Counted from the stretch's first letter, positions 1-53,993 are shown. The stretch: 53,993 bases of DNA from Candidatus Uhrbacteria bacterium (GCA_016188355.1 JACPHY010000008.1:1-53993); one strand, 5' to 3'. Translations and numbers: made by a program. Notes: a model not told the origin generated them from the letters alone.

Positions 1-408
1 GTATGGGCAGCCACCTGGCGCGCCCCGATGCTGCTCCAGACCGTCGATCCCTCGCAACCGGTCCTCCGCGCGTTGACCGGAGACGATGCGCATTTTTATA
101 AAGAAGAACTCGAAGAGCGCGCGGCACTGCAATATCCGCCCTCCGTGCGTCTCCTACGTTGCGATGCAGCGCAGCCCGCCGCAATGGAATCGTTTGACCG
201 CGTCCGACGCTTGCTCGAGGAGCGACACCATGGTACGATCACGTCTATTGACGGCCCATACGAATTTGGCGTCGTTCGTGGAAAGCGGGTGCTGAGCATC
301 ATCGTACGATTTCCCGAGTTGATTGCCATCGATCGTATCACTGCGGTCGTTGCCGATCTTCCGAAGGAGTGGCGGACGTACCTTGACCCGTTGACCCTCC
401 GCATGTAG
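1..408 (+). CDS. priA: Primosomal protein N' (C-terminal part; start lies upstream of the window)
   Basis: Frame open from base 1; FYKEELEERAALQYPP resembles the PriA C-terminal motif; priA-def-fmt order is widely conserved. Confidence 0.7.
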   Translation, partial: VWAATWRAPMLLQTVDPSQPVLRALTGDDAHFYKEELEERAALQYPPSVRLLRCDAAQPAAMESFDRVRRLLEERHHGTITSIDGPYEFGVVRGKRVLSIIVRFPELIAIDRITAVVADLPKEWRTYLDPLTLRM

Positions 409-415
409 TGCTCCT

Positions 416-952
416 ATGGCTCGTGTGCTTCCGGTCCTCACGAATCCTGATCGTCGACTGCGTGCGCGGTCGACGGAAGTGGATGCCACAACCCTCGCAC
501 GTCTCCGTGCGGATGGCGTCTTTGACGATCTCATCGCGACCATGCGCGCAGAGGACGGCGTGGGCATTGCCGCCCCGCAGGTAGGTATCGGATCGCGGGT
601 TATCATCGTCCTCGATGGCAAAACGCCACGCGTGTTCGTGAATCCCGAGATTACTAGCCGATCCTTACGTACCGCGGTGGATACGGAGGGCTGCCTTTCC
701 GTACCAGGAGTCGTCGGCCTTGTCTCCCGATCCCGGGCGGTGACGCTCCGCGCGCAAGATGCGCAGGGACGTCCAGTGGAGCGCAAATGCCGCGATCTGG
801 TGGCCCGTATTGTGCAGCATGAAATTGATCACCTGGATGGCATCCTCTTCATCGACCGGGCTATTCGCACTGCGGAGCTTCCTCCGCTGGAGGAAAATGA
901 ACGCAATGCCGCTGCATCGAAGGCGCGAAAGAGCGAAGACGTGGTGCTGTAG
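416..952 (+). CDS. def: Peptide deformylase
   Basis: GVGIAAPQVG, EGCLS and QHEIDHLDG motifs. Confidence 0.97.
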   Translation: MARVLPVLTNPDRRLRARSTEVDATTLARLRADGVFDDLIATMRAEDGVGIAAPQVGIGSRVIIVLDGKTPRVFVNPEITSRSLRTAVDTEGCLSVPGVVGLVSRSRAVTLRAQDAQGRPVERKCRDLVARIVQHEIDHLDGILFIDRAIRTAELPPLEENERNAAASKARKSEDVVL

Positions 953-976
953 TGGCTGCTGTTCAAACGCTAAAAT

Positions 977-1915
977 TTGCCTGTGGCAATCACCTGCATT
1001 TTACTGGCGACTCCGGAATTCGCGATTCCGACCGCTCAAGCGCTCCTCCAATCCCCGGCAGTGACATTGATTGGCGTACTCACGCGGCCCGATGAACCGG
1101 TTGGACGGAAACAAGTGCGCACTCCCCCGCCGATGGCCGTATGGGCAACGGAGCATCAGCTCTCCCTTCGGCAGCCGCAAGCGAAAGGAGAGCTCGCCGC
1201 AGTCATGCGCGAGTTGCAGCCAGACGTTGCGGTGGTTGTTGCGTATGGCAAATTGATTCCTCCCGATGCGCTTGCGGTCCCCCGTTTCGGCTATGTTAAT
1301 GTGCATCCGTCCCTCCTCCCAAAGTATCGAGGACCGTCACCCATGCACGCGGCAATTGCCAATGGGGACACGGAGACCGGAATCTCCATTATGTGTCTGG
1401 ATGCGGAGATGGACCACGGGCCGATTCTCGCGCAACAGGTCGTTCCGCTGACGGATACCATGACGCGCTTGCAGCTTGAGCGTCTCCTGGCGACGTGCGG
1501 CGCTGAACTGCTCCTGCGCACGCTCCCTGCATATGTCAATGGTCAGTGCACGCCGATGTCGCAAGATGATGCCCGAGCAACGTATTGTAAGCTCCTCACG
1601 CGAGCGGACGGCCAACTGGATTGGCGAGTACCCGCTACGTCCATCGAGCGAAAGGTGCGCGCATATGAAGGATGGCCAGGAACGTGGTGCTTGGCGCCGA
1701 ACGGGAAGCGCCTCAAGATCCTCCGTCTCCGTATGGGAACCGCCACACGGGAAGCGCCCGGTACGCTGGTGATGGATGACGCGTCGATCGCGGTCGCCGC
1801 AGGAGATGGACGGTCACTTTGGTTGGACCTCGTACAGCCAGAAGGTGGTGTCGTTATGGAGGGCGTCGCATTTGCTCGCGGACTTCATCGAACGGATGTG
1901 TTGCGGCTGATGTAG
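977..1915 (+). CDS. fmt: Methionyl-tRNA formyltransferase
   Basis: TPEFA, NVHPSLLPKYRGPSP, MDHGPI motifs; follows def; start TTG 977 or GTG 983. Confidence 0.95.
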   Translation: MPVAITCILLATPEFAIPTAQALLQSPAVTLIGVLTRPDEPVGRKQVRTPPPMAVWATEHQLSLRQPQAKGELAAVMRELQPDVAVVVAYGKLIPPDALAVPRFGYVNVHPSLLPKYRGPSPMHAAIANGDTETGISIMCLDAEMDHGPILAQQVVPLTDTMTRLQLERLLATCGAELLLRTLPAYVNGQCTPMSQDDARATYCKLLTRADGQLDWRVPATSIERKVRAYEGWPGTWCLAPNGKRLKILRLRMGTATREAPGTLVMDDASIAVAAGDGRSLWLDLVQPEGGVVMEGVAFARGLHRTDVLRLM

Positions 1916-1999
1916 GGCGTCGGTTTTGTGTGGGAAGTACCATTGCGCGCGATCGTAGGTTGCTTACGCTAGTTCCAGAAGCATGTCGGGAGGATGACG

Positions 2000-2683
2000 A
2001 TGCACATTCCCATTCAGAAGTTGTTTTCGGACGCAAAGATCCCCGTACGCGCGAGTGCGGGTGCAGTGGGATACGACGTTTATGCGTATCACGTGATCGA
2101 TAAGCAAACCCGTGCTTCGGCGGGCGCGCTGCCGGTGACCATTCCGCCGCATGGGAGCGTGCTCCTGGGCATAGGCGTGGCATTCGTGGTACCACCGGAA
2201 TACGACTGCCAGGTGCGTCCCCGTTCCGGGCTCGCGTCGAAGCACGATATCGAGCTCTCCAATTCCCCGGGGACGGTGGACCCGGACTACCGCGGCGAGG
2301 CGAGCGTGCTCCTCCGGAACCGCGGCGACCAACCGTTTGTCGTGGAAAAAGGCATGCGCGTGGCGCAGCTCGTGTTCACGAAGGTGGAACTGCCCGCGTT
2401 CACGGAAACGGACACCCTGCCGCCGACCGTCCGCGATACGGGCGGATTTGGATCGACAGGACTCTTTGAGGTGTCCGTATCGGAAATGCATCAGCTGAAG
2501 CGGTTTCGGTGGTGGAACAGCCCAGCCCTGGTGGCGAGTTTTGTGTTTCTGGCTTGGATTTCTATTGAATATGCACGCGAACACCCCGAGCATTTTCCGT
2601 TTGCGATGGGGCTCGCGCTTGCGGCGACCATTCCGGCCGTGATCCTTATCCTGGCTATGATTCGTCTCTCAAGAACCCGATAG
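2000..2683 (+). CDS. dut: dUTPase with a C-terminal hydrophobic two-helix extension
   Basis: GYDV, RPRSGLA, GTVDPDYRGE, RVAQLV, RDTGGFGSTG motifs; SD GGAGG 1989-1993 favours ATG 2000 over 1994. Confidence 0.92.
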   Translation: MHIPIQKLFSDAKIPVRASAGAVGYDVYAYHVIDKQTRASAGALPVTIPPHGSVLLGIGVAFVVPPEYDCQVRPRSGLASKHDIELSNSPGTVDPDYRGEASVLLRNRGDQPFVVEKGMRVAQLVFTKVELPAFTETDTLPPTVRDTGGFGSTGLFEVSVSEMHQLKRFRWWNSPALVASFVFLAWISIEYAREHPEHFPFAMGLALAATIPAVILILAMIRLSRTR

Positions 2684-4156
2684 AACACCGACAGCCGCCC
2701 CGGCTGTCGGTGTTTTCTCCGTAGAAGCTACCATTGCGGTTGCAAGGAGGATCGCGCCGATACCGAGCGGGTGGTTGAAATATGGACTCACCATGTGGAC
2801 GATCGCGATTCCCGCGATTCCGTAACCAAATGCGGCGGTGTCAGCCCGGGCGCGCCGCGTTGCCTCGATCATCATCACGAGGAACCAAAGCTCAATGAGC
2901 ACGCCAATGATTCCGCGTTCCAGTGCGTCATCGAGATATCCCCACTCCACAACGGACGTGGTGTATTTTCCATCGGGAAATGCAGCGAGCGTTCGGGGAT
3001 CCTTGGAGTCGTAGGTCACGGTTGCCCCAAAACCGTTCCCGAATATCGCGTGCTGAGCGATGGCGGCCCGAAGCGGAACGATTTCCTGCCAGCGATTGGC
3101 AATAGCGGGTTCCTGAGAGGTGAGCAATCGCGCGGTGAGCGTTGCGGAGAGCCCAGACGAAGTGATGCGCTGGGGGTATGGCAACCAGATGAGCATCGCA
3201 GCGAAGGCGATGCCACCGCAAGCCATTCCTCCGATGAGGGCGATGCGCGCCGAGCAGCGTGGAGCGGCATGCGTGCGGAGCCACTGGAAGGCGTAGTATC
3301 CGCATCCGGTGACACCGAGTCCGAGCAGGGCGAGCCAGAAGCTCCGGGAGAGGCTCACAATGAGCACGGCAATGCTCGCACCCGCCAGCATCGCTGGTGC
3401 CATGGCGTATCGAATCGACGCCACCCGCATGGCGCGGTATCCGGCCAGCAGGAGAACCGGAAACAAGAGCACCATGCTCGGAAAAAAGATTCGGGGAAAT
3501 CCGCCCGAAAAAAATGTAATCTCCCCGAGGCGCGTATCACGGATCCATCGGTAGAGCGGCAGCCATGCACCGCCGAGGTCGTGGGTAAAGACAAATATCA
3601 GCGCGTAGGTGCGCAGGAGGAGATACCCTGCGCCCATCAGGAGCGTTTGCAGGACCATTGACCGATCCCGTGCATTGATGGTGCCAAGCACTATTGCTGG
3701 CATGAGGAGGAAAAATGCCCATGCGTTTGCATCACGGTACACCTCGTTCCACGGGTGGCGGATCATGCCCAGAATTCCTGCAAGCAGCAACGAGAGGAAC
3801 AGCGCGCCTGCCGGGTATCGCAGTGGATGGGTCCGATATGTTTCCCAAAGTAAGGCGCGTATTGGTGTTTTCCGGAGATGCCAGAGCATCGCGCCGCATA
3901 CCGCGAGGAAGATGCCCATGCGGAGCGAGATCGAGTATCCGAAGAGCTCGATTGGTACTGCATGGCCGTGGCTGCCCCAGAGCAATTCCAGCACCACTGC
4001 CATAACGCCAAATCGCATCGTCTGCGCGGCAAGGACCGCAACCGCGCAGACGATGGCGATGCCGAGCGCCGTGCCCAATGGCGGGTTCCCCCACCCAATG
4101 ATTGAGGCGAGGTCGAAGGCGATGCCGGTCACGAGGATAGCGAGGGCGAAATGCAT
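2669..4156 (-). CDS. O-antigen ligase/polymerase-like multi-pass membrane protein
   Basis: Many TM segments; SLSRSFW and FGNGFG motifs typical of WaaL/Wzy-like proteins; next to glycosyltransferases and a flippase. Confidence 0.7.
   Translation of the reverse strand: MHFALAILVTGIAFDLASIIGWGNPPLGTALGIAIVCAVAVLAAQTMRFGVMAVVLELLWGSHGHAVPIELFGYSISLRMGIFLAVCGAMLWHLRKTPIRALLWETYRTHPLRYPAGALFLSLLLAGILGMIRHPWNEVYRDANAWAFFLLMPAIVLGTINARDRSMVLQTLLMGAGYLLLRTYALIFVFTHDLGGAWLPLYRWIRDTRLGEITFFSGGFPRIFFPSMVLLFPVLLLAGYRAMRVASIRYAMAPAMLAGASIAVLIVSLSRSFWLALLGLGVTGCGYYAFQWLRTHAAPRCSARIALIGGMACGGIAFAAMLIWLPYPQRITSSGLSATLTARLLTSQEPAIANRWQEIVPLRAAIAQHAIFGNGFGATVTYDSKDPRTLAAFPDGKYTTSVVEWGYLDDALERGIIGVLIELWFLVMMIEATRRARADTAAFGYGIAGIAIVHMVSPYFNHPLGIGAILLATAMVASTEKTPTAGAAVGVLSGS
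2684..2714 (+). terminator. Intrinsic terminator-like hairpin after dut
   Basis: AACACCGACAGCCG-CCC-CGGCTGTCGGTGTT directly after the stop codon. Confidence 0.7.
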
Positions 4157-4208
4157 GGAATGGAAGGGGTTCGATTATCGTACCAAATGCGGGGATGGGA
4201 GACGAATG

Positions 4209-4241
4209 CGAAGCGCCGCACCCTCAGGGTGCGGCGCTTCG
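4209..4241 (-). terminator. 15-bp perfect hairpin after the microgene
   Basis: CGAAGCGCCGCACCC-TCA-GGGTGCGGCGCTTCG. Confidence 0.65.
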
Positions 4242-4242
4242 G

Positions 4243-4323
4243 TTATTTCTCTTCCACGAGAGGCACATTGCATTTCGGGCAATTCCCCGACGTGCCGACG
4301 TACCCACATTTTGGACACTTCAT
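4243..4323 (-). CDS. 26-aa CxxC...CxxC zinc-knuckle microprotein
   Basis: MKCPKCGYVGTSGNCPKCNVPLVEEK; own promoter upstream and hairpin downstream. Confidence 0.65.
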   Translation of the reverse strand: MKCPKCGYVGTSGNCPKCNVPLVEEK

Positions 4324-4395
4324 ATGGGAGCTTCCGACGGGTAGTCCGTTCGTGAATGAAATACTGAGGCGCTGCGTGCGACCTTTGTGGTTGCC

Positions 4396-4424
4396 AGTAT
4401 GCGGACGATTCGTGTATTCGTCAA
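4396..4424 (-). promoter_or_regulatory. Sigma70-like promoter for the microgene
   Basis: TTGACG-17 nt-CATACT on the minus strand. Confidence 0.6.
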
Positions 4425-4453
4425 TATCGAAAACGTCAATATTGAGACATGTA

Positions 4454-5143
4454 TCATGTCGGCAGCCGGTGCTTCGCGACGATGCGCTTCCGTGCCTCTG
4501 CGTATGCGCGCGCATGTGTCCCCTGCCAGGGCAATCGATATACAAATGAAGGGAGCCAGCGGCTCATGGTTCCTCGTGTATGGGTGACGCGGAAGAGGGT
4601 GTCCGGGATGTAAATTCCTCCATGATGCTGTTCGAGCATGGTCAGCCAGAGGTCCCAATCCTGGAATCGAGGCAATGCAGGATCAAACCCCGGAAAGTGC
4701 GCGCGACGGATGAGCGCGGTGGTATGAATGTACGGCATGTTCCGGAGGCGATCGGGATCGAATGGGTAGCTGGAGAAGTACTTCCAGCCAAAACGGAACG
4801 CCGTGTACGCATAGGACGCGTCCGGATGAGTCCGGAGTGCTTCCTCCATGCGCGCGAGCGCCGTGGGAGCGAGCACGACATCCGCATCGCAGAACAAGAG
4901 GAACTCCGAGTCGGTGTTCGCGGCGCCGAAATTCCGTGCCGTCGGTGCTCCCGCGTGGGGCTGTCGAATGCAACGGATGGGAATGGGAGTGGCAACCGCG
5001 GGCAGTACCGTGGGAGGAGTATTGCCGTCATCCACCACCACCACCTCGATGTCGCGATACGTTTGCCGCGCAATGCTGGTGAGGCATCGGGGGAGCGATG
5101 TTGATGATCCGTAGATGGGAACGACCACGGCAATGCGTGCCAT
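4454..5143 (-). CDS. Glycosyltransferase family 2
   Basis: VVVPIY, VVDDG, ARNFG, FCDAD, QDWDLW motifs. Confidence 0.92.
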   Translation of the reverse strand: MARIAVVVPIYGSSTSLPRCLTSIARQTYRDIEVVVVDDGNTPPTVLPAVATPIPIRCIRQPHAGAPTARNFGAANTDSEFLLFCDADVVLAPTALARMEEALRTHPDASYAYTAFRFGWKYFSSYPFDPDRLRNMPYIHTTALIRRAHFPGFDPALPRFQDWDLWLTMLEQHHGGIYIPDTLFRVTHTRGTMSRWLPSFVYRLPWQGTHARAYAEARKRIVAKHRLPT

Positions 5144-5144
5144 A

Positions 5145-6194
5145 TTACGAGAGGAGCTCGCGTACGTCTCCGCGAAATCGCGCTAACGTAAAATGCTCTC
5201 GGACACGCGTTCGTCCTGCGCGACCGAGGGCGTCCCCGCGTTCAGGATGCTGTGCGATATCGAATAGCGCTTGTGCGGCAGCGAATGGGTCATCAGGCGC
5301 AACGAGTATGCCGGTCACTCCATCCAGCACTGCATCCGGCACTCCCCCGCTCCGTGCGCCAATGACGGGCTTTCCAAATGCGCCCGCTTCAAGATACACA
5401 ATACCGAATCCCTCTACATCCCCATCCGGAAGTTCCCGCGGCAGCATCGCGAATACGTCGCATGCTGCATACCACGCGGCAATGGTGGCATCGGATGCAT
5501 GGGGAATCCATCGGACGTCCACCTGCAGTTGCTCCGCCTGCAGCGTGAGCGCTTCCCGTTCTGGGCCATCGCCGAGAATGGCGAGCGTCGGTTTTCGGTC
5601 GAGCGCGTGCAACCGGGAGAGCTCCGCAATTGCCTGGATGAGTACATCGAACCCCTTTCGGCGTACGAGACGGCCTACCGTACAGACGAGAAATCGTTCC
5701 TGGAGCTGGTGGGTATCGCGCACCTGCGCTCCGCGATCGGATGGATACGCTTCCGGAGTAATGCCTACGGGGGGATGGATGATGCGGATTTGTGTGGCGT
5801 CTGCCCCTGCCCGGACCGCACGTTCCGCGGTGTGCGCACTATTCACGACGACGTGCGCCGCCCCACGGAGCACGCGGCGGAGTACGATTCGTTTTCGGAA
5901 GTACTGTTGTGCGCGTCCCAGATCCAGCCCATGGCAAATAACCGTGTACGGGATGCCAGTCCAATAGCGGTGGAGCATCGCCACGGTGCCGATGGGAAGC
6001 GGCTCACTCGTCCAGACGCGCTGCACGCCATTGCGCGCGTGTCGACGCAGTGCGGGGAGAAGGCGCAGCCAATGCATGCAACGATCCGCAACGAATACCG
6101 TACACTCGGGAGCAAGTGCATCGACGAGTGCGTGGTGGTAGCGAGCGATCCCGCCATGTTGCGGCGGAAAGTCGTAGGTGCAGAGGAGATTCAT
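5145..6194 (-). CDS. Glycosyltransferase family 4 (GT-B)
   Basis: FPPQHGGI, VGRLVRRKG, EGFGIVYLEA motifs. Confidence 0.92.
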   Translation of the reverse strand: MNLLCTYDFPPQHGGIARYHHALVDALAPECTVFVADRCMHWLRLLPALRRHARNGVQRVWTSEPLPIGTVAMLHRYWTGIPYTVICHGLDLGRAQQYFRKRIVLRRVLRGAAHVVVNSAHTAERAVRAGADATQIRIIHPPVGITPEAYPSDRGAQVRDTHQLQERFLVCTVGRLVRRKGFDVLIQAIAELSRLHALDRKPTLAILGDGPEREALTLQAEQLQVDVRWIPHASDATIAAWYAACDVFAMLPRELPDGDVEGFGIVYLEAGAFGKPVIGARSGGVPDAVLDGVTGILVAPDDPFAAAQALFDIAQHPERGDALGRAGRTRVREHFTLARFRGDVRELLS

Positions 6195-7726
6195 GTGGGC
6201 ACGGATGCGGAGGTCGTGGGAAGTGCGCCTGGGTGTCGTTGAAAGGCGTTGCGCAAGGTGCGGAGATCGGTCATGCGAACGCCGCGGGTCACGAAGAGGC
6301 CCGCACTGTAGACGAGCGCTCCGATCACGATACGTACGGGGAGCGTGCCAATCGGCAACAGGAGAATAGCCGCGATCATGCAGGTTGCTGCAGCACCAAT
6401 GCGGATCGCTGCATCCACAATGGTGGCAATTCGATAGTGCACGGCGCGGCGAAGGACCACGAGATTCATGATGAACAACACTACACTGGATCCGGTTGCC
6501 GCGATCGCCGCCCCTGTCGCGCCGAACGATGGAATGAGGAGCAGGTTTGCCGCGACATTCAACACCGTGGCTGCGGCGATGAGGCCCGTGTTCCAGGATT
6601 GCCGATCACAGGCGTTGAGGAGGTATCCTGCAGGAAAATTCGCGAAGATGCACGGCAACGCGGCAATGAGCACGATCAGCGGAACGACCGACGGGAGAAA
6701 TGCGGGTCCGTACACAAAAAGAACGATTTCCTCCGCGAGTACCCCAATGCCCGCGGCAATGGGAATCGCGATGAGGAGAAGGACGCGCACCGATTGTTCG
6801 AATAAAACACCTACCTGCGCACGATCGCGTACCGCAACCGCACTCATGGCCGGGTAGAGCGCTCCGATAAGCGCGAGGGGGATGAATTGGAATGCGAACG
6901 CGATTTTAAAGGGGGTGCCATAATACCCAATCACCTCCTCGCTCTGGAGGAGCGAGAGGAGAAAGGTGTCGCTGTAGGTATAGAGACGCGCGAGTCCTGC
7001 GGTGATCGCAAAGGGTGTCGCCATCCGAAGCAGGAGCAGGAGCTGTGCTTTCGTGCACGAGAGCCGCGGCGCGGGAATGCGCTCTCGCATCCACCCGACG
7101 ATGCCCGCGAGAATATTGGTGAGGCTCGTGAGGATGTACGGTACGAGGAGTAAGACCGGATGCACCTCGCGCCGCGCGGCGAGCCGGATGGGTGCCCATG
7201 AGATCACCTGGACGTCCCCGACAACCCAAATCATGATGACGCCGCTCACCGTGAGCATGATTTGACCAAGGACCACTCCGACGGCTTCGTAATGTACCCG
7301 TTGGAGCCCGCGTAATGCCGCGTAGAGGCCCTGGTGCACGGAATCGAACACCATCGCCGCAATCGCCACAAAGATCATCTGTTGCGTGGAGATGGGATAT
7401 CCTGCCGCCGCCGCAATTACCGTGGCCATCGTCGCAGCGATTCCTGCGCCAATGCACTTGATGGCCGTGGCGGCAGCGAGCAGCGACGTTCCCGCTTCAC
7501 GGCTCTTTGCGAATTCACGGGTGATCGTGGGCGCAATCCCCCAGTCCGCAATGATCGCAAAGAGTGTCGTGAAGGTGAGCGCAAAAAAGTACTTCCCCGT
7601 TCCGCTGACGCCAAACACCATGGCAATGATCGTAAAATACACAAACGAGATCAGCTTCTGGAGAAGTGATCCCGCAGTAAACCATGCCGTATTCCGCGCG
7701 ACGCGCTGGGTGAGTGGGGTGCTCAT
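6191..7726 (-). CDS. Polysaccharide flippase (Wzx/MOP family)
   Basis: About 12-14 TM segments; RVARNT...GKYFFA...DWG and LIPSFGATGAAIA patterns; start placed at MSTPLTQ. Confidence 0.85.
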   Translation of the reverse strand: MSTPLTQRVARNTAWFTAGSLLQKLISFVYFTIIAMVFGVSGTGKYFFALTFTTLFAIIADWGIAPTITREFAKSREAGTSLLAAATAIKCIGAGIAATMATVIAAAAGYPISTQQMIFVAIAAMVFDSVHQGLYAALRGLQRVHYEAVGVVLGQIMLTVSGVIMIWVVGDVQVISWAPIRLAARREVHPVLLLVPYILTSLTNILAGIVGWMRERIPAPRLSCTKAQLLLLLRMATPFAITAGLARLYTYSDTFLLSLLQSEEVIGYYGTPFKIAFAFQFIPLALIGALYPAMSAVAVRDRAQVGVLFEQSVRVLLLIAIPIAAGIGVLAEEIVLFVYGPAFLPSVVPLIVLIAALPCIFANFPAGYLLNACDRQSWNTGLIAAATVLNVAANLLLIPSFGATGAAIAATGSSVVLFIMNLVVLRRAVHYRIATIVDAAIRIGAAATCMIAAILLLPIGTLPVRIVIGALVYSAGLFVTRGVRMTDLRTLRNAFQRHPGALPTTSASVPT

Positions 7727-7994
7727 GTGGATACCGTACTCCGTTTGCACGGTACCCGGATAGCGGTGTCTTCGCAACCTATCGTGCTAGTCGTCCCCTA
7801 CTCGACTTTGAATATACGAAAGCGCAATGAAGGAGATCGGTAGTACGATCATCCAGGGATGCACAATAATACTGAAATCGAACTCCGGCATAGATACTTG
7901 CAGGGATGTTGCGGATGCACCGCACGTGCGAGAACGCACAGAATATGAACGATATCACGCATCGCGTGAGCGTCAACGATGTGGATATCATGCA

Positions 7995-8030
7995 ACAAGG
8001 ATCCTCCCAAGCAGTTGGGAGGATCCTTGT
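7995..8030 (-). terminator. Terminator hairpin of the ribosomal protein operon
   Basis: 16-bp perfect stem ACAAGGATCCTCCCAA-GCAG-TTGGGAGGATCCTTGT just past the rpsI stop. Confidence 0.7.
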
Positions 8031-8045
8031 GCGAGCTGCCCCGTT

Positions 8046-8462
8046 CTACCGCTTTGCCCACTGCGGTGCGCGACGGGCGCGCTTGAGACCGGGCTTCTTC
8101 CGCTCCTTGACGCGCGGGTCACGGGTGAGGAAACCGACCTTACGAAGTGCACGGCGGAACGTGGGGTTGAGGAGGCAGAGGGCGCGAGCCGTACCGAGGC
8201 GGAGGGCTTCCGCCTGTGCGTTATTGCCGCCACCTCTCACCAGTGCCTCGATATCGATCTTGTCGGCCTGGCCAACCGCATCGAGCGCTGCATGACATGC
8301 CGTCCGTGCGGCCACAGTGGTAAAATATGCATCCACGGGTTTTGCGTTCACGGTAATTTTTCCGGAACCGTTTTTGTGTAAACGAATGCGCGCGATCGCG
8401 GACTTCCGTCGTCCGACCGCCTGGAGGTACATTGCTTCGGTTGTCGCGGTGGTCGTCGCCAT
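8046..8462 (-). CDS. rpsI: 30S ribosomal protein S9
   Basis: GRRKSAIAR and TRDPRVKERKKPGLKRARRAPQWAKR. Confidence 0.98.
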   Translation of the reverse strand: MATTTATTEAMYLQAVGRRKSAIARIRLHKNGSGKITVNAKPVDAYFTTVAARTACHAALDAVGQADKIDIEALVRGGGNNAQAEALRLGTARALCLLNPTFRRALRKVGFLTRDPRVKERKKPGLKRARRAPQWAKR

Positions 8463-8464
8463 AC

Positions 8465-8824
8465 CTAGAAATCCACACGGAGTCGTTTGATGATTTGTGC
8501 CCGGAGGCGATTCACCGGAAGCATGTTGTAGACCGCGTCACGGAGTACGTCATCCGGATGTCGTTCCCAGCGCTCTCGGAGTGTCTGCGTCTTGAGGTTA
8601 CCGGGATACGAGGAGGAGCGATAGTATTTTTTATCGGTCATTTTTTTGCCAGTCCATCGGACCGCACGAAGGTTGACGACGTGCACAAAATCGCCGGCAT
8701 CAATATGCGGAGTGAACGTGGGCTTCTGTTTCCCGCGGAGCAGCAGAACAATCGAAGTCGCGAGTCGTCCGAATGTCTTTCCATCTGCATCGATGGTGTG
8801 TTGTTGTCGTTCCGGTGCCTGCAT
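8465..8824 (-). CDS. rplM: 50S ribosomal protein L13 (short form)
   Basis: IDADGKTFGRLA, LRGKQKPTFTPHIDAGDFV, AVYNMLP. Confidence 0.97.
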   Translation of the reverse strand: MQAPERQQHTIDADGKTFGRLATSIVLLLRGKQKPTFTPHIDAGDFVHVVNLRAVRWTGKKMTDKKYYRSSSYPGNLKTQTLRERWERHPDDVLRDAVYNMLPVNRLRAQIIKRLRVDF

Positions 8825-8828
8825 ACGC

Positions 8829-9182
8829 TTACGGGACGAGTTCGAGGAGTACTTCTGGCGCAGCGTCGCCCGCCCGATGGCCAAGCTTCACCACGCGGGT
8901 GTATCCGCCCGATCGTGTTTGATATCGAGGACCAATAACTTCGAGGAGTTTTGCCGTTGCCCGAGGATCCGCGAGCGTGGCGAGCAGCTGGCGGCGCGTC
9001 GTGAGCGTGTTCGTCTTCCCCAAGGTGATGCAGCGCTCTACGAGCGGCTGGACCGCCTTCGCTTTAGCGGCGGTGGTACGGATGTGTTCGCGCAGCACCA
9101 TGTTCACCACCAGCGTGCGGAGCAGCTGGCGGCGCACTCCTGAGGTTCGATCCAGTTTTACCGATTTTTTACGATGCCGCAT
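8829..9182 (-). CDS. rplQ: 50S ribosomal protein L17
   Basis: MRHRK...IRTTAAKAK...RSGGYTRV. Confidence 0.98.
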   Translation of the reverse strand: MRHRKKSVKLDRTSGVRRQLLRTLVVNMVLREHIRTTAAKAKAVQPLVERCITLGKTNTLTTRRQLLATLADPRATAKLLEVIGPRYQTRSGGYTRVVKLGHRAGDAAPEVLLELVP

Positions 9183-9185
9183 ATC

Positions 9186-9971
9186 TCAGGAATTTGTTCC
9201 CGTATCTTCCGTGGGGTCCGCTCCGTGCTCCGGGAGTGCAGCGGAGGATGCGGCTGCATCATTCCCCGCCCCCGATTCCTCTGTGGGTGGATGCACGATG
9301 AGCGAGAAGTGATCGATGAGCATTTGCCCTGCCTGCTGCACCGCGTATTCCGGAGTCAGTGTGCCATCGGTCTCTACGGTGAGGAGGAGTCGATCGTAGT
9401 TCGTGATCTCACCGACACGCATGTTCTCCACACGAAAACCAACGTTTCGAATTGGTGCGAAAATTGCATCGATTGCCATCGTTCCCAGCTCCTGCTTCTC
9501 CTTTGGTCGCGAATCTGTCGATGAGTAACCTCGTCCGCGGCGGGCAAAAATCTCCATTCGGAATTCCGCGTCATCGCTCGTCAACGATGCGAGGTGGAGC
9601 TCAGGATTCACGATCTCGACCTGTGCATCCCGCGCGATATCTGCCGCGGTAACCTCTCGCTTCCCGCGCGCCTGCACGACCAGTCGCACCGGTTCATCCG
9701 AAAAAACCTTTAATCGGAGTTGCTTCACGTTCAGAAGGATTTCGATTGCATCCTCACGGACACCGGGAACCGCGGAAAACTCGTGAGGAACGCCGTCAAT
9801 TTTGACCGCAGTTGCTGCCGCTCCGGTGAGCGAGGAAAGCAATACCCGTCGGAGCGCGTTACCAAGCGTTGTTCCGTAACCGAAATAGCATGGTTCGATA
9901 ACGACCAGCTTTTCGTTCGGCTTGGTTCCGTCCTTCCATGCAAACGTGGTGGGGAGGATGAACTGTTCCAT
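9186..9971 (-). CDS. rpoA: RNA polymerase alpha subunit lacking the alpha-CTD
   Basis: GYGTTLGNALRRVLLSSL, HEFSAVPGVRED, YDRLLLTVETDG; start at MEQFILP; 261 aa. Confidence 0.96.
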   Translation of the reverse strand: MEQFILPTTFAWKDGTKPNEKLVVIEPCYFGYGTTLGNALRRVLLSSLTGAAATAVKIDGVPHEFSAVPGVREDAIEILLNVKQLRLKVFSDEPVRLVVQARGKREVTAADIARDAQVEIVNPELHLASLTSDDAEFRMEIFARRGRGYSSTDSRPKEKQELGTMAIDAIFAPIRNVGFRVENMRVGEITNYDRLLLTVETDGTLTPEYAVQQAGQMLIDHFSLIVHPPTEESGAGNDAAASSAALPEHGADPTEDTGTNS

Positions 9972-10013
9972 AGGGGCAGGCGAACTCCGGTACAACCGGA
10001 GGCGCAAAGGCCG

Positions 10014-10625
10014 CTAGCGGGAGTAGAATTCGACGATACTTTGGGTGCGGAACGGCTGCTGTACATCTTCGGCGGTCGGCAGACGGATCAAGCGTCCCTG
10101 GAATTTCTCCGGTTCCACCGCCAACCAGGCCGGTATGGTGCGGGTACCAATTAGTCGCGGGAGATCCGTGAAGAGCGGTGAACCTCGACGACGCTCCTCT
10201 ACCGCAATCACATCACCCGATCGCACATGGAAGGATGGGATGGAGACGCGTTTTCCGTTTACCGTGATGTGTCGGTGACCAACCATCTGCCGCGCCGCTG
10301 CTCGCGATTTCGCGAATCCGAGGCGGAACACGATGTTATCGAGTCGCGTCTCCAGGAGTTCAGTGAGGATTTGCCCCGTGTTTCCTGGTCGTCGAATCGC
10401 CTCATCGTAGTAACGACGCAGTTGTCGTTCGAGGATGCCATACACTGCACGCGCTTTTTGCTTCTCCAGGAGCTGCGTTCCGTACTCCGTGAGCTTGCGG
10501 TGCATTTTTGGTCCGTGGATACCCGGGCCGTAGTTTCGCCGCACGGTGGGACAACGGTCGAGATCGCAGAGTTTCTCGCCGATGCGCCGACACATGTGGT
10601 GCTTGGGTTGAAGATTCCGTGCCAT
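10014..10625 (-). CDS. rpsD: 30S ribosomal protein S4
   Basis: EYGTQLLEKQK, LETRLDNIVFRLGFA, IVEFYSR. Confidence 0.98.
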   Translation of the reverse strand: MARNLQPKHHMCRRIGEKLCDLDRCPTVRRNYGPGIHGPKMHRKLTEYGTQLLEKQKARAVYGILERQLRRYYDEAIRRPGNTGQILTELLETRLDNIVFRLGFAKSRAAARQMVGHRHITVNGKRVSIPSFHVRSGDVIAVEERRRGSPLFTDLPRLIGTRTIPAWLAVEPEKFQGRLIRLPTAEDVQQPFRTQSIVEFYSR

Positions 10626-10628
10626 AAC

Positions 10629-11084
10629 CTAGATACGACGTGGCTTTGGCGGCCGACAGCCGTTGTGGGGAATTGGGGTCACGTCCTTGATGCTCGCGAC
10701 GTGCAGGCCATTCGCATGCAATGCGCGAACCGCGGATTCGCGACCGGATCCCACGCCACGCACAAATACACTCACTTCCTTCAAACCGACACCCTCTAAC
10801 TTCCGAAGCACCTCCCGTACCACGATGCTCGCCGCGTACGGGGTTGCCTTCTTCGGGCCACGGAATCCACAGCTTCCTGCGCTCGACCATGCAAGCACGT
10901 CACCCTTCGGATCCGTGATGGTGACAATCGTATTATTATACGTGGCACTCACACATGCCCGACCGCGGGGAACTTGTGGGCGAGGTTTTCCTGCCCGCGC
11001 GCGGGCAGCGGGTTTCGCGGCGGTGGCTGTTGCACCATCCTCCGGGGTTGCCTCCGATGGAATTGTCTGGACGTCGTCCGCCAT
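10629..11084 (-). CDS. rpsK: 30S ribosomal protein S11
   Basis: ATYNNTIVTITD, KKATPYAA, DVTPIPHNGCRPPKPRR. Confidence 0.98.
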   Translation of the reverse strand: MADDVQTIPSEATPEDGATATAAKPAARARAGKPRPQVPRGRACVSATYNNTIVTITDPKGDVLAWSSAGSCGFRGPKKATPYAASIVVREVLRKLEGVGLKEVSVFVRGVGSGRESAVRALHANGLHVASIKDVTPIPHNGCRPPKPRRI

Positions 11085-11110
11085 ACCAAAAACGTTCGTA
11101 TCAACACGAA

Positions 11111-11497
11111 TTAGGTCTTTTCAAGCTTTCGTCGCCCCGAACCCATCGTTCGTCGTACATTGCCCCGAACGGTACGAGAGTTCGTCTTCGTGCGCTGCCC
11201 ACGAGCCGGAAGACGCTTCGCGTGGCGCGATCCCCGGTAGCATCCGATGTCCTTGAGTCGCTTGATGTTGGCGAGGGTCTCACGACGAAGATCGCCTTCC
11301 ACTCGAAGCTGCTTCTCGATTGCCACCCGGAGCTGCTGCACCTCCTCCTCGGAGAGATCCTTCGTTTTGACCGTCGGCGCAATTTTTGTTTGGGCGAGCA
11401 CGCGCTGCGCAAGCGATCGACCGATACCAAAGATCGCCGTGAGCGCGACCACGACGTGCTTTTCGTTGGGCAGCGTAATCCCAGCAATACGAGCCAT
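11111..11497 (-). CDS. rpsM: 30S ribosomal protein S13
   Basis: [34 protein letters not shown]. Confidence 0.98.
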
Positions 11498-11560
11498 ACA
11501 TTCGAAGCATCTTCCTTGGTTCACGCATCGGCATGCAGCCGATGTGTGAAGATAAGGAAA

Positions 11561-11674
11561 TCAGCCCTGACGTTGCTTATGACGTTTTGTCGCGCAAATA
11601 ACGTGGAGGCGTCCCCGCCGTCGGACCAAACGACAGTTTTTGCATCGCACGCGTACGGATGGTCGGACCTTCAT
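11561..11674 (-). CDS. rpmJ: 50S ribosomal protein L36 (not in the ORF track)
   Basis: Hand translation [37 protein letters not shown]; lies between infA and rpsM. Confidence 0.97.
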
Positions 11675-11762
11675 ACCGAAATCAGACACGAATCAGACGA
11701 ACAAATGCTCCCAGTGAAACAAAAAAATACTCTGCACGGGGCTCATTCCGGATCTCGTGCGG

Positions 11763-12017
11763 TTAGTACCGGTACACGATTCGGCCTCGCCGGAGATCGT
11801 ACGGGGTGAGCTCCACACGAACACGGTCACCCGGGAGAATACGGATGCGATGCATGCGCATGCGACCCGCAAGGTACCCAAGTACGTCGTGTCCATTTTC
11901 AAGTTCGATCCGGAATGTGGTTGAGGGAAGCAGTTCCCGAACTACCCCATCCACGGTGACGAAATCCTTACTCGCGCTCTCGGTGGGTGCCTCTTCCGAA
12001 TGCCGTCGTTTCGCCAT
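11763..12017 (-). CDS. infA: Translation initiation factor IF-1
   Basis: [37 protein letters not shown]. Confidence 0.97.
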
Positions 12018-12163
12018 AGCTATGCCGATCATCGACCCACCAAACCCGCCACATGAATACACAATTCCGATCGCGGTTGCGACGGTTACCCACATGGTAC
12101 GTGAGGAGGCATTGCCCTGTCAACACCGTGGATTCGTTGCGGTGCCTCCCCTTCCTGCTCCGC

Positions 12164-13997
12164 TTAGCTGCGCGGCGCAAGTGCGGCAACAGCCATGGGA
12201 TCGGGCGGTGGCGCGATCACGGCCTTTATGCGACGCACCCCCTGGCTACTCGCCTCCTCTTTGGTGATGCGGAATTTCCCGATTAGCCTGGTGTGCGCAA
12301 CGTGCGGCCCACCACAAATTTCCGTCGAGGCGAATCCCTGGGCCAATGAACCAATGAAGTACACCTTCACCTGTTCGCCAAGTGCTGCGTACGCGTCCTC
12401 GAACAAACCGCTCCTGCACCGAGAGGAGTTCGTAGTGGACAGGGAAATCCGCATCAATGTACTGCTGGACCAAAGCCTCCACGCGCTGTATCTCATCAGC
12501 GGTGAGTTTCTGTGGGTGGCTGAAATCAAACCGAAGTCGTTCCGGGGTGATATTCGAACCCCGCTGCACTACATGATCTCCGAGGACCGCGCGCAACGCC
12601 TGGTGGAGGAGGTGGGTCGCCGTGTGATATCGAATCGATTGATCGGAATGATCGGCGAGGCCTCCCGCAAACCGCTGCCCGGTTGCTGCGCGGGATTGCT
12701 CCTGATGCGTTCGCATGGCCGCATCGAATCCTGATCGATCCACCGCCCTCCCCTCCTCGCGTGCGAGATCCTCCGTGATTTCTCGAGGGAATCCGTACGT
12801 TTCGTAGAGGACGAACGCCGCATCCCCCGGAATCGGTTCTTTCGGAGGAAGTGACTGGACGAGCGCGGCGTAGTGCCGCATCCCCCGATCAAGCGCCCCG
12901 TGGAACCGCTCTTCTTCCTCCTGGAGCTCAAAACAGATGCGGCTGCGATTCTGTTCAAGCTCTGGATAGGCGGCGCGGTAGTGCTCGATAACCGTTTCTG
13001 CAATGAGCGCAGTCCATGATCTCCCGCCAAGCCCGATGCTGCGTCCTCCGCGAATAGCGCGGCGGATGAGCTTTCGGAGTACGTACCCTTGATCCACGTT
13101 GGACGGCGAAATCCCGAAGGGATCTCCGAGGATAAACGTTGCTGCGCGGAGATGGTCCGCAATCATCCGCCGCGCCTGTTCCTGTGGTCCATGGGGGGAT
13201 GTGCCCGCAAGCGCATCAATGCGCGCGAGGAGGGGGGTAAAAAGATCGGTTTCGTAGACATGCTGTTTTCCCGTGAGGACGGTGAGCATGCGCTCTAGGC
13301 CCATGCCAGTATCCACGTTGCGTTGCGAGAGCGGCTCGTACGTACCTTCTGGCGTGCGCTGGAACTGCATGAAAACGTCGTTCCACACCTCCACCCATCG
13401 TGGATCAAGGGGGTCGAACTGCTCCGGCGCAGGAGACGGAGCAATCCAGTAGAACATTTCCGTATCGGGGCCCTGTGGTCCGGGGTGCTTTCCGCCCGCC
13501 GGCCACCAGTTGTCGTCCTTCCCAAGAAAAGCGATGCGCGCGTCAGCAACCCCACACTGCCGCCAGGTGCGTGCGGAGTCCTCATCCCGGGGAGCGTCAG
13601 CATCTCCAGCGAACACGCTCACGGCGAGTCGCTGGGGGTCCAGACCGAACCATGTCGCGCTCGTCAGGAGTTCCCAGCTCCACTGAATTGCTTCCTCCTT
13701 GAAGTAGTCTCCGAGCGACCAGTTACCGAGCATTTCAAAAAAGGTGAGATGCCGATTATCCCCCACCTCGTCAATGTCCCCCGTTCGAATACACTTCTGT
13801 ACATTGGCTAATCGTTTTCCCGACGGATGCTCCTGTCCCATGAGGTATGGCACCAGCGGGTGCATGCCTGCGGTGGTGAAGAGGACGGAAGGATCGTTCT
13901 CCGGTATTACGGATGCCGATGGGATAATCGCGTGCCCATGTTGCCGGAAAAATTCCAGGTAGCGCTCGCGGAGGAGTTGTGCGGTCCAGTTCGTCAT
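12164..13997 (-). CDS. alaS: Alanyl-tRNA synthetase (short form) with a frameshift near 12410
   Basis: [33 protein letters not shown] in one frame; EICGGPHV and GVRRIKA continue in another frame. Confidence 0.93.
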
Positions 13998-14063
13998 ATG
14001 CCGTGCTCTCACAAATTTCAGACCCGAGATATTCCCACGGTACCGTAGAGCGGTGCCACGCAT

Positions 14064-15125
14064 CTAGCCCGGGATATCAGTGTCGCAGTGTTCAATAACC
14101 GCGCCGCCGAAAACACGCTCTCCATCGTCCATGACCGCTGCCTGTCCAGGAGCGACGCCAACGATGGGCACATCGCAGTCGATTCGAAGGCCATCCCCAT
14201 GCAGCGCAATCGTACCGCGGATTGATTCCTGGCGGTGCCGCACCCGCACCATGGCACGGAGCGGCATGGTGGGAGCAGCGCCAATCCAATGGGGTTGCTG
14301 CGCATGGAATATCTGCGTCGCGCGCTGCGCATCATTCGGAAATGCACTCACGATGAGTTCCTGCGTAGCAAGCCGCTGCGCAACGACGTATCGCGCAGTT
14401 GGCTGTCCTCCCAGGGAGAGTCGCTGCCCAATGGTATATGCCAGTGCATTCGGGACGCTGCCAATCTCTTCCCCTGTAGTAGTCACCACACGCGCTGGGC
14501 GCGGCGGAAGTCGCTCCTGGAGGAATGTGGCAAGGTGGATCGCTCCGAGAAAACAGACCCCACTCGTTGAGGAACGATCCCAGTTCGGAAGTCCGCGCCG
14601 GTGTGCCTCCGCGCGAACGTCTATCTTCAGTCTGCCGCCAAGCGGAAATTCCGTCTGCGCCGCCTGTTCCTGCGTGAGCATCCAAAGGAAGTATGATTGA
14701 TCCTTTTTGGGGTCAGTTCCACGGAGGAGCTCGATGCTCCCTCCCGCACTCAACCGCAACCGCGCATAGTGTCCGGTTGCGATCCGGGGAGCGCCAACCT
14801 CCCGTGCCACCGATCGTAACGCATCAAATTTAACCCATCGGTTGCAGGTAGTATCCGGGTTCGGTGTTTCCCCCACTGCGTACGCAGAGAGCATGGGCTC
14901 CAGCACATCCCGCTCATACGCCGCGCTCACGTCTCGAACAATGAGCGGGATGTTGAGTGCGGCAGCCACCCGATGCGCCATAGGGAGATCATCCGCCCAC
15001 GGGCAGGGTGCGCCGGGGATGGCCACTTTGAGGTAGCATCCCGCCACCTCGCAGCCGCGCTCCTGCAGGAGCGCGGCTGCGACCGCAGAATCGACGCCAC
15101 CAGACATTCCCACTACGATACGCAT
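14064..15125 (-). CDS. mnmA: tRNA 2-thiouridylase
   Basis: MSGGVDS, TPNPDTTCN, ATGHY, KDQSYFL, TIGQR, APGQ. Confidence 0.96.
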   Translation of the reverse strand: MRIVVGMSGGVDSAVAAALLQERGCEVAGCYLKVAIPGAPCPWADDLPMAHRVAAALNIPLIVRDVSAAYERDVLEPMLSAYAVGETPNPDTTCNRWVKFDALRSVAREVGAPRIATGHYARLRLSAGGSIELLRGTDPKKDQSYFLWMLTQEQAAQTEFPLGGRLKIDVRAEAHRRGLPNWDRSSTSGVCFLGAIHLATFLQERLPPRPARVVTTTGEEIGSVPNALAYTIGQRLSLGGQPTARYVVAQRLATQELIVSAFPNDAQRATQIFHAQQPHWIGAAPTMPLRAMVRVRHRQESIRGTIALHGDGLRIDCDVPIVGVAPGQAAVMDDGERVFGGAVIEHCDTDIPG

Positions 15126-15181
15126 AAGCACCGTACGCCTCGAACATAACCGCCAAGTCACCCGAGTCGCGCACTCAGTGT

Positions 15182-16546
15182 ATGGGGACGATGCATTTTG
15201 CTCAAGAGGGCGGCCGTACCGATCGCATTTTTACGGTCACCATCACACATGTGGACGCAAAGGGAAGAGGGATTGCGACCACCCCGAAAGGGCCGGTCGC
15301 GATTCCATTTGTGATTCCCGGGGATACGGTGCGGATCGCGCTCCGTGGACGCCGGCAGGGCGTCTGGCGCGGCAAGCTGCTCGAACGTACCGCCGACGGA
15401 CCCCACCGAATTACGCCGCGATGCCCCTTTGTCGGGCAGTGCGGCGGGTGTCCCTGGCAGATGGTGGACTACGCAGCGCAGCTCCGTTCAAAGCGAGCAA
15501 TGGTAGCCGACGCCGTCCACTCGCTGCCGATTCCGGAAATTCCGGAAGTTCTCCCTGCACCGGAGATCTTTTATTACCGTAATCGGATGGATTACGTCGT
15601 GGGCGCCGATGGCGCGCTTGGCCTCAAGGGGCCCGAGCAGTGGTGGAATGTACTCGACCTCACCTCCTGCTTCTTGCTCTCCCCGGAGGCAGTTGCACTC
15701 ATGTCGCGTTTTCGTGCTTGGATGCGCACCCATCAGGTAGTTCCCTGGAACCACCGTACGCATCAGGGATTTGCGCGGTACCTCGTCATCCGTGAGGGAA
15801 AGCGCACCGGGGAGCGCCTCGCTATGGTGGTGACCGCACCAGGAGCTCTCCCGGGACGCGACGATCTCATCGAATCCTTTCGTGAGCATACGACGAGCCT
15901 CCTCTGGGGCGTGAATCCACGCATCACGGACCTTTCGATTGCAGAAAAAATCGAGACACTCCATGGGAATGATGTGCTCCGCGAACGCATCGGCGATCAG
16001 GTATTCACCATTCCACCGAATGCGTTCTTTCAAACGAATTCCGCCATGGCGGAACAGCTCGTGGCGACGGTGCGGTCCTTCGCCGCACTTCGAGGTACAG
16101 AGTACCTTGTCGATTGCTACTGTGGTGTCGGTATGTTCGGAATCGCGCTCGCGCGCGATGCGGCTCGAGTGCTTGGCGTCGAATCGGAGCCGTCCGCAAT
16201 TCCGGTGGCGCAGGAGAATGCTGTCGCGAATGGTGTTACGAATGCCACGTTCCAGCTTGGTACTGTCGAACGGTGGCCATTCCCCCTCGATCCAATTGAT
16301 TGCTGCATCATTGATCCTCCGCGATCCGGGCTCCACCCACGCGTGATCGATAAACTGCTCGCCCTCACGCCAGCGCGGATCATCTACGTTTCCTGCAACC
16401 CCCACGCGCTCGCCCGTGACCTGAAGCCGCTCCTCACGAAATACTCTTGCGACGCGATCCAATGCCTCGACCTCTTCCCGCATACGCCACACGTGGAGAC
16501 CGTGGTACGTCTGAACCGCATCACGCATCGTGGTTCCGGGTCATAG
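15182..16546 (+). CDS. rlmD: RNA m5U methyltransferase (RlmD/TrmA family)
   Basis: CPFVGQCGGC Fe-S motif, YYRNR, FFQTN, DPPRSG, YVSCNP, DLFPHTPHVE. Confidence 0.88.
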   Translation: MGTMHFAQEGGRTDRIFTVTITHVDAKGRGIATTPKGPVAIPFVIPGDTVRIALRGRRQGVWRGKLLERTADGPHRITPRCPFVGQCGGCPWQMVDYAAQLRSKRAMVADAVHSLPIPEIPEVLPAPEIFYYRNRMDYVVGADGALGLKGPEQWWNVLDLTSCFLLSPEAVALMSRFRAWMRTHQVVPWNHRTHQGFARYLVIREGKRTGERLAMVVTAPGALPGRDDLIESFREHTTSLLWGVNPRITDLSIAEKIETLHGNDVLRERIGDQVFTIPPNAFFQTNSAMAEQLVATVRSFAALRGTEYLVDCYCGVGMFGIALARDAARVLGVESEPSAIPVAQENAVANGVTNATFQLGTVERWPFPLDPIDCCIIDPPRSGLHPRVIDKLLALTPARIIYVSCNPHALARDLKPLLTKYSCDAIQCLDLFPHTPHVETVVRLNRITHRGSGS

Positions 16547-16548
16547 AG

Positions 16549-16575
16549 TGAAGCGGCTCTCGGAGAGCCGCTTCA
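16549..16575. terminator. Hairpin between convergent genes
   Basis: TGAAGCGGCTCT-CGG-AGAGCCGCTTCA. Confidence 0.6.
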
Positions 16576-16604
16576 AGGTACCTGGTGATGCCGCAGGACC
16601 GCAC

Positions 16605-16979
16605 TTACCCCGCAGGGGGTGCAGACCATTCCGGCTCCGACTCAACCGACTGGCGCTCCTGTAGGGTGAGTCCGAGTCGGTCGAGCGCGATCCCCGCGCG
16701 ACCAACGAAGCGCCGCAGGATACGTACCGTCCGACGATCCCAGGCGGCGGCGCTCCGCGCGGTAGCGATCACCTCATGCGCCCGTACCTGCCAGTACTGA
16801 CGCTGCAGGAGCACTACCTCCGTCGCGATGCGGCTCGCATCTTCGCGGGAAAGGACCCCTTGCCTCGCGAGGCGCAGAATCCGTCTGGCTTCACGCGGCG
16901 ACATCCCCCGCTCGGATTGCTGCGCCTCCCGCAGCGCGTGTTCGATCCGGCGAACCTTATTCCACTTCTTTTTTGGCAT
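16605..16979 (-). CDS. Hypothetical basic helical protein (124 aa)
   Basis: Fills the rlmD-era gap; GAGG before ATG 16979; own promoter. Confidence 0.6.
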   Translation of the reverse strand: MPKKKWNKVRRIEHALREAQQSERGMSPREARRILRLARQGVLSREDASRIATEVVLLQRQYWQVRAHEVIATARSAAAWDRRTVRILRRFVGRAGIALDRLGLTLQERQSVESEPEWSAPPAG

Positions 16980-17029
16980 GAACCCCCTCGACTGGTGGAC
17001 AAAAGAGCGTCGCACCCCAGAACGGACGC

Positions 17030-17058
17030 AGTATACCGAACGCCCGGGGAGTTGCCAA
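17030..17058 (-). promoter_or_regulatory. Sigma70-like promoter
   Basis: TTGGCA-17 nt-TATACT on the minus strand. Confidence 0.6.
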
Positions 17059-17120
17059 TCCATGAAAGTTCCCGTACCGTTCCAGTACCGCCGCGGCATT
17101 GACCGCATGACTACCTCAAT

Positions 17121-17981
17121 ATGAAAAGTGGCCTCGTGGTGCTCGTTGGACGCTCTAATGTGGGAAAGTCGACGCTCCTCAATACACTCGTGGGGACCAA
17201 AGTTGCGATTACCTCGCCTAAACCACAGACCACCCGTGATATCATCCGTGGCATTTTGAATGATCCCCGAGGTCAAATTGTTTTTGTGGATACGCCGGGG
17301 GTTTTTGAGCATGCGCGTGATCCGCTTACCCGTCAGATCAATGCTACTGCACGAAAGGCGCTGGCCGGCGTCGATGTGGTCGTATACGTCGTCGACCCCA
17401 CTCGAGCAATTGGTACCGAGGAACACCGTGTGCACGCTCTCCTCCGCAACTCCGACCGGCCGAAAATTTTGGCAATAAACAAGGCCGATCTTCATGAGCG
17501 GGCGCGCCCACATCGCGATGCATATCATGACCTCGTCTTCGGAGAGCAGGATCCCCTGTTCACCGCGGAATTCGATGTCTCCGCATTGCGCCGCCAGAAC
17601 CTGAATTTACTGATCGACCAAATCTTCACACTCCTCCCGGATGGCGAACCTATGTATCCGGAGGGACAAGTGACCGACGTGCCCCGCGAGTTTTGGCTCG
17701 CCGAATTGATTCGTGAAAAAGTGTTCCTTCAGATGCACCAAGAAATTCCTTACTCCACGAACGTGGAGGTGGATGAAGCCGCGTCGCGTGCCGACGGCAC
17801 GCTTTATGTGCGTGCCCGCATTCTCACGACGGATGATCGATATCGAAAAATGCTCATCGGCAGCGGCGGCCGGCGTATTAAGGAGATGGGGTCCATGGCA
17901 CGAAAGGAGCTAGAGACCGCCATGGCACGGAAGGTGTATCTCGATCTGAAGGTGGAGACCGATCCGCGGTGGATTCGGTAG
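17121..17981 (+). CDS. era: GTPase Era
   Basis: GRSNVGKSTL, PQTTR, DTPG, NKAD, EIPYS, KH domain. Confidence 0.97.
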   Translation: MKSGLVVLVGRSNVGKSTLLNTLVGTKVAITSPKPQTTRDIIRGILNDPRGQIVFVDTPGVFEHARDPLTRQINATARKALAGVDVVVYVVDPTRAIGTEEHRVHALLRNSDRPKILAINKADLHERARPHRDAYHDLVFGEQDPLFTAEFDVSALRRQNLNLLIDQIFTLLPDGEPMYPEGQVTDVPREFWLAELIREKVFLQMHQEIPYSTNVEVDEAASRADGTLYVRARILTTDDRYRKMLIGSGGRRIKEMGSMARKELETAMARKVYLDLKVETDPRWIR

Positions 17982-17996
17982 AGGGTTTGCGGCTGA

Positions 17997-18040
17997 AAAT
18001 ACAAAATACTCTACAGACCACTGTAGAGTATTTTGTATTT
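17997..18040. terminator. 20-bp perfect AT-rich hairpin (likely bidirectional terminator)
   Basis: AAATACAAAATACTCTACAG-ACCA-CTGTAGAGTATTTTGTATTT between convergent genes. Confidence 0.7.
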
Positions 18041-18052
18041 GGGGTATTATTA

Positions 18053-18079
18053 TTCGCTTATTCGTACGAATATGAGATT
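18053..18079 (+). repeat. Dispersed palindromic site, copy 1
   Basis: TTCGCTTATTCGTACGAATATGAGATT. Confidence 0.9.
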
Positions 18080-18124
18080 TGTCTCAACACCAGTAATCTC
18101 ATCTACTCATGCAAACACGCAAAG

Positions 18125-18697
18125 CTACCCCTTCCGCTCTTCCGCAATTTCTGAGAGAAGCACATTCTCCACGATGATGCCGCGCGGCAAGAAAATACGA
18201 ACCAATTCATCGCGAATATCTAGCTCGACTGCATCGCGCCGAGCGGAGGCGAAGTCTGAAAATTCGTACTTTGATGCAATCATCCGAAATCGGCTCTGAA
18301 TCGTTGGACGGATGATCTTCTCCACGAAATCCTCGCCCACCGACTGCCAAATAGTGGGAATCTGCTGCTGGTCGAGCCGAAGGAGAATGGTTCCCTCGAT
18401 ACCCACTTCCGTTTCGTCGGCCGTGACCGCATGGATCGGCTGATCGCCCATGGCGGACGGGTGATCAAGAGAAAACTTTTTCGAGATTGTGTACTCGAGG
18501 GTTTGGGTATTGAAGAGCTTCGCACGTTGCCAGAACGGAATTTTAAAATGCAGACCCGGAGTAAGCACCTTCTTCAGGACACCGCGACCGAGGTCATAGA
18601 CGCATGCAACGTACCCTGGTGGAACGTTAATGAAAAACCCCTTCAGTACATCCTCCACCACGAACGTATACATCAGCTTATCGATCGCGTCAGCCAT
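18125..18697 (-). CDS. SPFH/band-7/prohibitin-domain protein (short)
   Basis: VPPGYVAC...LTPGLHFKIPF, IIRP, GIIVENVLLSEI. Confidence 0.85.
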   Translation of the reverse strand: MADAIDKLMYTFVVEDVLKGFFINVPPGYVACVYDLGRGVLKKVLTPGLHFKIPFWQRAKLFNTQTLEYTISKKFSLDHPSAMGDQPIHAVTADETEVGIEGTILLRLDQQQIPTIWQSVGEDFVEKIIRPTIQSRFRMIASKYEFSDFASARRDAVELDIRDELVRIFLPRGIIVENVLLSEIAEERKG

Positions 18698-18721
18698 ATT
18701 CGATGGAACAAAAACGTTGGT

Positions 18722-19402
18722 CTATTTTGCAAACGCGCGCCGCGCACCGAAGAGCAGTCCGGAGAACGCCATCGAGGTCATCACGAAAAGCGACTTCACC
18801 ATTGGCAGTTGTGCGAGAATAACGGTAACGGCCAACGGGAAGATGTATCGATACGCAACCTCACGAGCCACAACCCGATGTCGCTCACCACGCTGCATAA
18901 AGAGAATCTCCACAAAGAGTCCCACCCCCACAGCAATGCTCCATCCGAGATGCCGCTTTGCGATATTGAATCCAGCGAACATCGTATTCACGAAATCAGG
19001 ACGTCGCACACTCGCGTACAAATCCACTAATTTTTCGGACTGCAACCCACCAATGAAGACCTGGTAGATGAGGACGAACACGAGCACTTGTACTCCAAGT
19101 ACCACAAACTTCGCCCACGGACTCACACGATGTCGCTTGAGCAGCTTCCTGGTTTCTGCTCGTTTTCGGACGGGATCGTTCTTGAAGTGGCGATCGACAT
19201 CCGTAATTTGAGAGGAGAGCGCCTCCAGCGCCCCTCGTTTTCGCTCGGAGAGAACGCTGAAGGGTAACAGCGCAATGCGCATGAGTACCGTCAGCTCTAT
19301 GATTGCCACGCCCAGGTTTTCTCCTGCGGTCCGATCGTAGAGAATGAACAGGACGTTGAGGAGCGGCTGGTACAGGTACTCGTGCCAAAAAGTGGCTAGC
19401 AT
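18722..19402 (-). CDS. yidC: YidC/Oxa1-family insertase, minimal form
   Basis: LYQPLLN...GVAIIELTVLMRIALLP, coiled-coil hairpin, HRVSP, Q-containing TM segment. Confidence 0.75.
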   Translation of the reverse strand: MLATFWHEYLYQPLLNVLFILYDRTAGENLGVAIIELTVLMRIALLPFSVLSERKRGALEALSSQITDVDRHFKNDPVRKRAETRKLLKRHRVSPWAKFVVLGVQVLVFVLIYQVFIGGLQSEKLVDLYASVRRPDFVNTMFAGFNIAKRHLGWSIAVGVGLFVEILFMQRGERHRVVAREVAYRYIFPLAVTVILAQLPMVKSLFVMTSMAFSGLLFGARRAFAK

Positions 19403-19564
19403 AGCGCGTTGCGCGCGAACTATTCCTTAGCGTACGCCCCTCACGCCCGGTATGCAACAAAACGGGGCATCAAAGAGCTCCTAACGTACTCCACCAGACA
19501 GAATCTGTCGATGCCCGCAACGCGAACAGCCTCGATGCGACGACGAGGCTGTTCGCTCCATGAG

Positions 19565-21706
19565 CTACTCTTTTGGTGGGCTACCCGCCGCGTCACCGGT
19601 GTCCTCCGCTTCTTCCTCTGGAGCACTGGACGCCCCGTGCTGGGCTGCATCTGCCTGGGCGGCACGTAGCACTTCTCCGAGCGATATTTCTTTATCTCCG
19701 GGTGCACGCTCCACGGACTGTAGGCGGTCCATAGATGGGACAGGAGACGCTCCCCGCCTCGGCGGCGCACCGCCCCCGCGAGGATTCGTTGTTCCCGGCG
19801 TTCCATGCCGCGCTCCCCCCATTCCGCGGCGGTCGCCATCGCGCACCGGCCGCTGCGACGACGGCGACCCGGTTGCTCGACGATTCGGATCGCCCGCTGC
19901 CGGTCCTCTCTGCTGTCCCTCCCCCATCGATCGTCGATCGACCTTCGGTTTTTCGTAGACGGCAATCTTGGCACGCTCCTTCTCCGCGCGCATGCAATTT
20001 TCACACAAAATACGTTGTCCGGGTCGGGGACGGAAGTAGACGGTCGCCATAGTGCCGCATTTCGCGCACTCCGCTTGGCGAGGCTCTGGCGGTGGTCGAT
20101 CCGGTCGCTGCGCATCACGAATCGTGCGCTGTACATCTGGGGTCTGGTCTTCCGCACGAACGCCCGTCGTCATCGCGCCGTGCATAGACTCCCGGAGCCA
20201 TCCCCCACCGCTCGCCGCTGCCGCTGGGCGATCATCGCGCCGCGCACCACCACTCCGTGGCGGCATTGGTTGCCGTTCCGATCGCGGTGGCGGACCCGAC
20301 ATGCCATCCGTCAAATTCCGTGCGGCGGTACGCGCCTGCTGCCAGTCCCCCTCCGGAAGCTCAGGCGCTGCATCATCCCCTTCTTCCGCACCCAGCATCC
20401 CCGTCCACCGTGCGATCTTGTTCTCGATCTCCTCCCGGGGTCGCGCGTACCGCTCTCGAGAAACCCGCTCCACTTTTTCCGTGCTCCCCATGCGCTGATG
20501 GAGCACCGTAATGGGTGGAAGCGTATGGGCAGAAAATGGATCCGACGCAACTCCGTTGATCATGAGCTTCAGATACACTTCCCACTTGGGCAGATTCACC
20601 AGATCCTCCTGTGTGAAGATCGGCATGAATTCTGGTTCGAGGAACTCCGCATCCGTTGCGCCGACTCGGAAGGTTACAATCGTTCCGACGTTTCCGTAGA
20701 CCGCATCGCGCACACGCGTTGAGGTGTCCGTCATGAGCTGTCCGATATACTGGTGCGCAATAATCAAATTCAGGCGATACTTGCGCGCTTCGGACAGAAT
20801 ATCCGCAAACGAATCGGTCGCAAAATTTTGGAACTCATCGACGTACAGATAGAAGTCCTTTCGCTCCTCCTCCGGCACCCGTACTCGCGCCATTGCCCCC
20901 AAGTAGAGCTTCGTCACCATCATGGCACCGAGCAACGCGGAGTTGTCTTCACCAACGCCACCCTTCGCGAGATTCATGATGAGAATCTTCTCCCCATCCA
21001 TGATCTGTTGAATATCGATCGTCGACTTCACCTGCCCCACAATATTCCGCACGAGCGGCGAGGAGAGAAACTGTCCCACCTTATTTTGAATGGGCGCGAT
21101 TGCTTCCGTCTGAAATTTGTCGGGATACCGCGCGTATTCGTCGACCCAGAATGCCTTCACCACCGGATCCTGTACCTTGGCGATCACCTTTCGCCGATAC
21201 TCCTTGTCCACGAGAATACGCATGATGCCAAGCAGCGTGGTTCCCGGATAGTCCATGAGCGCCAGGATGGCGTTTCGGAGCACGTATTCCAGCCGAGGGC
21301 CCCACGAATCTGCCCAGATCTTCTTGAAGATGCCAATAAGGCCCGATGCCACGAGGTGCTGCTGATCTCGATCCACATGCTCCAGCACGTTGAAGGCGAC
21401 CGGCCACGAGAGGTCGGCGGGGTTAAAATAGATAACATCGTTCACGCGGTAGCTCGGGATGAAATCGAGAATTTTTTGCGCGGTATCGCCGTGCGGATCG
21501 AGATACGCCACTCCATGTCCCATCTTAATGTCATGGAGAATGAGCTGTTCGAGCATGGAAGTTTTCCCCATGCCCGTTTTCCCAATCAAATACATATGCC
21601 GACGACGGTCGTCGGTCTTGATACCGAACTGCTGCGTTTTGCCGCGGAAGTTCGTCTGCGCGAATGGGTTGACTTCGTTTTCGTGATCGTGCGGTATTCC
21701 TGCCAT
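19565..21706 (-). CDS. VirB4/VirD4(TrwB)/HerA-like ATPase with a C-terminal CxxC-x17-CxxC domain
   Basis: RHMYLIGKTGMGKT, DPHGD, LYVDEFQNF, EARKY, AHQY; CAKC-x17-CENC. Confidence 0.85.
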   Translation of the reverse strand: MAGIPHDHENEVNPFAQTNFRGKTQQFGIKTDDRRRHMYLIGKTGMGKTSMLEQLILHDIKMGHGVAYLDPHGDTAQKILDFIPSYRVNDVIYFNPADLSWPVAFNVLEHVDRDQQHLVASGLIGIFKKIWADSWGPRLEYVLRNAILALMDYPGTTLLGIMRILVDKEYRRKVIAKVQDPVVKAFWVDEYARYPDKFQTEAIAPIQNKVGQFLSSPLVRNIVGQVKSTIDIQQIMDGEKILIMNLAKGGVGEDNSALLGAMMVTKLYLGAMARVRVPEEERKDFYLYVDEFQNFATDSFADILSEARKYRLNLIIAHQYIGQLMTDTSTRVRDAVYGNVGTIVTFRVGATDAEFLEPEFMPIFTQEDLVNLPKWEVYLKLMINGVASDPFSAHTLPPITVLHQRMGSTEKVERVSRERYARPREEIENKIARWTGMLGAEEGDDAAPELPEGDWQQARTAARNLTDGMSGPPPRSERQPMPPRSGGARRDDRPAAAASGGGWLRESMHGAMTTGVRAEDQTPDVQRTIRDAQRPDRPPPEPRQAECAKCGTMATVYFRPRPGQRILCENCMRAEKERAKIAVYEKPKVDRRSMGEGQQRGPAAGDPNRRATGSPSSQRPVRDGDRRGMGGARHGTPGTTNPRGGGAPPRRGASPVPSMDRLQSVERAPGDKEISLGEVLRAAQADAAQHGASSAPEEEAEDTGDAAGSPPKE

Positions 21707-21715
21707 ACAACAACA

Positions 21716-23107
21716 TCAAGACACTACCGGCAATTGTGGAGGCGGTCCGCCGGATTTCTGATCGGGTATCGGCAAGCTCGAGGGAGCGGATGACGAGGTG
21801 GTGGGCAACGAAGAAGGGGCCTGCGCCCGTCGTGCATCCGTACGCATGATGAGCGGCGCATGCACCGCCTGCGTGGGGAAATGCCAGAGCGAAGCCAGTT
21901 CCTCCGTATTCAGCACATACGCCGGCATACCCACATGCATACTCCGCTTCTGGTATGCACGGACTAGCTTTGTTTTCCGCCAGCTATTGCGGCGATCCTT
22001 GAACAGCCAAAGCGAGCTCGGGCCAACGGACTTGAACTCCGGCTTCAGCGCATTCGCATCATTGGTATTGTACTGCTTGATCGCACCCACAATCGCCTGC
22101 GCACCATGCGCCTTTTTGAATGCTTCCTTTCGCGCCGCGTAGATGACACGGATTTTCGTTTGGAATCCAATTTTCGATGCCTTTTTTTCCACCAGCTCCA
22201 CTACGGCACGCTCTCCGGGAGACATGAACAAAACCTTACTGAGCGGCTCATCTTTCTTTTTCTCGGTGGTAGCTCCGAATTCCACACCCGCCACCTCGTT
22301 CAGGATGGGATTCGCGATCGCACCGACGGTTCCCATGACGGAATCGAGTGCAGATTTCTGTTCTGGCACCTTCGCCCCGATCAACTTTTTTACGAGGAGC
22401 ACTGCCTTCTTCTGCCACGATTGATCAATCGGTTTAATGAGAATCTGAATCCAAATCTGCTCGCCGGGACCAATGCGCGCCAAGTTTTCCAGCATCGCCG
22501 CGAGCGGATCCTTAAATGGCTCATCTTTAATTCCCTTGTGCTCGAACTGTTCCCAGGTACGGATGGGATACCCCTGGTCCTTCACGAGAATCAACTCGGT
22601 CCCCCAGGCGTCCCATTCGGTGTCAGGGTATTGCTTTGGAATTGCCTTCGCGTAATCCTCTACCTCGGTAATTTGCGCATCGGGATATTGCGCATAGATC
22701 GCGGTTTCCACAAGATCGCGGTACTTATCCCAGGTCCACACCAAAAACTGCACGTACCCATCAATGGATACCATCTCGAGACTAAACCACTCCTGCAGGT
22801 TCCCATGGAAATACTTTTCCCGACGGTTATGGGATCCATGCGCACCGGCGAGATGCGCAAAGATATTCTCCACCGCCTTAGGTGTTTGGAGGGAGAGTTT
22901 TGGTACGTCGATGGCGAGGAGGACCGGCCGCAGTTTCTCTGCGAGGAAGTTATTTTGGATGTGGTTCATCCAAAGTGCTTTGCCCATCCACCAGAGAAAG
23001 TACACGAAGATCACCCACGCTCCGCGCGTGAGGAGAAATTCCGCGGCGGACAATGGATCACCCGCCACGCTGAGAATAGGATCCAGATCAATGACAATCG
23101 ACGGCAT
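21716..23107 (-). CDS. Membrane-anchored hypothetical partner of the ATPase
   Basis: N-terminal TM; FSLEMV, IYAQYPD, LNTEELASLWHFP motifs; 9 bp from the ATPase gene. Confidence 0.75.
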   Translation of the reverse strand: MPSIVIDLDPILSVAGDPLSAAEFLLTRGAWVIFVYFLWWMGKALWMNHIQNNFLAEKLRPVLLAIDVPKLSLQTPKAVENIFAHLAGAHGSHNRREKYFHGNLQEWFSLEMVSIDGYVQFLVWTWDKYRDLVETAIYAQYPDAQITEVEDYAKAIPKQYPDTEWDAWGTELILVKDQGYPIRTWEQFEHKGIKDEPFKDPLAAMLENLARIGPGEQIWIQILIKPIDQSWQKKAVLLVKKLIGAKVPEQKSALDSVMGTVGAIANPILNEVAGVEFGATTEKKKDEPLSKVLFMSPGERAVVELVEKKASKIGFQTKIRVIYAARKEAFKKAHGAQAIVGAIKQYNTNDANALKPEFKSVGPSSLWLFKDRRNSWRKTKLVRAYQKRSMHVGMPAYVLNTEELASLWHFPTQAVHAPLIMRTDARRAQAPSSLPTTSSSAPSSLPIPDQKSGGPPPQLPVVS

Positions 23108-23186
23108 ACGAGGCGTCGAGTCCCGGACAAATGTTCCACAGGCACTTCTCTAGTGTACACCAGCGCACCTTGCATCGCCTATAAAC

Positions 23187-23218
23187 AAGATACCGAGCAG
23201 CTAGCTGCTCGGTATCTT
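23187..23218 (-). terminator. 32-bp perfect palindrome after secF
   Basis: AAGATACCGAGCAGCT/AGCTGCTCGGTATCTT. Confidence 0.6.
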
Positions 23219-23253
23219 TGCGGCGCCCCATCCGCGCGGTCCTCACCAGCCCC

Positions 23254-24147
23254 TCAACGGACATTCGGCCGCGATCCGCGTTGCTGCCATGTCACCAGCA
23301 ATGGAGCCGCGATGAAGATAGACGAATACGCACCCACGCCGATCCCGATCGCCAGTGCGAGCGCAAAATAACGTACCCCCGCACTCCCGAACATAATCAC
23401 TGCAAGCAGCGCAAGAATCGTCGTGATGGTGGTGTACATGGACCGTGCGAATGACTGATGCACGCTCCGCTCCACTACGGTCGCAAAGTCTCCCCCTCGA
23501 GCATTGCCGACATTCTCACGGATGCGATCCAGCACGATAATCGTATCGCTAATCGAATACCCCAAAATCGTCAGCACCGCCGCGATGAACGGTGCGCCGA
23601 TCTCCACGCCGACGAAGCGGCCGAGCACCGCAAATACGCCCGTCGGGATGATTACGTCATGCACCATGACCACGAGCGCGACGAATCCGTACGCCCATGA
23701 GGAGACCTGCACGCCTGCCTTCCGGAACATCCATGCGACGTAACAGAGAATGAGCAGCAGGGCCAGCACCACTCCAATTGCTGTTTTCCGGGCAAGCTCC
23801 TGACCGATCGATGGCCCGATCGTCTCGAAACGCAGCTCCGATGCACGATCCTGGAGCGCGCGTACGATCGTCGCGTGGAGCTCTGGCGTGAGTGTTTCGG
23901 TACGAACAATCACCGCACGATCCCCTGCCGACTGCAGTTGAATACGATGCGCCCCGAGTGCAGCTATTTCCTGCGTGAGCACTGCAGGGGCTGGGGGCGC
24001 GCCCGTAAATTGAAACTCCATGAGGGACCCGCCCACAAAATCAATACCGAAATTCAACTTCCAGAACGCGATGGCAAGCACGCCCGCAATCACCAACGTC
24101 CCGGAGATGGTGTACCAGATTTTTCGATGTGCAACGACGGATAGCAT
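23254..24147 (-). CDS. secF: Protein translocase subunit SecF
   Basis: GIDFVGGS, IGPSIGQEL, GYSISDTIIVLDRIRE, GAYSSIFIA. Confidence 0.96.
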   Translation of the reverse strand: MLSVVAHRKIWYTISGTLVIAGVLAIAFWKLNFGIDFVGGSLMEFQFTGAPPAPAVLTQEIAALGAHRIQLQSAGDRAVIVRTETLTPELHATIVRALQDRASELRFETIGPSIGQELARKTAIGVVLALLLILCYVAWMFRKAGVQVSSWAYGFVALVVMVHDVIIPTGVFAVLGRFVGVEIGAPFIAAVLTILGYSISDTIIVLDRIRENVGNARGGDFATVVERSVHQSFARSMYTTITTILALLAVIMFGSAGVRYFALALAIGIGVGAYSSIFIAAPLLVTWQQRGSRPNVR

Positions 24148-24174
24148 AGAGATCGCCGTGAGCCGCGGAGGAGA

Positions 24175-26016
24175 TTAACGGGAACGATCGGACGCATGCG
24201 CAGTCGCCGCAGCGGCCGGTATGGGCCGCACGCCGTACCACCCCATACCCTGTGCCCATCCCGCGACCAGCAGGAGGAGCGTACGAGTCACCGAAATCGC
24301 GGTAAACATGCTCACCAGCACGCCGATCCCCAGCGTTACCGCGAACCCCTTCACCACGCTAGAGGAAAACGTGATCAAAATGAGACAGGTAATCAGGGCG
24401 GACACATTTGAATCTCGGATGGATGTCCAGGCACGAAGGAATCCCTGTTCCAGGGCATCGAGGAGGGAGCGCCCATTCCGCAATTCCTCTCGGAACCGCT
24501 CAAAGATGAGCACGTTCGCGTCCACCGCCACCCCAATCGACATGACGAACCCCGCAATGCCCGCGAGCGTCAACGTTGCCCCCAGGAGCTTCATCACTGC
24601 CAATACCAGCGCGACGTACCCTACCAGGGCGATATCGGCAACGAGACCAGCCAGCCGATATCGGAACAGCATGAAGAATGCGACCAACACGTATCCCAAG
24701 AGCGCCGCACGGAGACTTGCCGCAACCGCAGTTTCTCCTAACGTGGCACCAATGGTGGTCTGTGCAAGCAGATGCACCGGAACCGGTAGCGCGCCCGCCT
24801 GGAGCCGTCGCGCGATCATCTTCGCGCGGTCCACCGTGAGATCCGTTCCCGTTACCCGCGCCTCACCCCCAGTAATCGCCCCCTGCACCACCGGTGCGTA
24901 CAAATCAGCATCCGTGATCACGCCGTCCCCGTCCGTATCGACTGGGGACTTGCCATCCAGAAAAATCGCAATTGGCTTCCCGAGGTTCCGTTCGGTGATT
25001 GCCGCAAACAGCGCCTTACCTTCGTCATTGAATTGGAGGCCAATCTCGGCCGCATTCGTCGTCGGATCAAACTGCAGGAACGCGCGCTTCAGCTGCTTGC
25101 CGCCCAATCCGGTGTATTTCCACGGATCCTGCGGGCCAAGCACGTCCTGTTCCGTCTGCTTCCGAATGAGAATATGCGATGCCCGAACCTCGCGCAGCGA
25201 CGCTCCGTCCGGTGTCGTTACTGTTGCATTGACTGGTGCTCCACTCTCCGTCACCGCATTCAGGGACACCTCACCCACTGCGCGCTCCTCTTCCTTGCGG
25301 ATGATGTGCCATCCGAATGGGGACTCCACCAATCGAGGAATGACGCCGATGGTTTTCGCGCCAAACACCGCATCGTTGAACTCCTGCACCATGATCCCCG
25401 GTCGGAACCAACCCAAATCACCACCCTGCTCCTTGGATCCAGGGTCGTCCGACCATTCGCGAGCGAGCGCAGCGAAGTCTGCTTTGGGTTTTTGCGCGCG
25501 CGCGAATATTTCTTCTGCGCGCTTCTTTGCTTCGCGGTTCCGTCGATCGAGATCCTTGCGTTGCTCTGCGGTCAACGTACGAATTTCCGTATTCTGCTCC
25601 TTGAACTCGAGCACGGGCGTCGTGCCAATTGCCGCGATTGCTTCCTGCGTATCGTAAACCCCCGCCAGCTCGACAATAAGCCGCCAGGTTCCCTCGACAC
25701 GCGTCAACTGCACCACGGGCTCCGCGACGCCGAGCGCGTTGATGCGACGCTCGATGACATCGCGCACGCCTTCCATCGAAACACGTTGGTCGCCATCCGG
25801 AATGGCGGACACGTCCGCCTGGTAGACGAGGTGCGTCCCTCCTTTGAGGTCGAGCCCGAGTCGGAAGGGACGTTCCGGAATCGCAGCCCAGGCCATCGGT
25901 CCGCGCGCGATCCGATTCCACCATTGCGGCGCATCATACATCGTCGCAGCGAACAGGAGCACGAAAAGAAGCACCGCACCCATCCACAAGCGTCGTCGAG
26001 GTCGAGGTACAGCCAT
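24175..26016 (-). CDS. secD: Protein translocase subunit SecD with an inserted parvulin-type PPIase
   Basis: LGLDLKGG, RINALGVAEP, GALPVP, GVAVDANVLIFERFREE; PPIase motifs GGDLGWF, SPFGWHII, VRASHILI. Confidence 0.95.
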   Translation of the reverse strand: MAVPRPRRRLWMGAVLLFVLLFAATMYDAPQWWNRIARGPMAWAAIPERPFRLGLDLKGGTHLVYQADVSAIPDGDQRVSMEGVRDVIERRINALGVAEPVVQLTRVEGTWRLIVELAGVYDTQEAIAAIGTTPVLEFKEQNTEIRTLTAEQRKDLDRRNREAKKRAEEIFARAQKPKADFAALAREWSDDPGSKEQGGDLGWFRPGIMVQEFNDAVFGAKTIGVIPRLVESPFGWHIIRKEEERAVGEVSLNAVTESGAPVNATVTTPDGASLREVRASHILIRKQTEQDVLGPQDPWKYTGLGGKQLKRAFLQFDPTTNAAEIGLQFNDEGKALFAAITERNLGKPIAIFLDGKSPVDTDGDGVITDADLYAPVVQGAITGGEARVTGTDLTVDRAKMIARRLQAGALPVPVHLLAQTTIGATLGETAVAASLRAALLGYVLVAFFMLFRYRLAGLVADIALVGYVALVLAVMKLLGATLTLAGIAGFVMSIGVAVDANVLIFERFREELRNGRSLLDALEQGFLRAWTSIRDSNVSALITCLILITFSSSVVKGFAVTLGIGVLVSMFTAISVTRTLLLLVAGWAQGMGWYGVRPIPAAAATAHASDRSR

Positions 26017-26153
26017 ATCAGTTACTCACCACAGAACGAAAAAGAGGATTCGGTTATGAATCCCGGATCCCCCATCGTATCGCAATACCGAAGACACGCA
26101 AGCGGTCACTGCAGGTGATGCAGTTTTTTCATCGTTGCGGACGTGAGGCCACC

Positions 26154-26627
26154 TCAACTATCGAAGTACACCCTCCCCGTGCGTATCGCCTCGAAATAAG
26201 AGGGCTCCGTGGCGAGCAGCGGTTCGGGCAGGTGGTCGAAATCGTACCAGTCCCATCCCGCACACTTTCCCGGCTCCATCACACGCGGCTCACCGCTCAC
26301 CCAATCCGCACGAAGGCCGATATCCACATAGTGCTTCGGCGGGTAGGCCGTCAGGTTCATGATCCGCACGAATTGCACGTTCGCGATCTCGATGCCCGCC
26401 TCTTCCCGCACCTCGCGCCGTGCACACTCCTCAAAGGACTCCATCCACTCGAGGTGTCCACCCGGCCACGCATACTCCTCGGCGCCATGTGAGCCGAGGC
26501 GCTTCCCCAGGAGTACCTTTCCATCGCGAGTCACCATGACCCCAACACCGACGCGCGGTCGCCGCGCTGCCGGATCCGATGCTGCTTCCATTGCGCCTTC
26601 GCCTGATCCTTGCACCTGTGGTTCCAT
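26154..26627 (-). CDS. NUDIX hydrolase (MutT/NUDT15-like)
   Basis: PGGHLEWMESFEECARREVREEAG Nudix box; EPGKC. Confidence 0.9.
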   Translation of the reverse strand: MEPQVQGSGEGAMEAASDPAARRPRVGVGVMVTRDGKVLLGKRLGSHGAEEYAWPGGHLEWMESFEECARREVREEAGIEIANVQFVRIMNLTAYPPKHYVDIGLRADWVSGEPRVMEPGKCAGWDWYDFDHLPEPLLATEPSYFEAIRTGRVYFDS

Positions 26628-26704
26628 ACGAAAATACTAGGCAGACGAGCGTAAAGAGGCAAACACAGGACCATGGTCACTGGCATGCTTTACGTTGATG
26701 CATA

Positions 26705-27166
26705 TCATTCACATTCCATACCGTTCATCGCCAATCGCTGCTTCGCAAACCCGAAATGCGCCTCATCGATGAGTTCGATGTGTTCCGGAATGAGCACGTA
26801 CCAGGAATCTCCTTGCAACACATCATCCGTTTCGACTGGAGCAGGATGTCGACGTTTGAGAAAATGCCGCACTGCAAGATCGTGTCGCGCCCCATTGATA
26901 CGCTCTGCGCGCCCGGAAACCTGCAGGCCAAAATTCGGCGCGCCGATCGCGTGCACCGTGATGGTCGCCGCAACCTGCGGATGCGATGCGATGGCACGGG
27001 AGTGCCGAGTATCTGGATCAGACATCCAATATATCCGCAGCGCATCGTCATGGACGTAAATCACCTCCGCCACCCACACACCGCCATCGTCCACGGTTCC
27101 GAGACTCATGAGATACCCAGCGCCAAGCGCCTCCCCAACACGGCCGCGGAGCCATGGTGTGTCCAT
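26705..27166 (-). CDS. Pyridoxamine 5'-phosphate oxidase-like FMN-binding protein
   Basis: MSLGT, W-x-S-x3-TRHS, PQVAATI, GLQVSG pattern. Confidence 0.75.
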   Translation of the reverse strand: MDTPWLRGRVGEALGAGYLMSLGTVDDGGVWVAEVIYVHDDALRIYWMSDPDTRHSRAIASHPQVAATITVHAIGAPNFGLQVSGRAERINGARHDLAVRHFLKRRHPAPVETDDVLQGDSWYVLIPEHIELIDEAHFGFAKQRLAMNGMECE

Positions 27167-27181
27167 ACACGCGCAATATTC

Positions 27182-27210
27182 TTGACAAAATCAATCCTTT
27201 CCGCTAGTGT
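27182..27210 (+). promoter_or_regulatory. Sigma70-like promoter
   Basis: TTGACA-17 nt-TAGTGT. Confidence 0.6.
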
Positions 27211-27233
27211 ACGGCTAGAACCTGGAGGTGGAA

Positions 27234-27584
27234 ATGCTCAAGTTCCTTCTGCGCCCAAAGGTGCTCATCGCCGGATTCGCAGCGTTCTTCATTGGAGGAC
27301 TACTCCTCACATTCACAACCGGCCTCGGGAGCTACCTCTTCGACCGATCCGCGGCCGAGCGTGGCATGCACCGCCACATCGAGAGCGTCTTCACGGACCA
27401 CAAGTTCCTCGGGGGTGCGTGCATGAACGTCGACTCAGACGGAGACGGTTACGTCTCCTGCACCGCGCGAACCGCGAACAAGCAGGGCATCGAGCAGACG
27501 CACGCCCTCGAGTGCGCCGGAGCCATGACCCTGCAAAACGGCTGCCGCAGCCAGCGCGCCCAGGTCATCGGACGACAACCGTAA
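27234..27584 (+). CDS. Small membrane-anchored exported protein with 4 Cys and a DxDxDG loop
   Basis: SD GGAGGTG 27224-27230; N-terminal TM; CMNVDSDGDGYVSC. Confidence 0.75.
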   Translation: MLKFLLRPKVLIAGFAAFFIGGLLLTFTTGLGSYLFDRSAAERGMHRHIESVFTDHKFLGGACMNVDSDGDGYVSCTARTANKQGIEQTHALECAGAMTLQNGCRSQRAQVIGRQP

Positions 27585-27587
27585 CCC

Positions 27588-27617
27588 GAACAGCCCCACA
27601 CAAGTGTGGGGCTGTTC
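27588..27617. terminator. Terminator hairpin
   Basis: GAACAGCCCCACAC-AA-GTGTGGGGCTGTTC. Confidence 0.65.
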
Positions 27618-27642
27618 TCCATTTTACCGCCCCACCCATCTC

Positions 27643-27984
27643 CTAATACAATCGCCCCCCATTCGGCACCGCATGGGTCGGTGCAATCAACACCGCATTG
27701 CCGTCCCCGTCCGCAACTCCGAGGGTCAGCACCTCGGAACGGAATGGACCGATTTGCTTCGATGGCATATTCACCACCGCCATCACCTGCTTCCCAATGA
27801 TCTCCTCCTTCCGATATCGCCTCGTCAGCTGCGCCGATGAGCGCTTTCGTCCAATTGCTGTCCCAAAATCAATGACGAGCACATACGCCGGTTTCCGTGC
27901 CTCCGGAAAATCCTCCACGTCCACTACCGTTCCCACGCGAATATCAACCTTTAAAAAATCATCGAATGTAGCCATCTGCTGCAT
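27643..27984 (-). CDS. csaA: CsaA/Trbp111 tRNA-binding export chaperone
   Basis: DFLKVDIRVG, FPEARKPAY, SSAQLT, KQIGPFRSEVLTLG. Confidence 0.9.
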   Translation of the reverse strand: MQQMATFDDFLKVDIRVGTVVDVEDFPEARKPAYVLVIDFGTAIGRKRSSAQLTRRYRKEEIIGKQVMAVVNMPSKQIGPFRSEVLTLGVADGDGNAVLIAPTHAVPNGGRLY

Positions 27985-28018
27985 ACGTAATCCCTTTGTT
28001 GTGGGTGTGATTATTTTA

Positions 28019-28045
28019 TTCGTTTATTCGTACGAATATGAGATT
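28019..28045 (+). repeat. Dispersed palindromic site, copy 2
   Basis: TTCGTTTATTCGTACGAATATGAGATT (26/27 identical to copy 1). Confidence 0.9.
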
Positions 28046-28120
28046 GAACCCCCCACGAGCAGCCACTAACTCGCTTCTCACAATGACCTCAAAGGGGGGC
28101 ACCGACCGTGCTTTTCTTGA

Positions 28121-28526
28121 TCATAGGAAATGCTTCCCCCGTATGACGCCTCGACATACGGCGTGGCTACAATGACACACAAATGGAGACTCCAAATACG
28201 CGATGCGGTCGTAATCCACGGTCAATTCCTCACCAGCAACGATGTCGCGCAGCGCGTACCCGCTCCGTTCGCGTTCATGCATGCGCTCATCAATATTCGG
28301 AGCACAGGAGTGATTCACGGAGCATCCGGGGGGCTCGATGATTTCGAACGTATCCTTCCCAACGCAGTCGAGGTGATCGCGTTCTCGCGCGGAAAGCAAC
28401 GGGTATCTCTTTGCCGTGGATCACCCGCCCTGGCGGCAACACATAAACCCGCTCGCCCGCGCGGAACGCGCGGGCTGCAAATAGCCCCACCCCATGCACC
28501 ATGCTCGGCTGCACTGCAGCATCCAT
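28121..28526 (-). pseudogene. SET-domain protein split by a +1 frameshift near 28400
   Basis: HGVGLFAARAFRAGE in one frame; NHSCAPN, ALRDIVAGEELTVDY and post-SET CHCSHAVCRG in the next. Confidence 0.8.
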
Positions 28527-28537
28527 ACGCTTGCCAC

Positions 28538-29032
28538 TCATTGCATCGACCGCAGCGCATCAATACGGTCGGGAAGATGATCGATCCCTTGAAATTCTTT
28601 TATCACTACGGATCGCACCCGCTGCTGTATGTGGGGTTCCAAAAAAGTCGTCGCCATCTCTTTTGCGCCGCCGATACTCTCGCAGTCATCTTCAATAACG
28701 ACATCCGGAATGACCTCCTCCACAATATCCCGATAGGACTGCCAGCGTTCCCGGTATCGTATCGGTCCATCAGGGAAATGGAACCTCCGCAGCACGACGC
28801 GATCCTTCTCCATATCCGCTTCCGATTCGTGGGAACTCAGATACATGATTTCCGCTCCCTGTTGCTCCCAACTCGTTAACTTCTCCGCCGCATGATCAAT
28901 GGGTATGTACGACTCGTATGCAAGAACGGATGGATCCCGCTCCGCACTTTGCCGCACCCGCACTTCTCTCGTTTTTCCTGCCCCTGCGCTCTGCATGATC
29001 GTGGTGCCATGGAGAAAGACGAGTATCCGCAT
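28538..29032 (-). CDS. HAD-like fold hypothetical protein
   Basis: ILVFLHGT (degenerate motif I), YLSS, VVIEDD. Confidence 0.6.
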   Translation of the reverse strand: MRILVFLHGTTIMQSAGAGKTREVRVRQSAERDPSVLAYESYIPIDHAAEKLTSWEQQGAEIMYLSSHESEADMEKDRVVLRRFHFPDGPIRYRERWQSYRDIVEEVIPDVVIEDDCESIGGAKEMATTFLEPHIQQRVRSVVIKEFQGIDHLPDRIDALRSMQ

Positions 29033-29039
29033 ACGCAGC

Positions 29040-31766
29040 CTATGCACCATGACACTTCTTATACTTCTTGCCACTTCCACAAGGACAGGGGTCGTTGCGG
29101 CCGACGTGGGGACCGGACGCCGTGTCGCTCGCATCGGACGTGGTCACCGCCGCAGGAGCGGCAACGCCAATGGACTCCCCTTCCCTCTTGGTCATCTCCT
29201 TCGCGGGCGCGGAGAATTGCATCGGCATGTCGGCGAATACCGACTGCACTTGCGCCATGGTTGGTGCGGCATGCGCAATGGCGCGCACCACATCTTCCTG
29301 GATCAATGCGAGGAGACTCGTAAAGAGCCGATAGGCTTCGCGCTTGTACTCAACCAACGGATCGCGCTGACCGTACCCGCGCAATCCAATGCCATGGCGC
29401 AGGTGCTCAATCGCGTCGAGGTGTTCAATCCACAACTCATCCATCGCGCGCAGCACGACCGCGCGAATGAGACCCCGGAATGCCTCATCATTCGCCACCC
29501 GCAACCGCAGCTGATCGATCGATCGTTGGGTCGCATCCGTGAGCGTGCGTACCAGTGCGGTTCGCACTTCCGCAGCGCCAAGCTTTCCATCCCCATGCTC
29601 GAGGGGAATCTGTAATGCGGCGATCGCTGCTTCGTCGAGGGGAATCATGGCGCCGGCAGCGCGCTGCAGCGCATCCAATTCCCACAAATCCATTCGCTCC
29701 CCGGGCGTATGTGCCGCGACGATGCGCTCACTGACCTGCTCGAGCATATCCGTCACCACGGCGACCGGATCGAGCGCCGTGAGCACGTCGCGCCGCTTGC
29801 GATAAATGACCTCGCGATGCTTATTGAGGACGTCATCGTATTCGAGGAGGTGTTTTCGGGTATCAAAATGATGATGCTCCACCTTCCGCTGCGCACCCTC
29901 AATCTGCTTCGTGACAATACGATTCTCAATCGGCACCTCATCCGGTACGCCCAGTCGCTCCATCATCCGTTGCAGGCGCTCGCCGGCAAAAATACGCATG
30001 AGATCATCGGAGAGCGCAATGAAGAACTGGGAGGATCCCGCATCACCCTGTCGACCGGCGCGACCACGGAGCTGGTTATCGATCCGCCGCGATTCGTGCC
30101 GCTCCGTACCGATCACATGCAACCCGCCGCTCGCGCGCACCGCCTCCTGCTCTGACGCCTCCGGTGGATTTCCCCCGAGAATGATGTCCACCCCGCGCCC
30201 CGCCATATTCGTGGCGAGCGTCACCGCGCCCCGTCGTCCCGCTTGCGCAATAATCTCTCCCTCGCGCTCATGGTTCTTCGCATTGAGCATCGCATGCGGC
30301 ACCCCCTCACGCTCGAGGAGCGCGTGGAGCTGTTCGTTCTTTTCAATGGAGATCGTTCCGAGGAGGATGGGCTGTCCCTGCGCATGCCGCTCCTTCACCT
30401 CGGCCACTACCGCGCGCCACTTCGCGGCTTCGGTGCGGTAGATACGATCCGCGAGATCGCGCCGCACCATCGGCCGATGGGTCGGGATCGTCACCACGTC
30501 GAGGCGATAGATCTTCGCGAACTCCTCCGCTTCCGTTGCCGCAGTACCCGTCATGCCCGCAAGCTTCTCGTAGAGGCGGAAATAATTTTGAAACGTGATC
30601 GTCGCCAGCGTGAGCGATTCCCGCTGAATGGCCACTCCCTCCTTCGCCTCGATGGCCTGGTGGAGTCCCTCCGAATACCGACGCCCGTGCATGAGCCGAC
30701 CAGTAAACTCATCGACAATGATCACCTCGCCATCGCGCACCACGTACTCACGGTCATGTTGGTACAGTGCGTGCGCGCGGAGCGCTTGCTCGAGTTGATG
30801 TACGATCCGCACGCCTTCGGCGTAGAGGTTCTGTACCCCCAGCAACGATTCCATGTGCGTAATCCCCTCCTCCGTGAGCGTGACCGCACGCAGCTTCTCA
30901 TCGACCACGTAGTCCTTCGTGGGCTCTAACTTGCGCACCAATGCAGCAAACTGTCGATACTGATCCGTCGCACCCTCTGCAGAGGCAGAAATAATGAGCG
31001 GCGTGCGCGCTTCATCAATGAGGATCGAATCTACTTCGTCCACGATGGCGTAATAGTGCCCACGCTGCACCATATCCTCCGCGCGGGAAACCATGTTGTC
31101 CCGAAGGTAGTCGAACCCAAACTCATTATTCGTACCGTAGGTAATGTCGGCGAGGTACGCGTCCCGCCGATGCACGGGGCGCAAAAACTCGTGCACCACC
31201 TTATACGCACCCGTCGTATCTGCGGTGACCTCCGCCTCGTCCGCGGGCGGCGGCTCCGCGGTGGCAACGTGCCCAGGATCATACACGTAGGCGGTCTCAT
31301 GATTGAGACAGCCGACACGCATGCCGAGCGCTGCGTAGACTTTCCCCATCCACGCCGCATCACGGCGGGCGAGGTAGTCATTCACTGTGACGACATGCAC
31401 CCCCTTCCCGGCCAGCGCATTGAGGTACACAGCAGCAGTCGCGGTGAGCGTCTTTCCCTCTCCGGTCCGCATTTCTGCGATCTGCCCGCGATGGAGCACC
31501 ATGCTGCCTACCAGCTGCACGTCATAGTGCCGCTGCCCGAGCACCCGACGCGCTGATTCCCGAACGGCAGCAAACGCCTCGGGCAATATCTGCTCAATCG
31601 TGGCACCACCCGCCAAACGCTCACGGAATGCAACCGTCTGGTGCGCGAGCGTCGCATCATCCAGCGCCTGGAATTCGGATTCCAGGGCGTTCACGCGATC
31701 CAGGAGCGGTCGGAGGGAACGAACGACCCGAGCGTTCGGGTCGCCGAAAAGGAGTTTGAGGATCAT
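29040..31766 (-). CDS. secA: Protein translocase subunit SecA
   Basis: [57 protein letters not shown]. Confidence 0.98.
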
Positions 31767-31906
31767 AACCAGGAGACCTCTGAAAAATCGCTTTCGTGCC
31801 AGGGACGTGATGTTCGAGCGAGCTGCGCGACGCAGACCCGAGTCAAAATCGACCTTTAGCGTATCGCGGTTCCGCTGCACCCGCAACGCGGGGTTGTGGT
31901 ACCCAT

Positions 31907-31934
31907 TTGACCGCGCATCCGAATGCGCCATACT
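31907..31934 (+). promoter_or_regulatory. Promoter for ftsH with an inverted repeat in the spacer
   Basis: TTGACC-GCGCATCCGAATGCGC-CATACT. Confidence 0.55.
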
Positions 31935-31997
31935 GCTCCACGTCGTTCATTCACCATCCGGACACCCACATCTCCATGCACCATGGAGGGAGATCTC

Positions 31998-33830
31998 ATG
32001 CAGCGCTTCCGTCTCCTTGCGATCCTCATTGCCGTACTCACCACCGGGACGTGGCTTTGGTCCAAATTCGGTCGTACCTCGGTCGAGGGAATTGCCATTC
32101 CCTACTCCGAATTCCGCAATCGCGTCGTGAAAGGCGAAATGGAGCAGATCACCATCACCAAGGAAAACGTTCGCGGCAAGCGGAAGGATACCGCTGGAGA
32201 ATGGACCGCAAACATCCCCGAGCACGCGAATGAAGAACTGGTGGCGTTCTTGGATGAACACCATGCCGTCTTTCGCGTCGAGCACGATACCATCAACCGC
32301 GACTGGGTGATGACTGGCCTCTCGGCCCTTTCCCTGTTCGGACTCATGTTCGTCACCTTTCGCCTCGATCGCCGCATGGGCGGACCAAAGTCATTCCGGA
32401 AAGCAGCAACTTCACACACCACCTTCGCGGACGTTGCTGGATGTGACGAAGCAAAGCTGGAACTCCAGGAAACGGTCACCTACCTCAAAGGCCCCGAACG
32501 CGCCGCGCGTCTCGGCGCACAAAATCCGCGCGGCATTCTGCTCTGCGGGCCGCCGGGAACCGGAAAAACACTCCTCGCCCGCGCCGTCGCTGGCGAGGCC
32601 GGCGTACCGTTCTACTCCGTAAGTGGGTCCGAATTCGTCGAGCTCTTCGTCGGCGCAGGCGCCGCGCGCGTGCGAAAACTCTTCCACACGGCAAAACGCC
32701 ATGCGCCCGCCATCATCTTCATTGACGAAATCGATGCGGTCGGAGGTCATCGCGGCAAACGAAACGATCATTCCGAACGCGAACAGACCCTCAACCAAAT
32801 CCTCGTGGAGATGGACGGCTTCGAACGAACCGCTGGCCTCATCGTGATGGCAGCGACGAACCGCGCGGACGATCTTGATGCCGCGCTGGTTCGGAAGGGC
32901 AGGTTCGATCGCCGCATCATGGTCGACCACCCCGATGTCCATGCGCGCCACGCGATTCTCGCGCTGCACGCGAAAACACGAACAATGGATACGGCGGTTG
33001 ACCTCCATGCACTCGCGCAGCAGCTCTCCGGCTTCTCCGGCGCCGACCTCGCGAACGTGATCAATGAGGGCGCACTCATCGCCACGCGCAGTACCGCGCC
33101 CGCGATCACGCAAATACACCTCCAGGAGGCCATTGAACGCGTCCTCACCGGAGCAGAACGGAAAACTCGGCGCCTCCGACCGGAGGAACGCACCCGCGTC
33201 GCCTTGCACGAGGCAGGACATGCCATCGTTCGGTCGATCACGAGCGGACCGGATTCCGTTCAGAAGATCTCGATCGTGCCGCGTGGAGACGCGCTCGGCG
33301 TCACTATCCAAATTCCTCCGGAAGATCGATACATCATGACCGACCAAGAGATCCTCGACGGCATCGCAGGGCTGCTCGGCGGACGCGCGGCAGAGGCCAC
33401 CGCACTGGAGGGCAGTATCTCGACCGGCGCATCGGATGACCTCATGCAAGCGAATGCTGCGGCCAGGAAATTCGTCACGATCTACGGCATGAGCGCACAC
33501 TTGCGCCATCGCGCGTTTGAGCAGGTGGATGCAGCAGGAACCTTCGAGCGCCGTACGAGCATCTCTGAGGATCTGATCGCAAAAGTGGACGTCGCGATTC
33601 AGGAGATCATCACAGATGCGTATGCCCGCGCCGTGGACATCCAGGTAACCAACACCGAGCTCCTCCAAGAAATCGCGCAGCACCTCCTTGCGCAGGAACA
33701 CCTGAGCGGCGCTGCGCTCCACGAGCTCCTTGCCCGCGCGAAAGCTCCCCCAATGTCCACGAGCAACCTGAAACGGAACGGCGGTCATCCCGTCAGTCCC
33801 GCTGCATCATTGGCACACGCGACCGCATGA
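31998..33830 (+). CDS. ftsH: ATP-dependent zinc metalloprotease FtsH
   Basis: Two TMs, [21 protein letters not shown]...GRFDR, HEAGH; SD GGAGG 31985-31989. Confidence 0.95.
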
Positions 33831-33836
33831 ACACCA

Positions 33837-33864
33837 CCGCACCGCTGCGTACGCAGCGGTGCGG
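33837..33864. terminator. 28-bp perfect palindrome between convergent genes
   Basis: CCGCACCGCTGCGT/ACGCAGCGGTGCGG. Confidence 0.6.
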
Positions 33865-33884
33865 ATTCTTGTGCGCGCCATGCA

Positions 33885-34700
33885 TTACGAATGCAGGAAG
33901 AGTGTTTCCGCAAGCCCCGAAAACACCCAAGGACGCTCCGCTGGGGCGAACACCTGCTCGACCAGCGCGACGTACGGATCAAACTCATGGAGACCGGTAT
34001 GCATGCCCGCGTAATCCGTGCCAAACATCATTTTCTGCCGCACATCGGGGAAATAGGCAAACGCCCGATCGAGATCTCGTGCGTACTGTTGCACGAGCGG
34101 ACGAATCCGATCTGCTCCTCCCACGGAATCGATGGTTCCTGAACAATCGGTATAGACGTTTGCATTCTTGCTCACCACATTCGCCGTCTCGAGCAGGTAC
34201 GGAAATCCAAAATGCGCGATCACCATGGGACATGCAGGTACGCGCATGGCGAGGACATCCACATGGATCGGATGGCTGTAGAGCAGCATCGCCTGCTGTT
34301 CGATATCGTATACATCCCCGCAGTGAAAAATGAGCGGTTTACGGAATTCCGCACACAACTGCGCAAGCGGCACGAGTCGCTCATCGGACGGGTACACGTG
34401 CTGATATCCGGGATAACACTTCACTCCGACAACGGCGCGGTCGGCAAAAAGTACGTGGAGTCGCTCCAACTGCGGCTCCGCCGCTGCGTTCATATCAAAT
34501 GCGGGGATCAGGCGCATGTCCGGATGCGACCGCACGAATGCGTGCACACGATCGAAATCCACGGGGAGCACCTGATCCGCAGCATCATGCGTGGACCAAT
34601 GGTAGATGGTAAAAATCATCCGAACGCGATCCCCCGCCTGCGCTCGATACTGTGCATACGTCGCCTCTTCATAGAGGTGCGTGTGGATGTCAATGATCAT
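33885..34700 (-). CDS. Amidohydrolase family (TIM-barrel metallohydrolase)
   Basis: IDIHTH, GVKCYPGY, IFHCG, IAHFG, FGTDY. Confidence 0.88.
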   Translation of the reverse strand: MIIDIHTHLYEEATYAQYRAQAGDRVRMIFTIYHWSTHDAADQVLPVDFDRVHAFVRSHPDMRLIPAFDMNAAAEPQLERLHVLFADRAVVGVKCYPGYQHVYPSDERLVPLAQLCAEFRKPLIFHCGDVYDIEQQAMLLYSHPIHVDVLAMRVPACPMVIAHFGFPYLLETANVVSKNANVYTDCSGTIDSVGGADRIRPLVQQYARDLDRAFAYFPDVRQKMMFGTDYAGMHTGLHEFDPYVALVEQVFAPAERPWVFSGLAETLFLHS

Positions 34701-34728
34701 ATGGAGCATTTTTCCTGTAGCTTTTCCT

Positions 34729-34755
34729 TTCGCTTATTCGTACGAATATGAGATT
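34729..34755 (+). repeat. Dispersed palindromic site, copy 3
   Basis: TTCGCTTATTCGTACGAATATGAGATT (identical to copy 1). Confidence 0.9.
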
Positions 34756-34764
34756 GGGCGCCAA

Positions 34765-34826
34765 CAAGCTGCAAGCTCAAGCTGCAAGCTCAAGCTGCAA
34801 GCTCAAGCTGCAAGCTCAAGCTGCAA
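34765..34826. repeat. Tandem repeat (CAAGCTGCAAGCT) x4 plus a 10-bp partial unit
   Basis: Perfect 13-mer units start at 34765, 34778, 34791, 34804; partial unit at 34817. Confidence 0.95.
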
Positions 34827-34897
34827 CAGTAAGAATAGCGCACGGTGATGTAGTGCGTGCAGCACGAGCTGCCGATACTCACGCTGCGCATGGATAA

Positions 34898-34936
34898 CGA
34901 AATACACCGCCGAACCAACGTTCGGGGTGTATTTCG
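34898..34936 (-). terminator. Hairpin downstream of tRNA-Pro
   Basis: CGAAATACACC-G-CCGAAC-CAAC-GTTCGG-GGTGTATTTCG. Confidence 0.5.
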
Positions 34937-34954
34937 CGGGCATCCAGGACACTG

Positions 34955-35027
34955 TCGGGCCGGCCGGGCTTGAACCGGCGACCTCACGGTCCCGAACCGT
35001 GCGTTCTACCAACTGAACTACGGCCCG
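34955..35027 (-). tRNA. tRNA-Pro(CGG)
   Basis: Cloverleaf CGGGCCG/CGGCCCG; anticodon loop TTCGGGA; T-loop TTCAAGC; no encoded CCA. Confidence 0.96.
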
Positions 35028-35186
35028 ACACTGCACTGCATGCCACCCGGTACCAACGTACACGGCTCCCATGACACCTGCAACTCTGCGGAAGCGACAA
35101 GCCCATCTCCGCGCATCTGGAAGCACGAAACGCATATTGACGCAGCAGTGACCCCATGAGAGCATCCTCCCTGAGGAGGAAAGCGC

Positions 35187-35513
35187 ATGCCAAAACCGAA
35201 ACGCTATCAATTCGACGAGAGTAGCGAGGCGTGCATCGAGGAAATTGCCGGATTCTTCCGCTGCACCAACGCCGATGCAATCCGAAATGCGCTCAGTCTC
35301 ACCGCGGTCATCGTGCGCGCATTCGAACGCAACCGAAACATCGAACTCTACCTCGGTCGCAACAACGTGCCAGCGACCAAACTCGACATCCGCGACATGA
35401 TCCAGCGAGAGCGGGATACCCCTCCCCCAAAGGGGCGGCCACGGGAACCAAAATTTCGTCTGATCCTGGATCTCATCCATGGGAGAAGCGCAGACGACCC
35501 CACAAAGCCCTGA
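35187..35513 (+). CDS. Hypothetical protein, possible ribbon-helix-helix DNA-binding N-terminus
   Basis: SD GGAGG 35175-35179; KRYQF...IEEIA...TNADAIRNAL pattern. Confidence 0.6.
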   Translation: MPKPKRYQFDESSEACIEEIAGFFRCTNADAIRNALSLTAVIVRAFERNRNIELYLGRNNVPATKLDIRDMIQRERDTPPPKGRPREPKFRLILDLIHGRSADDPTKP

Positions 35514-35524
35514 CCCACGGAAAA

Positions 35525-35550
35525 GCACCACAAGCCACTGCTTGTGGTGC
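35525..35550. terminator. Hairpin between convergent genes
   Basis: GCACCACAAGC-CACT-GCTTGTGGTGC. Confidence 0.6.
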
Positions 35551-35557
35551 AGTCATG

Positions 35558-37159
35558 TCATTCAGCAGGCGGCACATCCGGCGCACTCCGCTGTCGCAGT
35601 TGCCGACGCGGGGAAATATCCGCGTCATAGGTGCCCAGCGCCAACCGCAACCGCTGCACGGCACTCAGAATGACGCCGCCATCCGCGGTCGATTCGGGGC
35701 TTTCCCCATGCGCTTGGGAGAGACCGGCCGTACACTTCGACTCCAATGCTCGCGTCAACGCATCCTCCGTGACTATCACGGGTGCGGTGAGATCGATTCC
35801 ATGCTCCGTACGTATCTCACGCATCCACTGGAACGCGCGACGGGTAGCATCGCGCTCCTTGATTCGCGTAGGAAGCTCGAGGAGATGATCTAATTTCGCT
35901 GCGCGCCATTGCGTGGCGAAATCTTCCCGCAACATCTCCAGCTTCGCCTTGCGCTCGGGTTCCCGACGATCCCAATCTTCCATTTTGGCCTCCGCCGCTG
36001 CCTGCTCCCGGACGAGATCTTGGTACTGCGGATCATCCCCCACACACAATCTGATCATCACGCCCATAAACTGCACGAACCCCGGCATGGTGTATTGAAT
36101 CCAAATTTTTCCATCGCGTCGCTCATGCGTCGCATTCAACGTGGAGAGCATGGTGAGCGTCCGAAGCAGCTGCCTCGCATCATCTACGGATCCAATGCTT
36201 TCACGAGAGAGAGGCGATCGATCTGTCTGTAGTGCACCTTCCTTACCCAGAGACTCCGCAAAAACAAAGCCGCTCAACTCAAGATCGGCAACAATGGACT
36301 GTTTAAACTGCCACCACCCGAGGTCCTCTTGTTGGAACTCCCACCACCCGGCATCATCTCCTTGGAACCGCTGCCGCTCCTGCTCCTCCGTTGCCTCCCA
36401 GCGGTGAACCATGGCATCGCGCGCTTCCGGACTAAACAACTCCCGCGTCGCAATGGCCTGAAGCATCCGAGTTGCGCGTCGCACCTGTTGCTCCATCTGG
36501 TTCTCCTCGGCACGCATCTCCTTCTGGTAGTCATCCTCTCGTTGCACTGCTGCTTCCACCGCATCCAATGCCGCCGCGTCGGGCAGCTCTCCCACGAGCG
36601 TTGACGGAAGTGCGGCGAGTGTCGCACGTACATCGCGCGCATGATTCACGTGATTCAAGGAAGGGATCTTTGGTTGATCCCAACGTGCGCTAATGACGAG
36701 TTCTTGCAGTCGCGGGTCTTGATATTGATCCGCATGTCCCAGCTCGTGGAGCAGCGTCGCAATATCGACCGGCGTCTCGAGCGGCGGGACGACAACCTCC
36801 TTCCCCAAGAGGTCATACCAATAATTTCCCAAACGTTCGGTTACCTGATACACGGGAACCTTGTGGGGATTCGCCATGGCGAGAAGATCCACGCGCTCCG
36901 ACGTACCCGGGCGCACGAGCACGAGCGACCGTACGCGCTGCGCACGTCCCCAAGCGATCTGCTCTGACTTCGTGTTGTCACCGGTCTTCCGTTCCACCAT
37001 TTCCGCAACTGGGCGATCTTTCCGCTCGTACTCCAATTCCGCGGTGCACTGCAACGTACCGTGCGCATCACGATATTCCACCGTGCGGCGGATGATCTCC
37101 GATTCGGACTCCGGGTGGAGAGATGCGGATTCGAACGCAGACGGCATGTTGTGTTCCAT
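35558..37159 (-). CDS. Hypothetical acidic coiled-coil protein with an HExxH motif
   Basis: LLHELGH and a distal ERDA; long ORF filling the region. Confidence 0.7.
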   Translation of the reverse strand: MEHNMPSAFESASLHPESESEIIRRTVEYRDAHGTLQCTAELEYERKDRPVAEMVERKTGDNTKSEQIAWGRAQRVRSLVLVRPGTSERVDLLAMANPHKVPVYQVTERLGNYWYDLLGKEVVVPPLETPVDIATLLHELGHADQYQDPRLQELVISARWDQPKIPSLNHVNHARDVRATLAALPSTLVGELPDAAALDAVEAAVQREDDYQKEMRAEENQMEQQVRRATRMLQAIATRELFSPEARDAMVHRWEATEEQERQRFQGDDAGWWEFQQEDLGWWQFKQSIVADLELSGFVFAESLGKEGALQTDRSPLSRESIGSVDDARQLLRTLTMLSTLNATHERRDGKIWIQYTMPGFVQFMGVMIRLCVGDDPQYQDLVREQAAAEAKMEDWDRREPERKAKLEMLREDFATQWRAAKLDHLLELPTRIKERDATRRAFQWMREIRTEHGIDLTAPVIVTEDALTRALESKCTAGLSQAHGESPESTADGGVILSAVQRLRLALGTYDADISPRRQLRQRSAPDVPPAE

Positions 37160-37237
37160 AGATACCCACATGCACAAACGATCCCCAACTGTAGGAAAAG
37201 TATACCATCGCGCAACCACGGTTGCGGGAATAAAAGA

Positions 37238-37265
37238 ACGCCCTGAGCAAGACTGCTCAGGGCGT
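37238..37265 (-). terminator. Terminator hairpin
   Basis: ACGCCCTGAGCA-AGAC-TGCTCAGGGCGT, followed by TCTTTT on the minus strand. Confidence 0.7.
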
Positions 37266-37270
37266 AATTG

Positions 37271-38743
37271 CTACGTCGCCGGGATCATATGGGACCGTGC
37301 TGCGATCCACATGTACTCCGCGATCTGCGGGCGCGCAACTCCTCGTGCGCGAACGAAGCGCTCATGCACGATCCGGAATGCATCGATCGCCTGTTCGACC
37401 ACCATCGGAATGCCATCAAGCACCGGAAGCCCGAGGGTCCGCGCCTGCTGCAGCATGATCGTCTCCTCGTGTGCGAGCACGATATCTGCAATCACGGTGT
37501 TGGGTCGACATCGCGCCAATACCTGGAGAGCGTATGCATGATTTTCTGCGATGCCCGTCGGCGATGGCGGGAGCGTCACCGGCCCGAGCGCCGAGTATGC
37601 AATCATCTCCCCATTGCCCTTGCTCGTCGTGTTCACCACGGCATCGGCATCGGCAACCAACTCGTGGAGCGCGGTTTCCGATGCAGCGATCACGGCCGCA
37701 TCATCGTATTCGGGATGCGTACCCCGCACGAACGAGGTGATGCGGCGAGCCAATTCCTCCGCACGCACAACCGTCCGATTGCAAATCCGGAGCTGCGCAC
37801 CGCGCGCGGCGAGGGCGAAGGCAATCGCATCTCCAGCTCCTCCGGCACCCAGGACCACCACCGTGGCACCCCGAATGGAGCGCCCCGTCACGCGTAGCGC
37901 CTGCTCCAGGGATACGGCGAATCCCTCACCGTCCGTGTTGTACCCCTCCAATGCACCCGATAAGGTCCGCCGAATAACATTCACCGCACCCATGGCTGCC
38001 GCGAGCGGATCCACCGTGTCGAGATGCGATAGCACCGCCTGCTTGAATCCTACGCCCGCACCGCCGCCGAGATACCACGGGTCATTCCGAAATGCATCCA
38101 GCACTTCGGGTATGCGTGCAGGATCTCCGGTGACCATGACGCTCACGTAGGGAAGACCGAAGCCACGATATGCCGCATTCCAGAGGAGCGGCGTATATGC
38201 CGGATACTCGTGCGCAATGAGCGGCACCGTTCCTCCCGCAGTGCTCATGGCGCGCAAGGCATCCTGCGCCGTTCCCGACACCACCTGCGGCTGTCCATAC
38301 GGTTGCCGCGCGATGCGCAGGATACCCGCATCGATACAATCCACCAGCGTTCGGTGCGGCATGCGCATATCTTCCTCGTACGTAAATTCCACGATCGTCA
38401 CCACATCGTCGGGAACGATGCATCGGTCGTAGTAACGGGCAAGCACCTGCTGCAGCGCATCGGGATCATCCTCAAACTTCGGACTCCCCCGCAGATCCGC
38501 CACACGTACCTCGCTCATGCTCGTGACGGCGACGCGCTGAATCCGTACCCAGCACGTGTAGAGATCCTCTCCATCCTCCGTCCGACACCGCACGCGCGCA
38601 CGCTCCTTCGGCGCATATCCGCGGACATGCTCCGCATCGCGCATCCCCAATCGTACGGTCCGCGTGATCTGTCGATTCGTGAGCTCCACGAGACAGTGCG
38701 GACGAAACCAAATTTCTGGTGGACTATGCCGCAATTCCTGCAC
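37271..38743 (-). CDS. ASCH/PUA-like domain fused to a shikimate dehydrogenase-family enzyme
   Basis: GAVNVI, NTDGEGF, GAGGAG, NRT, DGIPMVVEQA; N-terminus ITRTVRLG...LARYY...VTIVEF; SD GGAGGTGA. Confidence 0.8.
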   Translation of the reverse strand: MQELRHSPPEIWFRPHCLVELTNRQITRTVRLGMRDAEHVRGYAPKERARVRCRTEDGEDLYTCWVRIQRVAVTSMSEVRVADLRGSPKFEDDPDALQQVLARYYDRCIVPDDVVTIVEFTYEEDMRMPHRTLVDCIDAGILRIARQPYGQPQVVSGTAQDALRAMSTAGGTVPLIAHEYPAYTPLLWNAAYRGFGLPYVSVMVTGDPARIPEVLDAFRNDPWYLGGGAGVGFKQAVLSHLDTVDPLAAAMGAVNVIRRTLSGALEGYNTDGEGFAVSLEQALRVTGRSIRGATVVVLGAGGAGDAIAFALAARGAQLRICNRTVVRAEELARRITSFVRGTHPEYDDAAVIAASETALHELVADADAVVNTTSKGNGEMIAYSALGPVTLPPSPTGIAENHAYALQVLARCRPNTVIADIVLAHEETIMLQQARTLGLPVLDGIPMVVEQAIDAFRIVHERFVRARGVARPQIAEYMWIAARSHMIPAT

Positions 38744-38760
38744 GGGTCACCTCCACTACG

Positions 38761-38925
38761 AGAAAAGAACAAGGCTCCATCCGCACGCGAACGTGCTTGG
38801 CTGGACCTCTGTGCACACGGTACCGAGCAGCAGGCGCTCGGTCAACGCATCCGCGCTCCTGCCGGAATATCCGATCAATGCAACACCCTCCGCAGACGAT
38901 CACAGGGCATTGCACTGATCAATAT
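38761..38925 (-). promoter_or_regulatory. Candidate structured leader/attenuator
   Basis: 17-bp stem with three G-U pairs, a 7-bp hairpin, and a UUCG-capped hairpin followed by a U-rich tract before the SD. Confidence 0.4.
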
Positions 38926-38932
38926 TGCTCCA

Positions 38933-39003
38933 TTGGGGGGCAAGGATTCGAACCTTGATTCACGGCTCCAAAGGCCGCTGTCTTACCATTGGACGACCCC
39001 CCA
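38933..39003 (-). tRNA. tRNA-Gln(TTG)
   Basis: TGGGGGG/CCCCCCA acceptor stem; anticodon loop CTTTGGA; T-loop TTCGAAT. Confidence 0.95.
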
Positions 39004-39015
39004 ATCGTTCGATCA

Positions 39016-39930
39016 TCAGACGCGCAGGTACCGGCGCAACGCCAGCGCCGAAATGAACACCGTGAGCAGGGAGAGACTCAAAATCTCCGCGCCCACGATC
39101 ACTCCTGCATGGTCGCGGAAGAATAGCACCATGTCAACGCCACGCGGACCAAGAAGCTCGCGCAATGTGGGTGCAATCACCCGCAACACCAGGGTCGTAA
39201 TCCCATAGGCAAGGCCCGTCGCCAGCGCACTTGCCAGCACCCCCATAATGAGAAACGGGGTACGCACAAACCAATTGGTCGCCCCCACGAGCTTCATGAT
39301 ACCCACCTCCTCGCGGCGCGCGTACGTAGCAATGCGCATGGCATTGATGATGATGAGGAGCGTCACGGCAAAGGAAAGTGCACTCATCACCATGCCCACC
39401 AACCGCACACGATCGGTGACCACCGTGAGGCGCTCCACGAGCACCCGTCCATCCGACGCACTCGTGGCCGCAACACGACCAGCGAATGCGGGCTCCTCAA
39501 ACAATCGTGCGAGCGCGGGAAAATCCTCCGGCCTCCGGAGCTGCATGCGCAATTCTGGACCAAACGGATTCTCGCCCAGCTCGTCGAGCGCCGCGAGTAC
39601 GTCCGCATTTCCCCGGTGCAACTCCCTGAATTCCGCGAGCACCTGCGCCCGCGATCGATGCTCCACGCTCGCAACTTCCTCGCGCTGCTCGAGATCGATC
39701 CGCGTCGCATCCACCTCAGACTCCGCAATGCTCGAACGAAATTGCACGCGGAGGTCCACACGCGATTCCAGTGCATGCAAGGCGATTTGCCCCGCCACAT
39801 TCACCGCAAGCAACACATGCACGCTCAGCAGCGTCAACGTCAAAATCACGACCGTCGTCGTGGTCAACCAAATATTCCGACCGAAATCCTGCAGCGCGAA
39901 TTTGAGCAGACGCAAGGGAGTAGTGAGCAT
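39016..39930 (-). CDS. ftsX: Cell division permease FtsX
   Basis: Four TMs; GENPF; RREEVGIMKLVGATNWFVRTPFL. Confidence 0.93.
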   Translation of the reverse strand: MLTTPLRLLKFALQDFGRNIWLTTTTVVILTLTLLSVHVLLAVNVAGQIALHALESRVDLRVQFRSSIAESEVDATRIDLEQREEVASVEHRSRAQVLAEFRELHRGNADVLAALDELGENPFGPELRMQLRRPEDFPALARLFEEPAFAGRVAATSASDGRVLVERLTVVTDRVRLVGMVMSALSFAVTLLIIINAMRIATYARREEVGIMKLVGATNWFVRTPFLIMGVLASALATGLAYGITTLVLRVIAPTLRELLGPRGVDMVLFFRDHAGVIVGAEILSLSLLTVFISALALRRYLRV

Positions 39931-39942
39931 GCGGTTGACGCA

Positions 39943-40623
39943 TTACAATCGATACTTCCCGTGTGGCTGATCGCTCACCACACGGCCGCCGTCCAACGCA
40001 ATAACTCTCCGGCGTACCATATTCACGATATCGCGATTGTGCGTCACCAAGAGCACCGTCGTGCCAAAGCTATTAATTTTTTCGAGGAGATCCGCAATCT
40101 CCCGCGTGTGGAGCGAATCAAGGTTACCGGTCGGCTCATCCGCGACGAGAATCTTTGGACGATGCACCAACGCCCGAGCAATCGCGACCCGCTGCTGTTC
40201 CCCACCGGAGAGCTGATTTGGGAATCGATCCGATTTCGCGTGGAGATCCACCATCCGGAGCACATTCGGTACCACCTCACGGATACGACTCCGCGGTGCT
40301 CCGCACACCTCCAATGCAAACGCCACGTTTTCTGCGACGGTTTTTCGATGGAGGAGCTTAAAGTCCTGAAACACTGTCCCAATCTGCCGACGGAGCGTCG
40401 AGATATCGCGCGTCCGAATCCGGCTGATATTCCACCCCCCAATCGTCATCGTTCCGGACGTCGGCTGCTCCTCGGCGATGAGTAATTTCACGAGCGTTGT
40501 TTTTCCGGTCCCGCTCTGTCCCACCAAGGACACAAACTCCCCAGGCTCGATGGTGAAACTCACCGTATCGAGCGCACGGACATTCGGCGGATACTCCTTG
40601 GTGACGCCGTCAAAGGTAATCAG
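39943..40623 (-). CDS. ftsE: Cell division ATPase FtsE (probable CTG start)
   Basis: [35 protein letters not shown]; frame extends upstream of the called GTG as (L/M)[10 protein letters not shown]. Confidence 0.92.
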
Positions 40624-41360
40624 ATGGTATGGGTACGCTTACGAGCGACCGCAATACAGCCATTGCCCCAGGAGCTTCGCCACCGTCCATCGAGCACCAC
40701 GAGCACCCAGAGCACTGGGTATGCCACGAGCACGAGCGGACGCGCAATGCGCTGCAGTATTTGGAAGAGCTCCCACGCAAGGGCCCCTGGCGGACCGAAC
40801 GTCCTCCGAAGGACCATCACCTGGAACCCGGACGCCCGGAGCAACGCGGTGAGCGTGTCCGGAGCAAACCCTTCGCGTACATGGTCCTCCTGTGCATAGG
40901 ACGCAAATCGATGGAACCAGCGGCGCTGGGGTATCGCAGGGACATGCACGATGCACCACCCTCCTGGCTCCAGTACCGCAGCGAATTGCGTCAGTGCCTG
41001 TCCAGGATCCCGCACGTGCTCAAGGACGTCTACCGTATACACGATACCATACTGCGCACGCGTCGTGAGCGCGGTCACATCCCCCACCTCCACACGAACT
41101 GCACCCGTCAAATCCGTCTCCCGCAAACGACCGCGCAATCGTTCGACGACCTTGGGATCAATATCAAGAGCATCCACCCGAATGGCGGGCCACCGCCGCA
41201 CCGCCCATCGCGCATTCTCCCCGCGACCGCAGCCCGCATCGAGGAGTCGCGTGCCCGGCCGCGCAAGCTCTCGCATTGCTCGACGCACCGCACGATTGCG
41301 GATCTGTTCGCCCACATGACACTTCCCCCACCAGTCGAGCAATTGTTTACGAATATCCAT
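40620..41360 (-). CDS. Class I SAM-dependent methyltransferase
   Basis: LLDAGCGRG, DVLEHV, LEPGG. Confidence 0.88.
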   Translation of the reverse strand: MDIRKQLLDWWGKCHVGEQIRNRAVRRAMRELARPGTRLLDAGCGRGENARWAVRRWPAIRVDALDIDPKVVERLRGRLRETDLTGAVRVEVGDVTALTTRAQYGIVYTVDVLEHVRDPGQALTQFAAVLEPGGWCIVHVPAIPQRRWFHRFASYAQEDHVREGFAPDTLTALLRASGFQVMVLRRTFGPPGALAWELFQILQRIARPLVLVAYPVLWVLVVLDGRWRSSWGNGCIAVARKRTHTI

Positions 41361-41391
41361 ACCCCGGTATGGTACCCACGGTACACGAAAA

Positions 41392-41418
41392 ACCGTACCC
41401 ATCGAAGACGGGTACGGT
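41392..41418 (-). terminator. Intrinsic terminator
   Basis: Minus strand ACCGTACCCGTC-TTC-GATGGGTACGGT then a T run. Confidence 0.7.
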
Positions 41419-41445
41419 GAGCATCCGCGGGTCATGAACGTGAAA

Positions 41446-41955
41446 CTACAACGCCCAGCTCCGATCCTTGACCACGAATTGCGCGAGCACCTTTTGGCTC
41501 TCCACGCGACGATGCTCGTCTCCCCAATGGGGCACGTCTTGTTTCTCCAGCAGGGCGAGAGCGGCAAATTTGCCATCAATCCTGGCCTTCGCCTCGACGT
41601 ACCACGCGGTGCGCTCGTAGTGGGGTTCCGGCTCTTGCGGGTTCGGTCGAGCAAATCGACCGAACACCAGAACGCGCCGCTGTCGTTCGTACTCCCGCTG
41701 CCGACGCGCATTACGCTCACGCACGGGCCGTCGAACCTCATCCACTCGCGCCTGTAGCGCGCGCAGCTCCTGCATGAGCTGCAGCGAGAGCTCCATCATG
41801 CGCCGGCAGGTGACACAGTCGACGCGCTCCATGATGGCATCCAGGTTGTCCGGCGGGAACCCGAACAGACAACCGGGCGCCAAGGCGAGTATGAGCTGCG
41901 CACGCTCCGGCAGGCCCGACTGCGATAACTGTTCCGTTAGTGGCTTTGGTTCCAT
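41446..41955 (-). CDS. Hypothetical protein (169 aa)
   Basis: SD GGAGG; own promoter and terminator. Confidence 0.65.
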   Translation of the reverse strand: MEPKPLTEQLSQSGLPERAQLILALAPGCLFGFPPDNLDAIMERVDCVTCRRMMELSLQLMQELRALQARVDEVRRPVRERNARRQREYERQRRVLVFGRFARPNPQEPEPHYERTAWYVEAKARIDGKFAALALLEKQDVPHWGDEHRRVESQKVLAQFVVKDRSWAL

Positions 41956-42004
41956 TACTCCATCCTCCGTGGCGACCAACCGGTACCATTCGCTGGTCAG
42001 GCGC

Positions 42005-42033
42005 ACCGTATCCGAACATGACCACTCTGTCAA
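42005..42033 (-). promoter_or_regulatory. Sigma70-like promoter
   Basis: TTGACA-17 nt-TACGGT on the minus strand. Confidence 0.55.
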
Positions 42034-42076
42034 TCACCCCACCGCCACATGGCGAACCGCATCATTCTGCATCCTC

Positions 42077-42148
42077 AGCCGATGGTGGGATTTGAACCCA
42101 CGACCCATCGCTTACGAAGCGATTGCTCTACCACTGAGCTACATCGGC
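42077..42148 (-). tRNA. tRNA-Thr(CGT)
   Basis: GCCGATG/CATCGGC acceptor stem; anticodon loop TTCGTAA; T-loop TTCAAAT. Confidence 0.96.
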
Positions 42149-42164
42149 TCAAGACGAACAATGA

Positions 42165-43127
42165 TCACCCACGCACCAGCAAATACCCCACATACCCCAC
42201 ATAGCAGCCAAGGAGCAGCGCGCCCTGCCAGCGTTCGAGCGTGTGGCGCTTCCCGACGAACATCGTAGCGAACAACGCCGCACTCGCAAATACCGTCACA
42301 AGGATATCGAAATTCTGCCCCGCCGCAAACGGCAGCGGATGGAGGAGCGCACTTACTCCAAGAATGAAGAAAATATTAAAGATGTTTGATCCCACCACAT
42401 TCCCCACCGCAATATCCATGCTCCCCCGCCGCGCCGCAAGCACCGAGGTGGCAAGTTCCGGAAGAGAGGTGCCTACCGCCACGATAGTCAACCCGATGAG
42501 CGACTCGCTCACCCCAAGCATCCGCGCTCCTGCCACGGCACCCAGTACCACCCAGCGCCCACCCCAAATCAATGCCCCAAGCCCGGCCACCACCGCCACC
42601 ACCGCTCGTCCCATGCTCCACGGGTGCGCAGTTTCCGGCGCTGCCGCCCCCGTCTCCTGGCGAGCGATACTCAACACATACGCCAAAAAGATACTGAAGA
42701 ATCCCAGAAAAAGCAATCCGTCGGTCCGGCTCACCACCGCCACCACCGCACCGTCTATGATGCCATCGTTCGCGGCAATACCGACCGCGACCGCGGCGAG
42801 CAGACTCAAGGGGATTTCTTTCCAGGTGGTCCCCCGATGCACCCGCAATGGGATGAGTATTGCGGCAATACCGAGAATCGCAAAAATGTTGAATGTATTG
42901 CTCCCCAGAACATTCCCAATGGCGAGATCCGTTCGTCCTTCCGCACTGGCGAACAGATTCACCACCAATTCCGGCAGTGACGTTCCAAAGGCAACCAAGG
43001 TCAATCCAATTACCAACTCCGAAATACGAAACCGCCGCGCCAACGCCGCCGATCCCTGAACAAAAAAATCAGCCCCTTTGATGAGGAGGAGAAACCCAAC
43101 AACAAACAGAATCAACGTCAGAGCCAC
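42165..43127 (-). CDS. Ca2+/Na+ antiporter (YrbG/CaCA family)
   Basis: Two alpha repeats GTSLPE...GN(V)xGSNxFNI. Confidence 0.93.
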   Translation of the reverse strand: MALTLILFVVGFLLLIKGADFFVQGSAALARRFRISELVIGLTLVAFGTSLPELVVNLFASAEGRTDLAIGNVLGSNTFNIFAILGIAAILIPLRVHRGTTWKEIPLSLLAAVAVGIAANDGIIDGAVVAVVSRTDGLLFLGFFSIFLAYVLSIARQETGAAAPETAHPWSMGRAVVAVVAGLGALIWGGRWVVLGAVAGARMLGVSESLIGLTIVAVGTSLPELATSVLAARRGSMDIAVGNVVGSNIFNIFFILGVSALLHPLPFAAGQNFDILVTVFASAALFATMFVGKRHTLERWQGALLLGCYVGYVGYLLVRG

Positions 43128-43188
43128 AAATTCGATCGGTAATTTGATCTTTCAAACAAGCGGATCCTCGATTGGTCTCTTATGCCAT

Positions 43189-43259
43189 TGCGGGATACGA
43201 GAATCGAACTCGTGTCTCCTGCTTGGGAAGCAGACGTACTACCATTGTACGAATCCCGC
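43189..43259 (-). tRNA. tRNA-Gly(CCC)
   Basis: GCGGGAT/ATCCCGC acceptor stem; anticodon loop TTCCCAA; T-loop TTCGATT. Confidence 0.95.
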
Positions 43260-43341
43260 GTTTGCACTTTCCATGATGGGGAGCGTACCGCAAACAGACG
43301 CACTTCTGCAAGCGCATCATGGATCCGATCTCCTCACCTCC

Positions 43342-43722
43342 TCACCGAAAAATATGATGCCACCATTTCTCGACATTGGACTCCGGGACAGAAACTCCTG
43401 GGGATGCGGTATTGGACGCCGGCGTGTTGGGCGTATCAGGAATGATGAGCACGGTCTCTCCCGGACGCTGCAGCCCCATACGAAGCCTCGCCTCGCGCTC
43501 AATGAATTCCGGATGTGCACTCTGCTCGAGGAGATCAGAGAGACGATTCCGTTGCTGCTCCAGGCGGGCCACCTCCTGCTCAATCGTGCGAATTTCCCGC
43601 CGCACGCTGTTCCGGCGTTCCATTTCCTGCACAATTCCAGCCACCACGCCCGCAAGTGCGAGCGAACTCACTGCGAACACCAACGTTGTTCGCCAAGCAG
43701 AGCGAGGCCGTCGTTCCTTCAT
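43342..43722 (-). CDS. Septum formation initiator (FtsB/DivIC family)
   Basis: TM plus coiled coil plus FIEREARLRMGLQRPGE. Confidence 0.88.
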   Translation of the reverse strand: MKERRPRSAWRTTLVFAVSSLALAGVVAGIVQEMERRNSVRREIRTIEQEVARLEQQRNRLSDLLEQSAHPEFIEREARLRMGLQRPGETVLIIPDTPNTPASNTASPGVSVPESNVEKWWHHIFR

Positions 43723-44966
43723 ATCTCCGATGGCGCGTTGCGCACCCGAAGGAGCTCCCGGAGCACGACGCGATCATCCCACGGCAACTTCTGCCCCCGG
43801 GGACCCACGATCGCCTGTTCACAGCCCTTCCCCGTCACGAGCACTCGATCTCCCGGCTGTGCCTCCGACAGGACCACATGAAATGCGTCCCGTCGGTCGG
43901 CAATAATACGCACGCGCTCGGTGGGTAGTATAGCGCTCGGATGCGCCGTACACCACGCACGCGCACCCGCAGCAACCTCCTCCATGATGACCCCGGGATC
44001 ATCATCGTATGGATCTTCATTCGTCACCACCACCACATCCGCATGCGCCGCAGCGCGCTCCCCCATTGCGGGCCGCTTCCATCGATCACGACCACCCCCC
44101 ACCCCCCCAAGCACATGAAAGGTCCGTCCCGGAATCTCGGGCAACGCTCGATAGACCGCGTCGATGGCATGGGGAGTGTGCGCATAGTCCACGAGCACGG
44201 TGAACGCTTGGCCCAAGTCGATCGATTCCAAACGTCCCGGCAATCCGGTTACGGTCCGCAACGCACCATACACATCGACGCGGGAAAAACCGAGCACCTC
44301 CCCCACCGCCACCACCGCCGCAGCGTTTTCGGGAAATGCACGCAATACCGGCGCAAGTACCATATCGGACACTTCTCCCGCGGAGAACGTGCGCACCACA
44401 CGGAATGGATATGCAGTGTACTCCTCCGGATGTTCCAGCTCCCGCGGAACCACCGCAATGCGCTGCTTGGTCATCGTGCGCGCCGTCTGCGCAAAGAGAC
44501 GCGCCTTTGCCGCACGATAGCGCGCAAATCCCCCATGGGACTCAATGTGCTCGGACGCGAGATTCAGGAGCACCGCCACGTCGTATGCTATCGCCGAGCT
44601 CCGATACTGCACGATGCCTTCCGACGACGTCTCCACGATGGCATGCGTGCATCCCGCATCCACCATGTGTCGCAACATCCGCTGCAGCGCGAAACGTCCC
44701 GGCATGGTCATTTTGGACACATTCAACTGCTCTCCGTCGCCCAGCGAAAGCGTCGCCGTGGACGTCCAACCCACGCGTACCCCCATCTGCCGGAGCACGT
44801 GTCCCAGTGCCATGACGACGGAGGATTTCCCGTGCGTTCCCGTCACGCCAATCACAACCAGACGGCGACTCGGGAAGCGGTACCACCACGCTGCGGCAAA
44901 TGCCAGCGCATAATGATACGCGCGCAGGAGTGGCTTCGGAATACAGGTGCGGAGGAGATGGATCAT
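43719..44966 (-). CDS. murE: Mur ligase, MurE-like
   Basis: GVTGTHGKSS, ETSSEG, PGRLE, DYAHTP, NEDPY, GKGCE. Confidence 0.85.
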   Translation of the reverse strand: MIHLLRTCIPKPLLRAYHYALAFAAAWWYRFPSRRLVVIGVTGTHGKSSVVMALGHVLRQMGVRVGWTSTATLSLGDGEQLNVSKMTMPGRFALQRMLRHMVDAGCTHAIVETSSEGIVQYRSSAIAYDVAVLLNLASEHIESHGGFARYRAAKARLFAQTARTMTKQRIAVVPRELEHPEEYTAYPFRVVRTFSAGEVSDMVLAPVLRAFPENAAAVVAVGEVLGFSRVDVYGALRTVTGLPGRLESIDLGQAFTVLVDYAHTPHAIDAVYRALPEIPGRTFHVLGGVGGGRDRWKRPAMGERAAAHADVVVVTNEDPYDDDPGVIMEEVAAGARAWCTAHPSAILPTERVRIIADRRDAFHVVLSEAQPGDRVLVTGKGCEQAIVGPRGQKLPWDDRVVLRELLRVRNAPSEI

Positions 44967-46480
44967 GACGGGATGGATGATCGCTGTGCGCGCACCGCGC
45001 GGATAAACTGGTCGCCGCGATCAAACTCGTGGAGAAAACACCCAAAGGAGGCGGCGCCCGGCGAAAGCAGCACCAGGTCGCCTGGCTGCACAACCCGGCG
45101 TACCTGTGCGAATGCCGCGCGCATCGTTCGCACCACAACCACCCGATGCGTGCGCAAAAACTCGGGATACCGCGCAAGTTCCGTCTGCATCAAATCCGTC
45201 GCCGTCCCCGCGAAGAGCACCAGCATCGCCACATGCCGCACCGCTGCTTCGGCCCACCGATCAAACGTCAACCCCTTGTTCGTGCCGCCGCCTAGGAGAA
45301 TGATGCGTCCAGACGGGGTTTGATGGCGCAATTCCTCTACCGCCGCCAACGCACTGATGGTGCCGTCCGGAGAGGTCGCGCAAGTGTCGTTGATGTACGT
45401 AACGCCGCGAATGACCGCGATGCGCTCCAGGCGACCCGGAAGACCAGTGAATTGGGCGAGTGCACGGTCCACGGCACTAGTGGAGCATCCCATGGCACGC
45501 GCCGTTGCAGCGGCAATCGCAATGTTCATGGTGTTATGCACACCGAGCAGCGGGGATCGGCTGCGATGCGCGATGACGGCTGCGCCGGTACCGTGCGTAC
45601 GAATCTGATTCCCCGTGATCGTCACCCCAGACCAACGCGTACGCGGCGGCTTCATCGCCACCGGAATCACGCGCCCCGGAGCATACTCCGCGAGCACCCG
45701 CGTGATCGATTGATCCACGTTCACCACCGCGGTACTTTCGGGGGACTGAAAACGGAACAGACGTGCCTTTGCCAATGCGTACGATCGCATGGAGGGATAG
45801 CGATTGAGGTGATCGGGGTAGAGATTCGTGAGCACGGCAATATCCGGACCTCCGGTCGCGCGAGAGAGGTGCTCACAATGCCAGCTCGAAAGCTCCAGCA
45901 CGACCGTCACCGGCCCTTTCCGCATGGCGCGTTCCGTACGATCCAGTACCGCGAACATTGGGATGCGAATATTGCCGGCGAGCACCGTCGTACGCCCTGC
46001 TGCTGCCGACATCGCCGCAATGAGCGCTGCGGTCGTCGATTTTCCTCGCGTACCCGTCACCGCCACAATCGTATGCGCGTACTGCACCGACCCCGGTCGC
46101 ACGCTCATTGCCCGCACGCGCGCAAGAAAGAGCGATGCCTCATTCGCAATCGGGATACCCGCGCGCTGCGCGATGGCAAGATACGAAGAATCTCGTGGAA
46201 CGCCTGGATTCTGCACCACGAGATCCGTATTCCGAAAATCGTCGGCCCGGTGCTCTCCGAGTACCAACACCAGCGATCCGCTCCCGCGCTCCCGCGCGGT
46301 GGCCTCCAAGAGCCGCACGGAGGGGAGCAGGACGGCGCGCGACCGCAGATCGGTCACCACGACGGATGCCCCACGGCGAAGCAACCACCGCGCCACCGCG
46401 CAGCCTCCCCCATGGAGCCCCAGCCCCATCACGAGGACCCGCTTCTCCCGAATATCCGACAACCAATCCGCAAGCCGCAT
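44963..46480 (-). CDS. murD: UDP-MurNAc-L-Ala:D-Glu ligase
   Basis: GLGLHGGG, NPGVP, VTGTRGKSTT, LELSSW, DHLNRY, LLSPGAASF; start could also be 46492. Confidence 0.92.
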   Translation of the reverse strand: MRLADWLSDIREKRVLVMGLGLHGGGCAVARWLLRRGASVVVTDLRSRAVLLPSVRLLEATARERGSGSLVLVLGEHRADDFRNTDLVVQNPGVPRDSSYLAIAQRAGIPIANEASLFLARVRAMSVRPGSVQYAHTIVAVTGTRGKSTTAALIAAMSAAAGRTTVLAGNIRIPMFAVLDRTERAMRKGPVTVVLELSSWHCEHLSRATGGPDIAVLTNLYPDHLNRYPSMRSYALAKARLFRFQSPESTAVVNVDQSITRVLAEYAPGRVIPVAMKPPRTRWSGVTITGNQIRTHGTGAAVIAHRSRSPLLGVHNTMNIAIAAATARAMGCSTSAVDRALAQFTGLPGRLERIAVIRGVTYINDTCATSPDGTISALAAVEELRHQTPSGRIILLGGGTNKGLTFDRWAEAAVRHVAMLVLFAGTATDLMQTELARYPEFLRTHRVVVVRTMRAAFAQVRRVVQPGDLVLLSPGAASFGCFLHEFDRGDQFIRAVRAQRSSIPS

Positions 46481-46526
46481 ATGGTGCATCATGCGCACAT
46501 TCCTCGTCGCCATACACCTCGGCACG

Positions 46527-47546
46527 CTACGAGGCAGCGCCTCCGCGGAACACTGCACGTGCCGCATCCCAAAGCGATGCATCCTCCTGGGTGGTCTTCA
46601 GCCAGTACCAATACTCCGATCCCCAGAGATACACCTCAGGGAACCCGATCGCCCGCGCGAAATCGATATTCGCGAGCAGCTGGCCACGGTCCATGGACTT
46701 TCGTTGTTCCTCCAGGGGCAGCGCGAAAAAATCACCGCCCGCAATCCATGGCTCTGCCTGAAGCTCCGCGACGATCATCCGATCGGCGGGCTTTCCCGCC
46801 AACCATGCCTTCCATCGATACCATGCGGGCGGCAGGATGTGGTCATACGAGAGATAGCCGATCCATGGATTCCACACCGTGCGATAGAGCGTATGCCCGA
46901 GCCAATCTCCCGATGCGCCGCTCCGCATCCAAAAAGATAGCTCGCCGGAATCCGTGATGAGCACCGGATGCGCCGCATCGAGTGCGCGTACCTGCGCCAC
47001 TTCCGCGGCGAGCAGCTTCCCATCCCCCGGCGGACATTCCCCGAACACCCCAAGAAAAGGCTCATTTTCGACCTGCCACATTCCCAGGGTCGGGTGAGAC
47101 CGATACCGTTCCACCACGCGCTGCACATACGCCTGCAACGCCGTATGCTGTTCCGGCAGCGGCAATGCGCGTACCCAATCCGGCATGTGACACTCCGGCC
47201 ATCGCGGTAAGCGTTGCCCCACCGCAAGGAGCACCCGCGCATTGCGCGCGTGCGCTTGGTCGAGCATCCAATCAAGATCATCAAACTGGAAGACTCCCTG
47301 CTGCGGCTCGATTTCGTTCCAATAGGCACCCAACCGCAGCCGGCGTACCCCAACATCATCCAAGAGCGCCGTATAGGATGCTCGCCAATCGAGCCGGAGA
47401 TACGTCGCATGCGCTTTCGAGAAATGCACACCCCAAACCGGCGTTCCGCGCGATGGCGGAACCAAAAATAGCGCAAGGTATCCGATCAACATCGCTACCA
47501 CGACGACCGCAAGCGCACCGAGTGCACGCCCCCAGGAGAATGCCAT
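46527..47546 (-). CDS. Membrane-anchored clan GH-A glycoside hydrolase
   Basis: N-terminal TM; YWNEIEP...F-F--LD; WQVENEP acid/base motif; AELQAEPW. Confidence 0.75.
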   Translation of the reverse strand: MAFSWGRALGALAVVVVAMLIGYLALFLVPPSRGTPVWGVHFSKAHATYLRLDWRASYTALLDDVGVRRLRLGAYWNEIEPQQGVFQFDDLDWMLDQAHARNARVLLAVGQRLPRWPECHMPDWVRALPLPEQHTALQAYVQRVVERYRSHPTLGMWQVENEPFLGVFGECPPGDGKLLAAEVAQVRALDAAHPVLITDSGELSFWMRSGASGDWLGHTLYRTVWNPWIGYLSYDHILPPAWYRWKAWLAGKPADRMIVAELQAEPWIAGGDFFALPLEEQRKSMDRGQLLANIDFARAIGFPEVYLWGSEYWYWLKTTQEDASLWDAARAVFRGGAAS

Positions 47547-47655
47547 AGATGCAAGAGTTCACTCTCTACCATACGCGAGCGCGGAGCGATTGACGAGGCC
47601 TGGGTTCCATGCCAGCATGCAATGGTACGAATAGCTATCGCGAAAGGAGATGCAC

Positions 47656-48807
47656 GTGAAATCACCTTCACAATTCATCCATCAATTCCTCGATTCGTGG
47701 CTCTGGTCGCTCCGGATGCCCTCCTGGGGCGGAGACGAACGACTCAACACGGAGCTTCGAGCGAATGGTGATCACATTCCTGTGCTCGGCACCCTGATGC
47801 AAGAAATGTGGTACTCCGACGGCGGATCGCACGACTGGAGCACGAAGCGCCGCGTACAGCTCACCGCCATTCCGTCCCACGGTCCGAACGTCAGCTTCGA
47901 CGGTCTCCTAGACCCCGACGGTATCGGCACGTCCATGGCCGATCTCATTCCTGAACTGCGTGCACGGTGCCGAGCACTCGGCCTCGGGGAATGCGCCGTC
48001 ACCCATGCGGACCGATCCGTGCGCAGCGAGCCGCGCGATGAAGGAGAAATCTACACCGACGCGCAATGGGCAGTGGCATACATTCCCGCTGCGCAATGGG
48101 AGCAGATTCCACTCGCACAGCGACCCACCATTTACGCCGACAGCGTCAAGGGCGATCTCCCGAATAATGTGGAACACGTGTCCCGAATCGTCTTCCCCCA
48201 GGAACGCCATGTACCCATGGATCGTCCTCCGGAGCCGCGCCCCATCGATTTCGACACCGCACGCGTGCTCTTCGAGAGCAGTGACCATGCTGCTCGGCAG
48301 CAGGTATTCCTCACCGGGGACGGCACGCGCCTCATCGACATCATGGCCCCGCACTGGACGGCGCTCTGGTATCGCGTGCACGAGGAAGTGTTTACGCGAC
48401 AGTTTGGATGCGCACCGGAAACGCTCCCCGCGGGCCATATGGCGCATTGCATTGCCGATATCTGCAAAGGCATTTCCACAGAACGGTACAAGATGGACGG
48501 CCGAGCCAAACGGCGGATCATGAATGACGGCCTTGCTGCGCTCTTTGGGTCCTCCTTGTTCCCATCGCAAGAACTCCTCCGCAGCCGGCGTCGATGCCGC
48601 GCGGAATATCAATTCCGCTACGAGGACCTCGACATCCCCGATGTCCAGGAGTACGAACGCCATCTCCTCCCGGAAATTCTCCGCCACCCAAAATTCGCGT
48701 TCACCGAAAAGGATGTGCATCTCCCCGAAGCACACGAACGCGCTCGCCGCCTGCTCCCGGAGATCCTCCTCAATCCCGGGTGCGTCATACTGCGAGACGC
48801 CGAGTAA
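47656..48807 (+). CDS. Hypothetical protein (about 383 aa)
   Basis: Long ORF; SD AAGGAG 47644-47649 fits GTG 47656; terminator follows. Confidence 0.7.
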   Translation: MKSPSQFIHQFLDSWLWSLRMPSWGGDERLNTELRANGDHIPVLGTLMQEMWYSDGGSHDWSTKRRVQLTAIPSHGPNVSFDGLLDPDGIGTSMADLIPELRARCRALGLGECAVTHADRSVRSEPRDEGEIYTDAQWAVAYIPAAQWEQIPLAQRPTIYADSVKGDLPNNVEHVSRIVFPQERHVPMDRPPEPRPIDFDTARVLFESSDHAARQQVFLTGDGTRLIDIMAPHWTALWYRVHEEVFTRQFGCAPETLPAGHMAHCIADICKGISTERYKMDGRAKRRIMNDGLAALFGSSLFPSQELLRSRRRCRAEYQFRYEDLDIPDVQEYERHLLPEILRHPKFAFTEKDVHLPEAHERARRLLPEILLNPGCVILRDAE

Positions 48808-48813
48808 TCAAAG

Positions 48814-48845
48814 CACCCGCGACACATCATGATGTGTTGCGGGTG
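48814..48845 (+). terminator. Intrinsic terminator
   Basis: CACCCGCGACACATCA/TGATGTGTTGCGGGTG followed by TCTTTTT. Confidence 0.7.
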
Positions 48846-48869
48846 TCTTTTTGATGCCGGTGTTTCGTA

Positions 48870-48959
48870 TTCGCTTATTCGTCCCACTCCGCTTGCTCAC
48901 GTCGCTACGCTCTACGGGACAGGCTGAAGCTTCGCGCATGCACACGAATGAGACAATGG
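48870..48959 (+). repeat. Dispersed palindromic site, copy 4, interrupted by a 61-bp insert
   Basis: TTCGCTTATTCGT (48870-48882), insert 48883-48943, ACGAATGAGACAATGG (48944-48959). Confidence 0.75.
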
Positions 48960-49045
48960 CCCAACCCGCCAATCCAGCGCTGCCAGATGGCTGGCCTTCC
49001 CGGGAAACACTGCAACTCCGCAGCATTTGCTGCCCTTGTCTCTTG

Positions 49046-49074
49046 TTCGCTTATTCGTACGAATAAGACAATGG
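49046..49074 (+). repeat. Dispersed palindromic site, copy 5
   Basis: TTCGCTTATTCGTACGAATAAGACAATGG; 18-bp perfect palindrome at 49050-49067. Confidence 0.88.
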
Positions 49075-49204
49075 ATCAAACGTCAAATCCGGTTTAGGCC
49101 TATACATGACCGGCCTTCCAAAAAAAGCTGCGTCTCCGCAAAAAAACGAGGACACCACCCGAACGCACGGATCTCCAGATGCACGAACCATGCACGCAAG
49201 AGAT

Positions 49205-50104
49205 TCATCGCGCCAGGAGAGCGAGTCCCACCGCAATCACCATCAGCGCGGCTATCTTCTGGATCACTATCGGACGCGTGAGGCGCTCTCGAAATTGTGG
49301 GAATCGGCGACCGAAGAAAAAAACGAATGCGAAAAGGAATGCATACTGCACTCCCTGCAGTGCGTTCACGAGTGTCGGTGAGGCGAGATTGACCGCATAC
49401 TGCAGTGCGAGGAATCCCACGGCACCAGCAACTTGACCGCCGATGAAAAGTCCGAGTGATTTTCGTGAGGACGGTCGCTCCGATCGACGAAAAATTGCAC
49501 GACGCGTTGCCGGATGCAGGAGGAGCGCTGCCGCCGCGATGACTGCACCCGCTCGCGACCAAACGAATCCCGCGAGAAATGGCTGCGTCTCAAACACTGC
49601 CTTCATAAGTACCGTAGAGAGCGCGAATGCGATTGCCGCCAACGAGGCAATGGCATACGCTCCCCGCGCACGACGCCGCGTGCCGCCGGCCGGTTCCCGG
49701 GCGATCAATGCCGAACCGACGACCAGAATGCCGAATGCGAGGAGCTCGTTCGGTAGCAATCGCTCCCCAAGGCCCAAATACGCAAAAATGAGCGTCCACA
49801 CGGGAATCGTACCGCCCACGTACGGCACAATGCGCGACGCCTCTCCGCGCTTGAGTGCCGTAAAAAAGAAGAGCAGTGCCGCAACAAAGGTGGCCCCCGC
49901 CGCAACATCCAATACCGCCTGGGCACCAGTAGGCAGGACGAACTGGAATGGGAGGGCGAGAAATGCAACCGCCCCAAGCATGCCCACCGAAAACGCATAC
50001 ACCGCAGGATTGGGCATTGCCTGCACCAGCAAAAATTTGTCCACGAGAAACGCAAACGCGTTGAGGAGATGCGCCGCAATGACTATGAAAATCCAGGAGG
50101 GCAT
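49205..50104 (-). CDS. DMT/EamA-family membrane transporter
   Basis: Ten TMs; ALKRGEASRIVP, LGERL. Confidence 0.82.
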   Translation of the reverse strand: MPSWIFIVIAAHLLNAFAFLVDKFLLVQAMPNPAVYAFSVGMLGAVAFLALPFQFVLPTGAQAVLDVAAGATFVAALLFFFTALKRGEASRIVPYVGGTIPVWTLIFAYLGLGERLLPNELLAFGILVVGSALIAREPAGGTRRRARGAYAIASLAAIAFALSTVLMKAVFETQPFLAGFVWSRAGAVIAAAALLLHPATRRAIFRRSERPSSRKSLGLFIGGQVAGAVGFLALQYAVNLASPTLVNALQGVQYAFLFAFVFFFGRRFPQFRERLTRPIVIQKIAALMVIAVGLALLAR

Positions 50105-50163
50105 GATGGACGTTTTCAGGTGTACGGGCAGTACGACTGGAGGATCTTAGGCTCTCAAAGCGC

Positions 50164-51516
50164 TCACACCACCAGCGGTAGGGTCTCCAACTCGGCTTCT
50201 GCGATGGGTTTTCCTCGAATGATGGACTCGATACGGTAGGTACCGTGCGTCGGTGCTTCAATGTACCCGCTCCATGCCATGCGCGCGAGCGCGCCGGACT
50301 GGATCCAATCCCAGAGCCACTCATCCGCATACCGCGGGTCGAGCTGATCAACCCCACCTCCCACCTGCCGCAACCACTCCCGATTGAAGTACTCCTGCGA
50401 GCCGATGGGCTCTGCCATGATGATCGGAATACCAAGACCGGTATAGAACGAAAGCTCCGACGGTTTCGTCCACAAGATGTCCGTTTCTCGCATTGCCCGC
50501 GAGAATGCCGAGAAATACTCGGGGCGATTCGCCGCAAAAAGAATCTGCACGCTTTTACCGATCGCATCTCCCAATCCGATCGCCCGTAACTGCTGCGTGA
50601 AGTACCGCAACACATCCCGCCGCGTCCCCGCGACCAGCTGGAGCCGCAGCTCATCCCGACGCAATCGTCCACGGATGCTCTTTGCGAGGTCCACGGCAAG
50701 ACGTTTCTGTGCACCTGCACCCCCCACCGCAAAAGTGATCGTGGGTGGTCGCACCGCGCCGTCATGGAAATGACGTCCAAAATGCCTCCCGAACGTCGCA
50801 TGATACCGACTTCGGAGATACTTGTTCGGATCGAGCACCGCGAGTCGCGTCCCGAGATCGTGCTTCACGATTTCTGCGCGCGGGCCGCCAATGAGCTCCT
50901 TCGGCAACGGAAATCCGGTGAGATAGATCTGCTCGCGCCGAACCCCGTAGAGACGAAGGCGCTCCAATACGCGCCCATTGGGGGCAAAATACTTAATGCG
51001 GCTCTTCTTGGGGTTGAGTGGCGCCCACACGCGAGCGACATCCGCATCACAGGCAACCACGTAGATATCGCCGGGGTAATCGTAATATTCCGCGGCGAAC
51101 GCTGGAAGAAAAAACGTGGTGACGAAGGGTGGCGGGTTGTCCGAGTGCACCTTCCGCAGCTGTTCCACGAGATGCCGACCGATCCCCTGCTTCGTGACGG
51201 AATACCATATCTGCCGCAATTGGAGACTCGGCCTCGAAAGATCTCGCCGGGGATAGAAGGGATCAATTTCCTGGAATTGATCGACAAATGTTTCAAAAAT
51301 CGCCTTCCCAATGACCGGCAGTGGCTGCATGCGCGAGATTGTTTCGTAGTACGTTCGTCCCTGCTGCCAGATAGTGCGGTCGTGCTCCGGGATGCCGTCG
51401 TAGTTATTCGCGATGGTGATCGCACCGCCACTCAAATCACGCAGCGCATACGCGGCGCGCTCATGACCATACCCCATATCCACCGCAACGAGATGCGACC
51501 GAGCATGCATTGCCAT
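50164..51516 (-). CDS. GT-B fold glycosyltransferase-like protein (UgtP/MGDG-synthase-like)
   Basis: DMGYGHERAA, TGFPL, VGGAG, WTKPSE, PIGSQE...N. Confidence 0.6.
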   Translation of the reverse strand: MAMHARSHLVAVDMGYGHERAAYALRDLSGGAITIANNYDGIPEHDRTIWQQGRTYYETISRMQPLPVIGKAIFETFVDQFQEIDPFYPRRDLSRPSLQLRQIWYSVTKQGIGRHLVEQLRKVHSDNPPPFVTTFFLPAFAAEYYDYPGDIYVVACDADVARVWAPLNPKKSRIKYFAPNGRVLERLRLYGVRREQIYLTGFPLPKELIGGPRAEIVKHDLGTRLAVLDPNKYLRSRYHATFGRHFGRHFHDGAVRPPTITFAVGGAGAQKRLAVDLAKSIRGRLRRDELRLQLVAGTRRDVLRYFTQQLRAIGLGDAIGKSVQILFAANRPEYFSAFSRAMRETDILWTKPSELSFYTGLGIPIIMAEPIGSQEYFNREWLRQVGGGVDQLDPRYADEWLWDWIQSGALARMAWSGYIEAPTHGTYRIESIIRGKPIAEAELETLPLVV

Positions 51517-51576
51517 AGGTCAATTCTCCACAGACATGTGTCTTTACTGTAGCACGGGATGCGTACATGCTCATGC

Positions 51577-51608
51577 AAGAACCCGCCTCATAGGTGAGGC
51601 GGGTTCTT
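51577..51608 (-). terminator. Terminator hairpin
   Basis: AAGAACCCGCCTCA-TAGG-TGAGGCGGGTTCTT. Confidence 0.65.
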
Positions 51609-51626
51609 TCGTACACTGCTTCGTCT

Positions 51627-52379
51627 TCAACAGCCGTTCACGGGATGGAAAGGCGCATCCCCCATCATTGCCGACGATGCTCGCGCAATCTCATGCATCG
51701 TGGGAACCGATTCTTGGAGCACGGCGCGTGCCGCAATCAGCCAATCGGCCACCTCGGTCAGCACGGGGGCCCGCTCAATGAGCTCTGCACGAATTGCGGT
51801 GTCCGCCCAAGCGCGCTTGTACCAGCGCTGCGATGCAAGCGCGTCGAAGATATCCGCGAGGGCGAGTGTGAGGCGTTGTGGATCGTGGATCCCGAGATCC
51901 TGCCGACGATCCCGGTCACGACGCTCCTGCCGTGGTCGCCGAGGAATGGTGCGCCGCTCGTTCCGTCGTCGCTCGTCACTCCGGGGATACTTCCGACGGG
52001 ACTGCTGCGGTGGATGCCAACCACAATCATGATGCGCAACAAGTATGCGGCCCGCCGCTTCGTCTACCATGCGCACCATTTCAAACCCGAACCGTGGATG
52101 CTGACGGATTTCCGCGAACTCCTCCTCCGTGAACCCGCCAGGCTTCGTGACGATCTTTCGATACACGAACAATTTCCCAACATCGTGGAGGAGCGCTGCG
52201 CGCGTGAGCGTCATCTGCTCCGATGTCGGCCATCCCACCTGCCGCGCCACATGAAGGACGCCACGCGCCACACGCCAACTGTGCCCGTATGTTTCTCCCC
52301 CGTCATACAATTCGAGACCGCGGAGCAGCACAAGCAACACCGGATCACTCCGCACGAGTGCACGAAGCACCGCATCCAT
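51627..52379 (-). CDS. HD-GYP-like phosphohydrolase with an Arg-rich ERR/DRR insert
   Basis: TYGHSWRV, LLHDVGK, HP, HHD, ADIFDAL, RWYK; SD GGAGGTGA. Confidence 0.85.
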   Translation of the reverse strand: MDAVLRALVRSDPVLLVLLRGLELYDGGETYGHSWRVARGVLHVARQVGWPTSEQMTLTRAALLHDVGKLFVYRKIVTKPGGFTEEEFAEIRQHPRFGFEMVRMVDEAAGRILVAHHDCGWHPPQQSRRKYPRSDERRRNERRTIPRRPRQERRDRDRRQDLGIHDPQRLTLALADIFDALASQRWYKRAWADTAIRAELIERAPVLTEVADWLIAARAVLQESVPTMHEIARASSAMMGDAPFHPVNGC

Positions 52380-52426
52380 GACGTCACCTCCCTGCATCAC
52401 CATTGCCAAAGGAACGATTCCCGCGT

Positions 52427-52455
52427 ACCATACGCCTCAGACCACTTCCCGTCAA
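52427..52455 (-). promoter_or_regulatory. Sigma70-like promoter
   Basis: TTGACG-17 nt-TATGGT on the minus strand. Confidence 0.55.
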
Positions 52456-52558
52456 TCCTCCCATCACCAGGATGGTACTCATATGGCGATCTCGCAATCG
52501 CCGACGGTATTACCACCCTCACCCTCGGGATCCCTCCCGAGCACCATGGAGGAGCGGC

Positions 52559-52825
52559 ATGGCTCTTTCACACGAAGAAATCATCCGCCGGGTCCGCCGC
52601 TGGCAAGATGCAGGCATCGTGCATCCGCTCACCTGCGGCAACGATGCGCAGCACCATCCGAACCTCGAACCCGAAATGCGCGATGGCCAGGTCGTCCTCG
52701 CCTGCCGCGCTCCGGGATGCACGTACGTCCAACACTGGATTCCGGAATGCATCCTCAGCGATGCCACCGAGGAGCAACTCGCCGCATCGCACGGCGTCAT
52801 GGACCTTCCGCAAGCGCCCCAATGA
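52559..52825 (+). CDS. Small hypothetical His/Cys metal-binding protein (88 aa)
   Basis: SD GGAGG 52548-52552; HPLTC...H...C-x4-C-x-Y-x-Q. Confidence 0.7.
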   Translation: MALSHEEIIRRVRRWQDAGIVHPLTCGNDAQHHPNLEPEMRDGQVVLACRAPGCTYVQHWIPECILSDATEEQLAASHGVMDLPQAPQ

Positions 52826-52840
52826 CCAGAACGTCCACAT

Positions 52841-52867
52841 CACCTCCGCAATAGTCGGAGGTGTTTT
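52841..52867 (+). terminator. Intrinsic terminator
   Basis: CACCTCCG-CAATAGT-CGGAGGTG-TTTT. Confidence 0.6.
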
Positions 52868-52893
52868 CGTTACGGGAAATTTTGGCCAACCAC

Positions 52894-52922
52894 TTGACTT
52901 TCTCTGTATTTCCTGCTATCTT
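52894..52922 (+). promoter_or_regulatory. Sigma70-like promoter
   Basis: TTGACT-17 nt-TATCTT. Confidence 0.6.
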
Positions 52923-52987
52923 CCCTGTAGTCGACTGCAGCAGCGGCCGACATTCGTTTTCCAGAACATTGCCAAAGGAGCCACACG

Positions 52988-53680
52988 ATGTTGGACAGCT
53001 TGTCGAGTTCGGTTTGGGATCGCATCGGGTCGCGGACGCACGCGATGTCCAAACAGCAGTTCGCGCTGCTGGTGAGCTTTTGGACGGCCGTCGGGATCGG
53101 CGGGAGCGCCGTCGGCGCGTACGCGAGCCGTGACTGGCAGTTCGGGCTGGGGCTGCTCCTCATCCCGTTCGTCATGAGCATCGTCGGCACGATGATTGCC
53201 CTGAGGAGCAATGAGCCCATCATCTCGCTCCTCGGCTATGCCCTGGTCGCGATCCCGTTCGGCTTCATGCTCGGGCCGGTCGTCGCGATGTACACCGTGG
53301 CGAGCGTGCTCAAGGTGTTCGCCGTCACCACGATGATCACGATCGTCTTCGGCGTCGTCGGCGCGGTGATCCCGGACAGCCTCGAGGGATGGGGGTCCGC
53401 ACTGTTCGGCTGCCTCCTCATCCTCATCATCGGCGGCTTCGCGGTGCCGATCGCGGGACTCTTCGGGCTCCCCATCACGACCGCGCTCTCCGTGCTCGAC
53501 TGGTGCGGCGTCATTGTGTTCACCGGCCTCGTCATCTTCGACTGGAACCGAGCCATGCGTGTCGAACGCACACACGACAACGCGATCGACTGCGCGCTCG
53601 CGATCTATTTGGACTGGGTGAACCTGTTCATCCGGCTCCTCTCGATCATGGGCACGCGGACCAGCTCGAGCGACGACTGA
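52988..53680 (+). CDS. Bax inhibitor-1/YccA family membrane protein
   Basis: Seven TMs; IFD...AIDCALAIYLDWVNLFIRLL; SD AAGGAG. Confidence 0.9.
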   Translation: MLDSLSSSVWDRIGSRTHAMSKQQFALLVSFWTAVGIGGSAVGAYASRDWQFGLGLLLIPFVMSIVGTMIALRSNEPIISLLGYALVAIPFGFMLGPVVAMYTVASVLKVFAVTTMITIVFGVVGAVIPDSLEGWGSALFGCLLILIIGGFAVPIAGLFGLPITTALSVLDWCGVIVFTGLVIFDWNRAMRVERTHDNAIDCALAIYLDWVNLFIRLLSIMGTRTSSSDD

Positions 53681-53686
53681 TCCACC

Positions 53687-53719
53687 AGACCCCCGACCGC
53701 ACTGCGCGGCCGGGGGTCT
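53687..53719. terminator. Hairpin between convergent genes
   Basis: AGACCCCCG-A-CCGC...GCGG-C-CGGGGGTCT. Confidence 0.6.
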
Positions 53720-53730
53720 TCTCTTGCGAA

Positions 53731-53993
53731 CTACAAGGCCTGCGATAGCGTTCCCGCATCGTCGCGATGCGCTAGGTCACGCTCCGCAGCTGCTCGCACC
53801 AGCCCAATCATGCGCGCCAGCCGTCCGGATTTTTTTGGTATCGATGCACGACGATCCTGTATCCACGCTCGCAGCGTCACCTGGCCCAACCCAAGCGCAT
53901 GTGCGACCCGCTCCATCCCGGATGGAAATACCGTAGTCGCGACACGGAGCAACTCACGAAAACCGTCGGCATCTCCCTCCCTCCATGCATCGC
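53731..53993 (-). CDS. 3' part of a hypothetical, possibly HTH-containing protein
   Basis: Frame open to the window edge; MERVAHALGLGQVTLRAW looks HTH-like. Confidence 0.45.
   Translation of the reverse strand, partial: DAWREGDADGFRELLRVATTVFPSGMERVAHALGLGQVTLRAWIQDRRASIPKKSGRLARMIGLVRAAAERDLAHRDDAGTLSQAL

Follow-up and report, generated by a model that had tools for sequence, protein, structure and literature searches.

A dispersed, uniformly oriented palindrome in Candidatus Uhrbacteria as the putative DNA site of a mini ArsR/SmtB-type protein

A stretch of 53,993 nucleotides from a Candidatus Uhrbacteria genome (the window) carries a repeated 27-bp site with a 14-bp palindrome, which raises the question of what recognizes or spreads it. 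On the plus strand, the 27-mer was found with no mismatch in copies 1 and 3, one mismatch in copy 2 and three in copy 4 (Table 1), and it gave no match in 100 dinucleotide-preserving shuffles of the window. The 14-bp palindrome, TATTCGTACGAATA, is exact at four window positions; with up to three mismatches allowed, five matches were obtained compared with 0.98 expected from the shuffles. The five copies listed in a preliminary description of this DNA were recovered as four full copies and one split, none being expected by chance. Its statements that all copies are intergenic and that copies 1, 4 and 5 lie between convergent gene ends agreed with our own gene calls.

Table 1. Copies of the site in the window and the features next to them.
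Feature	Position	Strand	Remarks
Era-type GTPase gene	17121-17981	+	borders copy 1
Hairpin	17997-18040		comes after copy 1 on the minus strand
Site copy 1	18053-18079	-	minus-strand reading TCTCATATTCGTACGAATAAGCGAA; between converging Era and SPFH 3' ends
SPFH/Band 7 gene	18125-18697	-	borders copy 1
113-aa protein with tRNA_bind domain (PF01588)	27643-27984	-	gene downstream of copy 2
Site copy 2	28019-28045	-	one mismatch; intergenic, between divergent genes; tRNA-binding-domain gene begins 34 nt downstream
Amidohydro_2 family protein (PF04909)	33885-34709	-	gene downstream of copy 3
Site copy 3	34729-34755	-	exact; 19 nt upstream of amidohydrolase gene; about 200 nt downstream of tRNA-Pro
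GCAAGCT-type array of 4.8 tandem copies, period 13	34765-34826		adjoins copy 3
Gene without assigned function	47650-48807	+	borders copies 4 and 5
Split copy 5	48870-48959	-	half-sites 48870-48882 and 48944-48959; 61-nt insert 48883-48943
Site copy 4	49046-49072	-	core exact, distal arm variant; between converging gene ends
EamA transporter gene	49205-50104	-	borders copies 4 and 5

The split in copy 5 falls exactly at the dyad centre. Its insert is unique in the genome, and on the right it has the same flank as copy 4. A search near orphan and split copies turned up no remnant of a regulator gene. An ORF that seemed to follow copy 3 was discarded as spurious, as a tRNA-Pro gene occupies 34954-35027. 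Arrays resembling the one beside copy 3 adjoin two further sites in the genome.

The 1.06-Mb genome contains 12 exact copies of the 14-mer and two more with a single mismatch. Judged from the flanks, the family comprises about 15 sites on 4 of the 19 contigs. The full site is an imperfect palindrome of about 30 bp with four ATTC/GAAT-type half-sites and a fixed polarity, running from an ATCTC arm through the core to a GCGAAT arm and then to the gene. The same asymmetry is found in the cassettes of other genomes described below and was therefore counted in favor of recognition by an ArsR-type protein. The uniform flank orientation claimed for the window extends to the whole genome when mapped against GC skew, with 15 of 15 sites pointing along the G-rich leading strand. 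The sites hold 42–43 bits of information where 17.1 would be needed. This excess argues that they are related by descent and would have spread through copying.

A binding protein encoded outside the window had been one of the initial proposals, and a likely partner was located on contig C17. A mini ArsR/SmtB-type winged-helix gene (C17:104562-104882; about 90–106 aa) is the sole member of its family in the genome. Its product scored 63.7 bits against NCBIfam NF033788 (cut-off 55) and 34.2 bits against Pfam HTH_5 (threshold 22), above the curated thresholds for ArsR/SmtB winged helix-turn-helix proteins, and was matched in the PDB by Lmo1102, PagR, HlyU, NolR and SmtB. Thr and Gly align with the two Cys of Lmo1102, the best-matched solved chain, and the C-terminus comes soon after the wing. 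With these two features the protein does not fit the metal-sensor subgroup and is unlikely to be a classic metal sensor, its membership of the wider family being unaffected. The longest ORF of this gene starts 16 nt after one of the sites. A TATACT −10 box lies 13 nt past the core of that site, which points to putative self-repression. We rate the chances that this protein recognizes the motif as its cognate site as slightly better than even. Its binding, its repression and the mode of spread of the sites are what we infer from the sequences.

Related genomes provided further evidence. A set of 22 homologous genes was fetched from 16 other genomes. An ATTCG-NN-CGAAT palindrome is present on both sides of 16 of these genes and on one side of two more; of the other four, a different palindrome flanks two and variant or extended forms are found at two. 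The two bracketing sites are 299–329 bp apart and in direct orientation, the downstream one overlapping the stop codon. In most cassettes a −10 box, often TGnTATAAT, follows the core by about 13–16 nt and precedes the ATG by 6–20 nt. The palindrome centre and the recognition helix of the protein change in step: Ser or Thr precedes the TSKH motif in 6/6 proteins with GTAC-centred sites, and Ala precedes it in 13/15 proteins with GCGC-, GCTC- or GTGC-centred sites (counts that overstate the support, as related genomes are not independent). Tandem paralogs within one genome (G054, G297) each retain their own site type, and many genomes hold several mini-ArsR paralogs, each with private sites. By hand cross-tabulation over the 401 genomes of the class, mini-ArsR was detected at E ≤ 1e-8 in 34 of the 51 genomes with CTCNNATTCGNNCGAAT and in 71 of the 350 without the motif, a co-occurrence inflated by the same relatedness. 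Mini-ArsR was thus absent at this threshold from 17 motif-bearing genomes; two of these, G129 and G015, and likewise G175 and G186, had none at E ≤ 0.01 either. The exact core occurs in 9 of the 401 genomes and in none of the four genomes of the same family, and copy number ranges from 1 to 15 per genome. A collection-wide scan with the 14-mer gave, among the matches listed, mostly chance matches in unrelated phyla and was used solely for the arms of CPR loci.

In the Uhrbacteria genome, a same-strand gene lies 16–115 nt downstream of 10 of the 15 sites, and in long intergenic gaps the site stands at the downstream end. Four or five sites have no co-oriented gene downstream; the site on contig C8 precedes radA by 32 nt yet has the opposite orientation. 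The earlier judgment that a plain promoter operator would not explain all copies holds for these four or five. Confinement to the promoters of one regulon, named in the preliminary description as an outcome that would speak against its proposals, was nearly what was found, given the ten promoter-proximal sites and the ArsR-like partner; the remaining sites fall outside such a pattern.

The downstream genes have no obvious theme and encode a tRNA-binding protein, an amidohydrolase, MetRS, GatC, VF530-TspO, an M23 peptidase, a GT2 enzyme and proteins without known function. Several neighbors recur across genomes, most often an MsbA-like ABC exporter and also QueA, DUF167, M23 peptidase and ATP synthase epsilon. 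They were not counted as regulon conservation, as several such coincidences would be expected in genomes of about 1,000 genes (925 called here). A fixed promoter module was rejected as well: by eye, no −10 box stands at constant distance from the sites in this genome besides that of the regulator. VF530 and TspO were set aside as the partner; VF530 was found in this genome only. Of five genomes searched, TspO is preceded by a site in all three that carry it.

Under recognition by the mini-ArsR protein, the inverted-repeat layout would be that expected for one or two ArsR-type dimers. The bound protein would shut off its own promoter, as suggested by the position of the site just upstream of the −10 box. 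The other copies would descend from one founder through copying and not through a build-up of point mutations. Most would have landed, or been retained, just upstream of genes and along the direction of transcription, bringing these genes under that one repressor. Copies 1, 4 and 5 of the window, with no gene downstream, are perhaps inert. Alternatively, and speculatively, they may be orientation-dependent roadblocks to read-through transcription, like the stoperators of phage L5. Most likely, then, a protein–palindrome pair common in ultra-small (CPR) bacteria has expanded to about 15 co-oriented places in this genome.

A possible but doubtful alternative is a portable cassette boundary or mobile palindromic element, acting mainly as a recombination or hairpin-copying signal that surrounds small accessory genes and leaves solo copies in its wake; mini-ArsR would then serve as an accessory factor or be the cargo carried most often, and the copies in the Uhrbacteria genome would mostly be neutral scars or landing sites. 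The same palindrome does surround other, unrelated cargo, namely NUDIX (G048), DUF5680 (G208), CYTH (G010), and PRiA4_ORF3 with Zeta_toxin (G015), and in-frame insertions of it add 16 residues to QueA (G186) and 20 to the product of a DinB-like gene (G175). Exact cores within a flavoprotein gene (G186) and PrmC (G274) turned out to be native Ile-Arg-Thr-Asn coding and were removed from the insertion count. Direct flanking sites with one over the stop codon, sites in genomes without detectable mini-ArsR, relation by descent and the patchy distribution likewise suit a mobile element, as do splits at the dyad centre, of which G246 provides a second. IS200/IS605 elements insert via single-stranded DNA, and insertion of this kind would fit the leading-strand orientation of all 15 sites. 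Nevertheless, the palindrome type follows the recognition helix of the protein it encloses, as a generic recombination site would not. In the Uhrbacteria genome the sites show no link to a recombinase, transposase or nuclease: the sole Y1_Tnp match (C16:2112-2426) and a small GIY-YIG gene (C11:55273-55491) are on contigs without a site. Copy number is low, and within gaps the sites are placed close to gene starts instead of randomly. Of the REP-like element first suggested, the enzymatic side thus fared poorly, whereas cargo bracketing and in-frame insertions in other genomes speak for it. That a single-strand nuclease or transposase, of Ssn/SRM or REP/RAYT type, targets the repeat is exceedingly improbable. 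The repeat is short and hairpin-capable with oriented flanks, and small GIY-YIG genes are abundant in motif-bearing genomes, one abutting a site in G048 (L201) and another, in G215 (L030), lying 260 nt away from one. Against this, neither a GIY-YIG nor a Y1_Tnp gene is near a site in the Uhrbacteria genome, the repeats flank no HUH Y1 transposase gene as in REP/RAYT systems, and the gene regularly flanked encodes a winged-helix regulator. Compared by eye with the published degenerate SRM pattern (PMC11893778), the motif deviates and is without a GTC-type 5' tag, and no GIY-YIG gene is flanked by it in this genome. A transcribed hairpin that terminates, processes or stabilizes mRNAs, its orientation following transcription, has a very slim chance. 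Sites at 3' ends and between converging genes would agree with it, as would T-runs after some downstream cassette sites (L178, L180). Among the matches listed from other genomes, arms vary yet stay complementary, with perfect palindromes up to 38–42 bp (L085, L089, L123), and the non-CPR locus L082 resembles a bidirectional terminator. In the Uhrbacteria genome, however, the arms are conserved and not complementary (TCTCA against AGCGA gives 3/5 pairs), leaving only a 5-bp AU-rich stem, and most sites have no T-run. Rfam at gathering thresholds gave four tRNA matches in the window and nothing else, and the covariation of the palindrome with a DNA-binding helix suggests that it is recognized as double-stranded DNA.

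The orientation of the sites also bears on a polar replication barrier, or terminus-organising array, formed by a winged-helix protein on asymmetric 30-bp sites, which is very unlikely. All 15 sites follow the G-rich leading strand, including the C8 site amid lagging-strand genes. The cumulative GC skew has its maximum at about 9–10 kb of the window, and all window sites lie beyond it, at 18–49 kb, on the new leading strand. No site is present on C3, the contig with dnaA, the restriction to four contigs is improbable by simulation (P ~0.003), and site density climbs toward one end of the joined C8–C17 scaffold. The regulator gene is next to one of its sites, and the rtp gene of Bacillus subtilis is likewise beside its own. 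But genes on the plus (leading) strand make up 79% on C17 (130/165) and 80% on C18 (125/156), so co-orientation with transcription accounts for most of the signal (0.79^15 ~0.03). Elsewhere, site orientation follows the bracketed gene, sites have no set chromosomal position (one in G038, for example, is 22 kb from dnaA), and many genomes have several paralogs, each owning private sites. C17, C7 and C18 could not be shown to adjoin one another, the only contig join being C8(−) to C17(+) via a 141-bp end overlap. The earlier idea of a chromosome-organising site would fit the clustering and the terminus-like skew switch in the window; the partner resembles an ArsR-type transcription regulator. 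As the preliminary description stated, the motif differs from textbook parS; the only parS-like match in the genome has two mismatches (C17:21777). In G025, one motif copy comes after parB. Also unlikely is a self-spreading repressor–operator module, in which the 30-bp palindrome travels with the mini-ArsR gene and its copies insert always on the leading strand, perhaps via single-stranded hairpins, so as to form a polar array of about 15 protein-bound sites around the terminus.

Recognition by the mini-ArsR protein would place the pair close to the autoregulated ArsR/SmtB repressors (SmtB, CzrA and CadC; the non-metal HlyU, PagR, BigR and SdpR), with which it shares the winged-helix family, a long imperfect inverted repeat as putative operator and a site over the −35/spacer region of its own predicted promoter. 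It differs from them in its length of only 86–106 aa, in Thr and Gly at the Cys positions, in a gene that usually lies between two sites with the second over the stop codon, in coexisting paralogs with private site types, and in 15 near-identical dispersed copies in one genome. Mycobacteriophage L5 (Cluster A) has a small repressor with many near-identical asymmetric operator/stoperator sites, which lie in short intergenic gaps in one direction relative to transcription, also away from promoters. One small repressor, here a putative one, with many near-identical, asymmetric, uniformly pointing intergenic sites is the common feature. Here, in contrast, the sites are on a cellular chromosome and are palindromic, about 30 bp long and built of four half-sites, and a roadblock role is speculative. 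RTP/Ter of B. subtilis and Tus/Ter of E. coli block forks in an orientation-dependent way, RTP being a small winged-helix dimer. By description, bipartite sites of about 30 bp, a gene beside its own sites and co-orientation with replication recall RTP/Ter; unlike those of RTP and Tus, the sites of relatives follow their gene and are not terminus-centred. The palindromes also resemble integron attC sites, being imperfect and bounding small co-oriented accessory genes near or over the stop codon. They differ from integron cassettes in that their type tracks the regulator they enclose and that copies in this genome are mostly solo. REPtrons (RAYT with REPs) and Ssn nucleases with SRM place a small gene between its own palindromic repeats and have dispersed solo copies (PMC11893778). 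The flanked small gene, the dispersed solo copies and occasional in-frame insertion inside genes are shared, whereas the flanked gene here encodes a predicted DNA-binding regulator in which no catalytic domain was found, and copies number tens at most.

Literature searches on ArsR palindromes in the candidate phyla radiation and, judged by title or abstract, on transcription-factor sites and regulons of Patescibacteria yielded no description of this motif. What is new is the polar expansion to 15 copies together with the covariation of helix and site. CPR/Patescibacteria have very few regulators, and to our knowledge almost nothing is known of gene control in them. The present pair provides a concrete protein and site with a candidate specificity code, in which Ser/Thr may correspond to a GTAC centre and Ala to a GCGC centre. 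The palindrome has side effects as well, bracketing accessory genes, sometimes lying inside genes and probably causing assembly breaks. If the self-spreading module were true, new genes could be wired to one repressor and a polar barrier to transcription or replication forks could be formed; a functional polar, terminus-side arrangement would suggest a new barrier system. Near-identical 30-bp sites copied around a 1-Mb genome would be a rare visible case of regulon growth via copy-and-paste.

The motif is real and non-random. A search with the 27-mer recovered the four full copies of the preliminary description and gave no match in any of 100 shuffled controls; the split copy was confirmed as well. 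The 14-bp palindrome TATTCGTACGAATA is exact in all four full copies, while copy 5 carries at its centre an insert of 61 nt that is unique within the genome. Gene calls based on codon usage, together with Pfam and tRNA scans, bore out the placement of every copy between genes, and the calls put copies 1, 4 and 5 between converging gene ends as described. Copy 2 is located 34 nt upstream of a minus-strand gene for a tRNA-binding-domain protein and copy 3 lies 19 nt upstream of a minus-strand amidohydrolase gene. Directly 3' of an Era-type GTPase gene and adjoining copy 1 is a perfect AT-rich hairpin (17997-18040) that looks like a bidirectional terminator.

Coordinates of motif copies and associated features (G000, genome under study; C, its contigs; L, single loci from other sources)
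Feature	Location	Strand	Remark
27-mer copy 1	window 18053	+	motif search
27-mer copy 2	window 28019	+	1 mismatch
27-mer copy 3	window 34729	+	motif search
27-mer copy 4	window 49046	+	3 mismatches
Split copy 5	window 48870-48882 and 48944-48959		half-sites, cut exactly at dyad centre
Heptamer tandem arrays by sites	window 34765-34826; G000:C8:32011-32082; G000:C17:143122-143164		
Exporter-site loci	L198, L200; G000:C17:102378-104201; L014		L198 and L200, metagenome contigs
Loci with 20-bp extended core	L050, L069, L081, L088, L094, L108, L116, L125		

Across the assembly (1.06 Mb, 60% GC, 19 contigs) the 14-mer has 12 exact matches and two with a single mismatch. Assignment by flanks gave a family of 15 sites, distributed as four on C7 (the contig of the window), one on C8, seven on C17 and three on C18; one degenerate C17 copy falls within a gene call. 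Read in one direction, the sites have the consensus TCTCA-TATTCGTACGAATA-AGCGAAT. The claim that the flanks are co-oriented held when checked against GC skew, which is positive throughout C17 and C18 and negative on C8 and most of C7: at every site the consensus reads along the G-rich strand of the contig, the strand that also carries about 80% of the genes. Ten of the 15 sites are followed after 16-115 nt by a gene on the same strand, and where the gap is long the site is found at its downstream end; a co-oriented downstream gene is missing at four or five. The products of these ten genes are the tRNA-binding protein, the amidohydrolase, an ArsR-type regulator, MetRS, VF530 (followed by TspO), an M23 peptidase, a GT2 glycosyltransferase, GatC and two unknown proteins. 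Three sites have tandem arrays of a GCTGCAA/TCGCTTG-type heptamer within 150 nt, one of the arrays having a period of 13. The only two other arrays of this type in the genome are both on C11, and the association with sites looks non-random.

Comparison across genomes showed that the full unit is a palindrome of roughly 30 bp with four half-sites. Its perfect form, TATTCGCT-TATTCGTACGAATA-AGCGAATA, was found in G025, a genome of another family, and in some Saccharibacteria loci among the matches listed. G003, of the same family as the genome under study, has CCATTCTCC-TATTCGCACGAATA-GGAGAATGG, and in G000 itself decay has left one of the outer half-sites as ATCTCA. The exact core is patchily distributed: of 401 genomes of the class 9 have it, and of four in the same family none. 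Variants are far commoner: the pattern CTCNNATTCGNNCGAAT, which allows other central dinucleotides, occurs in 51 of the 401. Among the matches listed, the core extended by GAT/ATC to a 20-bp palindrome was seen in at least seven Rhodobacteraceae-type loci (Roseovarius, Roseicyclus) and in one Pseudomonadota MAG. Some of these loci have cgaaaattcgta-type repeats close by, and the 20-bp palindrome may be a separate regulator site in Rhodobacteraceae. Two loci of G215, a genome of 35% GC (L030 and L031), share an extended right flank with a DnaA-box-like tatccaca octamer; a small GIY-YIG gene lies 260 nt away from one copy, and the other stands at the head of an operon ending in TspO.

The candidate binder of the motif is a small ArsR-type winged-helix protein (mini-ArsR; G000:C17:104562-104882). 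Genes of this kind, encoding 86-106 residues, directly adjoin a site in G000, G025 and G054, and the single exact core of G054 is 10 nt from its ArsR-like gene. The candidate is a bona fide member of the ArsR/SmtB family, with Thr and Gly at the two Cys positions of the best-matched solved chain. Searched with a profile built from these three proteins, 105 of the 401 genomes yielded homologues, in many cases several paralogues each. By hand cross-tabulation the protein is present in 34 of 51 motif-bearing genomes versus 71 of 350 others, counts that overstate independence because the genomes are mutually related.

For 22 homologue genes that were fetched, the flanks were surveyed. An ATTCG-NN-CGAAT palindrome stands on both sides in 16, at a spacing of 299-329 bp; two genes have it on one side, two have a different palindrome and two have variant or extended forms. 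The residue preceding the TSKH motif of the recognition helix varies with the centre of the site: it is Ser or Thr in all six proteins with GTAC-centred sites and Ala in 13 of 15 with GCGC, GCTC or GTGC centres. Tandem paralogues of one genome each retain their own site type; an example of an Ala-type paralogue is L176 550-801 in G054. In one homologue gene (L187, genome G246) the palindromes on both sides are interrupted at the centre by about 27-28 nt; they resemble the split copy of the window, so centre-split sites recur. At three further loci (L181, L182, L189) the coding region runs through the downstream palindrome, whose translation supplies the C-terminus Ser-Asn-Ser-Arg-Glu. After the regulator, the most recurrent neighbour of a site is an MsbA-like ABC exporter gene. 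In G000, G025 and one other population a site comes after it at a distance of 40-320 nt; in G186 the sites are upstream of such genes.

In the cassettes, small genes bracketed by palindrome sites, a -10 box, often TG-extended, lies about 13-16 nt past the core, with 6-20 nt between it and the start codon; the G000 regulator gene has TATACT 13 nt past the core. This places the site over the -35/spacer region of the regulator promoter. Judging from this position, protein bound at the upstream site would repress its own gene, the usual geometry for self-repression. Site and gene stand in the same asymmetric relation in G000 and in other genomes, so that the co-orientation is most simply one with transcription. 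The G000 sites hold 42-43 bits over 25 positions against the 17.1 bits needed to pick out 15 sites, an excess indicating that they are copies by descent. A regulon, if one exists, would have grown by copy-and-paste. On balance we lean slightly towards the motif being a dispersed operator set of the mini-ArsR regulator.

That the palindrome is instead a portable element seems unlikely, and several features nevertheless keep this reading alive. The same palindrome brackets unrelated accessory genes elsewhere (NUDIX, DUF5680, CYTH, and PRiA4_ORF3 with Zeta_toxin), the downstream site of a cassette overlaps the gene's stop codon, and some G000 sites have no co-oriented gene after them. Two true in-frame insertions were found, one adding 16 residues to QueA of G186, the other 20 residues to the product of a DinB-like gene of G175. 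Two other intragenic cores were dropped as insertions, as they encode a native Ile-Arg-Thr-Asn stretch. Four genomes (G175, G186, G129 and G015) have sites and no detectable mini-ArsR even at E<=0.01, although small repeat-flanked cassettes are easily lost from fragmented assemblies. Together these features suggest some mobility of the palindrome's own.

A polar barrier near the replication terminus, acting like a fork trap, is highly improbable. The sites are confined to 4 of 19 contigs (simulated P about 0.003), with none on the dnaA contig C3, and their density climbs toward one end of the C8-C17 scaffold, joined by a 141-bp end overlap. In the window the cumulative GC skew reaches its maximum at about 9-10 kb, and all sites lie beyond, on the new leading strand. 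However, most of the orientation signal is accounted for by the strand bias of the genes, and in other genomes each site goes with its gene and may be found close to dnaA. The genes of the window change from the + to the - strand at about 2.68 kb, at an overlap of two converging gene ends; this switch and the skew peak (about 2,700-10,000) suggest a replication terminus, or an old inversion boundary, within the window.

Among known systems, autoregulated ArsR/SmtB repressors are the closest family. The stoperator network of phage L5 consists of dispersed, co-oriented sites and would be the closest functional analogy for those of G000; their terminus-side polar pattern resembles the RTP/Ter fork trap. 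In REP/RAYT and Ssn/SRM, as in the present system, a small gene stands between copies of its own repeat; here, however, that gene is a regulator. Compared by eye, the motif did not fit the degenerate SRM pattern published for Ssn nucleases (PMC11893778). The proposal that copies might lie beside an HUH/RAYT or GIY-YIG gene failed in G000, where the Y1 and GIY-YIG genes are on contigs without sites. Its sole small GIY-YIG gene (G000:C11:55273-55491) is flanked by mutually reverse-complementary arrays of 23-26-nt tandem repeats (G000:C11:54821-55778), an Ssn/SRM-like layout unrelated to the palindrome motif. A literature search found no description of a mini-ArsR/palindrome system; new here are its link to a 15-copy polar array, the covariation of recognition helix with site centre, and the non-ArsR cargo.
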